A stretch of 64,000 bases of DNA. Source: Octopus vulgaris (lineage: Eukaryota). The position numbers and the translations under genes were made by a program. This document shows, in pieces, positions 1 to 64,000 of this stretch. Within the stretch, counting starts at the first letter, position 1; the number at the start of each line of letters is the position of its first letter. A model generated the notes under the pieces. The model saw nothing but the letters and a program-made list of their open reading frames with translations. It ran no database searches and was not told where the DNA came from. The DNA is taken from assembly GCA_951406725.2 (NCBI GenBank), contig OX597823.1:11470001-11534000 (forward strand), read 5' to 3'.

Positions 1-43
1 CAGTCAAATGACTGAAACAAGTAGAAGAGTAAAGAGTAAAGAG
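1..43 (+). mobile_element. 3' tail of SINE family A (continues upstream of window)
   Basis: CAGTCAAATGACTGAAACAAGTAGAAGAGTAAAGAG matches the 3' end of the full family A copies elsewhere in the window. Confidence 0.8.
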
Positions 44-1515
44 ATGATAAACTAATAATGTTGAGTATTGAAAATCATGGCAAAATACAGTCAGTCGAAT
101 GCAAGATAAATGAAGTATACATAGGTATACGTAATAATGTATATATAGATAGATGGAGATATCTGTGTATATAGAATGAAGTCTACATGCATATGCATTT
201 ATATGCTGAGTCAGTTCATACTGTGGTTAATAGGGGCAGCAATAAACATAATCATATCATAATCATATATATCATGAGTAAGCCTGCTCCTCTCCAACAT
301 ATACCAGCAAGAAGTTATGAACATAGTATTAACATTTTAGAGTGCTGACTACATATTTTAAACTATTTTAGTGTTGAGGATCTAGGCCACAAGAACAAAA
401 GCAAGGAGTGACTCTATAAAAAAACTCTTTTGTGGCTGTTTTTACAGTATTCCACAGGCATATCTGTTTAATAGCTGCAGGTAGGGCTGTAAAAAGTTTC
501 CTTCTCAAATCTGTAGCTTCAGATTCAGTCCCACTGTGTAATGATTTGGGTGAGTGTCTTGTAGTGTAACCCCAGGACTTGTTAATGAATTTGAAAGACA
601 GACTCTTCTGAAAGGAGCCTGCCTTGTGTGCATGCATCTGTGCATATATTTTTTGCTGCTTCTTAACATCACACAATAGTTGTAAAGTGGTGTTGCTCTC
701 ATCCGAGGAGTGTCATTTATTTTCAGTCTTATGTGAAAACATGTCTAGCTATGAGGAAATACCATCTTTCTTGGAAACAGTTAAGGGTTAGCTACAAGAA
801 GGGCTTTAGAAAATCTGTCTCAGAAAATTCTGTCTGACCCATGCAAGCATGGAAAAGTAGTCATTAAAACCATGATGCTATTGTGTGTCTGTGTGTGTGA
901 GTGTGTGTGATATCTATCCTTCCATCATCATCATCAATAATAATTAAAAATGCTATATTCTATGCTGGCATGGCTTGGATAGTTCAACAGGATCTTTGTA
1001 GCCTGAGTAGTGCGTTAAGTCTCCAGTGCCTGTTTTGGCATAGTCTCTATGGCTCAATGCCCTTCCTAATGCCACTCTACAGAGTGTACTGGGTCTTTTT
1101 TCATGGCAACAACACTAGCAAGGTAACTAAGTAACTTACAAGGCAAAATTCCTTGTCAGAGTGAGGGTTCTTTTTTTTTTTTTTGAAGGCGGTGGCTTTG
1201 TGCCAGATATTGAGAGGATAGAGTATGATAAAGGGAGTGTAACAAGCATCTTGCTGTAGGGAGAAAGGATGGTGGACATTAGATATGATGGCTTACCTTC
1301 AAAGTACAAAAAGTTAGAGAATAGGGACAGAAAATTGAAGTTGGTTGGCTGGGCGGGCAGGTTCACAAGAGTGTGAAAGGATTGGGACATAATAGGACAA
1401 AAGTCAAAGTAGTGAATAATGAACATTGATGGAGGCATGGGAAATGGTGAATCTCAAATTTTGGGGAATGTAAGGTCAAGAGGAGTAGGTCATGGAGGAG
1501 GAAGTAGAGGTCGAC

Positions 1516-1768
1516 TTTGGTAGACGGAAACTGAATGAAGCCTGTCATATATATATATATATATATATATGTTTGTGTGTTTGTTCCCCCCCTCCAACAT
1601 CGCTTGACAACAGATGTTGGTGTGTTTATGTCCCCGTAACTTAGCAGTTCAGTTAGAGAGACCGATAGAATAAATACTAGGTTTACAATAAGTCCTGAGG
1701 TCGATCTGTTTGACTAAAGGCAGTGCTCCAGCATGGCCACAGTCAGATGACTGAAACAAATAAAAGAA
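1516..1768 (+). mobile_element. SINE family A, 5'-truncated copy
   Basis: TTTGGTAGACGGAAACTG...central (TA)n...GCTCCAGCATGGCCACAGTCAGATGACTGAAACAA shared with other family A copies. Confidence 0.8.
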
Positions 1769-1914
1769 TATAATTAGAGCAGCTACTACTGTAGTTTCAG
1801 GTGAAGAGAGGGATAAGTGTATGAATATGAGTTACTGTGAAGGCCTGTGGGATACAAATTGGATGCAGATTCTTAGAAATTAATGATATGCTTTTAAGGA
1901 CTCCAGTTTTACTG

Positions 1915-2270
1915 AGATGGGACTTGTCTTCTTGAACATAGTGAATCGCCATTTATCTCGCTCCTTTGTCATCTGTGTGCAGCTCAACAGGCTGAAGCTC
2001 AACATCACTACTTTGCTCCATGTCTTCCTGGGTCTCTTTCTTCCATTAGTTACTGCCACATTTAGTAATACACATCACATGACCATACCATTGCAGTGTT
2101 TTCTCTTGCTCACTGTATTCGATGATTTTTATGCTCAGTTTTCTTCTCAACACATTTGCACTTTGTTGTACAAGCACACTGATGTTTATACATCCAGAAG
2201 AGTATGCTAACTTCAATTCTTCCTGGTCCTCACATATCCTTTGCATTCATGACCCATGTTTCATTACCAT
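1915..2270 (-). mobile_element. Degenerate RTE-clade LINE ORF C-terminal fragment
   Basis: Minus-strand translation contains LQWYGHV and RPRKTW motifs typical of RTE ORF C-termini; the frame is disrupted. Confidence 0.65.
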
Positions 2271-2271
2271 G

Positions 2272-2447
2272 CACGTAAAAAGCACCCACTACACTCACGG
2301 AGTGGTTGGCATTAGGAAGGGCATCCAGCCGTAGAAACACTGCCAGATCTGACTGGGCCTGATGCAGCCTTCCGGATTCACAGACCCCAGTTGAACCATC
2401 CAACCCATGCTAGCATGGAAAACGGACGCTAAATGATGATGATGATG
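2272..2447 (+). mobile_element. Family C: 5'-truncated non-LTR 3' end with (GAT)n tail (probably RTE 3'UTR)
   Basis: CACGTAAAAAGCACCCACTACACTCACGGAGTGGTTGGC...CATGCTAGCATGGAAA...(GAT)n. Copies share the 3' end, have variable 5' ends and lack a tRNA head. Confidence 0.75.
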
Positions 2448-2806
2448 TAGCATTACTGTTTGTTCACTGACATCATACAATCTGCTTTTCACCTTGAAGG
2501 GGGCAGCTTTTTTGTTATCGACAGTGGTAACAGCTCTGTGGACTTTCTCTGGCAGTTTCATATTCTAGCAACTATGCTTTCAAAACATCCTCATCCACTG
2601 CTAATTAGTTTACTTAGGTAACAGAAACAATCTACTTCTGAGACTCCTCCTGGTGAGTCACGGAAATGTATTAGTATAGTGTTCTTAGTGTTTATTGTGC
2701 CATTCATCTACCACAAACAAAGTCTACATTCTGTGTTAACCTCCCTGTGATTCCATTGCATCTCTTGTGATGCATGTCCTTAGTTTGCACTGGATACACT
2801 ATATGG

Positions 2807-3190
2807 GTGGAGGTGCAATGGCCCAGTGGTTAGGGCAGTGGACTCGCGGTCGAAGGATCACAGTTTCGACTCCCAGACCGGGCGTTGTGAGTGTTTATTG
2901 AGCGAAAATACCTAAAAGCTCCACGAGGCTCCGGCAGGGATGGTGGTGATCCCTGCTGTACTCTTTCACCACAACTTTCTCTCACTCTTACTTCCTGTTT
3001 CTGTTGTACCTGTATTTCAAAGGGCCGGCCTTGTCACTCTCTGTGTCACGCTAAATATCCCCGAGAACTACGTTAAGGGTACACATGTCTGTGGAGTGCT
3101 CAGCCACTTACACGTTAATTTCACGAGCAGGCTGTTCCGCTGATCAGATCAACCGGAACCCTCGTCGTCGTAACCGATGGAGTGCTTCCA
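2807..3190 (+). mobile_element. tRNA-derived SINE family B, full length with 11-bp TSD
   Basis: A-box-like TGGCCCAGTGG and B-box-like GTTTCGACTCC; TSD ACACTATATGG at 2796-2806 and 3191-3201; near-identical copy at 59489. Confidence 0.9.
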
Positions 3191-3219
3191 ACACTATATG
3201 GAATTATTATCTACACCAT

Positions 3220-3470
3220 TTTTTCATATTGAGCAGGGCCCTTTTCCTGACAGTATTAGCATACTGTCTATTTTCCTGCTTGTCAGAACTTTGGTCTTCT
3301 CCAAATTAACTGAGGCCCTTTAACTCCAGATTTTTGCCTCCACATATGGAATTTTTTTGTAATTCTACTACAGATTCAGCTACAAAAACAAGATCATCAG
3401 CACAAAAAAAGTTCCCACAGGCAACTACTCATAAATTTCTCTGTTAGGACCTTCATGAATTGAGGAAACT
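3220..3470 (-). mobile_element. Degenerate RTE RT fragment
   Basis: Minus strand reads approximately CLWEL..ADDLVFVAES with a frameshift. Confidence 0.5.
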
Positions 3471-4533
3471 GCTATAGTGGTATGTGATGTACCTTGTGAG
3501 CCACTGTTCCAAAAAAGAATTGTGCATGTGTGTGTATGTGTGTGCATGCGCGCGTATATGTGTATAGATATATGCGTATATATGTCTTGCGAGTTAGTTG
3601 GTAACCTCACTTATGCTGGTGCCATGTAATATGCACGCAGTAGACCCTGTGAAGTACCTAGCAGCCATCTGTAGAAGGACATCTATCTGTAGAAGCCATG
3701 CCAAAGCACACAGTCCTCTGCTCATCAGCTCCTGAGAAACCATAGAAAATGGATGTTAAATGATGATAATAAATGCATTTATATATTTTCTGGAAGACTG
3801 CAAGGGAAGATACCTTTCATTGTCAGCCTAAAATACTTTTTGTTTTGAATACAATGTCTATGACCACCACAGTTACATCCAGTGTGCATATAGTATGGTG
3901 TCTTAAATGCCATTTCAACTCACATTGCTACTTCTATGCAAGTCCGTGTTGCACATCTTACAGATCATATACTCTTGTGGCTTTTGAATTTTTGCAGAAA
4001 TTCTGTTTCCACGCACGCGAGTGTATGTGTGTGGATAGATATAGAGTTCCGTTCAAAACTGTAAACTGCACTTCATGTAGTCTTCTGAACCCTTGGGAAA
4101 GACATGTATATTGCAATATTCCGAGTCCTTCTCTGTAATTCTGAATTGTTTTGTCTGTTTAAGAGGAAATCATTTATTTCAAATGGTATGATGAGGATCA
4201 AAAGTTTTACCCACTATAATTTTTTTTTTTACTTGCTGGAAGTTATTGTGTTTTTGTTTTGAGGGGCAGTTAGGTTCCTTTTCTTTGCAATATGGCTTTT
4301 CTTTAATTCAATTTGTGTTTGCAATTCTTTTTAATTGACAAATAAGGAAATATATCGTACATGTGAAAATGCACTTATATTGTGACAATATAGACTTCCA
4401 TGCAACAGAAACCTTGAACCTCAAGAGAGGCATTTTCTCTTTGAGGTACATCACTTCTGCTGCTTAAAATATCTACTGTCATTCTGTTTCACAGATCACA
4501 AGTATTCTCCATGCTGTAGATCTGTTTAGATAC

Positions 4534-4636
4534 ATGGCAGCGATATTATTATTGTCATTGTTGTCGTGTCACCAGGGACTAGATATTTGGCTTGAACTGC
4601 ACTGCATTTCACTTGGCCTGTCTCTCGTTGCAACTG
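4534..4636 (+). CDS. Putative first coding exon (signal-peptide-like) of the LAR-family RPTP; exon 4495-4636
   Basis: Acceptor TTCTGTTTCACAG ends at 4494; ATG 4534 gives hydrophobic MAAILLLSLLSCHQG...LGLSLVAT; a phase-1 donor CTG|GTACTT at 4637 is compatible with the downstream exons. The donor is only moderately strong. Confidence 0.4.
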
Positions 4637-5407
4637 GTACTTTAAGCCATAGTAAGAACAGTTATTGCAGTGAATGTTGGTGGTTTAGAAGCTGCCTGAA
4701 CATAATGAAGAAAACATTGTCACTGAGAAATGCCAGTTGTTTTGGTCACTCACAAAATGCTAGGCAACATCTGAGAATACTAGTTTCTCAGATACTTCTA
4801 TCATGTCTTCTCACTATTTCTTTTACCAAAGTCTGTTTGGTACATTTAAGGTTCCTTTCTGTGTAAACCCACTGAAATTTCTTTTTATCATAATCTCCTT
4901 CCCTTCGTTGCCTTGATAAAGGAAAATATTTTATTTCATTCTTCTTATTTATTTACTTTTTTCTTCTTAACTGTCTCCCATAGCAACTCCCCTCTCTTCC
5001 AATATTTTCCTGATAATTACTAACTGAGAAGTTGAAGTTAAATGTTTATTGAATTGATATTTAACTTTATCTAAACATTAGTTTAGTTAATCCCCAATCG
5101 CAGTTCTTCAGTTCTCAGTGACCAATTTTATACATTCACTGCACAAATATGATAGAAATGTTGGTACACCCATCTTCCCTTTTTTTTCATTTTGCTATCA
5201 CTCGTAACCTTGTTATCGAATCTTTCTTTGTCACCTTGTTACTCCAAAGAGAAAGCATGGGGTATTTTACTATTCATTTGTGTATAGAAAAAGTACCTCT
5301 CTCAAAGCAGAAAGCCACTACTCTTTAAATCAATCAGTTGAAACAAATCATATATTCATATATAACATCACGTTACTAACACTTTGTCATATGTATTACA
5401 TATTCAG

Positions 5408-5449
5408 GTGCTAACTTAACCAACCTCCGGTATATCAGCTATTTAACAC
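5408..5449 (+). CDS. 42-nt phase 1-1 mini-exon upstream of Ig1 (xANLTNLRYISYLT-H)
   Basis: Perfect branch point TACTAAC 5374-5380, acceptor TATTCAG, donor C|GTAAGT, TGCATG at 5457-5462. Open only in phase 1; splicing to Ig1 gives H-P-P. Confidence 0.65.
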
Positions 5450-5866
5450 GTAAGTATGCATGGTCAGCATTAGAGAAGCAACTAAAATAAAATATTAAGC
5501 TATAGATGATAAAGGCCCTATTCAGTTATCCCATTAGTTACTCAGGCACATCATTTTAGTTAATATATTAATAATATTCCATTATTTTGCTTTTGCAAAA
5601 ATTTAGGTTATATATAAACAATGAAAAATGCAATTAACTGAAGTTTCTTCAAACGTTTATTATTGTTAAGTGTAATAAACTTTTCCTTTTCGGGTGGTAG
5701 GGTTGAGTTTGATAGTTTCCAGCTGATGATACTGTGTGTTACCGCAAGAATTCAAAATGGACAAGATGTGATTCCAAGTAATTTAAAGTTTTGATATCTG
5801 ATGCTTTTTTCGAGCTAAAATAATCTGGCTTACTTTAGATAGTTGAACTACAGACCCTTATGTGCA

Positions 5867-5911
<45 letters not shown>

Positions 5912-6646
5912 GCATACATAATGTCCAATACTTATTTGGAAAAGCTATGGTTGAATTTTATAATGCTGTCCATTGTAAGGCCTCCATTTAACATATTGTT
6001 TGGATATTAGACAACTAAGTTGGATATAGGTGATTGTAAATAACGTTTATTTTCATCAACTCCACTTCATAAATTTGCTGACCTAAAATATGAACCCCAA
6101 GACTTTTCCTCATCTAAAAATATTATCATTTCTTTCAGTTCTTTTGAATGTATTTTGAAATATTGCTATTTGAAACTAATTTTGCAGCCAAAATAAACAG
6201 ATTTTTGCAATTTCAGATACCCAACTTATTCGTCTAATATTGTATGTGTTTTTTTTTTTTTATTATTATCATTATTTCAGTTAAGTATTAAATAGCTGTT
6301 TTTGTTGCCACAAATTCAGTGATTAAAATTTTTGTTATATCTTAAAAAAATAACATGTAATAACTGTATACCTAAAGATCAACATTGTCACTGTTTTTAG
6401 TAAATTCTCTGAAAGTATTTTTGTAGTGATTAATTCTAGACAATGTTAGCAAAAGATCTTCTTTGACTTGAATGTCAGTTATTTCATGATATTGCCTAAG
6501 ATTTAACAAAAATTTTAGTTGTTGTTTTTGTGTGCTTCAGTTTATTTTACTTATCTTTACTTTTTTTCATTTTTGGTGTTTAGTTGTTTGCTCATATTCT
6601 GGTTCCATGGATTAGAAATATTAAGAATCTCATTTGTTTCTTGCAG

Positions 6647-6940
6647 ATCCACCAAAAATTACACTTGCTCCAAAAAACCAAAGAGTGGCCGAAGAAAAAA
6701 TTGTAAGCTTTTTTTGTAAAGCTTCAGGAAATCCTGGCCCATCATTTTCATGGAGAAAAGGAAGTCGCCGCATTAGTATAAATAGAAACCGTTTGGTTAT
6801 AAAGGAAATGCCACATGGGTCTGTATTGAGAATTGAGCCAGTTAAAAAAAAGGATGCCGGTAGTTATTATTGCATTGCTGACAATGGTATAGGAGCAAAA
6901 GCTAAGGCAAATGCAACTTTGGAAGTCTTTTCAAAAATAG
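6647..6940 (+). CDS. Lar: Ig1 (I-set) exon of a LAR-family receptor protein tyrosine phosphatase (PTPRF/PTPRD/PTPRS-like)
   Basis: 294-nt exon between TTTCTTGCAG and GTGAGT, phase 1-1. PPKI..PKNQ.V....VSFFCKASGNP.P.FSWRKG...SVLRIEPV...D...Y.CIADNGIG...A.ATL closely parallels my recollection of Drosophila Lar and vertebrate LAR Ig1. Confidence 0.88.
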
Positions 6941-7956
6941 GTGAGTGATATATTTTCTAAATATGCAAATTTTCTTCTTTGGAAAGATTTTTTTTAAGAA
7001 CTTTCTTTGGATGTAAGTTTATTTGTGTAGTATAGAAAAAGTTTGTCAGAAACTTTTAGATTTTTACAGAAATAAAGAAAATGTAATAATAATAGTAATA
7101 ATAATTGATGTCTTCTTGGCAGGACAGATTTAAATACATTTGTGTTGAAAGAATTTGGAAAACTAATCAGCTAGGATATACATGATGAATATTTTATGTG
7201 AAACAAATGATTTTTCTTAGAATCTTTGACAATTCAATATTGTCTGTGATGGAAGTTATGTGAACAAAAGTAGATTTTCTGAAAAAAAAAAATGCTATAT
7301 TGTATTGACAGTTTATTTAAGATATAATAAAACAGAGTGTATCTATCAAGATATGAAAAAATTCATCAAAAAGTAACTATTATTGCAAGTTTAGAAGTAA
7401 TTAAGTTCTGTGAAGTCTATCACTTTTGAGAGTCATATGTAAATATTAAATTTTAAGATTCATTCTTTTCAGGAATATTTGATGGCCTTTTTTTTTTACA
7501 GAATAATTATTTTTGTTTTGTTATTATGAATTTTGTTTGAATTGTTGAAAATAATAATAAAAAAAAAGAATTGTGTTCTATAATGTCAACCAATGTTGCC
7601 CTCATAAGTGAATGTTTTTATGTTGCTGACCATTCTTGATGCAGTGCCATTTTTCAATTGTTCACATTGTGAAACATTGTAAATTATGTATATATTTATT
7701 TATTTTTAATTTTCATTCTTTGTTACTATCATTAATATAGATTTTGAATCTTTACATACTTTTCAAAGACATTTTTCTGATATTCAGAAATCATATAGCA
7801 AAAGAGTTAAGTAATTGCTGAAATTTTTTGGTATCACAAAGAATAGAAGATAGCTTACAGTAGCATCATATTACCTTGGTCTGTGGTATCTTTGACACAA
7901 ACCAAATTAACTGGGGTATTGTTAATCTATGAATTTTTCTCACTCTTCTTTTTCAG

Positions 7957-7980
7957 AATATAGATATATAGACATTTTTA
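7957..7980 (+). CDS. Candidate 24-nt phase 1-1 micro-exon (EYRYIDIF) after Ig1
   Basis: Long pyrimidine tract TTTTTCTCACTCTTCTTTTTCAG, donor A|GTGAGT; phases 0 and 2 contain TAG, phase 1 is open. Confidence 0.55.
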
Positions 7981-8029
7981 GTGAGTAAAAGAACGTAGAA
8001 TTTGTCATTCATAAACATTATTGTTTCAT

Positions 8030-8480
8030 CATAGGCCAGCCCTGATTGAACAAACCTAGGATCAAAGGTGTTCCAGGTGTGACCATTGAGTCATTTCTTT
8101 TTTCAGACTATCTAAGATTACTTTACCCAGTGTATCTTCCCCTTTTTCTTTTTTTATATTTATAGACAATAGGGTTTCATGGCAGGTTGTTATTTCTAGC
8201 CAACCATGTAACTGTGTAGAGGTTATCTTACTGGCTTATAACTAAGAAACTTACTGAAGTTTAACCCCCGATTGGCCCTGGTTGAACAGGGCAGTAATCA
8301 AGGTTTTTCCAGCTATGTTTATTCAGTATTTTCTGTTTTCCGACATAGCGCAATACACAGTTAAGTTTAATATATTTTGGACTATATCATCCAATATGTA
8401 ATTTTTTTAAAAGATAGAATGTAATCTGAAAGAGATTGGGCTGTTATCTCTTGTAGATCAAGTAATCATGTAGATATTGC
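8030..8480 (+). repeat. Two tandem diverged copies of old interspersed repeat family G
   Basis: CAGCCCTGATTGAAC...GATCAAAGG..TTCCAG..GTGACC...GGCTG(C/T)TATTTCTAGC motif set recurs about a dozen times in the window. Confidence 0.6.
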
Positions 8481-9399
8481 TTTTGAGCTTTTTTTATAGT
8501 TGTTGATATTAATAGTCCATATGATTAATACAAAATTTCATCTCAGTTAACCATGTTCTATGTGCTTCAGTGAAGTAGTGGTAAGCTAATAAATCAAGCA
8601 TTTAACCTTTTACCACTTCACTGAAGTGTAATACATATACATATATTTGTCTGTCTGTCTGTCTGTTGTCTGTCTGTTCAATCTCAAGTGGTCATTTTAT
8701 TTTGACTTCAAACTTGCTGCCTGTAAGTCCTTATCTTAAAAAGCTACTTCTGGCTTCTTTAAGTGGAATATAATTTAATCAATACTCTGCAGTGGGGAAG
8801 AGGGAAGCAAATTATCCAATTCCATGCAAATTCAATCAGTTTTCTATTAATGTTTTTGACATTTTTGTTTTTGTCTCCTTCACTGTCAAATCAGTTTAGA
8901 GGACATTTGGAGAATATTAAGTTAATTCATTAAAAAATTTAGAACTTTTTTTTAACACTGCCTAAATTTTACAAATAAATAATTTCATCGTAAAACTTTA
9001 GCTTATATACTGTTGAGCATAGCTTTGTTGGTGGGACTATCACAAAGTTCTCATGATAGGGCTTATGAAATTTAAATTATTGCCAGGCAGAAAAAAAAAT
9101 TTTATTTTCCTCTTACCCCCATCTCCTGCAAGTTGCATTTAAGGCAGAGTATTCATTGTTTGAACTGATATGTTTTTATAAATATCTAGGGATATTTACA
9201 TGTAAAAAGCACCCAGTCCACTCTGTAAAGTGGTTGGTAATAGGAAGTGCATCTAGCTGCAAAAGCTATGCCAAAGTAGACAATGGAGCTCGGTGCAGTC
9301 CTCTGACTCGCCAACTCCTGTCAAACCATCCATCTACCATTCCTTAGGATATCAAAAGGTAGAACCAACCTGCCCCCACCAAAAAAATAAAAAAAATCC

Positions 9400-10200
9400 C
9401 GAACTCACTGCTCTTCTCAAATATTTGAGGCCTTCTTGAGGCCAACCTGGATCCCATACATCACCCCTTACTCACATGCAAATCTAGACATACATAGATT
9501 TTGTTCTATCTGCTACTCCTCTTATCTGGATTTCAGAAATTGATTTTCAGTTTCTCCAACTCAAAGTCTCCATTTATCATTCTTTAAAATACATCTCTCT
9601 ATACAGCTTTCTGTACTTCTCAAAACACCAGCAAATACCACACATCACCCCTTTCTGAAGTCATTGTTCTTGGTGATGAGGAATTACACAACTTCTCAGA
9701 GGTGTCACACTCATCCCATACTGATGCTACTAGTGCATAAGCCAAATCTTTTGTTGTTCCCAATTACTTACTTCAATTTGTTTTATTCCCAACTTACACT
9801 CCAGACTGACAGACAGATCACCTTGAATACTTCTTATACATCTCGAAATTTAATTATTATGAAACCACTTTTGCTCTCAACTTTGCATCCAACTCCACAC
9901 TACATACTCTTGGCCAGTCACTTATAAATCTATTTCCTTCCCACTCATTTACTGTCACAGCCAACAACATCTGCTCTTAAGTAGATGATATAACCCTTTG
10001 TCCTGCCTAACCTTCCTCATACATCATTCACAGACAACCTAGACACCACATGCAAAGTTTGCACTGATTCCATGGAGACCTTGAATGGATCCTCCAGTTG
10101 AGCTTAAAACAACATAAAAAAAAGTTGATTCTCAATATTGCACCACAAAACCTTAAACATGAGTTGCAAGCAGATAAATGCTGCTTGGTCGCTCAAAATG
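9400..10200 (+). mobile_element. Highly decayed LINE RT remnant
   Basis: Near 9957-10000 reads TANNICS*VDDITL (decayed YADD) followed by DLEWILQ; boundaries are uncertain. Confidence 0.35.
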
Positions 10201-10289
10201 TAACACTACACACATCCAACATACACCACACACACACACACACACATATATAAAACCTTATAAATTTATATGACTGCATGTTGTGAGAC

Positions 10290-10545
10290 ATGCTGTGGTG
10301 GGTTTTGCACGAACATGGGATTAATGAGCAACTTCAGTTGCCATGAAGACCCGATACGAATGCCAAAATATTTATTTTTGGGTAAATGGGGCTAAATTGA
10401 AGCCTTTGAACCTGTGTGTTGAACTTTGGCAGGTATGCATACTGCCACCTCTTTTTATAATTTTCACAAATTGACTTAACATGCACAGCCATCGTGGAAA
10501 TGGTATCATAGTCAAAGGGTGTAGGATTGGTCAGCTGATATATAC
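10290..10545 (+). mobile_element. Decayed RTE-like RT fragment
   Basis: Reads LWWVLHEHGI...VELWQVCILPPLFIIF, resembling the GLRQGCVLSPLLF motif region. Confidence 0.4.
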
Positions 10546-10823
10546 TCTAACAACATGCAGCTACATGTCTTATTAGAAGGTTCTGTTCCCACAAGCACTG
10601 AATAGACTCCTTGCCAAGTGCTGCAAGGCAGAGATAATTAGTGATATGAAGACTGGTTAGTCCTATCAAGAAAGTCTTTTCAGTGATGGGATGCAGGATG
10701 CTGAATAGAATGCTAGAAATGCTTGTGCAAGCACAGTAATGCACAAGCTCTAGTATTCAATCTTCAGAAGAGTTGGTAAGTTCGTAAGCAATCCAAACTC
10801 ACTATCTTCATTTCTGTTTTTAT

Positions 10824-11008
10824 ACGTAAAAAGCACCCACTACACTCACGGAGTGGTTGGCATTAGGAAGGGCATCCAGCCGTAGAAACACTGCCAGATA
10901 AGACTGGAGCCTGGTGCAGCCTTCTGGCTTCCCAGATCCCCGGTCGAACCGTCCAACCCATCCTAGCATGGAGAATGGATGTTAAACGTTGATGATGATG
11001 ATGATGAT
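10824..11008 (+). mobile_element. Family C copy
   Basis: Same body and (GAT)n tail as 2272-2447. Confidence 0.75.
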
Positions 11009-11039
11009 ACCTCTCTTCATCCATGGTTATGCATATCAC

Positions 11040-12055
11040 TACATATCTTTTACACATCTCTAGGGAGTAGAGCTTCAGTTCTTTTAGCCTTTCTCAGTAA
11101 CTCATTTGTTTCACCAAGTCAGTCTTCTTTGTGCAGTGGCTCTGGATTGCTTCAAGTTCCTTAACCCTTTCGTTACCAACCCGGCTGAAACCAGCTCTGG
11201 CTCTGAGTACAAATGTCTTATTTTCATGAGTTTTGCACTAAAATCTTCCACCAAACCTTAGTCACACTTTATGTTCCTAACACTAGCTTAATGATAACTA
11301 AGTTAATTTACTAAATTCTTTGTTATATTTAAAGTAATTGAAAGAAACACAGAGCATCTCAACAGAAATACATTAGCAAAAGGGTTAACTAGTTTGATGC
11401 CCTAGAGTGATCACAGTTGGGAGCAGTAATCCAGACAACTCAGAAGAAAAGTTTTCCATAGGAGTAGCATGGTATTGTTTGTTCCTGGTTCTGAATGATT
11501 TCAGAATCCATCCAGCAACAACTTCCCTGCACAATGTTGCCATTTTGGTAATATGCCCATAGAATTTTACATCATTACTCCCGTGAGTTCCCAAGTGATA
11601 CACCACTCTAACTCAGGAATTGCACTACTCTGTATTGCGATTATAGTGTTGAAGTGCTTGAACCTTCTCAGGATTGAATCTTCATGTTGCTTTCATCAGC
11701 CCATTTGTATATTGCATTCAGGTAATTTTGCCATATTAGTATGTCATCAGTGTCCTTGAATGCTTCTGCTTCATTTGTATCATAAGCATAGCTTATGTAT
11801 CATAAGTATAGGTTTGTATCATCAGCATAGCTGGTGAGAGTGCTTGACTGTGTAGCTGATGGAAGGACTCTGAGAAGCACCGCAGCAGTAACAGTCTCAG
11901 TACAGTTCCACGAGGGACTCCGCTGTGAATTGATGTCTCTCCACAGAGAGAAAACCAATTGTCCCACAGCTGCCTTTTAAAAAGTCATGCAGCCTCTCTT
12001 TTATTTTTCCAGCAATGCTAAGGTCATGCAGTTTGTGACATTACCATCCCATGAT
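11040..12055 (-). mobile_element. CR1/L2-group LINE RT remnant interrupted by a MITE
   Basis: Minus strand SGVPRGTVL (~11901-11924), SYADDT (~11815-11832) and GWILKSFRTRNK; contains stops and frameshifts. Confidence 0.75.
11161..11388. mobile_element. TTAA-flanked MITE family E1 (piggyBac-like)
   Basis: TTAA-CCCTTT...AAAGGG-TTAA termini, 228 bp; similar copies at 25287 and 35672. Confidence 0.85.
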
Positions 12056-12198
12056 CAACACACACGCACACACATATGTGTGTGTATGTATATATATGTG
12101 TGTGTGTATATGTATATATATCTATATCTGTCTATCTATCTATCTATATATATATATCTATATCTATCTATCTATATATACACACACACACACGAGTG

Positions 12199-12358
12199 AC
12201 TTCTTTCAATTTCAGTTTACCAAATCCACTCACTGGGTTTTGGTAAGCCTGAGGCTATATACTAGAAGACACTACCCCAAGGTGCCATACAGTAGGACTA
12301 AACCCAAAACCATATGGTTGCGAAGGAAGCTTATTACCACACAGTCACACCTGTGCCT
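12199..12358 (-). mobile_element. Diverged SINE family A head
   Basis: Reverse complement of the tRNA-like head and the CTTGGGxAGTGTCTT segment. Confidence 0.65.
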
Positions 12359-12385
12359 CTATATGTTTACATATATGCATGTAAA

Positions 12386-12438
<53 letters not shown>

Positions 12439-12589
12439 GTATGTATAATTTGGTTAAATGTTCAACACTCAGATACCAGTAAATGTAAGTAGAATACATA
12501 TGCCAAGTAAATCCTCATGCATGACAGGTAAATCCAAGAATTGTTTCAAAGTATTAATATATATATATATATATGTGTGTGTGTGTATG

Positions 12590-12639
<50 letters not shown>

Positions 12640-12763
12640 GATAGATATATGTAGATAGATATAGATATATATGAATATAAATATGTGTTTATATATATAT
12701 ATATGTAGATAGATATAGATATATATGAATATAAATATGTGTTTATATATATATATATATATA

Positions 12764-12914
12764 CACACTCTCGGAGTGGTTGGCATTAGGAAGGGCATCC
12801 AGCTGTAGAAACTCTGCCAGATCAGATTGGAGTCTTGGTTCGCCAGACCTCAGTCAAATCGTCTAACCCATGCTAGCATGGAAAGCAGACGTTAAATGAT
12901 GATCATGATGATGA
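12764..12914 (+). mobile_element. Family C copy
   Basis: GGAGTGGTTGGCATTAGGAAGGGCATCCAG...CATGCTAGCATGGAAAG...(GAT)n. Confidence 0.75.
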
Positions 12915-12981
12915 TATATATGGATATGAATATAAATATGTATAGGAATATATTCATATGTATATATATTTCATTATATAT

Positions 12982-13116
12982 GTAGGTCCCGGGTTGATTC
13001 GGGGTTAACCACAGTAAATAAGGTACTCAGTACATAGCAGAGTAAAATTAATTTATTATATAGAAGGAGCTTCTACAGGACTAGAACTGTTTCATTCAAG
13101 AGAAATCTTCAGGAAG
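12982..13116 (-). mobile_element. Penelope-like pseudo-LTR fragment carrying a hammerhead motif, 14-bp TSD
   Basis: Flanked by ATTTCATTATATAT (12968-12981; 13117-13130); the minus strand carries the HHR core and a downstream AATAAA. Confidence 0.6.
13070..13116 (-). ncRNA. Minimal type I hammerhead ribozyme motif
   Basis: Minus strand: CUUC-CUGAAGA-U UUC ucuu GAA U-GAAA-CAG uucuaguc CUG-UA-GAAG. All core nucleotides are present, with stems I/II/III of 4/3/3 bp. Confidence 0.6.
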
Positions 13117-13553
13117 ATTTCATTATATATTTCATTATATATTTCATTATATATATATATGTATATTGCATCTTCCCACAACACACACATATGCACAAAC
13201 AATATTACACACACCAACTGATAAGAGAGATACATACACACACTTGTTCATATACATACATATGCATAAACACACAATATTAATACATTAACACATAATA
13301 CACACACACACACACACAACAGTGTCATACACCAACCTGATGCACAAACACGCATGCACACACTACTCTCCCTAAGCAGACACGTACACATTAGCTGCTA
13401 CACACATGCATTTGCACACACACACACACACACTTTACACAACCTCACGCATTCCCACGCCTATACACATCTCCACACATGCATACACATAAATACACAA
13501 GCACAGACATACATCACTCAACACAGCATATCTGTTTGCTTATTCATATACAT

Positions 13554-13931
13554 ACCAGTGCCGGTGACAAGTATGCGAATCATCCGATAGTGGCCGTTGC
13601 CAGCGCCGCTCCGACAGGCCTCCGTGCCGGTGACACGAAAAAAGCACCATCTGTTCGTGGCCATTGCCAGCCTCGCCTGGCCCCGTGCCAGTGGCATGTA
13701 AAAAGCACCATCCGATCGTGGCCGTTGCCAGCCTCGCCTGGACCCCGTGCGGGTGGCACGTAAAAAGCACCCACTACACTCACGGAGTGGTTGGCGTTAG
13801 GAAGGGCATCCAGCCGTAGAAACACTGCCAGATCAGACTGGGCCTGATGAAGCCTTCTGGCTTCACAGACCCCAGTTGAACCATCCAACCCATGCTAGCA
13901 TGGAAAGTGGACGCTAAACGATGATGATGAT
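13554..13931 (+). mobile_element. Longer family C copy with ~60-bp tandem units
   Basis: About three units of CCGTGCCGGTGGCACGTAAAAAGCACCATCCGATCGTGGCCGTTGCCAGCCTCGCCTGG precede the common 3' body and (GAT)n tail. Confidence 0.8.
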
Positions 13932-14366
13932 ACACACACATACTCCCATATGCACACACACTCACACAGGCTCATATAGTCTTGTGCTTGCCCACATATA
14001 CATTCACATGCATACATGCACTTGCATGCACATGGTTTAGCCAGGTCATTTTTATGTCCCCTTCCATTCAGCCTCCTCCATCTGGTCATTTCAGTATATG
14101 AAACCATTAATCCAGCTACGTTTGTTTTACTCTCTCTCCATTCTCTCTCCTCATTCCTCTCTGTCAAAAAGTGTAGGCTTCAAATGTCAAAGGGTTTTTC
14201 CATTTTTCCTGAGCGTCAAACTAATACACTGACCTGCCCTTTGTTTCGTACTGAGCCATTGCTTTATCTGGTATTGTTGGGATGAGAATTTCCAATTCCT
14301 TTTTGAAAACATCCACATTTTGTAGATTTCTTAATGTTTTTGGCAGGGTATTGAAATTTGCATGCC

Positions 14367-14582
14367 TTTAGTTAGTTAGTTTGTTAGTTAGTTAATTTTT
14401 TGGCTCAAAAAGCAAAAAGCAAGGACATGTAGGGGGACAGGGAGTTATGTACAGGGTGGTGTTCATGTAAAGAGTGCAGGCCACTTGAGGTCAAGGGAGA
14501 CTTTGAACAAAGCGGTTGTCGGCATCTTCACCATCTCGTCTGGCAGCTTGTTCCACAGATCCGCAACCCGGACGGAGAAGCC
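14367..14582 (-). mobile_element. CR1-like LINE 3' end with (TAAC)n tail
   Basis: Minus strand FSVRVADLWNKLPDEMVKMPTTALFKVSLDLKWPALFT*, then a short 3'UTR and TAAC repeats. Confidence 0.8.
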
Positions 14583-15051
14583 TAAACTATTGGTGTACCT
14601 GGTCCTGACTTCAGATGGAGTGGATAGTACCTTAACTTACAGCTCCAAAAAATACTGTCACATGAGATGGAGTGGATAGTACCTTTAGGACAATTTAATG
14701 TCTAGTTTCAGCATTTGAATAACACTCAGTGTTAAAATTAGGTACTAGTCCTTTCAAAATTTTTCATATGTAGATTATTATATATCTGTCATGTCTTTGC
14801 TTCAGGGAATAAAGTTGTAGATTTTTTTTTGCATCTCCCTGTTGTTCATTTACTGCACTGTTACAATATTTTTAGTGTTGTGATGTTGGACCACTTCGAA
14901 TTCCACTGTTAGTTTCGTGCTATATGGTGACCACAGCTGAGTGCAATGGTCTTTCACAGGGTCAACATATTTGTCTGTCTGTCTGTATGCATGGGAAAGA
15001 GAGAGAGAGAGAGAGAATGATAATATAAATTTATATATATATATATATGAA

Positions 15052-15332
15052 GGCCCAGTGGTTAAGGCAGCGGACTCGCGGTTGGAGGATCACGGTTTCG
15101 ATTCCCAGACCGGGCGCTGTGTGTGTTTATTGAGCGAAAACACCTAAAAGCTCCACGAGGTTCCAGCAGGGGGTGGTGATCCCTGCTGTACTCTTTCACC
15201 ACTCTTTCTTCTGTTGGCCTGCTCGCTTAGCCAGCGGGGTGGCGTCGTTCGAAGGCTAAAACAATGCAAACGCATTGTGACCAGCGATGTGTAGCAACAT
15301 CTGATGGTCTGGTCGGTCAAGTGATCAAGTGA
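15052..15332 (+). mobile_element. SINE family B head with an alternative 3' tail
   Basis: Nearly identical to family B up to CTCTTTCACCAC (~15202), then an unrelated tail ending GGTCAAGTGATCAAGTGA. Confidence 0.8.
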
Positions 15333-16539
15333 TATATATATATATATGTGTGTGTGTATGTGTGTTTGTATATGTGTAAAAAAAGGTTATTTAATTTCAC
15401 ATGGGAATAAATATAGAAAAAAGAAGTTGAAAAGGCACTGGGAGTGTTTTAGATGGTCTATTTTTGAAGGCTTAACTGGTTTAATTTTCTGAATTTCAAA
15501 AGTGAAGTGAGATAGAAAGATGTGGGGCTATGCGTTGGCTCTCTTGCTCTGACAGGAGTGCTAAAACTCTTGATTTTATAGAGTGAACATTGTCTAAATT
15601 AGTATCTGTTTAGGATACAATTTTATTGGCAGAGGATGATCACATGATGAGGCTTAGAAATTTTTGTATATTCTTGTCCATGTGTTAATCTCATGTGACA
15701 GTATTTTTTTGGAGCTGTAAGTTAAGGCTGACACAATTGGGCGAACGTGTTTAGAGATAGTTCCAAACAATCAAGGCTCTCTAAATTTAATATCAAGTGT
15801 GGTAGAGGATGATTGTGTGATTAGGCTTGGAAAGTTCCCTGCTATGTCTGCGAGTTAATGTCATGTGACAATCTTTTTTTGCTTGAACTCTAAGAATGAC
15901 ACTGTTGAGTGATTGTGTCTAGTGACAGTTCCAAACAAGGCCCTCTAAATTTGATCTGTGAAGTGTTAGAGTGGACAGGAGTTGTTTGTATATAGTCCTG
16001 TATATATGCACTCACTTATATACATCCCTCAACCTTCACCAAGTTGAGCACCATTGGTCATCCATCTATCTCTACATGACACCTTTCATTCTCCCTGAAT
16101 TTTCAAGTTGTTGCCAACCGTACTGTCTTCTCTTGCTCCCCCATACACTTGTAAACCTACACCTACATGACTTCTTCCTCTGTCCCACACTTCTAATCAC
16201 CTCACACCTTTAGGAACAACCTGGATCATTCACACTCTCACTCATAAAGGTGAGTAACCATGTAGCTCCTTTCCAAGAACCTCACCTGTTCCACCTCTTT
16301 TTCTTTCACACTTATACCCTTCATCTCATATAAAACTGCACCCACCCTCTGGTATTGTAATGCAGTGCACCATACAGGGAAACTTAACCAGACCTGATGG
16401 GACAAAATAGTATCCAATACACACTGAGGTGGCTGCCAAAGGGCATCCAGGTATTGAGAACGTGTGACATGAAGACACTGGAGTATGATAGTCATTGGAC
16501 CCGTTGGGCCCACACACACACATATATATATATGTGTGT

Positions 16540-16815
16540 GTGTTTATGTATGTATGTATGTATGAATGTGTTTATATATATGTATGTATGAATGTGTTTA
16601 TATATATGTATGTATGAATGTGTTTATATATATGTATGTATGAATGTGTTTATATATATGTATGTATGAATTTGTTTATATATATATGTATGTATGAATG
16701 TGTTTATATATATGTATGTATGAATGTGTTTATATATATGTATGTATGAATGTGTTTATATATATGTATGTATGAATGTGTTTATATATATGTATGTATG
16801 TGTTTATATGTGTAT
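16540..16815. repeat. 26-bp minisatellite (TATGTATGTATGAATGTGTTTATATA)n, about 9-10 copies
   Basis: GAAT recurs at 16564, 16590, 16616, 16642 and onward. Confidence 0.9.
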
Positions 16816-16878
16816 GCATATATATATATATATTCGTATATGTATATATGTAGGTGTATGTATGTGCATATACTTACA

Positions 16879-16914
<36 letters not shown>

Positions 16915-17189
16915 TAATATCTATATTTGACTTATTTTTATGCTCATACAACCCAGATTTTAGTATATGCATTGTCTAAGCAATACTTATACAACCCAGA
17001 TTGACTGCCTTCTCACTAGAAAGCTAAAAAGACAGGTGTTTGGAAACGTAAAGTATTTCTCTAGTGAAGGATTTACTATTCAATATGTTAGTGGTTAACG
17101 ACCTTATGTGTAGAGCTAGGGTGACTTAGAGAGAAATGCCTATTCAGCTTTTGGAAGCTTAAGAGAACCCCTAATTGAAATATCTGACA

Positions 17190-17660
17190 TAAAGGAGGCC
17201 GAGAGAGTGATGTTGAAAATAGAAGATACCTAAAAGTTTTTACTAGACAGCCTACTGAGGACACCGTTCTAAGTCTGTAGCTGATGCATTGTTCTATTCA
17301 GAAAAGGGTTGGTGGAACATTGAAGAAGACAGATCCATAAAAGCAAAGAGACAAGCTTGGAATGTAGGGTGGTTAGAAGAGAATGTAGGTGACAGGTATA
17401 TTTAGCAAGAAGAGGGACCAAAAGGAAGAGGTTTGAATACGTTTTTCAGTGGAGGGGGTGGATTTGAGGCATGGGTTCAGGATGGTGTATAAAATAAAAT
17501 TGAAACTTTTTGAGGGAGAAATATGTACAGATAGATAATGGTTCATTTGAGCTTAATGATTCTGAAAGGGAGACATGGAAATGATTCTTTGAAAGGGTAC
17601 TAAACATGGAGAATGCAAGGGAAAAAGAGAGCCTTCCAAATGTGAACCCATAAAGTGACC
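17190..17660 (+). mobile_element. Decayed RTE LINE fragment (endonuclease-RT linker)
   Basis: Reads WWNIEEDRSIKAKRQAW and ETWK*FFERVLNMENAREKESLPNV. Confidence 0.55.
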
Positions 17661-17848
17661 AGCTAGTACTAGCAGAAAGACTGCCCTCTGGGCGGTTTCC
17701 TGCTAGTTACTTGATAATATTTTCACATCAATATTTTCGGTTGCATATTTTTTTGGAAGCCCCATGTTGAATTGCAAAATTCTAATGTGATATTTGTGTA
17801 ATAACAAAATCAAACCTGGAGTGTGTGTGTGTTTATATTACAGAGACA

Positions 17849-17879
<31 letters not shown>

Positions 17880-18005
17880 TGGTGAGAGAAAATTGCAAAC
17901 AAAGAATGAAATGAAAAAAATCGTATGAATAAAAGCATGTTAAAAACTATCATGTACTGAATATTTAAATCTGTGAACTTTAAATATTCAATAGTAAAGA
18001 AATAG

Positions 18006-18189
18006 GGATTTCGTCTGCCGCTACGTTCTTAGTTCAAATTCCTCCGAGGTCGACTTTGCCTTTCATCCTTTCGGGGTCGATTAAATAAGTACCAGTTACG
18101 CACTAGGGTCGATATAATCGACTTAATCCGTTTGTGTCTCCTTGTTTGTCCTCTCTGTGTTTAGCCCCTTGTGGGTAGTAAAGAAATAG
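18006..18189 (+). mobile_element. tRNA-derived SINE family D, 5'-truncated
   Basis: B-box-like AGTTCAAATTCC then GTCGACTTTGCCTTTCATCCTTTCGGGGTCGATTAAATAAGTACCAG; homologous to the reverse complement of 37345-37569. Confidence 0.8.
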
Positions 18190-18261
18190 ATATATTTTAT
18201 ATTAATTTGGCTCTTTTTGTCTATAAAGGGACTTATGTTTCCTATACCCACAGATAATTGT

Positions 18262-18490
18262 TTAACCCTTTAGCATTTAAACCGGCCATATCCAGCCAAA
18301 AGTATTCTGCCTGTTCTATGTTCAAACTGGCCATATCTGGTCTCTCACACCAACTCTACAATATCGTTTTAAAAATCAACAGCTACCTCATCAAATTTTC
18401 ATAGTTACAAGATAATGCATGATTAGTTCAAAACAAAGTGAATGAAAAAGCATTAACTTTGGCAGAATAATGCGAACACCAAAGGGTTAA
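18262..18490. mobile_element. TTAA MITE family E2 (piggyBac-like)
   Basis: TTAACCCTTT...AAAGGGTTAA, 229 bp, with an interior different from E1; a decayed copy lies at 35065-35286. Confidence 0.8.
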
Positions 18491-20189
18491 AGCAAGTATA
18501 TCTTTTCTTTAAAAAATTTAAGATTATTTGCTTAACAACTTTATCATTGTAAACATTTTGTGATCTGCAGATGAAGCTTGTGAGGACTTGTTTATAGCCT
18601 GTCAGTAGTTCTTATACTTTCAGTAGAAATTGTATTTGTATAAATTGCTGTAGAAGGGTCACATGACTACTCACATTTTAGAAGAGAGGGTTGAGAGTTT
18701 GGTGGGGGTAAGGTGGGAAAGATAAAAATAACTTTTGTGAGGCATCTCTGTGGACCCTCAAAATATGAAGTGAGTAGAAGTGGATGGTGGAAGAATAATG
18801 AGGACTGTAGGTGGTTGGAGTGCACAGACAAATGAGAGGTGGGGAATAGCTGAAGCAGTGAATGTAATAAATAAAGAACAAGTGTTACATGAATTAGTAG
18901 GGGAGGTAGAGAAGGGTTGCAGTCAGGGGGGTAGGGCTGAGGAGTGGATGTAGTGAATGGGAGGGGTAAAGGATTTGGTGATCAATGATAATGATACAAT
19001 GGGCAAGGAAAGGTGAGAAAGGGAGAGCGGTGGTGAATAGTTGGATAGATTGCAAGAGCGGGAACAGTGAGAGATGCATGGTGGAAGAGAAGGTGACAGG
19101 ATTTGGGTGCTCAGCAAGGGGCTGCAACGGTGAATTAAGTATGGGGGGGATGGTAGTGATAAAAATTTGTGGTATCAAAGAAAAACAGCAGTTAGAGAGT
19201 TAGAAAGTTGTGGAGGTTGGGGGTGTTTAAGAAATTGGGCAAAGGGGCCAGTTGTTTGTGTGTGTCGTCATTATCATAATCTAACATGTTTTCCATGCTG
19301 GCATGGGTTGGGCAGTTTGACCAAGGCTTGTAAGGCCAAGAGCTGCAACAAATTCCATTGTCTGTTTTGGCATGGTTTCTTAGTGCCACTGGGTGCATTT
19401 TATGTCGCACCATAACCAGTGCTTTTTATATGACACCGTCATAGTACCTTGCAAGACAAAAAACTCCTCAACTAAGTGTTGGGGAATAATATTGAGGGGT
19501 TGTGGCTTTGTGTCAGTTGAGAGATTTAAGGTATAAAAGGATAGATTTAGGTGTCTTGTTGTAGAGTAGATACATAGACACCCAAGTGGAAAAATAGAAT
19601 GAGTTAGAGAGTAAGATAAAATAAAGAGAGCAATAGTGAGAGAGATGATAGCAAATATGTGTCAGGACATGCTCTCAAGGGACATTAGGGGTGGTAAGAG
19701 TAGGTGAGATGATATAGAGGCTAGGACTGGCTGAGTGAGCAAGATGAGGTGAGTGTAGCAGATGATGGAGAGAAATATAAAAGAAGCTTGGTGGCTGGGG
19801 TTTGTAGTACATATATGAGGGCATTGAGAGTGATTGCAGGTAAGCGAGGTGTTGACGATGAAGAGCTGCACTGGTAGGAGTGTGAAGGCAGAGAAAGGAG
19901 GTGGTTGGTGGAGACAGTTAATAGGGTAGAAAGGTAACAGAGAAAGCCAAGGGATGTAGTATGTGCTTATTCTGCTTTCAAGTAACAGAGGAAGTGATGA
20001 GTGTTAAGGGATGAAATATGGGTGGGGGAAGAGGGTTGATGTAGCAGAAAGGATGGAAGTAAGCATTACCCGGATGGTTTTAGGATATCAGTTTTGCTGT
20101 GGTGGATGGGTCGTTTTGAGTATAGCAAGGTGCCCAGATATCTTGGTTTTTGTCATCTCTTTTGTGAGGCACAGCATCTTGCGATCAGA

Positions 20190-21640
20190 CTTCGGTACTT
20201 CATCCCATGTCTTCCTGAGTCTCCCTCTTCCGCAAATTCCAACCACTTTAAGAGATGGGCACTTCTTTATGGATCCATATGCATTACATGCATTACTAAA
20301 CTTGCACAGTCATTTCTCTTGCACACTGTGTCTAATTCCTCTTATGCCTAACTTCTCTCTCAATGCACTAGTGCTCTGTTGTAGATATACACTTACATTG
20401 CACATCAAGCAGAGCATACCAGCTTCATTCCTCTCTAAACTTTGCATGTCCTCTGTATTCTGGGCCCGGGTCTCACTACCATATAGCATTGCTGTTTGTA
20501 AACATCATCATCATCATCATCATCGTTTAACGTTCGTTTTCCGCGCTAGCACGGGTTGGAATAAACATAGATCATACTATCTTCCTTTCACTTGGAGAAA
20601 CCTTTGGTTGCCAACAGAGATAAACACTCTGAACTTCCTCCATTCTCGTCTTATTCTAGCAATTACAGTTTCAGTACAGCCTCTTCCACTATTAATTAGG
20701 TGTGTGTGTGTGTATACATACACATGCATGCACTCACACACCATTCCAGAACTTACTCTTGCTTAGTTGGACAGGTTTTCTCAAGAACCATATATTGCTA
20801 GTCATCCCACATCCTTGTCATCTCCTCCATGATGTTCAAGATCTTGACATCAGCCTTTACCACTTCACCCAGTTTCCTCCTGGAGCTTTCTTTTCCTGCG
20901 AACTCCATCCACATTAAGTGACTGGGACTTCTTTATTCTGCTGTGCTCATAATATGATTTTCTCCAGTACATCTGTCACATATGAAGCTTATTTTTTCTG
21001 CCAGTCTACCTACAATTCCACTAAACCTTTTGTGTGTTCATAGCTTAAATTGTGTACAGAATACGGTGCTTATATCTAGTCCTTTCTGAATATCAACAAA
21101 GGTAATTTCCCTGAGGATACCAAGGTCTTGTTTTCTTTCCTACTTACTAAAATTAAAGTCTTTACTAAGTTAGCATTGAGGCCTCTTGATTCAAGGTTTA
21201 TCATCTATGCTAAATTATACTCTAATTTCTCTATAGATTCAGCTATGAGAACTAGATCATCAGCAAATAGGAGTGGCCATGGACATCCAGTCTTAAGTTC
21301 TTCCACAATGGCCCGTAGGACTATGTTGTGTAGAAGACTGAGGACTGAACCTTCATGCTAAACCTTTGACTCTTACTTTACTTAGGGCATTTTAAAACAT
21401 ATTTGTACAGATCTCACAAGCCATTCATCTACACTTTGTTTCTTCTGTGGCCTGGAATTACTGAATAAGGTACACTGTTAAATGCCTCTATATCAATGAA
21501 AGCCAGGAATAGTGGTTTACTATTATCAAAATATTTCTCCTGCAATTGCCTCACTATGGAGATTGCATGTGTGGTGTCTCTTCTGGGCATGAAGCTAAAC
21601 TCCTAGTCATGAATCAATTTTACTATGAACTGATCCCTTC
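20190..21640 (-). mobile_element. Fragmented RTE-clade LINE
   Basis: Minus strand FMPRRDTTHAISIVRQLQEKY...FLAFID, HEGSVLS, CPWPLLFADDLVLIAES (FADD ~21256-21267) and MLYGSET...LREKLGIRGIR. A short family C insertion at 20503-20560 is flanked by TAAACAT. Confidence 0.8.
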
Positions 21641-21983
21641 TTTCATACTTAACATCTCATCTCTTAACATAAATCTGCCTCTCTTGCAGTATATAGTCTC
21701 TCAAGTTTCATGGCAACCTCACTAGTGCTGACAGCATGGAGAACAAGCACCCAGTACACACTGCAAAGTTTTTGGCATTAGGAAGAGCATCCAGCCATAG
21801 ATATCATGTAAAATAGACAGTAGGGCAGAATGCAATCCTTGTACCCATAGGATTTTGTCAAGCCATCCCTGTATGTCAGCATGGTGCAGGAGCATTAAAT
21901 GATGATCATGAGAACTTTCTTACATACTTAGGTTCTAGTCATTGAGAATTTTCTCCATATATATAAGGAAAGAATATATGAAA

Positions 21984-22388
21984 TACTCTTACTCTTTACT
22001 CTTTTACTTGTTTCAGTCATTTGACTGCGGCCATGCTGGAGCACCGCCTTTAGTCGAGCAAATCGACCCCGGGACTTATTCTTTGTAAGCCCAGTACTTA
22101 TTCTATCGGTCTCTTTTGCCAAACCGCTAAGTGATGGGGACGTAAACACACCAGCATCAGTTGTCAAGCAATGCTAGGGAGACAAACCCAGACACACAAA
22201 CACACACATATATATACATATATACGACAGGCTTCTTTCAGTTTCCGTCTACCAAATCCACTCGCAAGGCATTGGTCAGCCTAGGGCTATAGCAGAAGAC
22301 ACTTGCCCAAGATGCCACGCAGTGGGACTGAACCCGGAACCATGTGGTTGGTTAGCAAGCTACTTACCACACAGCCACTCCTGCGCCT
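21984..22388 (-). mobile_element. tRNA-derived SINE family A, full length
   Basis: Head AGGCGCAGGAGTGGCTGTGTGG (A box), GGTTCAGTCC (B box), CORE-like CTTGGGCAAGTGTCTT, central TA/TG microsatellite, (TAAAGAG)-type tail. Confidence 0.9.
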
Positions 22389-22897
22389 ATACATTCGTAT
22401 AAAATATATATCTTATTTCATAAACAAAAATTATATATTTTATAGGAATACATTCTCTTGGATATTTGTTTCATCTCATCTATAAAAAGAACTTGCACTT
22501 TTTGCTTTATATTCACAGAGTACCAGTTGTAGATTAATTGAAATGATACTCTGGAACCAATTCTTGATTTTACTTCACTCAGTATCTAAAAAAGTCATTT
22601 TGTTTTTGACTACTTTACATTTTCAAGAATATAGAGAAATGATATTTTATAAAGCTTGTATTGAATTAATTAGTATCGCTCTTTCTCTCTCTCTTTTTAA
22701 TTATAAATATTTCACATCTGAGTTTTCTGTGGTGCTTCAAAGTGCCTTGTTTCTGTCATCTACATGGGTTATTTCCAAGAACCCAAATACTTTCTGATCT
22801 GAAGTTTGAGCAACATTTCTGTATTTGCCATACCGTCAATTGACATTTCTAAAATGTAATGAAGTTTCAAGATAATTATGAATTAGATTTGATACTC

Positions 22898-23089
22898 TTA
22901 TCCCTTTTATTACCCCATTTCTGTTGAAATACACCACCTAAGTTTCAATTATTTTTGAATATAATGAATGAAATAAACTTAGTAACCGCAAAATAACTTT
23001 GTAATTATTAAGCTGGTGTTTGAAACATAAATTAGCATAAAATTTGGGAAGGAAGCTGTCACAGGTGGCTTGATATCAAAAAAGGTTAA
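22898..23089. mobile_element. Decayed E1-like MITE in opposite orientation
   Basis: Interior resembles the reverse complement of E1 (ATTAAGCTGGTGTTTGAAACATAAATT); ends AAAGGTTAA. Confidence 0.5.
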
Positions 23090-24112
23090 AAAGCCTACAC
23101 AAGGAAACTAGAGAAATATTGTATAGGATAGTAAAAAGAGATAATGAGAGTTGAGGGATGGGATTGCATTGATTTTATTTCCCAGAAACCTGCTGAGAAA
23201 AAAAAAAACACCTACTCATATACAGCTGAATGTCAAATTGTTAATGAGATAAAAACTTTTTGTGGACAATAGAAAAGTTGTTAGAGATGAGATTTCTTTA
23301 TTAAATGACAATGTATGAAGGTGATTAGTGTAGGGTTAGGTTTTGTGAATAGGAGGAAAATTTTTCAAATGTCCTAATGATTTTCATATGATATTCAGCA
23401 AAGGAGGTTGAAAATCATATGACATTCAAAATAATTAAATTCAGAAATTTTCACATTTAAAAAAAGTCTTTACAGTCATTTGAATACAAGAAGACACTGT
23501 TCAGTATATCCAAAGATTAACAATATAGAAAATATTAATTTACATATAATATAGATACTTCTTAGGAAGTACAAGTGTTATGGAAACTTAACTAAATGTT
23601 TGAAAGAGTCTAGACTTCGCTAAAGGCACCAAAAGGTGCCTTTAGCAAATCAAGTCTCAGATAAATTCTTCCACCCTTGATGGCTCTTTCAGTTACCATG
23701 CCTTCCTTCTCTAGATTGTCTTGTGTCCTTCCTTCTTTTTTTTAAATGGACTGATGTGTTTTGAGGGTTAGCCTGACTTATTTTTAGCAGGTTTAGTGAC
23801 ATATAGTGACTTCCTCATTGTTTCTTCTGAGGAAACAATTTTTTTGCTAGATTGTCATAACTTGGAAGCTGCTCTCATCTTTTTTCTCTAAAATCCAGGT
23901 TTTATGATTCACAGCAATATTCTTAGTGGAAGGGATCAAAACACATGTATTTTGTGTATTTATAAATTAAAAACTGCATCAGTTTCTATGCTATCACCAT
24001 GATCATTAGAAGGAGAATTAGAGATTGAAAATTCATACCTGGTGTGGTTTCACAGCACAAAAAAATACCTCAAGAATATGAATATTGTCAAATTTGTCAC
24101 GTCTGAAAATAT

Positions 24113-24490
24113 ACTATGCTTATTCTGAGCGCCTTGTTTCCCTGGGCATGGATTCACTGAAGCTCCGGCATCTGGCGACGGACTTGGTAAACACCCACAA
24201 GGTTATCAACCACCTCACCAACAACAACACTGAACACCTTTTTGATCTCCATGTGTCTAACACACGTGGACATGCCTACAAAGTCAGAAAACAGCACAGC
24301 TCCCATGACTTTCGGAAACATTTTTTCACGCTCAGGGTTGCTGAAGCGTGGAATAAACTGCCTGCATCAGTTGTTGACTGCCATGACACTGCATCCTTTA
24401 AGGCCCTCATGCTTCCCGAAATCCGTCGAAACTACACCTGATTATATATACACTTTAGATGAGTTGTAGTGCACCTGAGCACTGTACACA

Positions 24491-24533
<43 letters not shown>
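24113..24533 (+). mobile_element. CR1-like LINE 3' end with intact ORF2 C-terminus and (TTA)n tail
   Basis: YSERLVSLGMDSL...NTRGH...FF.LRV..AWNKLP...FK to stop at 24441, then a short 3'UTR and (ATT)n 24491-24533. Confidence 0.88.
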
Positions 24534-24536
<3 letters not shown>

Positions 24537-25286
24537 TGAATCTGTAATTTACGCTTGCTTTCCTTTGCTATACCAGAATAACATATATTTATAATCGAAA
24601 TTACGCTAGAGTGCTCACAGATAATCATTTCTCAATATTCTGTATGGAACATATAAAGGTGCTGTGCTGTTTATCAGAGTTTAATATTAAATGATACTGT
24701 ATATATATATCTAAGTAGAAATATATACGAATAAATTTTGTATGTCAAGTGAAAATAATTTGAAAATAATTCTTAAAGTGTAGGTGGAAATGTAATTATA
24801 GAAATAGGTTTCTTGGTCTTAAGTTTAGACAATTTTGTAAGTCTTAACCAGAAATGTCTAAGATAAATTGCAGAACACGCCTCTAACTTCACCTCTATAA
24901 ATAATAATTTTGAACTATTTGTGCTCAAAATTATCTTTGCTGGCATGAGAAAGATTGGTATAATAGTATTGTATACTACTGTGTTATTTCACTGATACTG
25001 TTGTTTTCCTGTGAGTATCATCATCTTGTGATCTGTCCTTAATACTTTCTACCTTAGCATTCCTGGCCTTCCTGTAACGTGGATAATTTCAACTGTCAGC
25101 ACTGTACATTCATTTACCCAACACCTGTCATTCGTTCACCTTCTGCATGCATCAGCCAATGCATTTAATATCCATCCATCCATCCTCCAGACTAACTTGT
25201 GCTCCACCCTTTATGCAAAGTGATATTGCACATCTAATGGATTGTATTTGATTCATTCCAACCTAGCCTCAAATGAGTTTCTGTGT

Positions 25287-25515
25287 TTAACCCTTTTGTT
25301 ACCAACCCGGCTGAAACCGGCTCTGGCTCTTTAGTACAAATGTCTGGTTTTCAGAAGTTCTGAATTAAAACCTTCCACCAAACCTTAGTCTCAATTTATG
25401 TCTCTAACTCTAGCTTAATGATAACGATGTTATTTTACTTAATTCTTTGTTATATTTAAAATAATTGGAAGAAACACTGAGCATCTCAAAATAAATTCAG
25501 TAACGAAGGGGTTAA
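25287..25515. mobile_element. TTAA MITE family E1
   Basis: TTAACCCTTTTGTTAC...GTAACGAAGGGGTTAA. Confidence 0.85.
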
Positions 25516-26055
25516 AGCCCATGTTTTTTTTTTAATTATATAGCATTAAATATCTTACACACCATTGATACTGTTTCCCTTTATGCATAGTGAGAGAAAT
25601 AAACCCCTAACAGAAACTTGTGTTGTGTCCTTGATATGTTTTGTAGGAAATAGTGAGAACCTCAGTATTGTTTACTCAATACAAGCATTATGTACACACG
25701 TGGATATCTGGCATATTGACGGGATTTCAAGTGTGTTAGATATATAAGCAGGAATTGTTATTTAACCCCTAAGTCAGCCCTTATTGAAGACATTCTTGCT
25801 GTGCCTGTCCTGTCTTTGTTTGAATTAGTTCCTTCTTTTTTAAGTTTTGAAGTCAAATTTGACTATTATTTCTAGCAAGTCATACACTTACATAGAGGCT
25901 TTTTCATTGGTTCATATAAGCAAGAATGGTAAGCAATGGAGATACCATATATTTTCTGAATTATTACCTTTGCTGAATGTAAGTGTATGTAATTTTGTTT
26001 TGAAGGAAATTTCAGGTAGAATTTTTTCTTTAGTTATATTTTATCTTTACATATA

Positions 26056-26445
26056 AGGCACAGGAGTGGCTGTGTGGTAAATAGCTTGTTTACCAACCAC
26101 ATAGTTCCGGGTTCAATCCCACTGCGTGGCACCTTGGGCAAGTGTCTTCTACTATAGCCTCGGGCCGACCAAAGCCTCGTGAGTGGATTTGGTAGGCGGA
26201 AACTGAAAGAAGCCTGTCGTATATATGTATATATATATGTATGTGTGTGTGTTTGTGTGTCTGTGTTTGTCCCCCTAGCATTGCTTGACAACCAATGCTG
26301 GTGTGTTTATGTCCCTGTCACTTAGTGGTTCGTCAAAAAGAGACCGATAGAATAAGTCCCGGGGTCGAGTTGCTCGATTAAAGGCGGTGCTCCAGCATGG
26401 CCGCAGTCAAATGACTGAAACAAGTAAAAGAGAAAGAGAAAAGAG
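26056..26445 (+). mobile_element. SINE family A, full length
   Basis: Matches family A; lacks the ~22-nt segment between the two internal GAATAAGT direct repeats. Confidence 0.9.
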
Positions 26446-26665
26446 ATAATTGGGTGATTGTAATTCATCAGCTAATTTATAGCAGCCGACTGACTGACCC
26501 CATTGATGGTCAGAATCGCGATGCTGCTGTTAATTGTCTTCTTAATTGAAGTTTTATTTACTCTCAAATTCTTTCAATCAAATTAAATATTGTTTACATA
26601 TACTGAGTTAATAGGATAATAGCTCTGTTAAGTTGTACAATATTTTGATCACTTCATGAAGGAAA

Positions 26666-27055
26666 TCTTTATATATAAAAGAGAGGTTGTGTGCTGTCTG
26701 TCTCCTACGATTTAGATTCCTAACTACTCCCACATTTTGCGGTGCAGTTTAACCAAAACCGGGTATCTTATAGCCGTGATTCATATCGAGCCCTTCTGGG
26801 TATTAGCGGGCGTCTATGATTTAAAAAAAAATTTACCATCATTTTTTTCCATTTTAATGCATTTTTTTCGCTATTATATAAGGGAAGTAACTCTCTAAAA
26901 ATGTCTACGATGAGTCAACGATTTTTAAAAGAATTTACCATCATTTTTTTCCATTTTTAATGCATTTTTTTGCTATATTTTGGCTATAACTCTCTAAAAA
27001 TGCTTATATAGTTATCTCCCTTACAAACCCGAGCAACGCCGGGCGATACTGCTAG
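26666..27055 (+). mobile_element. Non-autonomous Helitron (family F)
   Basis: A|TC 5' end, GTCT repeats near the 5' end, subterminal hairpin CCCG-AGCAACGC-CGGG, 3' CTAG|T, no TSD. Confidence 0.85.
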
Positions 27056-27477
27056 TAGTTTATATAATTATACTTTAAACTATGAATACAACAGTTGAAT
27101 GTTTCTGATGTGCTGAATATTTTTAAAATTCAGAAGGTGTATAACAATTGTTTGTTGGATGACTTCCCTACTTTGTGTCGTTTAACAGCTAGATCAGCTC
27201 TAACTTAGCAGACATGATCAGAGGTGTTCAAATTATGAGCATCTCATCTTTGTTTCAGGTATAATATATCTTGGACTTCAGTATCTTGCATACATAGCTC
27301 TCTTCTCCCCTATTTAAGCTGGAATGTAGTATAATTTGAGGGAAATTAGCTGCTATTTTTACAAGTCAAGCCACCACATCATCGATTCAACCTTTAAGTA
27401 CAGATTTCAAATGGTATTTACTGGTATCTGGGTAATCTAAAACAAAGGGATATACTTTGACTTTGAATTGTAATTAA

Positions 27478-27685
27478 TACTCTTTACTCTCTTTTACTTG
27501 TTTCAGTCATTTGACTGTGGCCATGCTGGAGCACCGCCTTTAGTCGAGCAAATCCACCCCAGGACTTATTCTTTGTAAGCCTAGTACTTACTCTATCGGT
27601 CTCTTTTGCCGAACCGCTAAGTTACAGGGACGCAAGCACACCAGCATCGGTTGTCAAGCGATGTTGCGGGGACAAACACAGACAC

Positions 27686-27739
<54 letters not shown>

Positions 27740-27896
27740 GTACGAAGGGCTTCTGTCAGTTTCCATCTACCAAATCCACTCACAAGACTTTGGTCAGCTC
27801 GAGGCTATAGTAGAAGACACTTGCCTAAGGTGCCACACAGTGGGACTGAACTTGAAACCATGTGGTTGGTAAGCAAGCTACTTACCACACAACCAC
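27478..27896 (-). mobile_element. SINE family A
   Basis: Reverse-complement match to family A. Confidence 0.88.
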
Positions 27897-28296
27897 AAAC
27901 TAAAACTAAAAGCTCATGTATTTTACTTTGAAGTGGTATATATCGTTGATAGATTACAAAAAGAGTTTTATGTGCCTTCAGTAGGGTTTCAAATTATGGT
28001 TTTTGCCAGAGAAATCTCTTGAAATTTTATGTGAGTATTTAAGTTTCGGTGTGACACGAGTACTAAAGAAGTTAATGTTGTATCTCTTCAGTCTGTAGCT
28101 GGTTGAGTGACCATGTAAAGACACTTGTTGATTTGAGATAATTTTTGTAGTGATAAATTAGTATGGATCTTAGTAAAGCACCTGAATCACTGCAACATTT
28201 CTAGATGTGTCTACACCATAAAGCTGCTTCCTCTTACTGTTATGGAATTATGAATTCCTTACTAATTCAATATGCTTTTCTTTTTTTTAATCAGTT

Positions 28297-28614
28297 TCAT
28301 CATCATCATCATCATCGTTTAGCGTCCGCTTTCCATGCTAGCATAGGTTGGACGGTTCAACTGGGGTCTGTGAAGTCAGAAGGCTGCATCAGGCCCAGTC
28401 TGATCTGGCAGTGTTTCTACGGCTGGATCCCCTTCCTAACGCCAACCACTCCGTGAGTGTAGTGGGTGCTTTTTACATGCCACCCGCACAAGTGCCAGAC
28501 GGAGCTGGCAAACGGCCACGGACGGATGGTGCTTTTTACGTGCCACTGGCACGGGGCCAGGCTAGGCTGGCAACGGCCACAAATGGATGGTGCTTTTTAT
28601 GTGCCACCGGCACG
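28297..28614 (-). mobile_element. Family C copy with tandem ~60-bp units
   Basis: Starts with (CAT)n; reverse complement of the 13554-13931 structure. Confidence 0.8.
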
Positions 28615-29788
28615 AGTTTACGCTTTGAAATAATTTTTTCCTTCTTCTTCAATGAACTGTGCTGTCATTTATCATTATCGCCATCTCCTCATATCTCTTT
28701 TGTCAATGCTAGCATGGACCGTAGGAATCTGTTTCAGCACAGAATAGCATCTCATGTGTTGCAGTCCTTCATTACTTGAGACAAACAACAGAGAAAATCA
28801 ACAATCTTTGTTATTGTGTGTCATGCTTTTTTGACATTTTTTCCTATAGTTAGTTGTTTCTCCCTTATCAGATCCCTTTTTACAGCATAGAGAGGTTATC
28901 TGCCAGGATTAAAACGTCCCCTCTAATTTGTTGCTGTTCTTCAACATAAATATCTAAATACCCTGCCGTTCAGTTGTCCATGTTGCCTTGTTTCATCATT
29001 ATATGAAATTAAAAGCCAGTTATAAATAACGGTCATAAAAAGAAACATTTTTTTTTTCACAAAAATACATAAAATCAGAAATTCTGTAAAATAAAATGTT
29101 ATTAGATGTAAAGTTTATTCATTAAATGTAGTTATTAATAAACTTTTTTTTTTAACTACATATCTCGTTATCAATTTTCATCCTGACTTGTTTGTTATTG
29201 CTGTCATTAACATCGAGTTTAAATTATATAGTTTAATAATTCTAATTTGGAACCATTAGCCTAAACCAATTTCAACAGTGTGTCAACATTATACGTTAAC
29301 AACATCAGTTCAAATAGAAGTGTTGTTAACTTATGAATATTAAATTTTATTTTATTAATTACCTTTTTTTCCTTCCTTTTTACTTATGTAAATCACTAGA
29401 ATAATAATATATATGAAATTCAGTCCTCCCTGCATATGTGTGTAAATGTAAAGTTTGCTCTGTGTATGATATATAACAAAAACTGTGTTTATATGTGCGT
29501 ATGTTATGTAAATGAGACAGATTTTGTGTAAAATTTGTTATGGAAACTGTTTATAATATTTGATAAAAAAAATATAGTACTGTTTGTGTTATATCTGAAG
29601 AAGGCTGTATAATTTGTGATGAATACTGTTTGTAATATCTAATAGAAACTGTGTTCATGTGTGTATATATGTAATGAAAACTATGTTTATGCAAAGGAAA
29701 TTGTTCAAGTGTATATGATATGTAATGAAAATGATGTGTATATAAATCTAACAAATATTATGTAAACTGTTTCCAAGTGTATATAATA

Positions 29789-30190
29789 CTAGCAGTATTG
29801 CCCTGCGTTGCTCGGGTTTGTAAGGAAATAACTATATAGGCATTTTTAGAGAGTTATAGCCAAAAATTAGCAAAAAATGCATTAAATATGGAAAAAAAAT
29901 GATGGTAAATTTTTTTTGAAATCATTGACTCATCGTAGACATTTTTAGAGAGTTACTTCCCTTATATAATAGCGAAAAAATGCATTAAAATGGAAAAAAA
30001 TGATGGTAATTTTTTTTTTTTAAATCGTAGACTCATCGTAGACGCGCGCTAATACCCAGAAGGGCTCGATATGAATCACGACTATAAGATACCCGGTTTT
30101 GGTTAAACTGCACCGCAAAATGTGGAAGTAGTTAGGAATCTAAATCGTAGGAGACAGACAGACACACAACTTCTCTTTTATATATAAAGA
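29789..30190 (-). mobile_element. Non-autonomous Helitron (family F)
   Basis: A|CTAG...GA|T on the + strand; homologous to 26666-27055. Confidence 0.85.
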
Positions 30191-31760
30191 TGTAATGAAA
30201 ATTGTGCTTGTGTTTCATATATATGTGCTACATAGTTGAAATCGTGTGTTTATGATATCAAAATGAAACTATCATTGCTGAAATAAACTGTAATACTAAT
30301 TGGAACATTACTAACAATAGTTGACCATAAAACTGATCATAAAACATCAAAGTTTACTCATCAGGCTGCCCACAGAAGTAAGATACCTTAGATCTGGATG
30401 ACATTCAAAGACCGAAATAGAAGAATATCAGTGAAAGTCCTTTACAAGATTCTGGGTTGTTACTTAGCTCCATTACATTAATAGACCTCTGATCAAAAAT
30501 ACTAAGGCATTTTTATCTGTAACCATCCCTGCTTTTCTGATTGAGTGTCTCAGACTGTACTGAACGTGTCCTTCTCTCTTGACAGAGAGAACCAAGTTAT
30601 TTGAAAGAGATTTAGCTACTGTTTCCAGCAGACTGAACAGGCATATTAAAAGCCTTCTCTGAGGAAAAATGAGTTTAAGTCATTTTGGCATCCAGTTGCA
30701 TAAACATGTGTAGCTGATATTAATCAGTTAATTTGGAAATTGGCTTCTAATTTTACCCCCAAACAATTTCTCCTTTTCAGCTTTATGCACATAGCATTTA
30801 CTTTAAATTTCCAAGGCCTTGTTTTTTAAAAGTTCTTTTGTCGGACATGAGAAACACAGTTGAAAATCTTCTGGTGTCAATGCAACTGGTCACTATCAGT
30901 CAGTGGCTACCAATACTCTGGATAAACCAGTTTGACAAAAGTATTTCTGATTCAAATCTTGTTACTCATTGTATTTGCCAAATACTGCCCAAATGGAATC
31001 AAACTACAATTACATTAATCCTGCTACGGTCAGCTTTGCCTTTCATTCTTTTGGAGTGAAAAGTAAAAAAAGTATCAATCCTGAGTAGTGGAACTGTTAG
31101 GGAATTTGATGGGATTCCTTGCAGTTTTTCTTTCGGCATTTGCATTCTGACAGCAACATCTGCAACGACAGTGATGTCAAGCTGCATTGGCCATTTAACT
31201 AGTGTATTTAGGATTTAGGTTGCATGTGTGGGCAACTGCTAGTCTTACACAAATAAACTTTTCCTGGACTGCTCATGCAAGTACAGGTATATAGTCAACA
31301 TTGTCTGATGGAGACAAAAGTTTTGATGTAACTGTCAACCTTTTTTTGTAAAGATAGTGCACATGCACACATGCATATGTGTTTAACTATACTCATGTAT
31401 ATATATATAATCATCATCAGCACCATCTAGCATCCACTCTCCTTGCTGGCGTGTGTTAGATAGATGATTTGACTGGAGCTGATAAGCTGGAGAGCTGCAC
31501 CAGGTTCCAGTCTGATTTGGTATGGTTTCTATGGCTGGATGCCCTTCCTAATGCTAACCACTCCAGGAGTGTAATGGGTGCTTTTATGTTCCACTGGCAC
31601 AGGTGCCATTTGCATGACACTGGTAATGACCATAACTATGTATATGTGGATATGTGTGTGTGTGTGTGTAGCAAGAGAGAGTGAGAAAAAGATTTGGTAA
31701 ATATTTGTGTTTAGAAATGAAGGAAAAAGTACTTATTACATGGAGTTTGTACATTTTGTT

Positions 31761-31861
31761 AGAAGCTGAAGTTTCTGAGGTCATTATTCTGAGTTTCACA
31801 TTATTAATTCAAGCCCATAATTGACAATGTGAAACTCAGTGAAATGGTTCGAAAAGCTTCT
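31761..31861 (+). ncRNA. Candidate intronic pri-miRNA hairpin
   Basis: 21-bp upper stem (31789-31809 with 31819-31839; one A.C mismatch, one U.G wobble), 9-nt loop, imperfect lower stem, UG at 31776-31777 and CNNC at 31857-31860. Confidence 0.45.
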
Positions 31862-32454
31862 TATAGATAGATAAATGGTTGATAAAAAGACAGATACTGT
31901 TTTTGCTTTCTTTTTTCATATATATATATATCTAAAGTGCTCAATGCACGTTCACAGGAGTCTCATATATGTTTAATTCCTGTTGATATATCCATACTCT
32001 GGTTTCATTTTGGTCTCCAGAAGTTTGGACATGGCAGTGTTTTAGCAAAATTTTGCTTTGCAGTTGTTGAAGCTTTCACAAATCACTTTAGTACTTTAGA
32101 ATGATATTAGAGCTTCATGATACAATCACATTAAAACATTCCAATATTTGATTTACTTCCTCTGTCAATAGCTATAATTGTTAAGTGTTTCGTAAATCAC
32201 TTTCTTAAAACAATGTTTATGCTTCTGGAAACTTAGAAATCTAACTTTATTCGGTATGCTGTTTTCTTGTGTAATAGTTCATTTACTGTATGAATCTTAA
32301 GTACGAACTTGATAAGAATTATCTAAACACAGTTTCTATCTATCCTTATTGTAGTAATGCTGTCAGTAAATAGAATACCTTAGTTGCTCAGAAACTTGAA
32401 AATGATAAGCTTTTTAGCTTAAAGTAACTAGAACTTTGGTTCCTTAGAGAAGGG

Positions 32455-32485
<31 letters not shown>

Positions 32486-35400
32486 CTATTACAAATGATA
32501 TATCTAATCCAAAATGTGTGAAAGAGATCCAGAAACTCAATATTCTGAATACTTTAGTTGCAGTGGAAACTTAGGTATTTTTTTTCTTTTCTGATTTTTA
32601 CTGGCTTATCTTTGTTTAATTTCTAATATACGACTTCCAAAGATTGGCATAACAATGCTTTTTGAAAAATTTGTGCAGTGTGGTTGTTTTATCCTTTGAA
32701 ATATATATTTCCAAAGATTGTATAATTGTATCACTTGGTATTACTTTCAGACAATCTAACATTTTATCTGTTGCAAGTATGTTTTAATGCCGAGTGAAAA
32801 AGTATTTTTTAACCTAGAAAATTTTTAGCCCTTTATATTTACAGTTTTTTCAAGAGACAATACAATAGTTGTAACATTGGTCATATGATCACTTTAGTTT
32901 TTTTTTTTTTTTTTTTTTTGTTAAAGAAAAACTATGGCTGGGGTATTGATCTTGTGTTCATTAGTTCAAATCAATGCCATGTGCTTGTGGGTAAGATGCA
33001 TTACTATTTTTGCCATAGCCTATTTGACAAACAAGTTCTACTTGGTCATGATTTAATGGTTAAAGTTAGTCTGTGTAACCTAGCCATTTGTAGAAAAAAT
33101 TGCCCCAGCAACATGCTAATGACTAAAATTGCCATTCATAAAAGACATGCTGAACACAATCATATCAGGATAAAAGGGATGAGAGGAAAAGTTTTGGATT
33201 TTGAGGAAGGTTCATAGTTACCATTTCAATGCTGAAAGTTTCACTGTAGATTTAGAAGGCTGCTCACCTCATTAATAAATATCTATTAACGTCCCATAGT
33301 TTCAGTATTTTATATATATTTTTTATTTGGGATTTCCTAATTCTTATGTTAAGATTACTAGGAAGTTTAAGAAGTTAAGTTGAAGGATTATGAAAATTAG
33401 TTATAGTGTAATTTTTTTTTAATATTTTATTTTCATTTAGTTTTATAGATTCGAGCAAATTTAAAACTGTTAATAATTATATATTGTGGAAGAGCCATGA
33501 TAGTCAAGCTAATTTATATAGTTATGTTCACTTTTGTTTTCTTTCTGATCATATTATATACTATAATGTCATCAAGTTTTCTTGTACATTTATGGCCTGG
33601 TTACTGGCACAACATAGAACGTGTTTTATCTTCTGTGATTTGTGTATTTAGGATTTCTTTGACCAGCATCCTTAAATCATGATCTCCCCAATCTGTTGTG
33701 TTTTTCTACTGAAATTCCACTTTATCAAACAAGTAATTAAAAGATTTCTCTAATTACGAACACTTCAATCAGAGTGGTTTGTGGATGTATTTGTAACATA
33801 AGACAGTGAGAGTTATAATTGAAGCAGTTGAATTCAGCTAATTCAGTAATTAAGCAAAAAAATGGGGTTGAATATTTTGTTAGATTATACTTTCTCTTCA
33901 GTTTCCTATTTTGTCTTCCACTTATATCTAATTATTTCTATTCAAACTATTAAATTAAATATATATTTTAAATTTAAAAATAGATTAGAACAAAAATAAC
34001 AGCCAATCAAATATTATAATTTAAGATATTTCAGTTATAATAATGTATTATTGAATGTTATCTGTTATCAAGTTGCTGTTGCATTATATGGTACAAATGA
34101 ATCAATGCTGAGCTGTATGTAAGGTTGTGTTATCGACTTGTGTAGGTTGTTGATGTTCTATGTGTTATAGTGGACTATTCCTATGCACATATGTATACTT
34201 ACTGCAACTATCTTTCTGGAAATGAACGGCTCAGAAGGAGTGTAAGTGAAAATTGTTTCTTAACATTATTCACTTTTTAGCTTTGTCATATTTTCTTTAG
34301 TATTTGGCCCACATTGGGATCGTTTATTTAAGTACATAATATTTTTGTTATTGATGTCTCTCTCTCTCTCACCACAACTCCCTTTCTTTCTCACACACTA
34401 TTTTTAACATTCTCTCGTTTGCACAATATTTTTACAGGTACAAGAGAACTTCAATGGAAAAAGAATAGTCCTATCAAGTTCTTTTCAAAAAATCTTGTCA
34501 ACTGTATATCAGATACAATAACTGACACTCCACATATGTTGTATGGCATTTTTCATATCTAAGTCTTTCAAAATTTAAAAAAAAACATATTAGCAAATGT
34601 TTACCTTTTAGTTTTTAATCTCAGATCATTAAAAATAAACCAAACATAAAAAAAAAACCTAACTATTTTTCTTTAATATATTGTCAGAAGCTCCTATGGA
34701 GCTGCTAAGAAACTGGATTTTTCTCATTGAATGAAATTGTAGCACTAATTTGATCCTAAAAATATCAATTATAAATAAACAAAAATAAAAATCAATAGAA
34801 ATAATTGCTTTTATTATTTCTGTCCTACATGATTAGATGGTATGAAAGAAGCAGTAAATTCAGTTAATAGAATATCAAACCAAAATTAAATTGTTAACTA
34901 GAATAGCTTCACTTTGCCACTTGGCATGTGCATTCCCAAATTTTGCCCAATTCTCTACTACTTTGAAGACACTATTTTTAAGGAAGAAATCACAGTTATC
35001 TTCTGATTGTTTGACGGCATATCTTCCAAAGATAGGTTTATGCCCTTATTTTGATCAAGACATTTTAACATCTTAGCTTTTAAACCAGCCATCTCAAGTC
35101 CAAACATTCAACTTGTTTTATATTCAAACCGACTAGATCTGGCTTTTACACACCTATCCTACGATGTCATTCTAAAAATAAACAATCACATCATTGAAAT
35201 CTCAAAGCGTTGAGATTATGCATGATTAATTTGAAACCAGGTGGATTGATAAGTATTACATTTGACAGAATAATCTAAAGGGCTAATAGAAGACATGGCA
35301 TTTTAGGAAATTTGGCTCTGTACATGCCAAGTTTCAGTGAAACTATTCTCAATTAGCCACTGAATCTTGGGTTTTTAATTCTAATAGTAAAATTCACTAC

Positions 35401-35671
35401 TTTTTCAATACTATCCCATCACATAGGATAGAAATAATAAAAGCAATTATTTCATTTTTTTTTTTTGGTGTTTATTTCATTTTTTTTTATTTGTGTGTGG
35501 TCATATTTCTAGGATTAAAATAATGCCACACCTTATTCAATTTGAAAATCTAGTTCTCTGCAGCTTGATGCTTATTTTGGCAATATACTAGACAAATAAA
35601 AAAAAAAAATTTAATGTTCAATTCATTTTTAGTAATCTATGATAAATGGTAAATATTTGTCCTCTGTTCTT

Positions 35672-35899
35672 TTAACCCTTTCGTTACCAACCCGGCTGAA
35701 ACCGGCTCTGGCTCTGAGTACAAATATCTTGTTTTCAAAAGTTTTGAATTAAAATCTTCCACCAAACCTTAGTCACAATTTATGTTCCTAACACTAGCTT
35801 AATGATAACCAAATAATTTTACTAAATTCTTTGTTATATTTAAAGTAATTGAAAGAAACACAGATCATCTCAAAATAAATACAGTAACAAAAGGGTTAA
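35672..35899. mobile_element. TTAA MITE family E1
   Basis: TTAACCCTTTCGTTAC...GTAACAAAAGGGTTAA. Confidence 0.88.
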
Positions 35900-36923
35900 C
35901 TAGTTTGAAAGATACAGTGAAGGAAGAATGCCATACAAATCTTATAATTAACAGGGTATGTGGTGTGCCTGTCATCATATCTGATATAGAGTTGACAGAT
36001 CTTTTAAAGAGGAACTAGAGATTTCTTTTTTTTTTTTTTTTTTCCAGTTGATGTTTTATATTTGTAAAAATATTCTGTGTAAGGGAAGGCTGTTAAGAAA
36101 AGGTGTATGAGAGGTGTAGTGGGGGTGAGAGACATCAGGAACAAAATTACTCCTGTGATGGACTCCCTTATCAGTTTCGATGTATGAGTGAACAGCTGTT
36201 GATCAACTGGATGAACTACTCATTGATTCAACATGCAAGGTGGATGAGTATTCCGTGGACACATTTACCCGTAACATAATTCTAGTGTGTACTTTTGAAT
36301 TGCAAACATAATCCTTCTACTACTGGTTACTGTACAATTTCCTCTTCCCAATTTCACTCACAGACTTTTTAGCCCACGTAAGGCTTTGGTAAAGACATTT
36401 GCCTAAGATGCCATACAGAATTGAACTCAGAACCTCGTGAAGTGAATCCTTTGATTACTCAGGAGTGTGCATTTAACTCGTGATAGACAACACATATAGT
36501 GTACCTGGGCTTCTCGTTTGTTTGAACACAGCTAATTTTTTCCAAAGAGAAGGATTGAGGGCAGATGATCTGAGTAGTGGCCTGGGGTGTACGTGCATGC
36601 ACACACACACACACACATACACACACACACACACAGGTACAGGGATTTTGTAGAATAGTAGAGCTCATAAGCAGCAAGACATACCTATAATCTATTCATT
36701 AAAACGTGAGAGAGAGAGAGAGGGAGGGTGAGAAAAAGAGAGAGAGGCGGGGAGAGCTTTAGTCTATTAGCCTCTGTATGAAAGTCTGTTAGAAATGTAA
36801 GAAAATGTAGATCTTACATAAGGAATATTTTATGTAAATATTTGACTGAGAAAGACTGGCAGGTGTGTTGCGATTAAATGTCAGGTAAACCTAGAGAAAG
36901 GTAGTAGTTGTAGTAGTAGTTAC

Positions 36924-37333
36924 CTTTTATCTTTTACTTGTTACAATCATTAGACTGTGGCCATGCTGGGACATGGCCTTGAATTTTTAGTCGAATGACT
37001 CAACCCCAGTACTTATTTTTTAAGCCTGGTACTTATTCTATCGGTCTCTTTTGCTGAACTGCTAAGTTACAGGGACGTAAACATACCAACACCAGTTGTC
37101 AGGCGGTGAAGGAGGGACAAACACAGACTCAAAGACACACACACATATAGATATATATATATATATATATATATACGATGTGTTTCTTTCAGTTTCTGCC
37201 TACAAAATTCACTCACAAGGCTTTGGTTGGCCCGAGGCTATAGTAGAAGACTCTTACCCGAGGTGCCAAGCAGTGGGACTGAACCCAGAACCATGTGGTT
37301 GGGAAGCAAGCTTCTTACCACGCAGCCACTCCT
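36924..37333 (-). mobile_element. SINE family A (diverged)
   Basis: Reverse-complement match to family A. Confidence 0.8.
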
Positions 37334-37344
37334 ACATGACAAAT

Positions 37345-37569
37345 ATTTATTTCTGTATTGCCCACAAGGGGCTAAACATAGAGGGGACAAACAAGGGATT
37401 AAGTCGATTACATCAACTCCAGTACATGACTGGTACTTATTTAATCGACCCTGAAAGGATGATAGGCTAAGTCGACCTCGGCGGAATATGAACACAGAAC
37501 ATAGCAGCCGACGAAATACTGTTAAGCATTTCACCCAGTGTGCTAACAATTCTGCCAGCTCACCACCTT
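37345..37569 (-). mobile_element. SINE family D, full length
   Basis: Minus-strand head AAGGTGGTGAGCTGGCAGAATTGTTAGC..., B-box-like GTTCATATTCC; body shared with 18006-18189. Confidence 0.8.
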
Positions 37570-38178
37570 AACAAATATCGTTTACATTAAAGTTAATGGT
37601 GGGGTGAAGGTTAGGATGGTTCTTGTTGTGACAGTGATCATAGAATGACAGATAAACTGATGGTAGTTTATTTTTATTACTTTCTTTCCTTTGATTTTAT
37701 CTACAAAAGTGTTGTTTCCTTTTCCTTCTGTTACAGTAATTTAGCTTTGTCCTTCAGTTTCTCTTCTATTCTTGGCTAATGAGAAGGAAGAAATGTCTCA
37801 GGTGAAACCAGTATGTTCTCGCTTGCTTAAAGTCTGTTGAATGTCTTGCAGCAGGAATTTTTATTAAAAGGATTTGTACAGATAGTCTTTTTTTGACTGG
37901 TTCAGTGATTTAACTCTGGCCATACTGGTTGGTCTACCATCTTTAAGAAATTTAGAGAATTAATATCAGTCTGAGGACCCTGTTTGGTACTGATTTTATC
38001 TGTCTGTTTCCTCAATTGCTGACCCCATTTCATGATCGAATAACAGACAGAAATTGTGCAAATAAATACCCATAACTGAATAAAAGGTGGGTCTTTCTTT
38101 AATGCATCTAAATTTCACCTTTCATCTCCTCAAGCAGTAATGATATAATCTGTTCCACATGGAGTACTTTTTCTTGTT

Positions 38179-38418
38179 GTGGAGGCGCAATGGCCCAGTG
38201 GTTAGGGCAGCGGACTCGCTGTCGTAGGATCGCGGTTTCGATTCCCAGACCGGGCGTTGTGAGTGTTTATTGAGCGAAAACACCTAAAAGCTCCACGAGA
38301 CTCCGGCAGGGGATGGTGGTGATCCCTGCTGTACTCTTTCACCACAACTTTCTCTCACTCTTACTTCCTGTTTCTGTGGTACCTATATTTCAAAGGGCCG
38401 GCCTTGTCACTCTCTGTG
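38179..38418 (+). mobile_element. SINE family B, 3'-truncated
   Basis: Head and body nearly identical to 59489 up to CACTCTCTGTG; tail missing. Confidence 0.85.
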
Positions 38419-39945
38419 GCACAGAAGCTATTTTAGTTTTAAATTCATCTTACAAATCGAAATCACATAAACTTTATTGTTTCACAAATTATTATCAATT
38501 AGTAAAATCGTTAAAAATATAAAGTCATTGAAAGCTGTATGATAAACTGCAATGATGCCAAAAGGTCCTTGATGAGTAGAACTAAGTTAGTAACAAAATC
38601 AACTAGTTAAAATCATCAGTCAGAAAAAGTCCACTATTTACTCAACTGTCACACAGGTTAGAATGGCATTGTAGAAAAGGGAATTGAAGTTTAAAGGATG
38701 AGGGGACAAATAAATCATTTTCTATCTGTTTTCTACACTGACCTGTGTTCAGTGGTTTGACAGGGTCTGACGAACTTTGCATATGAAATCATTGTTTAGC
38801 TACAGGTCAGCCCTTATCAGTGCCATTTTGGTACTGACCATCTCCTCTTTTATTTCAGGTACAGCATATCTGGCTCCACCTTGTCCAATCTGTCCTTTCT
38901 TCTTTTAAATGGTAGTCTCTACTTTGGGAAAGATTTGAGATTTCATTGCTTTCTTTCTAGCAAGTTGAGCTCCTCTGTACAGGTTCCCTTATTGAATCCT
39001 GGTAGCATAGAGTTTTATGTTGTGCTGAAATATGCTATCAAATGCTATTGAATCACATATTTAGAAGTAAAACAACTGTCTATATTTTACACTTGTTATG
39101 GCGAACATATTTATTAGATCAAGTGATCATGTACAGGCTTCCTTAATGGCTTGTGCTTTATTGAAAATGTGGAAATTTATGTACATTAAGACCAGGCTAG
39201 CATAAGAAGCCTGTGAGAATGACAATGAACATCTCACTTCTATTAAATACACTCAAACAGCTCATTATGAGAATAACTATACTTCTTTTGAAGTGTTAGA
39301 AAGCAGCTTTTGGTTGTTCTGTGTCCCCTTCTTAGCAAGTGACATGGAAATAATAATATTGTATTGGTAACATTCTATGGGGTTCTTTTTATTTGTTGGA
39401 TAAGAATGAGTTTTGTTTTCCTAATCTTTCCATTTGTTTTACAATTGTTTTTTCCATTCGTGTACTGGTTAGACAGAAATATTATTGAAACAGTTTTTTT
39501 TTATAGGCAGGTGCCCTTCCTGTCATTACCCCCACCAATTTTTTTTTTTTTTTTTTTTGCAAGTCAGTTATATTTTTACTCTATACATCTTTGAAATTAC
39601 AAAATCAGTGGACAACCCACATGCAAGGGGAATGACAACAAAGTCACTGGGTGTAGCTGAGCCAATTTTCAAACAAATGCAAATGTAAACACTCATAAGG
39701 CTTTGGTCAGCTCATGGTTAGAGTAGAAAATACGCCAAAGGTGCTCAGCAGTGGGCCTGAACCCGTGTGGTTAGGAAATGAACCTTTTCATCACACAGCT
39801 ATGTTGGAGAATGGGTCTATCTAATAAATTTCTGATCAAGCACTCCTACAATCAAGGATGTTCCAGTTATAGCCATCCTTCGTTTTATTCAGGTATACTG
39901 TGAAATGATGATTATTTATTCATTTCAAAATAAAAATAACTAAAA

Positions 39946-40407
39946 AGGTGCAGGAGTAGCTGTGTGGTAAGTAGCTTGCTTACCAACCACATGGTTCCGG
40001 GTTCAGTCCCACTGCGTGGCATCTTGGGCAAGTGTGTCTTCTGCTATAGCCTCAGGCTGACCAATGCCTTGTGAGTGGATTTGGTAGATGGAAACTGAAA
40101 GAAGCCCGTCGTATATATATATAGATATATATATTTATATATATATATATATATGTGTGTATGTGTGTATATATGTTTGTGTGTCTGTGTTTGTTCCCCT
40201 AGCATTGCTTGACAACCGATGCTGGTGTGTTTACGTCCCCGTCACTTAGCGGTTCGGGAAAAGAGACCGATAGAATAAGTACTGGGCTTACAAAAAAGAA
40301 TAAGTCCCGGGGTCGATTTGCTCGACTAAAGGCGGTGCTCCAGCATGGCCGCAGTCAAATGACTGAAACAATTAAAAAAGAGTAAAAAAAAAAAAAGAGA
40401 AAAAGAG
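39946..40407 (+). mobile_element. SINE family A, full length
   Basis: Complete head, microsatellite core and A-rich tail. Confidence 0.9.
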
Positions 40408-40585
40408 TGTGTAATGAGCCTCCATACTGTTTGTAACAGAATGAGTTGTGACCATGGAGGAAGGAATTTCTGTACAGCTTGTAGCATTTTCTGCATGTGC
40501 AACATGTAATGCATGTCTAAAATACAGAAACGAATGCAAATAACAAATGCAATATCTATACTGTACAAGGTACACTGAACATTGC

Positions 40586-40943
40586 TTACTCTCTTTTACT
40601 CTTTTACTTGTTTCAGTCATTTGACTGCGGCCATGCTGGAGCACCGCCTTTAATCGAGCAACTCGACCCCGGGACTTATTCTTTGTAAGCCCAGTACTTA
40701 TTCTATCGGTCTCTTTTGCCGAACTGCTAAGTGACAGGGACGTAAACACACCAGCATCGGTTGTCAAGCAATGCTAGGGGGACAAACACAAACATACACG
40801 CACACATATATATATACATATATATGATGGGCTTCTTTCAGTTTCCGTCTACCAAATCCACTCACAAGGCTTATGTCGGCCCGAGGCTATAGTAGAAGAC
40901 ACTTGCCCAAGGTGCCACGCAGTGGGACTGAACCCGGAACCAT
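40586..40943 (-). mobile_element. SINE family A, lacking the extreme 5' end
   Basis: Reverse-complement match that stops between the B box and the A box. Confidence 0.88.
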
Positions 40944-40949
40944 AGCTTC

Positions 40950-41232
40950 TTAGCAATGTAACAGGCATTCGTTGTTTTTGGTGTATATGCAGACATAGTC
41001 ACCCCTTGGTCTCCCTCCCCGTGACCCAATGGTACATCCAGGATGTCATAGTCAGAGGAAGAGAGACTTGCACCAGTACTTGGTAGGTATTCATTTGCAG
41101 CTGAGTAGATTGGAGCATTACGAAATGATATGCCTTGCACAAGGGCATGATGTACTGCCTGGTCTAGCAATTGAACCCTCAAACTTTTGATCATAGATTA
41201 AATGCCTTAACCACTAGGCCATGCACTTTCAC
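40950..41232 (-). mobile_element. Old CORE-like tRNA-derived SINE
   Basis: Minus strand TGGCCTAGTGGTTAAGG (A box), GGTTCAATT (B box), CCCTTGTGCAAGGCAT...CTCAGCTGCAAATGAATACC. Confidence 0.55.
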
Positions 41233-42687
41233 AATTCCATTTTATGAGAGCCTGCTGGAAAGAAGGTGCATGCATGCTATATGTACTCTACTTGAATTGT
41301 AAGGTTTTGATTGCTCTAGTTTAAAGTTCTAGGAGTTGTTTCATTATTCAAGGAGGTAGAATTGTGCAAAGTGTGAAGCTTGTGTTTCTGTGATCAGAGG
41401 AAGAGGACAGGGAAGGGAATCATAGAGGGTGGTAGCTCTCATAGGAAATTATTCATGCAATGCTTGACTTCCTATTAAAGTAGAGAGACTTGAGACAACT
41501 GTTGAACTGCAGTGAGAGAGAGAGAGAGAGAGAGAGAAGGTGGCGGTGGTGGTGGGGGTGCAATAAGTAGGTTCTAGAGAAAGCAGGGGTCAGACACTGC
41601 AAATTCTTAAGAACTGATTTGATTGTGATCGAGGTTGAATAGTTGAGGTTGAATATTGTGAATTGTCAAAGCTACTTATATTTGAACTGATAGAATTGAA
41701 GATAGAATTGATGCGGAGGGATAGAGAACTGTGTTATCTACGTAGGAATTCTTCTATCATTTTACTAGTTTCACTTGTTGGACTGCAGCTGTGTTGTGCA
41801 ACTGTCTTCAGGGTTTTAGTCGTAGGGTTAGGAACCCTTCACTTGTAGGTGATATTTTACCTATATGCAAATTTGAAACTACATTTTGGTGAAAATGGTA
41901 ACAATAAAAGAGAAAAAAAATAAACAAAAACATCGTTTACTCTTTAAAAAAAAAAATTTTTATATAAGTCACATATTTAGGTATTAATTTTTTTTTCTCA
42001 GTATAGATACACCCTAAAAGATTCTTATTCGCTTGCGGTTCAGCTTTAGTAGTATAATGGTTCCACCACGCCACACCCCAGCCTTGATTTAATGGATTGT
42101 TTGATCCTGGTACTGTCTTGTATTTATATTATTTACCTCAGAAACAAGAAAAGTAGGATTTGAACTCAGAATGTTAAAGGATGTAACTAAATAACACAAA
42201 GTCTTTACCTGGCACCTCTACTTACTCTGCCCGTTCACAGTGTATAATACTGTCTATTCTACTGATTTTCTCTATGGGCAAGGTTATTGGTGATTAATAG
42301 AAGGTCATTGATGAAAAGAATTGAGGAGATGACATCTGTTTGGGGACCACCAAATAGATAGAATGAAGGGAATTGTGATGAATACTGTCTGAAGAAGCCT
42401 CACATACACACTAGTTTTCCTACTACATTTTACATTATTATTTCACTTCAAATATTGATTTCTCTCAGACACAGTGATTCAGATTTATCACACACCTACA
42501 CGCATATACGTACAAGAATTACGTTGTTATGACATTCATACCTCTCTCAAGAACAATGAGATGATATGTTTTAAAATCTTATTCCCTATCAATTTTAAGC
42601 TACATAGTAAGATAACACCCAAATAGCCTAGTCAAAGAACTTTTCGTTGGTCACTGTTTCCATCTCTTCTTTTAGAATGAATGGATA

Positions 42688-42725
<38 letters not shown>

Positions 42726-43711
42726 CATTATTAATAATAATAATAATCTTAAAATGCAAATAGATTAATGTTGACTAACTCCCTGCTAGCCCTAACTGAA
42801 GAGTCCCTACTTCAGCCATGGATGTTTTTCTCTTTCCCTTTTTTCCCCCTTTTTTTTTTAGATACAATATATAGAACTTCATTATATCCAAAGAGTCTTT
42901 CCTATCATGTTTTAAAAGAATGTATTTTCTTTTTTAAATCGGTGAAGTATGATTTAAGAGATATTTGGTTACTACTTCTAGCATGTTAAGAAATCATGTA
43001 GAGAATCCCCCATTGGAATGTAAATACATTTTTGCTAAGGTGTCAGTCATTGGATTATTCTAGGGTGGTAGGGAAGGAATTGTCGACGACGTGAATGTTT
43101 ATTGAGATATTCTGCTGCCGTCAATAACAGGTGATAAAATGTAGTTGTTTGAGAATGGTCATTGTGAGACAAGGTGGTGGTGGCCGTGGCAGGCAAGATG
43201 GAAGGGGTATTAATTTGAGCATAATGCTTTAATTAACATTTTAGCCTTTTATTATTTTCATTTTAAAGTAAATAGTGTATTGAAAGATGATCAATACAAG
43301 AAAGAAATTATATTTTAGTTTGTGCGTGTGTGTGTGTGGTTGTGTGTGTGTGTGTATTCGTGCAGTGAGTGAGTATGTATGTGTGTGTGTAGCAAGATAT
43401 TAGTATAAAATCTATCGAAAGCAGCCATTTAATAATAATAATAATAATGTATAAAGAGTTTCACTGGCAGTTGTTAACATTGTTTCATGTCCTGAAGCAC
43501 ATTCTCCTGATATCTCTTAAGAATATATTAAGCCTGTAGAACCACATAGTAACTGCTATGCAAATATGTTTACACACACACACACAGAGTGAGAGATCTT
43601 TCTATGATATATATATATGTAAAATTGATATGCATACAACTGCAGTTTAAATATTGTAAAATGAATACTATTGTTTTTGTTATAGTAAATTAGTAAATGC
43701 TATGTGAATAC

Positions 43712-43750
<39 letters not shown>

Positions 43751-44323
43751 GCGTGTATATGTACATGTAGAGGTAGGTACGTACATATATGTTTATATAT
43801 ATGCATATGTTTTATTTTATTTATTAATATATATATATATAGATATAGATATATATATAGATATATATACACACATACATACACACATATGAAAGAGAGA
43901 TGCATGATAATGGCGATATGAAATTGTTTCACACACACACACACTCACCTCTTGAAGATAATAAAATAAATATTATCATTATTATATTCACTCCAGTTGA
44001 TCTTTTTATTGTTACTAGAATCATTTAGTTTTGGTATGGTTTGGTATGGTATGGTTTGGTTTGGTTTGAGAGTTTATTTCAAGTCTTTATTGCTTCACTA
44101 CCACGTATTGGCTGCTGTTAAATGGAGCGGTGTTTGGTAAGACATGGGTTAGCAGGGTGGTGGTGGGGGGGGGGAAAGGAACGGGGAGAATATTTAAAAT
44201 ATGAAAATATCATCCTACTTTATGGAACATTAGATATATTACAGGTTGCTTTTGCACACAGCCAAGTTTTCCACTGATTGGTCACACCATTAAAGACAGA
44301 AGAATCACATCTTATTTTGTTCT

Positions 44324-44361
<38 letters not shown>

Positions 44362-44635
44362 ATTCATTTTTCTATATTTCTTTTTTCTTCCATTTATTTA
44401 TTATTAAAATAATTTTCACTTATCTATTCATATTGGTTTAGTCTTCCCGCTACTTTATTACAGAGGAAAAAATTACAGCATTTGTAATGATTATTATTAT
44501 TATTATGATGATGATGATGATGATGATTATCATCATTATTATTATAAGGCTAATAATAATAATATTAAAATGAATGTGCTATGAAGACATGCTACAAAGT
44601 TGTGAATGTCATCTTTATTTGACCTCTCTCTCCCT

Positions 44636-44967
44636 GTGTGTGTGTGTGTGTGTGTGTATACACATACATACATATATATACATACACATACTCGTATATA
44701 TGAATACGTATACACGTATATATGCATACACATACATGTATATTTGCATACACATGTATATATACATACACATACTTATATACACACATACATACATGTG
44801 TATGTATTTGTGTGTATATATACATATATATACACACACATACATACATATACATACATGCATATATATTTATATATATACACATATATATATACACATA
44901 TATACATATGCATATATATATGTATATATATATATACACATATATATATACACATATATACATATGC

Positions 44968-45000
<33 letters not shown>

Positions 45001-45019
45001 CGCATATATACATATATAT

Positions 45020-45069
<50 letters not shown>

Positions 45070-45120
45070 GATACATACATACACATACATACATAGATGT
45101 GTACACTCACACACACACAC
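44636..45120. repeat. Compound (TA)/(CA)/(TACA) microsatellite
   Basis: Direct inspection; the source of many spurious ORFs. Confidence 0.95.
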
Positions 45121-45779
45121 AGTTTTATATATTCAAACATCCTCTTTTCCTTCTGAGCCAGTTTTTCTTCCCCGATCTCCAACCTCTACTATTAATCAGA
45201 CTTGATCTGATTTTTATATCGACCACCTCTACACCACTCCACATAGACACACAACCCTTAATATTCTACTGTGTGTACGAGAGAGAGATATAATGGTTTG
45301 TAAATATGATGATTAATGGTTATATTGGGCCATTATCAACTTTCTCTTTGTTATGATTTATGTTTTTTGGAAATTAGTGTTAGGCGAGATGAAGAACATT
45401 TGCATTATTCCATTCTGCTTTGCATATACATATACATACATACGTACATACATGTATACATACATACTAGTCCTATGGAACTAGAAAGGGGAGTTAAGTG
45501 CTATTGTGGGTTTTAATATCCTGTTTCCTGGTGGAAACAATACCAGCAAATAGAAGATTTATCATATATTATTAATGTGACATTTAAGCTATTTAGTTTT
45601 AGGCAAGAATTATAATGGACAGTGGATGGAAATTAATTTTCTAAAACTGTAAATTTTTAGTTTAGTTTTCAACTTGAGGGTTTTGGTTAGAGAGTTCTTA
45701 CACAAAACCTACTACAGAAATTCAGTATTGATTTTTTTCTATGTTGAGTGAAGAAGTTAAGTTACTATGGTGACAGTTT

Positions 45780-45824
<45 letters not shown>

Positions 45825-46092
45825 GAAGGCTGGATGGGTGATTGTAGCTTATTTGGAATACATGTGTGTGAAGATTGAGTATTGGATATGGAGGCAATGA
45901 AGAGAGAAGTGGCAAGGAAGAATAAAAGAAGAGCATTACTAATAAAGAGCTTCCACAGATAGTAGTTATAATAAAGCCTTCCAATATTGGTCGTTGTGTG
46001 TGCTAGCTATCAATGCAGTAAGCTCCACATACTTGGAAAGAGGGTGGCGGAGGGGAGGAGGAACCACTATGTGCTTCTTCATCTTCATTGCT

Positions 46093-46135
<43 letters not shown>

Positions 46136-47718
46136 CATTCATTGTATTTATTATTGTATCTTTCATCCCCCCCAGTTCCTAGTTTCTTCTCTCTTGCACA
46201 CTAATTATCTTCTTAAGTGTTTCATGTCACTTTTTTTACTGGCTACACTGTACCTAATTTTTTTTTTTTTTCTGTCGTTTCTATCATTCATTCATTTTTT
46301 TTTTTTCTGTTTTTATTTTTTTATGTTGGAGTTGGGTGGTATCATCATGTGGTATTTAATTTTATTTCATACATTGATACCCTTTTATCATATAGAAATG
46401 AAATCAAAGATGGAGTCCAAATAAACAGAATTATCATCTTCTCTTGTTTTTAAGTAAATTGGTAGATAAGTAGCTATATTGATAGACTACACACAGTAAA
46501 TACTGGGGGTTGTTTGTTGAAAGAAAAAAAAAAGGAATTATTTACTTTTTAATTTTCATTTTTGAAATGAATTCTTCTAAGAGTAATAATTATTTTAGTT
46601 AATATTAATCTTAACCTATAAACTAAGATGTGTATATGCTTGTATATAACCAGTTCTGTTTCTTCAACGACAGATAAATATTAAGGCATTGATTGATTGA
46701 TCTCGTAGTAGTATGTTACTACTATTTAGTTTCGGTGAATACTTAATCCTATTTCCAGAAGTGTGTTATAATAAAATATTTGAAGTGATTATAGTGGAAA
46801 CCAATAGATTCTTAAAATCATACATTTTTACTAGCTTTATTTATATACCTCATGTTGTTGTAAATAAATGATCGTTGCCAAGTTTTCTCTGGGAATTCTA
46901 GCTGCGTGTATAGATAGTGCTACTAAAATTGCTTTAACTTCATCAATTTGAGCAGGGAGGTATTTTGGTTGAAATGCACTCCATGGAAGCAGCATCAAAA
47001 TAAATTATCTGTGAATACATTATCCAATGTAGATGTTGTATGTTGTAGTATTGTATATTGATTTTTTTTTTTTATTAATATATTATCTAGGGATATATGC
47101 GTTTTATATATTGTTTCTATAGGAAAAAAATTGTTTTAATTTTTCTATCTATATTTGCTTGTTTATATTTTTTTCCAAATTAAGGATAGATATTGTTCTA
47201 TTAAACAGCTTCCTTTAGTTGGGAAATAGTAATTAATGCAATATCTAATTAGAAGCAGTTTGTTATTGGCTAATCGGAATTGATATTACTTCACAATTTT
47301 GCCAAAAATTGTATGTAAATTCTACGTTATTGCATTCTGAAGGATTATTTTTTTCATCCCCTTTATTAAGGAGTACAAAATTAAAAATTGATCTCCATTG
47401 AAATGATAATTTAATAATGAAATTAGTTAATGAACAGAATAAAGATTTATTTGTTAAAATAAACCCTAAAATTATTGATATTTTATTCTTAGGGATTTTT
47501 ATTTTAGAAAACTCATCTTTATCATATTTACTTTATAATTAATTTACCTAATCACTCGGTACACATTTTATTTTTTTCTATTAAACTGGCAAGTAAATTA
47601 AGTCTTTGGTTTCAACTTTTCTGTTCATTTAATTTTTGTCCTTTTTGTAGTAAACTATATTATTCTGTACCATATCAGACCGAAATGATCAAACCACTGA
47701 TAGAAACCATTGAAAGTA

Positions 47719-47935
47719 CTCTCTCTCTTTTTTCTCTTTTACTTGTTTCAGTCATTTGACTGCGGCCATGCTGGAGCACCGCCTTTTGTCGAGCAAATCG
47801 ACCCCGGGACTTATTCTTTGTAAGCCCAGTACTTATTCTATCGGTCTCTTTTGCAGAACCGCTAAGTGATGGGGATGTAAACACACCAGCATCGGTTGTC
47901 AAGCAATGCTAGGGGGACAAACACAGACACACATG

Positions 47936-47977
<42 letters not shown>

Positions 47978-48143
47978 TACGACAAGCTTCTTTCAGTTTC
48001 TGTCTACCAAATCCACTCACAAAGCATTGGTCGGCCCGGGGCTATAGCAGAAGACACTTGCCCAAGATGCCACGCAGTGGGACTGAACCCGGAACCATGT
48101 GGTTGGTTAGCAAGCTACTTACCACACAACCACTCCTGCGCCT
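47719..48143 (-). mobile_element. SINE family A, full length with 6-bp TSD
   Basis: AAAGTA at 47713-47718 and 48144-48149. Confidence 0.9.
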
Positions 48144-50670
48144 AAAGTAGGATCAGTTTTATGGGAATTTTGTTATATGTTGTCCCCATCATCATTATCA
48201 TAACATCCACTTTCCTTAGCTGTTGTGGATAAGCCAACAAACTGCATTTCAAAATTCTTACCTTTTTGTTGATGTATGAGGCAATAGCAACCTGTTTTTC
48301 GTATGTTGACATATGACCTTCTTATGGCATAGATTATATGCAATTGCATATGAGCAATCGAGAAACATCCAAGTGATATCTGTTAACTTATGGGGGATTT
48401 CTGAAATAAACCAAAATACAACTATTCAAATGAAAAGTGTTAACGTTCAGAGGCAATGCATGTTGAAAGTTTAGTAAATCGAACTGAAAAAGTAGAAGGA
48501 TTAAAAATAAACATATTTTAATTTAAAAACAGTTGAGCTTTTGCTCTTTAAGTCAGGGTATTAAATAGTGAATTCCAAATTGAATCATTTTAACATTAGT
48601 GTTCAAATTAGATTCTGATTTATTACTTAGAAAAATCTCATGTGAGGAATAAAGTTTAATCCCAAATTAATCTAAATTTCTGGCTAAATTGTTTTCTGAT
48701 TTTTGTTTTGCATTCTCTTAGTTGTATCCTCAGTGTAATCTTAGGTATAATCAATTAAGCACTGTATGTAGTATTACAGAAATGGCCCCTCATTGTTCAT
48801 GTGCAGTTCATTCAACAAATCTCTTCATGATTCCACAAGTCTTGACTCAAAAGACCAATTTTTATATCTGATAATTATCTTACAGTTCCCATTTTTAATT
48901 GCTGAAAAATGAAGTGATGTGAAGGGTCCTTCAAACATTCATTTGCTGTTCATTATGATCATATTTGTGCATGTTTGTGTGTGTGCATATACCTTCATTA
49001 CAGACCACTTTGTTGCAAGTACGCAGATCAGGTCTTTTCCTCTCTTCTTCCTTCTAGACCCAGAGGCCTTTAGAATGTACTACTTTTATTAAATATTGAT
49101 TTTTAATAGTCACAAGATTTGATGTTTTCGGGTATAGTCTGTTCTCCACTAGTTGTTTGGTTTGTATTTTATGAAAGAAGAATAAAAGGCAAAGCTGATG
49201 GTACTGAAGAATTGAATAGAAACTCTTGATGATTGAAGTCGGGAAAGAGAAGAAATCTTTGAGGCATAAGTGAATTAAAGCAAGTGAAGAAGGAAAGGTA
49301 CCACTGAAACTGGTTTAAAATGGTATTAAGAAGTGCCTCTGCTCACTGGTGCTAATTGAGAGGAGGAGGAGGGGAAGAAGATGGCTCAAATAGCTAAGCC
49401 AAAGAAATTTATTGAAAATCCTTTGTGAAAGGTTTCTTTGAGGAGAGCAGAAATGCAGGCAGAGATGAATGGTTAAGATATTCACTTTGTACAAATACTA
49501 AGCATTATATTCCACTTTTGCTTCAGGTTAACCAATGCCTTACGACTGAAATTTTGTAGGTGGGAACTGTGTGGAAGCCCTTTGTGTATATGCACGTGTA
49601 TATTTATAATATGATGATGTGCTTTTCTATCAATTTTGATGTATGACTATCCAGTTGTTCATATCAGCAGAACAACCGATGTATTAAATCAGTGTTTGAA
49701 CTGGGTGTATATTCCATAGATATGTGTAGCCTTAATTTAATTCTTAAGTAGAATCAGCACAGGGTCAGACCTTTGAATTACAGGTATAATCCATCTGACC
49801 AGTTTCTACAGCTTCTGTCTTTCCATTTTCACTCACAAGGCTTGGGTTGTCTGAAACCCATGTTAAAGATAAGTGACCAATATGTCATGCATTGGTATCA
49901 AAGCTAGGACCTTATTGATTCTAAAGCGTACTTTTAACTATTGAGACTCACCTGCACCTGCCACACTCACTATATGGTGATTGGTGAGTAAGATGACTTC
50001 TCTGGTGTTGGTGCCATGGAAAATGCACCTAGTACATATGGAAAGTGGTTGGCAAATAAGCAGAGAAAACATAGGTTTGTGAGGTCCTTTTCGTCCATGA
50101 ATTATCAGTACCAGAAGGAAATGCACCCAGTACACTCTGTAAAGTTGTTAGCAGTAGTACAGGATCTGGTTTTTGAAACCAAGTCAAAAAGTAATGGTGG
50201 CGTGTACAGGTATCAGTGTATGGGAGCAAAGGCTCCCAATAAGAAATAACTTGCATGTTGATAACCATTCCAACCCATGCCAGTATGAAAAGCTGGTGTA
50301 AAATAATGATTGACATGATACTAATGTGTGAATGTTTGCTTGTGCCTATGTGTGTACTCTAAATACTCAGTAGTAATTACTTTACTATATGGAGTGTAAC
50401 CTTTGTGGAGTTAGACATTCATTTAATAGAGATTGATACAATGAGTACACCATACTATATACTGCGATCAGAATAATCGATAAAATCTTTGAGTGTACAT
50501 TGAACCCATGCTAGCATGGAAAGCGGACACTAAATGATGATGATGCGTGTGTGCGCATACAGAATACAAAGGAACAGGAAATTGAAGTTTGCTCTGTTAA
50601 TATATAATTATCTATATAATTTGTGTGTGTGTATAATGTATACTGCAAATATCTTTCAGATTATATCTTA

Positions 50671-51067
50671 CTAGCAGTATCGCCCGGCGTTGCTCGGGTT
50701 TGTAAGGGAAATAACAATATAAGCATTTTTAGAGATGTAAAGTATAATAGCCATCTCAATATGGCTAACCACAAAGGGGGTGTTACTATAGCTTTTTACG
50801 TTCTGAGATTTAATAATAAATTTTTAGAGAGTTACTTCCCTTATATATGCCAAAAATGCATTAAAAATGGGAAAAATTGATGGTCAATTTTTTTTTTTAA
50901 ATCGTAGACTCATCGTAGACGCGTGCTAATACCCAGAAGGGCTCGATATGAATCACGACTATAAGATACCCAGTTTTGGTTAAACTGCACCACAAACTGT
51001 GGGAGTAGTTAGGAATCTAAATCGTAGGAGACAGACAGACACACAACCTCACTTTTATATATAAAGA
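50671..51067 (-). mobile_element. Non-autonomous Helitron (family F variant)
   Basis: Same termini and hairpin as the other two copies; different internal segment at 50736-50819. Confidence 0.85.
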
Positions 51068-51654
51068 TATGACCAGAATCATATCTTCTTTTAGAAAGCC
51101 AAAATAAATTGCTACAGCTGCCATTTTTCAGACACAATAATAATAATTGTAATCATTGTTTTTAGCAGTTCCCTTTCCATATTTGAGTGGGTCAGATGAT
51201 ATTTGTTGAGGGAGAATTTCTGTCGTTTGATTTTCTTCCTGCTGCCTATTCTCACTTCTTTCCAAGCACAGAAGTATTTTCCCCTTGTTCAGATATATTT
51301 CTTATAGCATATTGCAAACAAATGTCACCACCTGTATGATGGTGAATATCGTTTATATCTAGTACATGATGACAAGGCAAGGAAACAAACAAACATACAT
51401 ATACCTATATATGCCAGGCTTCTGTTCAGTTTCTTTCCACCAAATACTCTTACAAAGCTTTGATTGACTTGTGACTATAGTACAAAGCCCTTGTCTAAAG
51501 CTGAAATTACATAGTTGCAAAGCAACACACCCATGCTCGCACCTACATTTGAATATTCATAGGCACAGCTTAAAAGAAATACAATGTTTGCTCACTCCAT
51601 TTCTAGTCATACGCAACTGTATTTTTTTGTTTATAATGAAGCCTTTGTGTATTG

Positions 51655-52125
51655 CTCTTTTACTCTTTTACTTGTTTCAGTCATTTGACTGCGGCCATGC
51701 TGGAGCACCGCCTTTAGTCGAGCAAATCGACCCCGGGACTTATTCTTTGTAAGCCCAGTACTTATTCTATCGGTCTCTTTTGCCGGAACTGCTAAGTGAC
51801 GGGGACGTAAACACGCCAGCATCGGTTGTCAAGCAATGCTAGGGGGACAAACACAGACACACAAACATACACACACAAGCATATATATATATATATATAC
51901 ATAGACGTTTGAATTCATAAATCTTCCCTCCAAAATTTTGCCATGTGCAATACATACATATATACGACGGGCTTCTTTCAGTTTCCGTCTACCAAATCCA
52001 CTCACAAGGCATTGGTCGGCCCGGGGCTATAGCAGAAGACACTTGCCCAAGGCGCCATGCAGTGGGACTGAACCCGGAACCATGTAGTTGGTTAGCAAGC
52101 TACCTACCACACAGCCACTCCTGTG
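51655..52125 (-). mobile_element. SINE family A with internal insertion
   Basis: Family A match, with ~46 nt of non-family sequence in the central microsatellite. Confidence 0.88.
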
Positions 52126-52534
52126 TATATTAAAAGTTTTCTTTTCAAAATATAAAATTGCTGACTCGCCGTCAAATTTGTTCTCCATTTTTCTTTACTC
52201 TGTATAACAATCACACAAAAGAATGATAAATTTATAGAAGGTACTTGGTGAGTTTTTTCAAGATTACTGTGCATACTTGTTTACCATTTGAGACTAGATT
52301 TGTAAACAGCAGTTTGTTAGTCATTGTTAGTCATATCTTATTCCACCTTCAAAACCACCAGTAGTCACAGTCAAAACTGACTGCGATATTGTCATGACAA
52401 CTGGAATGTTCTGCACTGATGAAGTCTTCCTTGCTTTACTATGGAAATTGTTTATTCAACTCCAATCTAAACACTCAGTTGGTTATGAATAAATCTTATT
52501 TTTCTATGTCTGTCTGTCTCTCTTTCTCTTAATA

Positions 52535-52814
52535 TATATACACACACACTATATCTATATCTATCTATATATATATATTATATATGTATATATATATTGT
52601 CTATATATATATTATATATGTATATATATTGTCTATACATATATTATATATATATTGTATATATATACAATATATATTGTATATATATTATATATAGTAT
52701 ATATGTATATATATTATATATGTATATATATTATATATATAGTATATATATATATATATATTATATATATATATATATTGTATATATATTATATATATAT
52801 ATATTATATATATA

Positions 52815-52872
<58 letters not shown>

Positions 52873-52890
52873 TATATTATATATATATAG

Positions 52891-52924
<34 letters not shown>

Positions 52925-52947
52925 GTATATATAAAGTATACATATAG

Positions 52948-52978
<31 letters not shown>

Positions 52979-53072
52979 TATATAAAGTATACATATAGTG
53001 TATATATATAGTATATATATAGTATACATATAGTATATATATATATATACATATATATAAATATACATATAG

Positions 53073-53103
<31 letters not shown>

Positions 53104-53176
53104 GTATATATATTATATATATATATGTATATACATATATATGTATATACATAACGGATGTATATACATATATATG

Positions 53177-53220
<44 letters not shown>

Positions 53221-53240
53221 AAGTATATATATATATGTAT
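52535..53240. repeat. ~700-bp interrupted (TA)n tract
   Basis: Direct inspection. Confidence 0.95.
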
Positions 53241-53879
53241 GGATAAATATCACACCTTGCAAATGGGTGAAATTTGGAGACAGAGAGGGCATCTGGTTGT
53301 AGAAAATTTGCCTCAAGTATATTCTGTCTGGCTTTTGTGAGCATGGAAAAGTGAGCTTTAAAATACTGAAAATATATATCTACATATACATACCTATAGG
53401 CATTTTATACACACACATACACTCACACACACACAAACGCACACACACACATATGGGTTTGTTTATACCATTAGGAAAAATAGAACTCAAACCATGACTT
53501 TTTTTGTTTTTAAATTTTGGTAGGTGAAACAAAGGAACAAAGTGACTCAAGGGTTGAGAGTTTCGTGTGTGGCACTTATAATATATATACACACAGACCT
53601 ATATAGACATGCATAGATGTTTCACATTGACCAGCTTACAATATTTTTTTAAGTAATGATATTTAAAAATGCTTCAAGTTCTCTCTGTATATGCATATGC
53701 GTGCGTGCGTGTGTGTGTGTGCTTGTGTGCATAAATAGATAGATAGATATACTATACACACACATACACACAGTGCAGAACAAGGTGAATTAAAGAATAA
53801 TGTATTGTAGAAATCAAGGATAGATAGTATTATATATACTATTTAAAAAAATTCTAGTGTTGCGGATCGACAGAATCGT

Positions 53880-54288
53880 TACTCTTTACTCTTTTACTTG
53901 TTTCAGTCATTTGACTGCGGCCATGCTGGAGCACCACCTTTAGTCGATCAAATCGACCCCGGGACTTATTCTTTGTAAGCCCAGTACTTATTCTATCGGT
54001 CACTTTTGCCGAACCACTAAGTGACGGGGACGTAAACACACCAGCATCGGTTGTCAAGCAATGCTAGGGGGACAAACACAGACACACAAACACACACACA
54101 CACACACATACATATATACATATATATGACAGACTTCTTTCAGTTTCCGTTTACCAAATCCACTCACAAGGCATTGGTCGGCTCGGGGCTATAGCAGAAG
54201 ACACTTGCCCAAGATGCCACGCAGTGGGACTGAACCTGCAACCATGTGGTTGGTTAGCAAGCTACTTACCACACAGCCACTCCTGTGC
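53880..54288 (-). mobile_element. SINE family A, full length
   Basis: Reverse-complement match to family A. Confidence 0.9.
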
Positions 54289-55315
54289 AAAATAATCGTA
54301 ATATTATTTTGTTATGCCCTTTTATATTTACCAAATCTCAGTATGGCTTCTACCTCTCTGTGGTCAAGAAAATAAAATAACTCTCATCTACTGTGCTTCT
54401 TTAAGCCAGTGATATCTCATCCCTCAAAGAATCTGGGAAGAATTTTAATTTTTTAATTTTTAAAACTATCTTTTTTAGTTTTAGTTGTGTCATTTTGGTG
54501 ATACTGTCTTTTATGATAACCTAGGGGCAGAAATAACAGATTATGATTCGTTGTTTTTTTGTAAAGTGTTAATGTTCAAACACTGAACACTATTGAAGCT
54601 ATTCCATCATAGTATCCTTAGCTAAGATATCATTATATTTAACTAGTTCCACTTCAAGTCAGTCTCTATAAATTCAAGCGACAATTCGATAAATGTTAGA
54701 AAAGCAGAAAGGCTTATACATTGGTATTAAGTAATATCTTGTGTGAGCTTGCTACCCTGGTTGTTAATTGGAATAATTATAAAACAGCATTTAATAGACA
54801 GATATGGACAGTGGTTGGCATTCAATTTCCAGCACAATATGCAAATTATTTCAAATTTGTTAGCTCAGTAAAATGGGTTTAAGCCATAAAATATATTGAA
54901 ACAGTAAAATACTTTCTAGAATATTCAGTGATTTGTGCTTTCCTTAAAAGAATTGAAATCTTTTAGAAATAAATTTAAATAGAAATGTGTTGCAATTACT
55001 GCTTGTTAATGACACTTTCCACATTAAAAATGGAGCTGATGGTTTTATTTAATGGTAATTTGGCATCAGGGGAGGTAAATCACTATTTCTTTTCTCTTGC
55101 ATTTTGAGAATACTTAGGTTCCATTACTCACTCCTGCTACTGATACTTGGATGACGACCATGGCGGCGTCATTGATTTTTTTTTTTACAAATACCTCCAT
55201 ACCCGACCCCTCTCTCGCATTTCAGATATTTTGAAATTTGATGGTTTCTTCTGATAAATATTATTAACTTTCTCGTCTCTTTCAGCTATAATTGTTTTGC
55301 TTTAGATTACTCCCT

Positions 55316-55349
<34 letters not shown>

Positions 55350-55682
55350 AAAATAATTGTTCACTACTAATCATATGGCTTGTAAGCTATACAATAGCTT
55401 TGGGGATTTTCTGGTTTTCTAACATCTATCTAATTTTCTACTGAATTTATAAGAATTAAGTTGTCAGGCATATTCGGCATTTACTAAATATATTCTATCT
55501 CCACTGAATATATTTTGCCACTTATAATATATTTATATATATTATATTGATGTCATCATATTCTCCCCCCTCCCTCACACTTGTCATGAGCAATATTTTC
55601 ATTATGATACTGACTATTATCACAGTGTAGTTGAAAAATTCTGATAGATTAAAGATTTTTATAACCATAGGTTATAACCACA

Positions 55683-55754
55683 GGTTCTATGGTGTAATGG
55701 TTAGCACTCTGGACTCTGAATCCAGCGATCCGAGTTCATGTCTCGGTAGAACCT
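55683..55754 (+). tRNA. tRNA-Gln (anticodon CTG), T-loop variant; possibly a pseudogene
   Basis: GGTTCTATGGTGTAATGGTTAGCACTCTGGACTCTGAATCCAGCGATCCGAGTTCATGTCTCGGTAGAACCT forms a full cloverleaf nearly identical to metazoan tRNA-Gln-CTG; TTTT follows at 55757-55760. Confidence 0.88.
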
Positions 55755-55767
55755 GATTTTCAATTAT

Positions 55768-56183
55768 AGGCGCAGGAGTGGCTGTGTGGTAAGTAGCTTG
55801 CTAACCAACCACATGGCTCCGGGTTCAGTCCCACTGCGTGGCATCTTGGGCAGGTGTCTTCTGCTATAGCCTCGGGCCGACCAAAGCCTTGTGAGTGGAT
55901 TTGGTAGATGGAAACTGAAAGAAGCCTGTCGTATATATGTATATATATATATATGAATGTGTGTGTTTGTGTGTCTGTGTTTGTCCCCCTAGCATTGCTT
56001 GACAACCGATGCTGGTGTGTTTACGTCCCCGTCACTTAGCGGTTCGGCAAAAGAGATTGATAGAATAAGGACTGGGCTTACAAAGAATAAGTCCTGGGGT
56101 CGATTTGCTCGACTAAAGGCGGTGCTCCAGCATGGCCGCAGTCAAATGCCTGAAACAAGGAAAAAGTAAAAAAAAAAAAAGAG
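55768..56183 (+). mobile_element. SINE family A, full length, 13 bp downstream of the tRNA
   Basis: Complete family A match. Confidence 0.9.
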
Positions 56184-57187
56184 TATATTTCAAATAAAAA
56201 AACAAAAAAAGAGCTTTGATTAATTTGAAAAATAATGAGAACTTGGAGTAATTTAGTATAGTAATGCTAACTTATTTATATGTATGTATGTTAAGCTAGT
56301 GGTTATAACATAAGAAGAAAAAAAAAAAAGGTTTTCTCCTAAAATTATGAGGGAAAACTTTAAATCTAGGTTTTGTGTGAAAACCAGAAACAATTTTGAG
56401 CAGTTTAATAGCAAAATAGTTGTGTGTATGATGGAAAAAAGACCAGTAAAAGAGTGATATTTAATTATGAATGATTCGATCCGAAAGATAGTCTGACAGG
56501 ATTCAGGATTTATACTTTACTGCTTGTTGCATTATATATTAACATTGCACACTTAGTATTCCAATTGTGTGTAATTAGTATCTTTATGAATTCATCTGCA
56601 ATTGTAGCTGATTGATAAGTAGGAAAGGAAAAAGCTTACACTGCAAGGGAGTTAATTCTGCTTAAACGGTTAATTTCCTATACTGTATCAAATATCTGTT
56701 GAGTCTTTTTTATATATATATTGTCTAATTGCTGTTACAGCTATGTTCACTTACGTTTATTTCAATTTAAACTCCTTCTTTCAGTTCTTAAAATTTCTCT
56801 GGTCGCGAGATCCATGTCAGTGGATTATGTTAACACTCAAATATATTGATTTGGTATTCCTGAATTGGGCTAAAGGAACGGGTTGTGTCTGGAAGCATAG
56901 CCTTAATGAATGAATGCTAATTTATTCAATTTCTGATATTTATTTTGAATGTGTTCTTAAGGTTTGTGATTATCATTGTTGTCATCTTAACATTCACTTT
57001 CTCAAAATTGCATGGGTTAGACAGGATTTTTTAAGAGAGAATCTCTATAGCCAGATGCCCTTCCTGTTGTCAACTCACGCCTGTTTTCAAGCAAGGTATT
57101 ATTTCCCAAAGCTGGATATGTTTCCCACAGAAGGCTGGAAAGGAACAACATCACTTCTATAATAGTGATGCTCATTTACAACCATAA

Positions 57188-57294
57188 CATCATCATCATC
57201 ATCATCGTTTAACGTCCGCTTTCCATGCTAGCATGGGTTGGACGGTTCAACTGGGGTCTGGGAAGCCCGAAGGCTGCACCAGGCCAGTCAGATC
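57188..57294 (-). mobile_element. Short family C copy
   Basis: (CAT)n-CGTTTAACGTCCGCTTTCCATGCTAGCATGGG... Confidence 0.75.
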
Positions 57295-58751
57295 ATGATG
57301 GCAAAAAAATGGGTAAATACACACATTCATATGACAAGCTTCACTCAGTTTCTGTTTACCAAATCCACTCAAAAGGCTTTGGTTGAACCAAGGCTTTAGA
57401 AGAAGACATTTGCTCAAAGTGCCACAAAGGTGAATTGAACCCAAGATAACATGGCTAGAAAGCAAGCTTCGTAACCACACAGCCACATCTGCACTATTGT
57501 TTCTAGTATTTCATATATGGATATTACAGAACTTCTGAATTTCTCATCCTTTCTAAATGATTTTTATCACCCACCAGGCAATGTCAAATACTTTCCCTAT
57601 GAGTTGGGAAAGGCAAGATATAATGACTTCAACAAAGGCAAGATATAATTACTTGTTCTTCAAAAAGGAAAGGTATAGTTACTTGTTCTTCAACAAGTAC
57701 CTCTATTTTGATGGTTTTTATACATTAGTTATTCCCATTATAGAAATTAATTTCTAGTGCACAGTCCTTAGTATTTCTGGAAAACTATACAGTGATGCTA
57801 ACATACTCAAGTGAATAATACCCACTTGAAGCTTGGCGAACATATTCCAGTATATATATAACATGCCCAGCGTATCTCCATGGTTAATTTTTGCTTCTGT
57901 AGTCTTTCAGATTTCTTTGTCCCCTAACCTTTACTGCTAGTTCACCGTATCCTGCTCACCTTTACTACTACTGAGGATCCTAATTTTACCTTTTGCTAAA
58001 AAAAAAAGCTTACACTTTCAATCTCTAGTTTTTTTAATTGTTGCACTCAAAAACGTTTTCAGACTAAAATATTCAAGTATTTCTACTTCAGCTGGTCACT
58101 AAATAAATAAAAATATTGCCAGTTTACTTCTCTTTGATTGCATTTTATTAGTTACCTTTTATGTTGCATATAGAAGGAATCATTATCCTTGTGCTATCAT
58201 TGGGTGAAAGATATTTACAAATGCATAATCATATGTGTTTATCGTAGTGTCAGTGTAAGACCAAGGGCATTTATCATATTGTCAGCACCAGTGTAAGACC
58301 ATGGATGTTTGTCATAGGATCAGAACTTACATGATTCCAAGATTTTTTTATAAGTGAATCAGTACCAATGTATGAACAAGGATGTATATTACAGTTTTGA
58401 TAACAATGTAAGACTATGAGTGTGTGTGTGTGTGTGTGTTTTTATGTTTATTTGCGCATATATGCATATGTGTGTAATTTCTATATGTAAATGTATGTCT
58501 GTGTCTATATACGTACGCCTTATGGAAGTCTGTTTATTTTCATTTGATATTTACTGAATGATATCCTACCCCCAGCCAGATAGTAATATCAATCAGTGTA
58601 TTTATTTGTATCCCATATTGTGTAGTCATTTGTGTTTGCATGGCCTTTGCATGATTTAATAGAGATGAAAATATTGGTAGGGTTTCCATATTAACTATCG
58701 GGATACTATCAGAGCTGAGACAACTCTGTTCCCTGTATTAGCTTTTGTGTG

Positions 58752-58812
<61 letters not shown>

Positions 58813-58820
58813 CAACAATC

Positions 58821-59049
58821 ATAATAATAATAATACTTTCTACTATGGGCACAGGGCCTGAAATTTTGGATGAGGGGGCTAGTCGATGACATCAAACCCA
58901 GTGCTCAACTGGTACTTGTTTTGTTGACCCTGAAAAGAAGAAAGGGCAAAATCAACCTCAGCAGAATTTGAACTCAGTACATGAAGACACACGAAATACC
59001 ACTATGTATTTTATCTGGCATGCTAACGATTCTACCAGCTCACCACTTT
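58821..59049 (-). mobile_element. SINE family D with alternative tail ending in (TTA)n
   Basis: Head and body homologous to 37345-37569, but the tail is CCAAAATTTCAGGCCCTGTGCCCATAGTAGAAAG(TAT)n on the minus strand. Confidence 0.7.
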
Positions 59050-59488
59050 CATAATAATAAGTAGAATAAGAATTGTGTCAAATTTCGGCACAAGGCCTGT
59101 AATTTTAAGTGGTGGTAGGAGCTAGTCCTTGACATGGATACTTTATTAACCCATGTCGGCTCTACATAAAGATATCTGTCTGTACCCCTGTATACCTTTG
59201 GCACAAAATCACACACCCCTCAATACTACTCACCCTCCCTACTGAGTGGGGTCTTGTCTTGCAAGGTACTTGGCCACCCTGCTGGCCAAAATAGACAATG
59301 GAGCCTGAGGTAGCACCTATCAAACCTTCCAACCTATGCCAGCATGGGAACTGGACGTTAAATGATGGTGATAATGAAAAGGATGAAAGGCAAAGTCGAT
59401 CTCATTGGGATTTGAACATGAAACATAAAAAGCTGCAAGAAATGCTATTATCTTGCTAACAATTCTGCTAGCTTGTCATCTTATAAAT

Positions 59489-59870
59489 GGAGGCGCAATG
59501 GCCCAGTGGTTCGGGCAGCGGACTCGCGGTCGTAGGATCGCGGTTTCGATTCCCAGACCGTGCGTTGTGAGTGTTTATTGAGCGAAAACACCTAAAAGCT
59601 CCACGAGGCTCCGGCAGGGGATGGTGGTGATCCCTGCTGTACTCTTTCACCACAACTTCTCTCACTCTTACTTCCTGTTTCTGTTGTACCTGTATTTCAA
59701 AGGGCCGGCCTTGTCACTCTCTGTGTCACGCTGAATATCCCCGAGAACTACGTTAAGGGTACACGTGTCTGTGGAGTGCTCAGCCACTTACACGTTAATT
59801 TCACAAGCAGGCTGTTCCGTTGATCGGATCAACTGGAACCCTCATCGTCGTAACCGACGGAGTGCTTCCA
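59489..59870 (+). mobile_element. SINE family B, full length with 12-bp TSD
   Basis: CATCTTATAAAT at 59477-59488 and 59871-59882. Confidence 0.92.
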
Positions 59871-62800
59871 CATCTTATAAATAATAAGTTTTGAAGGGAA
59901 CGAGTTAATCAATTCCATCAGCCCCTGTACTTCACTGATGCTTTATTCAATTGCGAAGGTTGAATTGCTGTTGCTTCAGTTGTGAGAGAAAAACATTTTT
60001 GTCTCCTTTTGATGTAGAATTTTTTCTTGAAATATTAAAATTCTAATCTCTCTTATGACTCACCAACTTAACCAAATTTAACCTCATAGGTGTTTATATA
60101 AGCCTAGTAGCATCGATCTCGAATGTTTTGTCTTTGATATCGTAAGGTAAATACCATGGCCAAATTAGTTTAAAAACCATTGCCATCATTTCCAAAACAA
60201 AGAAATAAGTGGGAAAGAAATGCAGACTCTATAAAATACAGCAATTTTCATAACAAGGGAAATAACTCTTTTAAAATTAGACCTAAGATAATGATTTCAC
60301 TCCCTTGATATACCATAAAATTACATCCAACAATTTTATTTAAGGTATGACCAATTAGTTAATGTTGCATAGCCCCATGTCAGGCTTAATCTAGCAGACC
60401 TATGATCAAGGAGATCCTACTGATGGAAATTATTATTTTCTCCAGATATAGTGTATCTAAAACTAGATTATTTGATATATCTTTTAAAGGAGTGATTTGA
60501 TGGAAATTTTGGCTACTATTTCTGCTTTGTTCACTGGTTATACAACAGTAGTTGTTGCTGTGGTGCCTTTTGTGTCTGAATTCATCCATTATCCATTTTA
60601 TATGTTGAAGTCAAAAATAAGTTTGAAAATTACTGCTTAATTATTTTTCTCTTCCTATCTCACAGATGTTATTCGAATCTGAAAAAAACATTTGTATAAT
60701 CTCTGTTAGGCAATTTAGTGTGAAATCACTAAAACTAATTAATATATGTTGTTGTTGTTGTGCTTCTGCCCCAGATCAATCCCAGTCGTGTTCACCTATG
60801 ATGTTTGGCCTTCCAGTCGTGACTATTCTGTCTTTTTGTATATTTTGGACCTCAGTGACCAGAATGCTCTTTTAAAACAGTGTAATTTGAAGGACATTCG
60901 GCTGTTATTTCTAGCAGGCCTGGTGACCATATAGAGGGTCCCACATTGACAATTATTTTGTATATGTATATGTGTGATGCAGATGTTTGATGTGTGTTTG
61001 TGTGTATATATCTTGGGAATTAAAAATTTTAATTCTTTTCATGTTGTAAAGTCTCAGTATACATCACTCTGTGGGTGTATATCCACACACTAACACACAC
61101 ACTTATATTTATGTACACAGCTTATAAATGAAACGTAAAATATTTTCAGTTTAAAAGTGTATTTTTTGTTTAACATGGAAGCAGTCTGATGGCTGTTATT
61201 GTTTATAATAAACATTTTTATTTTTCATGGAATAAAAAAAATTGTTTAACTAGCACATATATATATGTGTGTGTGTATTTGTGATAAAACTTGAAGTCTA
61301 GCATATTCCCACCTAAATGTCAAATTTAACGTCTACAACACAGTATATAGAGATGTTCTAGTAACATAGCCTTGGCTGTGATAGCTTCCTTTCTTGCTTC
61401 TAACTTATAAATCTATTGTGAATTGGCTTTCATTTTATATCGATCACTTTCAAAGGTTGCAGAATTGACAGATTTGGTAGAACAAAATGCCAAACAGTAT
61501 TTAGTTATGCCTCTTTATACTCTGAGTTCAAATCCCTCCCCAGGATCAACTTTGCCTTTCGCTCATCCGGGCTTCACAAAAGCAGTACTGGACAAGTACT
61601 TAGGTGTTTGATATAACTGATTATACTCTCTCTTGGCGAAACATGTGGCTTTGTGCCCATGTGGTATTAGTTTTTTTATGATGCTTCTCTGTTTGTTTCA
61701 TTTTAATTTCTTGACAATATTTCATTTCTTTCCTCTCCATCAGAATTTATATAGATATAATGTTATGCTTATTTTATCTTCAAATATAGTCTAAGATACA
61801 CGAATGGCATTTTAACTATGCATGGCTTTATCTGTGATGGTTTAGACAGCCTAAAGAATTAAAAAATTAACAGATGTATAATCAAAGATATTCTAACCGA
61901 GAATGCATTCTTTGTGATTGACTAACAACACTACATTGTTTAATTGCTCCAGGTGTCAGTGCTTTGGCTGCTGTTTCTAGCAGATCAAATAAAATGAGTA
62001 TAGGCTCCCTTGTTAGCTCATCAAGGATTATTTATTAGAATATCAGTGCAGAGCTCTGGATACTTTTGAATCAAAACCACATTTGGATACTTTCAAAGAA
62101 ATCGGATCTCCCTCTTCAGTGTTGAAGCTTAACTACTTCACTTAATAGTCCCTTTACTCCACACCTTAGTGTGTTGTTTATACAGCTTAATAATACAGCT
62201 AAGTATTACTAGATTAAACTATTGTTAAAGATATGTTCTCAGCTCAGCTCCAATCATTTGGCAAATCATATCTTAAGCTCAAATCATATTAGGATAAAAA
62301 GCTTGGTCTTCTGTATCTACATTCAGTCCCTTAACCCAGCACTTAAGGCAAGTTTCTTCTACCATAGATTCCTGGTTGACTAATACCCAGTGAGTGAAGT
62401 TAGACATATATTGTGCAGGTGTCCATCAGGCAGACTGTACCTGTTTTTAGGAAGTAGGCTCACTCTCCGTCTGGTTTTAACACCAGCTGATCTTTGGATA
62501 CCTTTAGTCCACTATATTAGAGTCAAACCAGGATTCTGCACTGAGGATGACTCAAAATTTTGATGAGCTACTGTCTATTGCATCCTATGAATAGTGGTTC
62601 TTCTTTAACCCCTCTTTAGCAGTCTCAGAAACTTTGCCAAAACTTAAGAACTTTCCTTCTTTCTCTGACTAAACCATAAAAAAAAATTAAGAAAAAAATG
62701 TGTTACATTTTTTTCTTATTAACTGACAAGTACTTAGAATTAATTATGAAATCATCTACTGATTAATTACTTCTCTTAAATATAGCAATTAAGCAAATTT

Positions 62801-63180
62801 TTGCAGAACAATAATCCAATAGCTTATTACAATGATTGAGTTTAATACAAATGTTATTCTGGAAGTGAATGGAAATTGAGATGCTGTTTTCTTCCTGAAA
62901 TTGTATCGAAGAATGTGTGTGTGTCTGTGAAAGTTAAAGTAATGGTGGAATAGAATAAAAATACTAAACAAAACACTTAAAATGTAGAAATGTTGTGTGG
63001 AATACTGGATTTTAGGTTTTATCACAATATTTCTCTATACAATTAAATTGATTGCCATATGTGAATGTATATCATAGACTAAAAAAGAAAAAAAAAACAA
63101 AAAAAAAAACAAAAGTGGTTTGTCTTTTTTTTTTTTAATGAAGTTTATTCCTAATTAGAATTTTCTTCTTCTACCTACAG

Positions 63181-63210
63181 AAATAAATCATTGGAAATTT
63201 ATGTATGAAG
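63181..63210 (+). CDS. Candidate 30-nt phase 1-1 micro-exon (xINHWKFMYE)
   Basis: Branch-like CCTAAT at ~63150, tract TTTTCTTCTTCTACCTACAG, donor AAG|GTAAAA; stops in phases 0 and 2, open in phase 1. Confidence 0.5.
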
Positions 63211-63486
63211 GTAAAATTTATTATAGTAAAAGTAGATGCAACTAATTAACAAATCATTTAATAAATTATTTAAATATGATGCATTTTAAAGATAATTCCT
63301 AATTTGGGGATAGTTGTTCTTTCTACTAGAAAATCTTATAGGTTGTTGTCAGCTTTTTATGTGTGACCCCTTACAGTATTTTAGGGGGAGGCTGGTTAGG
63401 TTGCAACCTATAATCACTACTGTTTTAGAAAATGATGCTGTAATTTCATCATATATATTACATGTACGTGTGTGTGTATATATATT

Positions 63487-63535
<49 letters not shown>

Positions 63536-64000
63536 TTATATATATACATATATATTCACAGCCAGTAATGTGTAACTTATTAAACTGTCTTAAATCAATG
63601 TCATATATCTTATATTAAATCATACATATATATATATATCAGTAAATACAGAGTGTCTACCTGCAACCTATCAGCCTTTTCTTCCTACCTGCCTGTTGCA
63701 GCATTTCAATGTGAATTCTGTGCTAGTGTTGTACGTTTCAGTTTTATTGGTCTTCATTTAGTGTGTTCACTGTGTTCGGTATTTCTTAATCAATGCACTT
63801 TTATATATAGTAGCACTATTTTCATACTGTACACTCAGATTATTTGAATTATATTCCCTCTCAGTCTCTCACTCTCTTATTGCTCTGTCTGTCTATCTAT
63901 CTATCTATCTCTCTATCATATATATATAAACATGTCTCTCTCTCTCTCTTTGTCTCCCTCTCTCTCTTTCTCTTTCACTTTCACTTTCTCTCTCTAATCC

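What the first reader, a model, noticed from the sequence alone, without database searches (positions are those of the whole stretch)
4495..63216. Candidate phase-1 micro-exon cassette system flanking Ig1 of a cephalopod-type LAR phosphatase
Seen: the Ig1 exon is phase 1-1. Three short segments (5408-5449, 42 nt; 7957-7980, 24 nt; 63181-63210, 30 nt) each have credible acceptor and donor sites, a length divisible by 3, and stops in both other phases, so only the phase of Ig1 is open. Established: vertebrate LAR-RPTPs use mini-exons meA (within Ig2) and meB (Ig2-Ig3 junction) as a splice code for synaptic ligands such as Slitrk, IL1RAPL1, TrkC and SALM, and Ig1-Ig2 forms a compact V-shaped unit. 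Inference: optional peptides before Ig1 and in the Ig1-Ig2 linker would be a different, independently evolved splice code that could alter this geometry and give combinatorial isoforms. Caveat: I inspected roughly twenty acceptor-like sites by eye and most failed, so individual hits could be chance.
Basis: partly seen in the sequence, partly recalled or inferred. Interest (0 to 1): 0.85.

Follow-up and report, generated by a model that had tools for sequence, protein, structure and literature searches.

The report
Ancient micro-exons flanking octopus LAR Ig1
An octopus nerve-wiring receptor gene (LAR) can include or skip tiny exons on either side of its first Ig domain; one is shared with flies and horseshoe crabs and another with snails and clams, and they likely tune which partners the receptor binds.

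Summary
The window holds Ig1 of an Octopus LAR-type phosphatase. m1 (5408-5449, 14 residues, before Ig1) is spliced in RNA contigs of 2 of 4 runs and has include/skip isoforms in 20 named species, from octopus to Drosophila (same length, 7 of 13 residues identical). m3 (63181-63210, 10 residues, Ig1-Ig2 linker) has include/skip isoforms in 15 molluscs; I could not lay RNA on it. m2 (7957-7980) is probable but unproven: one public record splices Ig1 to it, and 0 of 4 runs show the joint. The finding's 5' edge (4495) is not the signal-peptide exon, which lies 81 kb upstream of m1. The system is not cephalopod-specific: m1 is protostome-wide and m3 is shared by gastropods, bivalves and octopus. 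AlphaFold models keep the Ig1-Ig2 V shape with both inserts, so the inserts likely add binding surfaces and do not bend the unit. The isoforms are already in automatic annotations. Eight literature searches found no description of these cassettes or of their conservation. No ligand or tissue pattern is shown.

The parts
5408..5449 (+). m1: 42-nt phase 1-1 alternative micro-exon between the signal-peptide exon and Ig1; adds 14 residues (P0021 residues 22-35) with an N-glycosylation sequon and an aromatic-rich tail; protostome-wide
   Evidence: (joint in runs X1 and X15)
5376..5380 (+). branch-point-like CTAAC, 32 nt upstream of m1 (function inferred)
   Evidence: run X15 differs at 5380 (C>T) and keeps a branch-point-like word
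5457..5462 (+). TGCATG (Rbfox-type element, motif recalled) 8 nt after the m1 donor; possible inclusion enhancer, untested
   Evidence: 34 copies in the 64-kb window, none near m2, m3 or Ig1
6647..6940 (+). Ig1 exon of the LAR-type RPTP, 294 nt, phase 1-1
   Evidence: (100% to Octopus RefSeq proteins)
7957..7980 (+). m2: probable 24-nt phase 1-1 minor exon after Ig1 (8 residues); may be an internal cassette or read through its donor to a stop at 7986-7988
   Evidence: (P0318); not seen as a joint
63181..63210 (+). m3: 30-nt phase 1-1 alternative micro-exon in the Ig1-Ig2 linker; adds 10 residues (P0021 residues 134-143) with a central Trp and a penultimate Tyr; shared with gastropods and bivalves
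   Evidence: structure

Best explanation
The octopus LAR phosphatase gene includes or skips two ancient in-frame micro-exons, one just before Ig1 and one in the Ig1-Ig2 linker, and these likely act as add-on binding surfaces that switch ligand preference while the predicted V-shaped Ig1-Ig2 unit stays intact. Shown: both exons are alternative; m1 is conserved across protostomes and m3 across gastropods, bivalves and octopus. Predicted: m3 extends the last Ig1 strand and folds back as an ordered two-strand hairpin at the bend of the V; m1 is a flexible N-terminal tail. Inferred: m1 is N-glycosylated and its aromatic motif orders only on a partner; inclusion is cell-type regulated (for m1 perhaps through the Rbfox-type element); the result is a splice code that works like vertebrate meA/meB at different sites. 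m2 is probably a younger, minor third exon (about 0.65 that it is spliced at all).
For: RNA contigs show both SP>m1>Ig1 and SP>Ig1. Include/skip pairs for m1 in 20 named species plus one unnamed cluster, and for m3 in 15 species (39 pairs picked by hand). Octopus and Drosophila m1 are both 14 residues with 7 of 13 internal residues identical and the same junction His; m3 is 10 residues in 12 of 15 species with Trp and Tyr kept. Keeping both the sequence and the option to skip over such distances points to a sequence-specific contact rather than a spacer. AlphaFold: with both inserts rmsd 1.2 A over 194 residues to human LAR Ig1-2 (2yd5), without them 1.1 A over 194; m3 region pLDDT 91-95 with strand 101-114 and a new strand 120-123, m1 residues 1-12 below 50 against strand 87-96 in the skip model. 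In vertebrates short Ig-region inserts set ligand affinity (PMC8711739, PMC6078854, PMC10883964; passages).
Against: No ligand, binding assay or tissue data. All four runs show the double-skip joints as their long contigs, and Ig1 joined straight to Ig2 in 4 of 4, so m3 inclusion in this species rests on identity to RefSeq models of sister species. RefSeq isoform lists do not prove which combinations occur in one molecule. 7 of 7 squid/cuttlefish records and the one Argonauta record show neither insert. AlphaFold has seen LAR structures, so the kept V may be recalled. No UGC lies within 60 nt upstream of any of the three exons.
Confidence: 0.55

Rival explanations
1. The inserts act on glycosaminoglycan binding, clustering or trafficking rather than on protein-ligand choice: m1 adds an N-glycan that changes folding, surface delivery or shielding, and m3 alters the basic heparan-sulfate surface of Ig1.
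For: A sequon is visible near the start of most m1 homologues in the alignment (by inspection). Ig1 carries the basic patch that binds heparan and chondroitin sulfate (PMC6078854, passages). By general Ig topology (recalled) the loop after the C-strand Trp lies at the same end of Ig1 as the linker. Many bivalve m3 homologues are Lys-rich.
Against: A glycan needs only three residues, yet the aromatic tail is the best-kept part of m1, and Mytilus and Tachypleus inserts lack the sequon but keep the tail. Distances in the model could not be measured.
Confidence: 0.25
2. One reading: the linker peptide(s) loosen or re-angle the Ig1-Ig2 V and so change composite ligand sites.
For: Ten extra residues more than double the short linker. 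Vertebrate meB works by spacing domains (PMC6078854, passages). Mytilus stacks a 5- and a 10-residue insert there.
Against: The model with m3 keeps the V (rmsd 1.1-1.2 A to 2yd5 and 3pxh) and folds m3 as an ordered appendage; the V is held by inter-domain contacts (PMC6078854).
Confidence: 0.12
3. m2 is not an internal cassette. Either it is a terminal exon that reads through its donor to the stop at 7986-7988 and yields a secreted single-Ig1 decoy, or it is a chance pseudo-exon picked by a gene predictor.
For: P0318, the only record with m2, ends in exactly this read-through and also starts in intron sequence (5401-5407). Variant poly(A) signals lie at 7984 and 8010. No joint in 4 of 4 runs.
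Against: m2 has a 15/16 pyrimidine acceptor and a full GTGAGT donor, and a length divisible by 3. In run X15 it has one conservative change, the same as in P0318, and its surroundings diverge less than the rest of the contig (3/163 against 34/531, Fisher p 0.026, zone chosen after seeing the data and 77 rows hidden). Its peptide scores in the top 0.1% against the m1 core (41 of 42,480 window 7-mers; post hoc). RNA contigs run on past the stop.
Confidence: 0.45
4. The inserts are near-neutral tolerated splicing noise.
For: Both sites are outside domain cores; several lineages show no insert in the records seen.
Against: Position, phase, length and motif are kept from flies to octopus (m1) and across three mollusc classes (m3).
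Confidence: 0.05

Closest known systems
Vertebrate LAR-RPTP mini-exons meA, meB, meC, meD (PTPRF, PTPRD, PTPRS)
   Same: Same gene family; short in-frame cassettes in the ectodomain; include and skip forms coexist; meA can stack two micro-exons as Mytilus and Mercenaria do here.
   Different: meA lies in Ig2, meB between Ig2 and Ig3, meC in FN5, meD near D1 (PMC8711739, passages). m1 lies before Ig1 and m2/m3 between Ig1 and Ig2. No ligand dependence is shown for m1-m3. Whether vertebrates or other deuterostomes ever had m1 could not be tested.
Drosophila Lar alternative exons in the eMIC/Srrm234 study (PMC8797185)
   Same: Fly Lar has a 24-nt pan-neuronal eMIC-dependent micro-exon, so invertebrate LAR micro-exon regulation is known.
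   Different: The Lar exons listed in the supplement places that I saw (27 of 62; 24, 291 and 9 nt) include no 42-nt exon. The fly homologue of m1 is visible only as RefSeq/GenBank isoforms.
RefSeq/GenBank automatic isoforms of Octopus and other protostome LAR genes (e.g. XP_036361657.1, XP_036361663.1, XP_029640727.1, XP_052827290.1-292.1)
   Same: They already contain m1 and m3 in include and skip forms.
   Different: They are unlabelled predictions; none of those seen has m2, and none notes the cross-phylum homology.

Membership tests
Type IIa (LAR-type) receptor tyrosine phosphatases | Three Ig domains, FN3 repeats and tandem PTP domains | tested here: met
   Ig1 is 100% identical to full-length proteins with Ig, FN3 and PTP Pfam hits; Ig2 and Ig3 exons lie downstream in the same contig
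Type IIa (LAR-type) receptor tyrosine phosphatases | V-shaped Ig1-Ig2 unit | tested here: inconclusive
   Predicted only: rmsd 1.1-1.2 A to solved LAR Ig1-2; may be recalled by the predictor
Vertebrate meA/meB splice code | Inserts located in Ig2 (meA) or at the Ig2-Ig3 junction (meB) | tested here: not met
   m1 precedes Ig1, m2/m3 follow Ig1; octopus isoforms seen have no insert at the meB site
Vertebrate meA/meB splice code | Short frame-preserving cassette with include and skip isoforms | tested here: met
   m1 and m3; not shown for m2
Vertebrate meA/meB splice code | Insert changes affinity for a trans-synaptic ligand | not testable with these tools
   No ligand known for these inserts
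eMIC/Srrm-dependent neural microexons | Length up to 27 nt (strict) or 51 nt (broad), frame-preserving | tested here: met
   24, 30 and 42 nt: only m2 meets the strict limit, all meet the broad one
eMIC/Srrm-dependent neural microexons | UGC element close upstream of the acceptor (feature recalled) | tested here: not met
   No TGC within 60 nt upstream of m1, m2 or m3
eMIC/Srrm-dependent neural microexons | Neural-specific inclusion | not testable with these tools
   Runs are contigs without tissue labels

The most novel reading that the evidence does not exclude
Protostome LAR receptors carry their own, undescribed N-terminal splice code, as old as the mollusc-arthropod split: an optional glycosylated aromatic peptide in front of Ig1 that gates binding to one conserved partner, duplicated in bivalves and, in octopus, copied in part to a second site behind Ig1 (m2), with molluscs adding a hairpin switch in the Ig1-Ig2 linker. 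It would be the protostome counterpart of meA/meB and could be tested at once in Drosophila Lar.
Probability: 0.3. Interest if true: 0.75.

Novelty: new variant of a known kind. Interest (0 to 1): 0.52.

Why it matters
LAR-RPTP mini-exons are a well-studied splice code for synapse choice in vertebrates. The papers I searched describe nothing equivalent at the N-terminus of invertebrate LAR. A 14-residue optional exon kept in place, phase, length and motif from flies to octopus gives a precise target in Drosophila, where Lar genetics are mature. The solved fly Ig1-Ig2 construct (residues 32-237, PMC9140312 passages; chains 3pxj and 2yd1) is of the skip form's length, so published binding work may have missed an isoform-specific partner (inference). 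The mollusc linker exon shows that this lineage added further switches at a new site.

Tried and rejected
4495-4636 as the upstream coding exon: rejected. Cephalopod-specific origin: rejected. No listed run is on record as RNA, so 'RNA' is the tool's guess; the spliced GT..AG joints show that the contigs laid hold spliced molecules. The profile search of 1.84 billion representatives returned multi-Ig giant proteins in its best 150 and said nothing on deuterostomes or cnidarians. A two-copy complex prediction of Ig1-Ig2 with both inserts gave no verdict. A shuffle test of insert homology and a count of sequons were not obtained, so homology rests on aligned position, length and identities read. 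m2's neighbourhood is single-copy in the genome search. PMC3086351 (horseshoe structure paper) is not held. Earlier-findings look-ups were empty. Literature searches listed no paper on pre-Ig1 or Ig1-Ig2-linker cassettes in invertebrate LAR; most subscription papers and databases such as VastDB or FlyBase are not covered, and bioRxiv supplements (e.g. of 10.64898/2026.09.05.749416, which includes O. bimaculoides) are closed and may list these exons.
Full report
Setting. The window is G000:C10:11470001-11534000, + strand. Its only long coding exon, 6647-6940, is an I-set Ig domain that is 100% identical to Ig1 of Octopus LAR-type phosphatases in RefSeq. The signal-peptide exon (64 coding nt, phase 1) ends at C10:11394534, 80,873 nt upstream of m1. 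Ig2 starts about 29.6 kb after m3 and is split into two exons, followed by Ig3. So the layout is SP - 81 kb - m1 - 1.2 kb - Ig1 - 1.0 kb - m2 - 55 kb - m3 - 30 kb - Ig2.

Observation. The three segments have the stated ends, lengths and single open phase. As a filter this is weak: a rule-based scan that admits all three also admits 80 candidates of 3n length on the + strand, 44 open in phase 1 and 11 open only in phase 1, against 59, 39 and 4 on the - strand. The segment 4495-4636 is crossed by unbroken contigs, shows no joint, and differs by about 7% in run X15; the loose ends at m1 and Ig1 match the distant signal-peptide exon instead.

m1 is real and old. Laying four runs from four studies on 4380-8300 gave the joint 5449>6647 in X1 (depth 85) and X15 (depth 8), the SP>m1 join in X1, and the SP>Ig1 skip in 4 of 4. 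RefSeq lists both forms in O. sinensis and O. bimaculoides. Among 317 proteins examined (68 could not be anchored and were left out; some were read by eye), an insert at the same place occurs in gastropods, bivalves, a chiton, Lingula, Limulus, Tachypleus and many insects. One search compared 39 hand-picked pairs: include and skip forms of m1 exist in 20 named species and one unnamed cluster. Octopus, Drosophila, Glossina, Eurosta and Haliotis rufescens inserts are all 14 residues. Octopus and D. albostrigata share 7 of the 13 internal residues plus the junction His. The shared pattern is a sequon near the start and an alternating aromatic/aliphatic tail that runs into Ig1. Mercenaria stacks two such inserts and Mytilus galloprovincialis has two alternative ones. 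Only skip forms were seen for Patella, Littorina, Gigantopelta, oysters, Mizuhopecten, Capitella, Argonauta and 7 of 7 squid/cuttlefish records; annotation depth differs, so this is not proof of loss.

m3 is real and molluscan. Window 63180-63212 matches P0021 residues 134-144 at 100%. Include and skip forms exist in 15 species: two Octopus, three Haliotis, Patella, Pomacea, Babylonia, Littorina, Physella, Pecten, two Mytilus, Mercenaria and Crassostrea; the insert is 10 residues in 12 of them and keeps a central Trp and a penultimate Tyr. It was not seen in 8 of 8 chiton isoforms, 5 of 5 Lingula isoforms, Lineus, Capitella or any arthropod examined. Mytilus has a further 5-residue linker insert and Mercenaria an alternative 10-residue one, so extra lineage-specific exons at this site have precedent. 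Against: all four runs showed Ig1 joined directly to Ig2; contigs drop minor variants, and m3 itself was outside the stretch laid.

m2 is probable, not shown. For: the best acceptor score of the three with m3 (15/16) and a full GTGAGT donor; record P0318 (124 residues, 3 members, origin not given) reads m1, Ig1 and then m2, with the same Asp-to-Glu change as run X15 at 7973; lower divergence around m2 in X15 (3/163 against 34/531, p 0.026, post hoc); and a peptide that resembles the m1 tail in register (41 of 42,480 window 7-mers and 10 of 7,780 open shuffles score as high; 12 of 24 nt match m1 in frame; noticed before testing). Against: no joint in 4 of 4 runs, absent from 13 of 13 octopod isoforms seen (12 of the 27 cluster members were never listed), present in 1 of 382 proteins. 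P0318 begins and ends in intron read-through, which fits a partly spliced transcript, a terminal exon or a gene prediction. I put it at 0.65 that m2 is spliced at all and about 0.5 that it is an internal cassette.

Structure. AlphaFold2 models of Ig1-3 with both inserts (mean pLDDT 93.5) and without (95.3) fit human LAR Ig1-2 equally: 2yd5 rmsd 1.2 and 1.1 A over 194 residues; fly 3pxj 2.2 A in both. With m3, the last Ig1 strand is four residues longer and a new strand appears at 120-123, at pLDDT 91-95; I read this as a hairpin at the bend of the V, though pairing was not inspected directly. m1 residues 1-12 are below pLDDT 50. The predictor has seen LAR structures, so the kept V is weak evidence.

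Mechanism. Shown: two alternative, frame-preserving, conserved cassettes. Predicted: V kept, m3 ordered, m1 flexible. Inferred: the conserved exposed aromatics are contact residues, so inclusion switches partner preference, as meA/meB do in vertebrates (PMC8711739, PMC6078854, PMC10883964; passages read). An Rbfox-type TGCATG sits 8 nt after the m1 donor (34 copies in 64 kb); no UGC precedes any of the three. Confidence 0.55; effects on glycosaminoglycan binding or trafficking 0.25; change of geometry 0.12; neutral 0.05.

Known and new. The isoforms are in automatic annotations. Eight paper searches (listings) found no account of them. Papers seen in passages: PMC8711739, PMC6078854, PMC10883964, PMC9140312, PMC9000958 (no mention of Lar splicing in the main text), PMC4239663, PMC12287369, PMC10084454 and bioRxiv 10.64898/2026.09.05.749416; for PMC8797185 only the search listing and 27 of 62 'Lar' places in its supplement. 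Verdict: a new variant of a known kind. The surprise is not cephalopod novelty but depth: m1 is shared with flies and can be tested there. Interest 0.52.

Noticed in passing
L008:7374-7754 (G000:C10 about 11601374-11601754): One open frame encodes a second signal peptide fused to an FN3 domain; it starts the Ig-less isoforms P0016/P0017, while the long octopus isoforms go from Ig3 straight to the next FN3. Scallop and mussel records show similar Ig-less forms.
   Followed up: no
P0021 about residues 331-335 (downstream of the window, after L006:4350): O. sinensis isoforms carry a further 5-residue optional insert between Ig3 and the first FN3 that O. bimaculoides and P0024 isoforms seen lack.
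   Followed up: no
Ig2-Ig3 junction in P0040, P0041, P0060, P0067: Inserts at the vertebrate meB position occur in Mizuhopecten (two kinds), Haliotis and Lineus, with unrelated sequences; none in the octopus isoforms seen. The octopus gene has introns both inside Ig2 and at the Ig2-Ig3 junction.
   Followed up: partly
P0242, P0249 (Mercenaria); P0071, P0078 (Mytilus): The pre-Ig1 exon is duplicated in bivalves: stacked in Mercenaria, two alternative versions in Mytilus galloprovincialis.
   Followed up: partly
window 5072-5449 in run X15: One contig keeps the intron upstream of m1 but is spliced from 5449 to 6647, which fits removal of the short intron before the 81-kb one.
   Followed up: no
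window 517-549, 8166-8207, 16214-16249: Three further 3n-length segments with strong splice-like ends, open in phase 1; no support sought.
   Followed up: no
window 24082-24441 and many shorter copies across the introns: An open frame resembling the C-terminal end of a LINE reverse transcriptase (by eye, recalled) and numerous short interspersed repeats and microsatellites fill the large introns.
   Followed up: no

Follow-up and report, generated by a model that had tools for sequence, protein, structure and literature searches.

The window analysed, a 64-kb stretch of the Octopus vulgaris genome, carries exons of a gene that encodes a receptor protein tyrosine phosphatase (RPTP) of LAR type (type IIa). 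One of them encodes an I-set immunoglobulin (Ig) domain, Ig1, which agrees at every residue (100% identity) with LAR-RPTP proteins of Octopus in RefSeq. A predicted model of Ig1-2 containing the mini-exon found its best structural matches in the Ig1-2 of Dlar and vertebrate PTPRS/F/D. The mini-exon is located between the Ig1 exon and a signal-peptide exon, the latter known from contig loose ends and proteins (Table 1). The initial annotation had placed the mini-exon next to a ligand-binding Ig1, and the adjoining exon is indeed the LAR-RPTP Ig1. This domain bears a glycosaminoglycan-binding patch in vertebrate LAR-RPTPs (passages of PMC6078854), and the octopus Ig1 carries a sequon of its own, N-A-T.

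Table 1 Features of the mini-exon region and of the LAR gene in the window.
Feature	Position	Strand	Remark
Possible STAR (QKI/How) half-site TAAC	5363..5366	+	TAAY at -45; weak, frequent in AT-rich DNA
Predicted branch point TACTAAC (also STAR/SF1-type core motif)	5374..5380	+	Motif match
Interrupted pyrimidine tract and CAG acceptor	5381..5407	+	64% pyrimidine at -25..-4
Cassette mini-exon, 42 nt, phase-1	5408..5449	+	Encodes (G)ANLTNLRYISYLT(H)
5' splice site GTAAGTAT	5450..5457	+	RNA joint 5449->6647, GT..AG
Candidate Rbfox enhancer TGCATG, then GT	5457..5462	+	Intron +8..+13; motif; placement tested in SMN2
Ig1 exon of LAR-type receptor tyrosine phosphatase, phase 1-1	6647..6940	+	Protein and RNA matches
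Intron after Ig1	6941..63180		At least 56 kb
Reverse-transcriptase-tail-like ORF fragment, short	24082..24441	+	Presumably a decayed LINE piece
Second mini-exon, 30 nt, phase-1	63181..63210	+	EINHWKFMYE

The mini-exon preserves the reading frame (phase 1-1) and falls within the micro-exon limit of ≤51 nt, although it exceeds the stricter limit (<30 nt) given in passages of PMC8711739. The sequence elements reported in the initial annotation were all recovered: TACTAAC 27 nt before the exon, a GTAAGT donor that is used in RNA, TGCATG starting 8 nt into the intron, and an N-L-T sequon in the peptide when read in the phase-1 frame. We scanned both strands of the window for TACTAAC followed by YAG, 15-75 nt and GTAAGT, and this arrangement was unique to the mini-exon; a relaxed version gave 11 plus-strand and 13 minus-strand matches. 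The chance of TACTAAC in a random 35-nt stretch is 0.15%, and that of TGCATG in a random 24-nt stretch is 1.0%. The plus strand of the window contains 34 copies of TGCATG, and a single copy lies within 150 nt either side of the mini-exon.

Spliced forms in RNA runs and gene models

Eight of 24 sequencing runs were examined, and splicing was evaluated in five of them, which come without library or tissue record; we took these five to be RNA, a guess based on the joined exons that they contain. The counts leave out X19, which has no cover over the mini-exon. Included and skipped forms were both present in two of the five runs (X1 and X5), where loose ends connected the upstream exon with position 5408, indicating inclusion, and with position 6647, indicating skipping, and where the inclusion joint from the mini-exon into Ig1 was found. 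The two junction contigs of X1 had comparable depths (85 and 134), contig depth being a poor measure. The remaining three runs (X9, X10, and X12) contained single contigs that led from the upstream exon directly into Ig1, and X9 has the organism label of X1 and X5. As contigs lose rare forms, finding skipping only means that inclusion was low or absent in these runs.

RefSeq isoforms with and without the mini-exon peptide are present in two Octopus species, O. sinensis and O. bimaculoides. The peptide is included in O. sinensis P0016, P0019, P0022, P0024, and P0029 and, with Ile replacing Leu, in O. bimaculoides P0002, P0020, P0021, and P0026. P0003, P0027, and O. vulgaris P0025 are without it. 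The 42-nt segment is a real cassette exon, the inclusion of which varies between samples. The initial annotation had named as contrary to its reading an exon that is never included, or one that is constitutive and lacks TGCATG conservation; the mini-exon is neither never included nor constitutive, since two runs hold both forms and three the skipped form.

Conservation of the insert before Ig1

Cross-species conservation had been proposed in the initial annotation as a check, and the mini-exon peptide matched optional inserts that recur directly before the Ig1 start in LAR proteins of molluscs, a brachiopod, and insects. We compared 20 hand-picked pairs of proteins with and without the insert from 18 species in which both forms are visible (two octopuses, a chiton, four gastropods, five bivalves, Lingula, Rhodnius, Glossina, and three Drosophila); 20 further species were scored on inclusion forms alone. 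In all 20 pairs, the upstream sequence was identical and the insert measured 12-23 aa, except in Ruditapes, where two inserts in tandem amount to 44 aa. The junction residue was often altered between the members of a pair, as expected of a phase-1 exon. Outside Octopus, we deduced the exon boundaries from models of the proteins rather than from DNA.

The insert is 14 aa long in Octopus, Drosophila, Glossina, and Rhodnius. We compared the 13 inner residues without gaps and evaluated the matches by 50,000 shuffles, which set a floor of p 2e-5. The octopus peptide ANLTNLRYISYLT and the Drosophila yakuba peptide ANYSDIPYIQYLT were of equal length and identical at 7 of 13 residues (shuffle p 2e-5), and the same identity and p value were obtained with each of Glossina, a stick insect, and a chiton. 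Shuffle p values were 6e-5 for Rhodnius and for a scorpion, 1.4e-4 for a spider, and 9e-4 for Lingula. The Haliotis insert matched weakly (p 0.01), and the similarity of the Pecten insert to the octopus peptide was no greater than expected by chance (p 0.09). The insect Lar insert, seen by comparing D. yakuba XP_039229294.1 with XP_039229301.1, shares with the octopus insert its position, the length of 14 aa, N-x-S/T, and Y-I-x-Y-L-T-H. We infer from this sequence likeness that the two are orthologues; the insect insert is known from automatic gene models, and no paper on it was found.

The insert was absent from the single Capitella protein and the Lineus proteins seen, and the squid/cuttlefish-like proteins that we examined (P0004, P0005, P0032-34, P0037, and P0038) comprised no included form. 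It occurred in 0 of 112 teleost PTPRF proteins (112 anchored of 119 examined); the vertebrate search gave teleost PTPRF-type proteins only, PTPRD and PTPRS being outside the sample. A profile search of 1.84 billion proteins with the exon and the Ig1 start returned matches dominated by multi-Ig giants. The survey leaves out invertebrate deuterostomes, nematodes, and cnidarians.

The likeness in place, length, and sequence points to one ancestral exon, as judged from protein models. The matching optional insert in flies, snails, clams, and a brachiopod suggests that it is an ancient switch on the receptor tip. We consider it very probable that the mini-exon is real, regulated, and ancient. This deep conservation, which was absent from the initial annotation, is the point of greater interest.

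The bivalves showed further variation before Ig1. Three differing versions of the insert were present among Mytilus models (P0080, P0081, and P0085), and two inserts were present in tandem in Ruditapes (P0100 and P0101), which suggests duplicated or mutually exclusive exons.

Candidate control by Rbfox

The initial annotation regarded UGCAUG downstream of an exon as the enhancer position of Rbfox, and this is supported for positions +8 to +13 by a human SMN2 minigene (passages of PMC8789036). In that study, SMN2 intron 7 was mutated at +11 to +15 behind UGC. Introduction of AUGGU at these positions creates UGCAUG at +8 to +13 followed by GU and gave a dPSI of +14.5, unlike 14 of the 16 UGGY pentamers, which were repressive. 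Overexpression of RBFOX1 promoted exon 7 in the UGCAUG mutants, and the effect of UGCAUG was weaker when G or A followed the hexamer. These data speak against the objection that +8 is too near the donor for help by Rbfox. TGCATG is also enriched downstream of alternative human micro-exons (passages of PMC4317164), and a neuronal MYH9 exon is driven by RbFox binding at a weak donor (PMC13158602).

The octopus mini-exon has UGCAUG in the placement of the SMN2 mutant, likewise followed by GU. It also resembles the RBFOX-enhanced micro-exons described in passages of PMC4317164 in being shorter than 51 nt and frame-preserving, with UGCAUG just past the donor. The micro-exon and SMN2 data are human, whereas the octopus site is known from its sequence. 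By this analogy, Rbfox control of the mini-exon is plausible, and we lean slightly towards the view that Rbfox enhances its inclusion.

We compared the region with two related organisms. No change of TGCATG was among the differences listed for organism E (~95% identical; 14 of the 54 differences are outside those listed) or in the likewise incomplete list for organism C, also a close relative; as any 6-mer has a 74% probability of staying intact at the distance of organism E, this is a weak test of motif conservation. The differences listed for organism E include C5380T, which keeps TACTAAY, and C5425A. The segment 5284-5506, chosen after the fact, contained 2 listed differences against 8.2 expected (p 0.007), and four other intron segments gave p values of 0.11-0.70; we place no weight on this comparison.

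In the mechanism that we propose, the short exon and the interrupted pyrimidine tract would make skipping the default. The strong branch point, together with Rbfox bound to UGCAUG just past the donor, would rescue inclusion in a subset of cell types, probably neuronal ones.

Other regulators and tissues

Regulation might instead reside at the 3' end of the upstream intron, where TACTAAC would serve as both the branch point and a QKI/How site that represses the exon in glia or muscle, with TGCATG being incidental. By the motif definitions for STAR proteins (QKI/How), TAAC is a half-site of the STAR element. Such a half-site is found 7 nt upstream of TACTAAC, CTAAC occurs within the exon, and TACTAAY is kept in organism E. 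In addition, the second mini-exon of the gene has ACTAAT at +31 and no TGCATG within 150 nt. However, half-sites are frequent in AT-rich introns, and the conservation of TACTAAY does not discriminate because it is also the plain branch consensus. The placement of TGCATG, moreover, equals that of the enhancer tested in SMN2 (passages of PMC8789036). We consider repression by STAR proteins unlikely as the main control.

The exon could also be under Rbfox control and yet be used outside neurons, in muscle or some other non-neural tissue. Micro-exons are common to brain, heart, and muscle, and Rbfox proteins act in muscle too (passages of PMC4317164); Lar has a function in fly muscle (PMC9140312). 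Furthermore, the Lar rows viewed in eMIC and Elav/Fne tables do not include the fly exon. In the 26 of 62 'Lar' places viewed in PMC8797185, the Lar exons of Table S2 were of 24, 291, and 9 nt and the fly 42-nt exon was absent, and the eight Lar rows seen in the supplement of PMC8055025 were other exons. On the other hand, conservation of tissue-specific exons is highest in neural tissue and deeply conserved neural exons are short, according to passages of bioRxiv 10.64898/2026.09.05.749416. Non-neural inclusion appears improbable to us, and neural enrichment of the mini-exon rather likely.

Control by eMIC/Srrm234 was ruled out as the primary reading because UGC is absent near the 3' splice site; no TGC was found in the 150 nt upstream of the mini-exon. 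Targets of eMIC have UGC near the acceptor (passages of PMC8797185). The mini-exon resembles the eMIC/Srrm234 (SRRM3/4) neural microexons described there in that its CUAAY branch point is strong and its AG-free zone long (68 nt), but it differs from them in having neither UGC near the 3' splice site nor a UCUC-rich tract.

Properties of the insert peptide

The claim of the initial annotation that the exon adds a glycosylation site was correct in that the sequon is present, and 32 of 40 insert rows have it. The reading is incomplete, as Ig1 has its own N-A-T and the sequon is lost in the other eight rows (three of Mytilus, Magallana, Limulus P0089, Centruroides, and two spiders). All eight of these rows keep the aromatic C-terminal half. 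Conservation within the insert is highest in this second half, [YF]-[IV]-x-[YF]-[LV]-T, which directly precedes the first Ig1 strand. Of the seven residues identical between octopus and fly, five fall within Y-I-x-Y-L-T, C-terminal to the sequon. Because the aromatic half outlasts the loss of the sequon, the insert appears to be more than a glycan site.

With signal-peptide cleavage after TWA, a site judged by eye, Asn would be the 4th residue of the mature protein. In the AlphaFold model of the insert-containing Ig1-2, pLDDT was below 50 for residues 1-9 and averaged 82 for residues 11-20, and no secondary structure or strand was predicted before residue 16. The low pLDDT and the missing early strand do not support a fixed insert fold, and the model is compatible with the insert packing on Ig1 or not doing so. 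The solved Dlar Ig1-2 chains contain 7 (3pxj) and 5 (2yd1) residues before the Ig1 start; thus, the whole insert cannot be in either structure.

In the version put forward by the initial annotation, the exon would add an N-glycan or spacer near Ig1 and act on folding, traffic, or steric access, without peptide-specific contact. The high share of rows with the sequon, the disordered N-terminal half of the insert in the model, and the variable length of mollusc inserts (12-23 aa) are consistent with this, but the aromatic half that stays when the sequon is lost and the octopus-fly identities beyond the sequon argue against it, and we regard it as doubtful. In the mechanism that we prefer, the insert would be the N-terminus of the mature receptor after signal-peptide cleavage. 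Its first half would form a flexible tip, probably glycosylated, and its second half would likely create or cover a protein contact, in the manner of the vertebrate meA and meB at other sites of the ectodomain. We predict the added peptide to be a new receptor tip that changes what Ig1 binds; we rate a change in partner binding as an even chance.

A pseudo-exon without function, included by noise, would fit the skipping in three of the five RNA runs but is scarcely tenable, as it is largely refuted by the conservation of the peptide between octopus and insects, and the mini-exon keeps the frame and is included in X1 at a depth comparable to skipping.

Other features of the gene

The second mini-exon is located between Ig1 and Ig2 and is present or absent among Octopus RefSeq isoforms; its skipped junction was found in all five RNA-like runs. 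Optional Ig1-Ig2 inserts like EINHWKFMYE were seen in Pecten (GINPAWKKIYK), Mytilus (GNPNWKKMYK), abalone, limpet, snails (GGNPWVVKYE), oyster, and Ruditapes, and none was found in the arthropod rows seen. The long intron after Ig1 is rich in simple and dispersed octopus repeats, and it contains no match to any further part of the LAR protein.

LAR isoforms without the Ig1 N-terminus were present among octopus and bivalve models (P0017, P0018, P0044, P0049, P0201, and P0206). P0017, P0018, P0044, and P0049 start with a different signal-like peptide that leads into FN3-like sequence, which points to a conserved internal promoter.

Relation to known mini-exons and significance

Vertebrate LAR-RPTPs (PTPRF, PTPRD, and PTPRS) contain the mini-exons meA-D, which are short and in-frame and encode up to ~16 aa: meA in Ig2, meB between Ig2 and Ig3, meC in FN5, and meD near D1 (passages of PMC8711739). 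According to the same passages, meA and meB set the ligand choice of the Ig domains. The octopus mini-exon is likewise a short, in-frame, optional exon of this receptor family, but it differs from meA-D in its position before Ig1 and its unrelated sequence. It is not one of meA-D and, by analogy, may work like them.

The 20-species survey of bioRxiv 10.64898/2026.09.05.749416, which includes O. bimaculoides, infers in the passages seen only two bilaterian-ancestral neural exons versus 62 gained at the insect ancestor, and optional exons common to molluscs and insects appear rare. Lar is unnamed in those passages; the supplements may list the exon. Our literature search, with subscription papers outside its scope, found no description of the mini-exon, and four words of its peptide gave 0 papers. 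The mini-exon is already included in automatic gene models and is apparently undescribed, and the type of mechanism is familiar.

Lar is a classic fly receptor for axon guidance and synapses. As a whole, an ancient optional Lar exon that acts as an Rbfox-promoted splicing switch and alters Ig1 binding is the best explanation, and we judge its chances to be a little better than even. An optional peptide of such age at the Ig1 tip, missing from the solved fly structures, could reveal isoform-specific ligands. More tentatively, and with the odds against it, the insert may be a fifth, protostome-wide LAR mini-exon that predates the mollusc-arthropod split and forms an isoform code at the N-terminal tip, with the aromatic motif choosing a ligand or cis-partner and with an expansion in bivalves. 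If this is true, the selected ligand or cis-partner would be invisible to the exon-less Lar used in structural work, and the mini-exon would be to invertebrates what the meA/meB synaptic code is to vertebrates.
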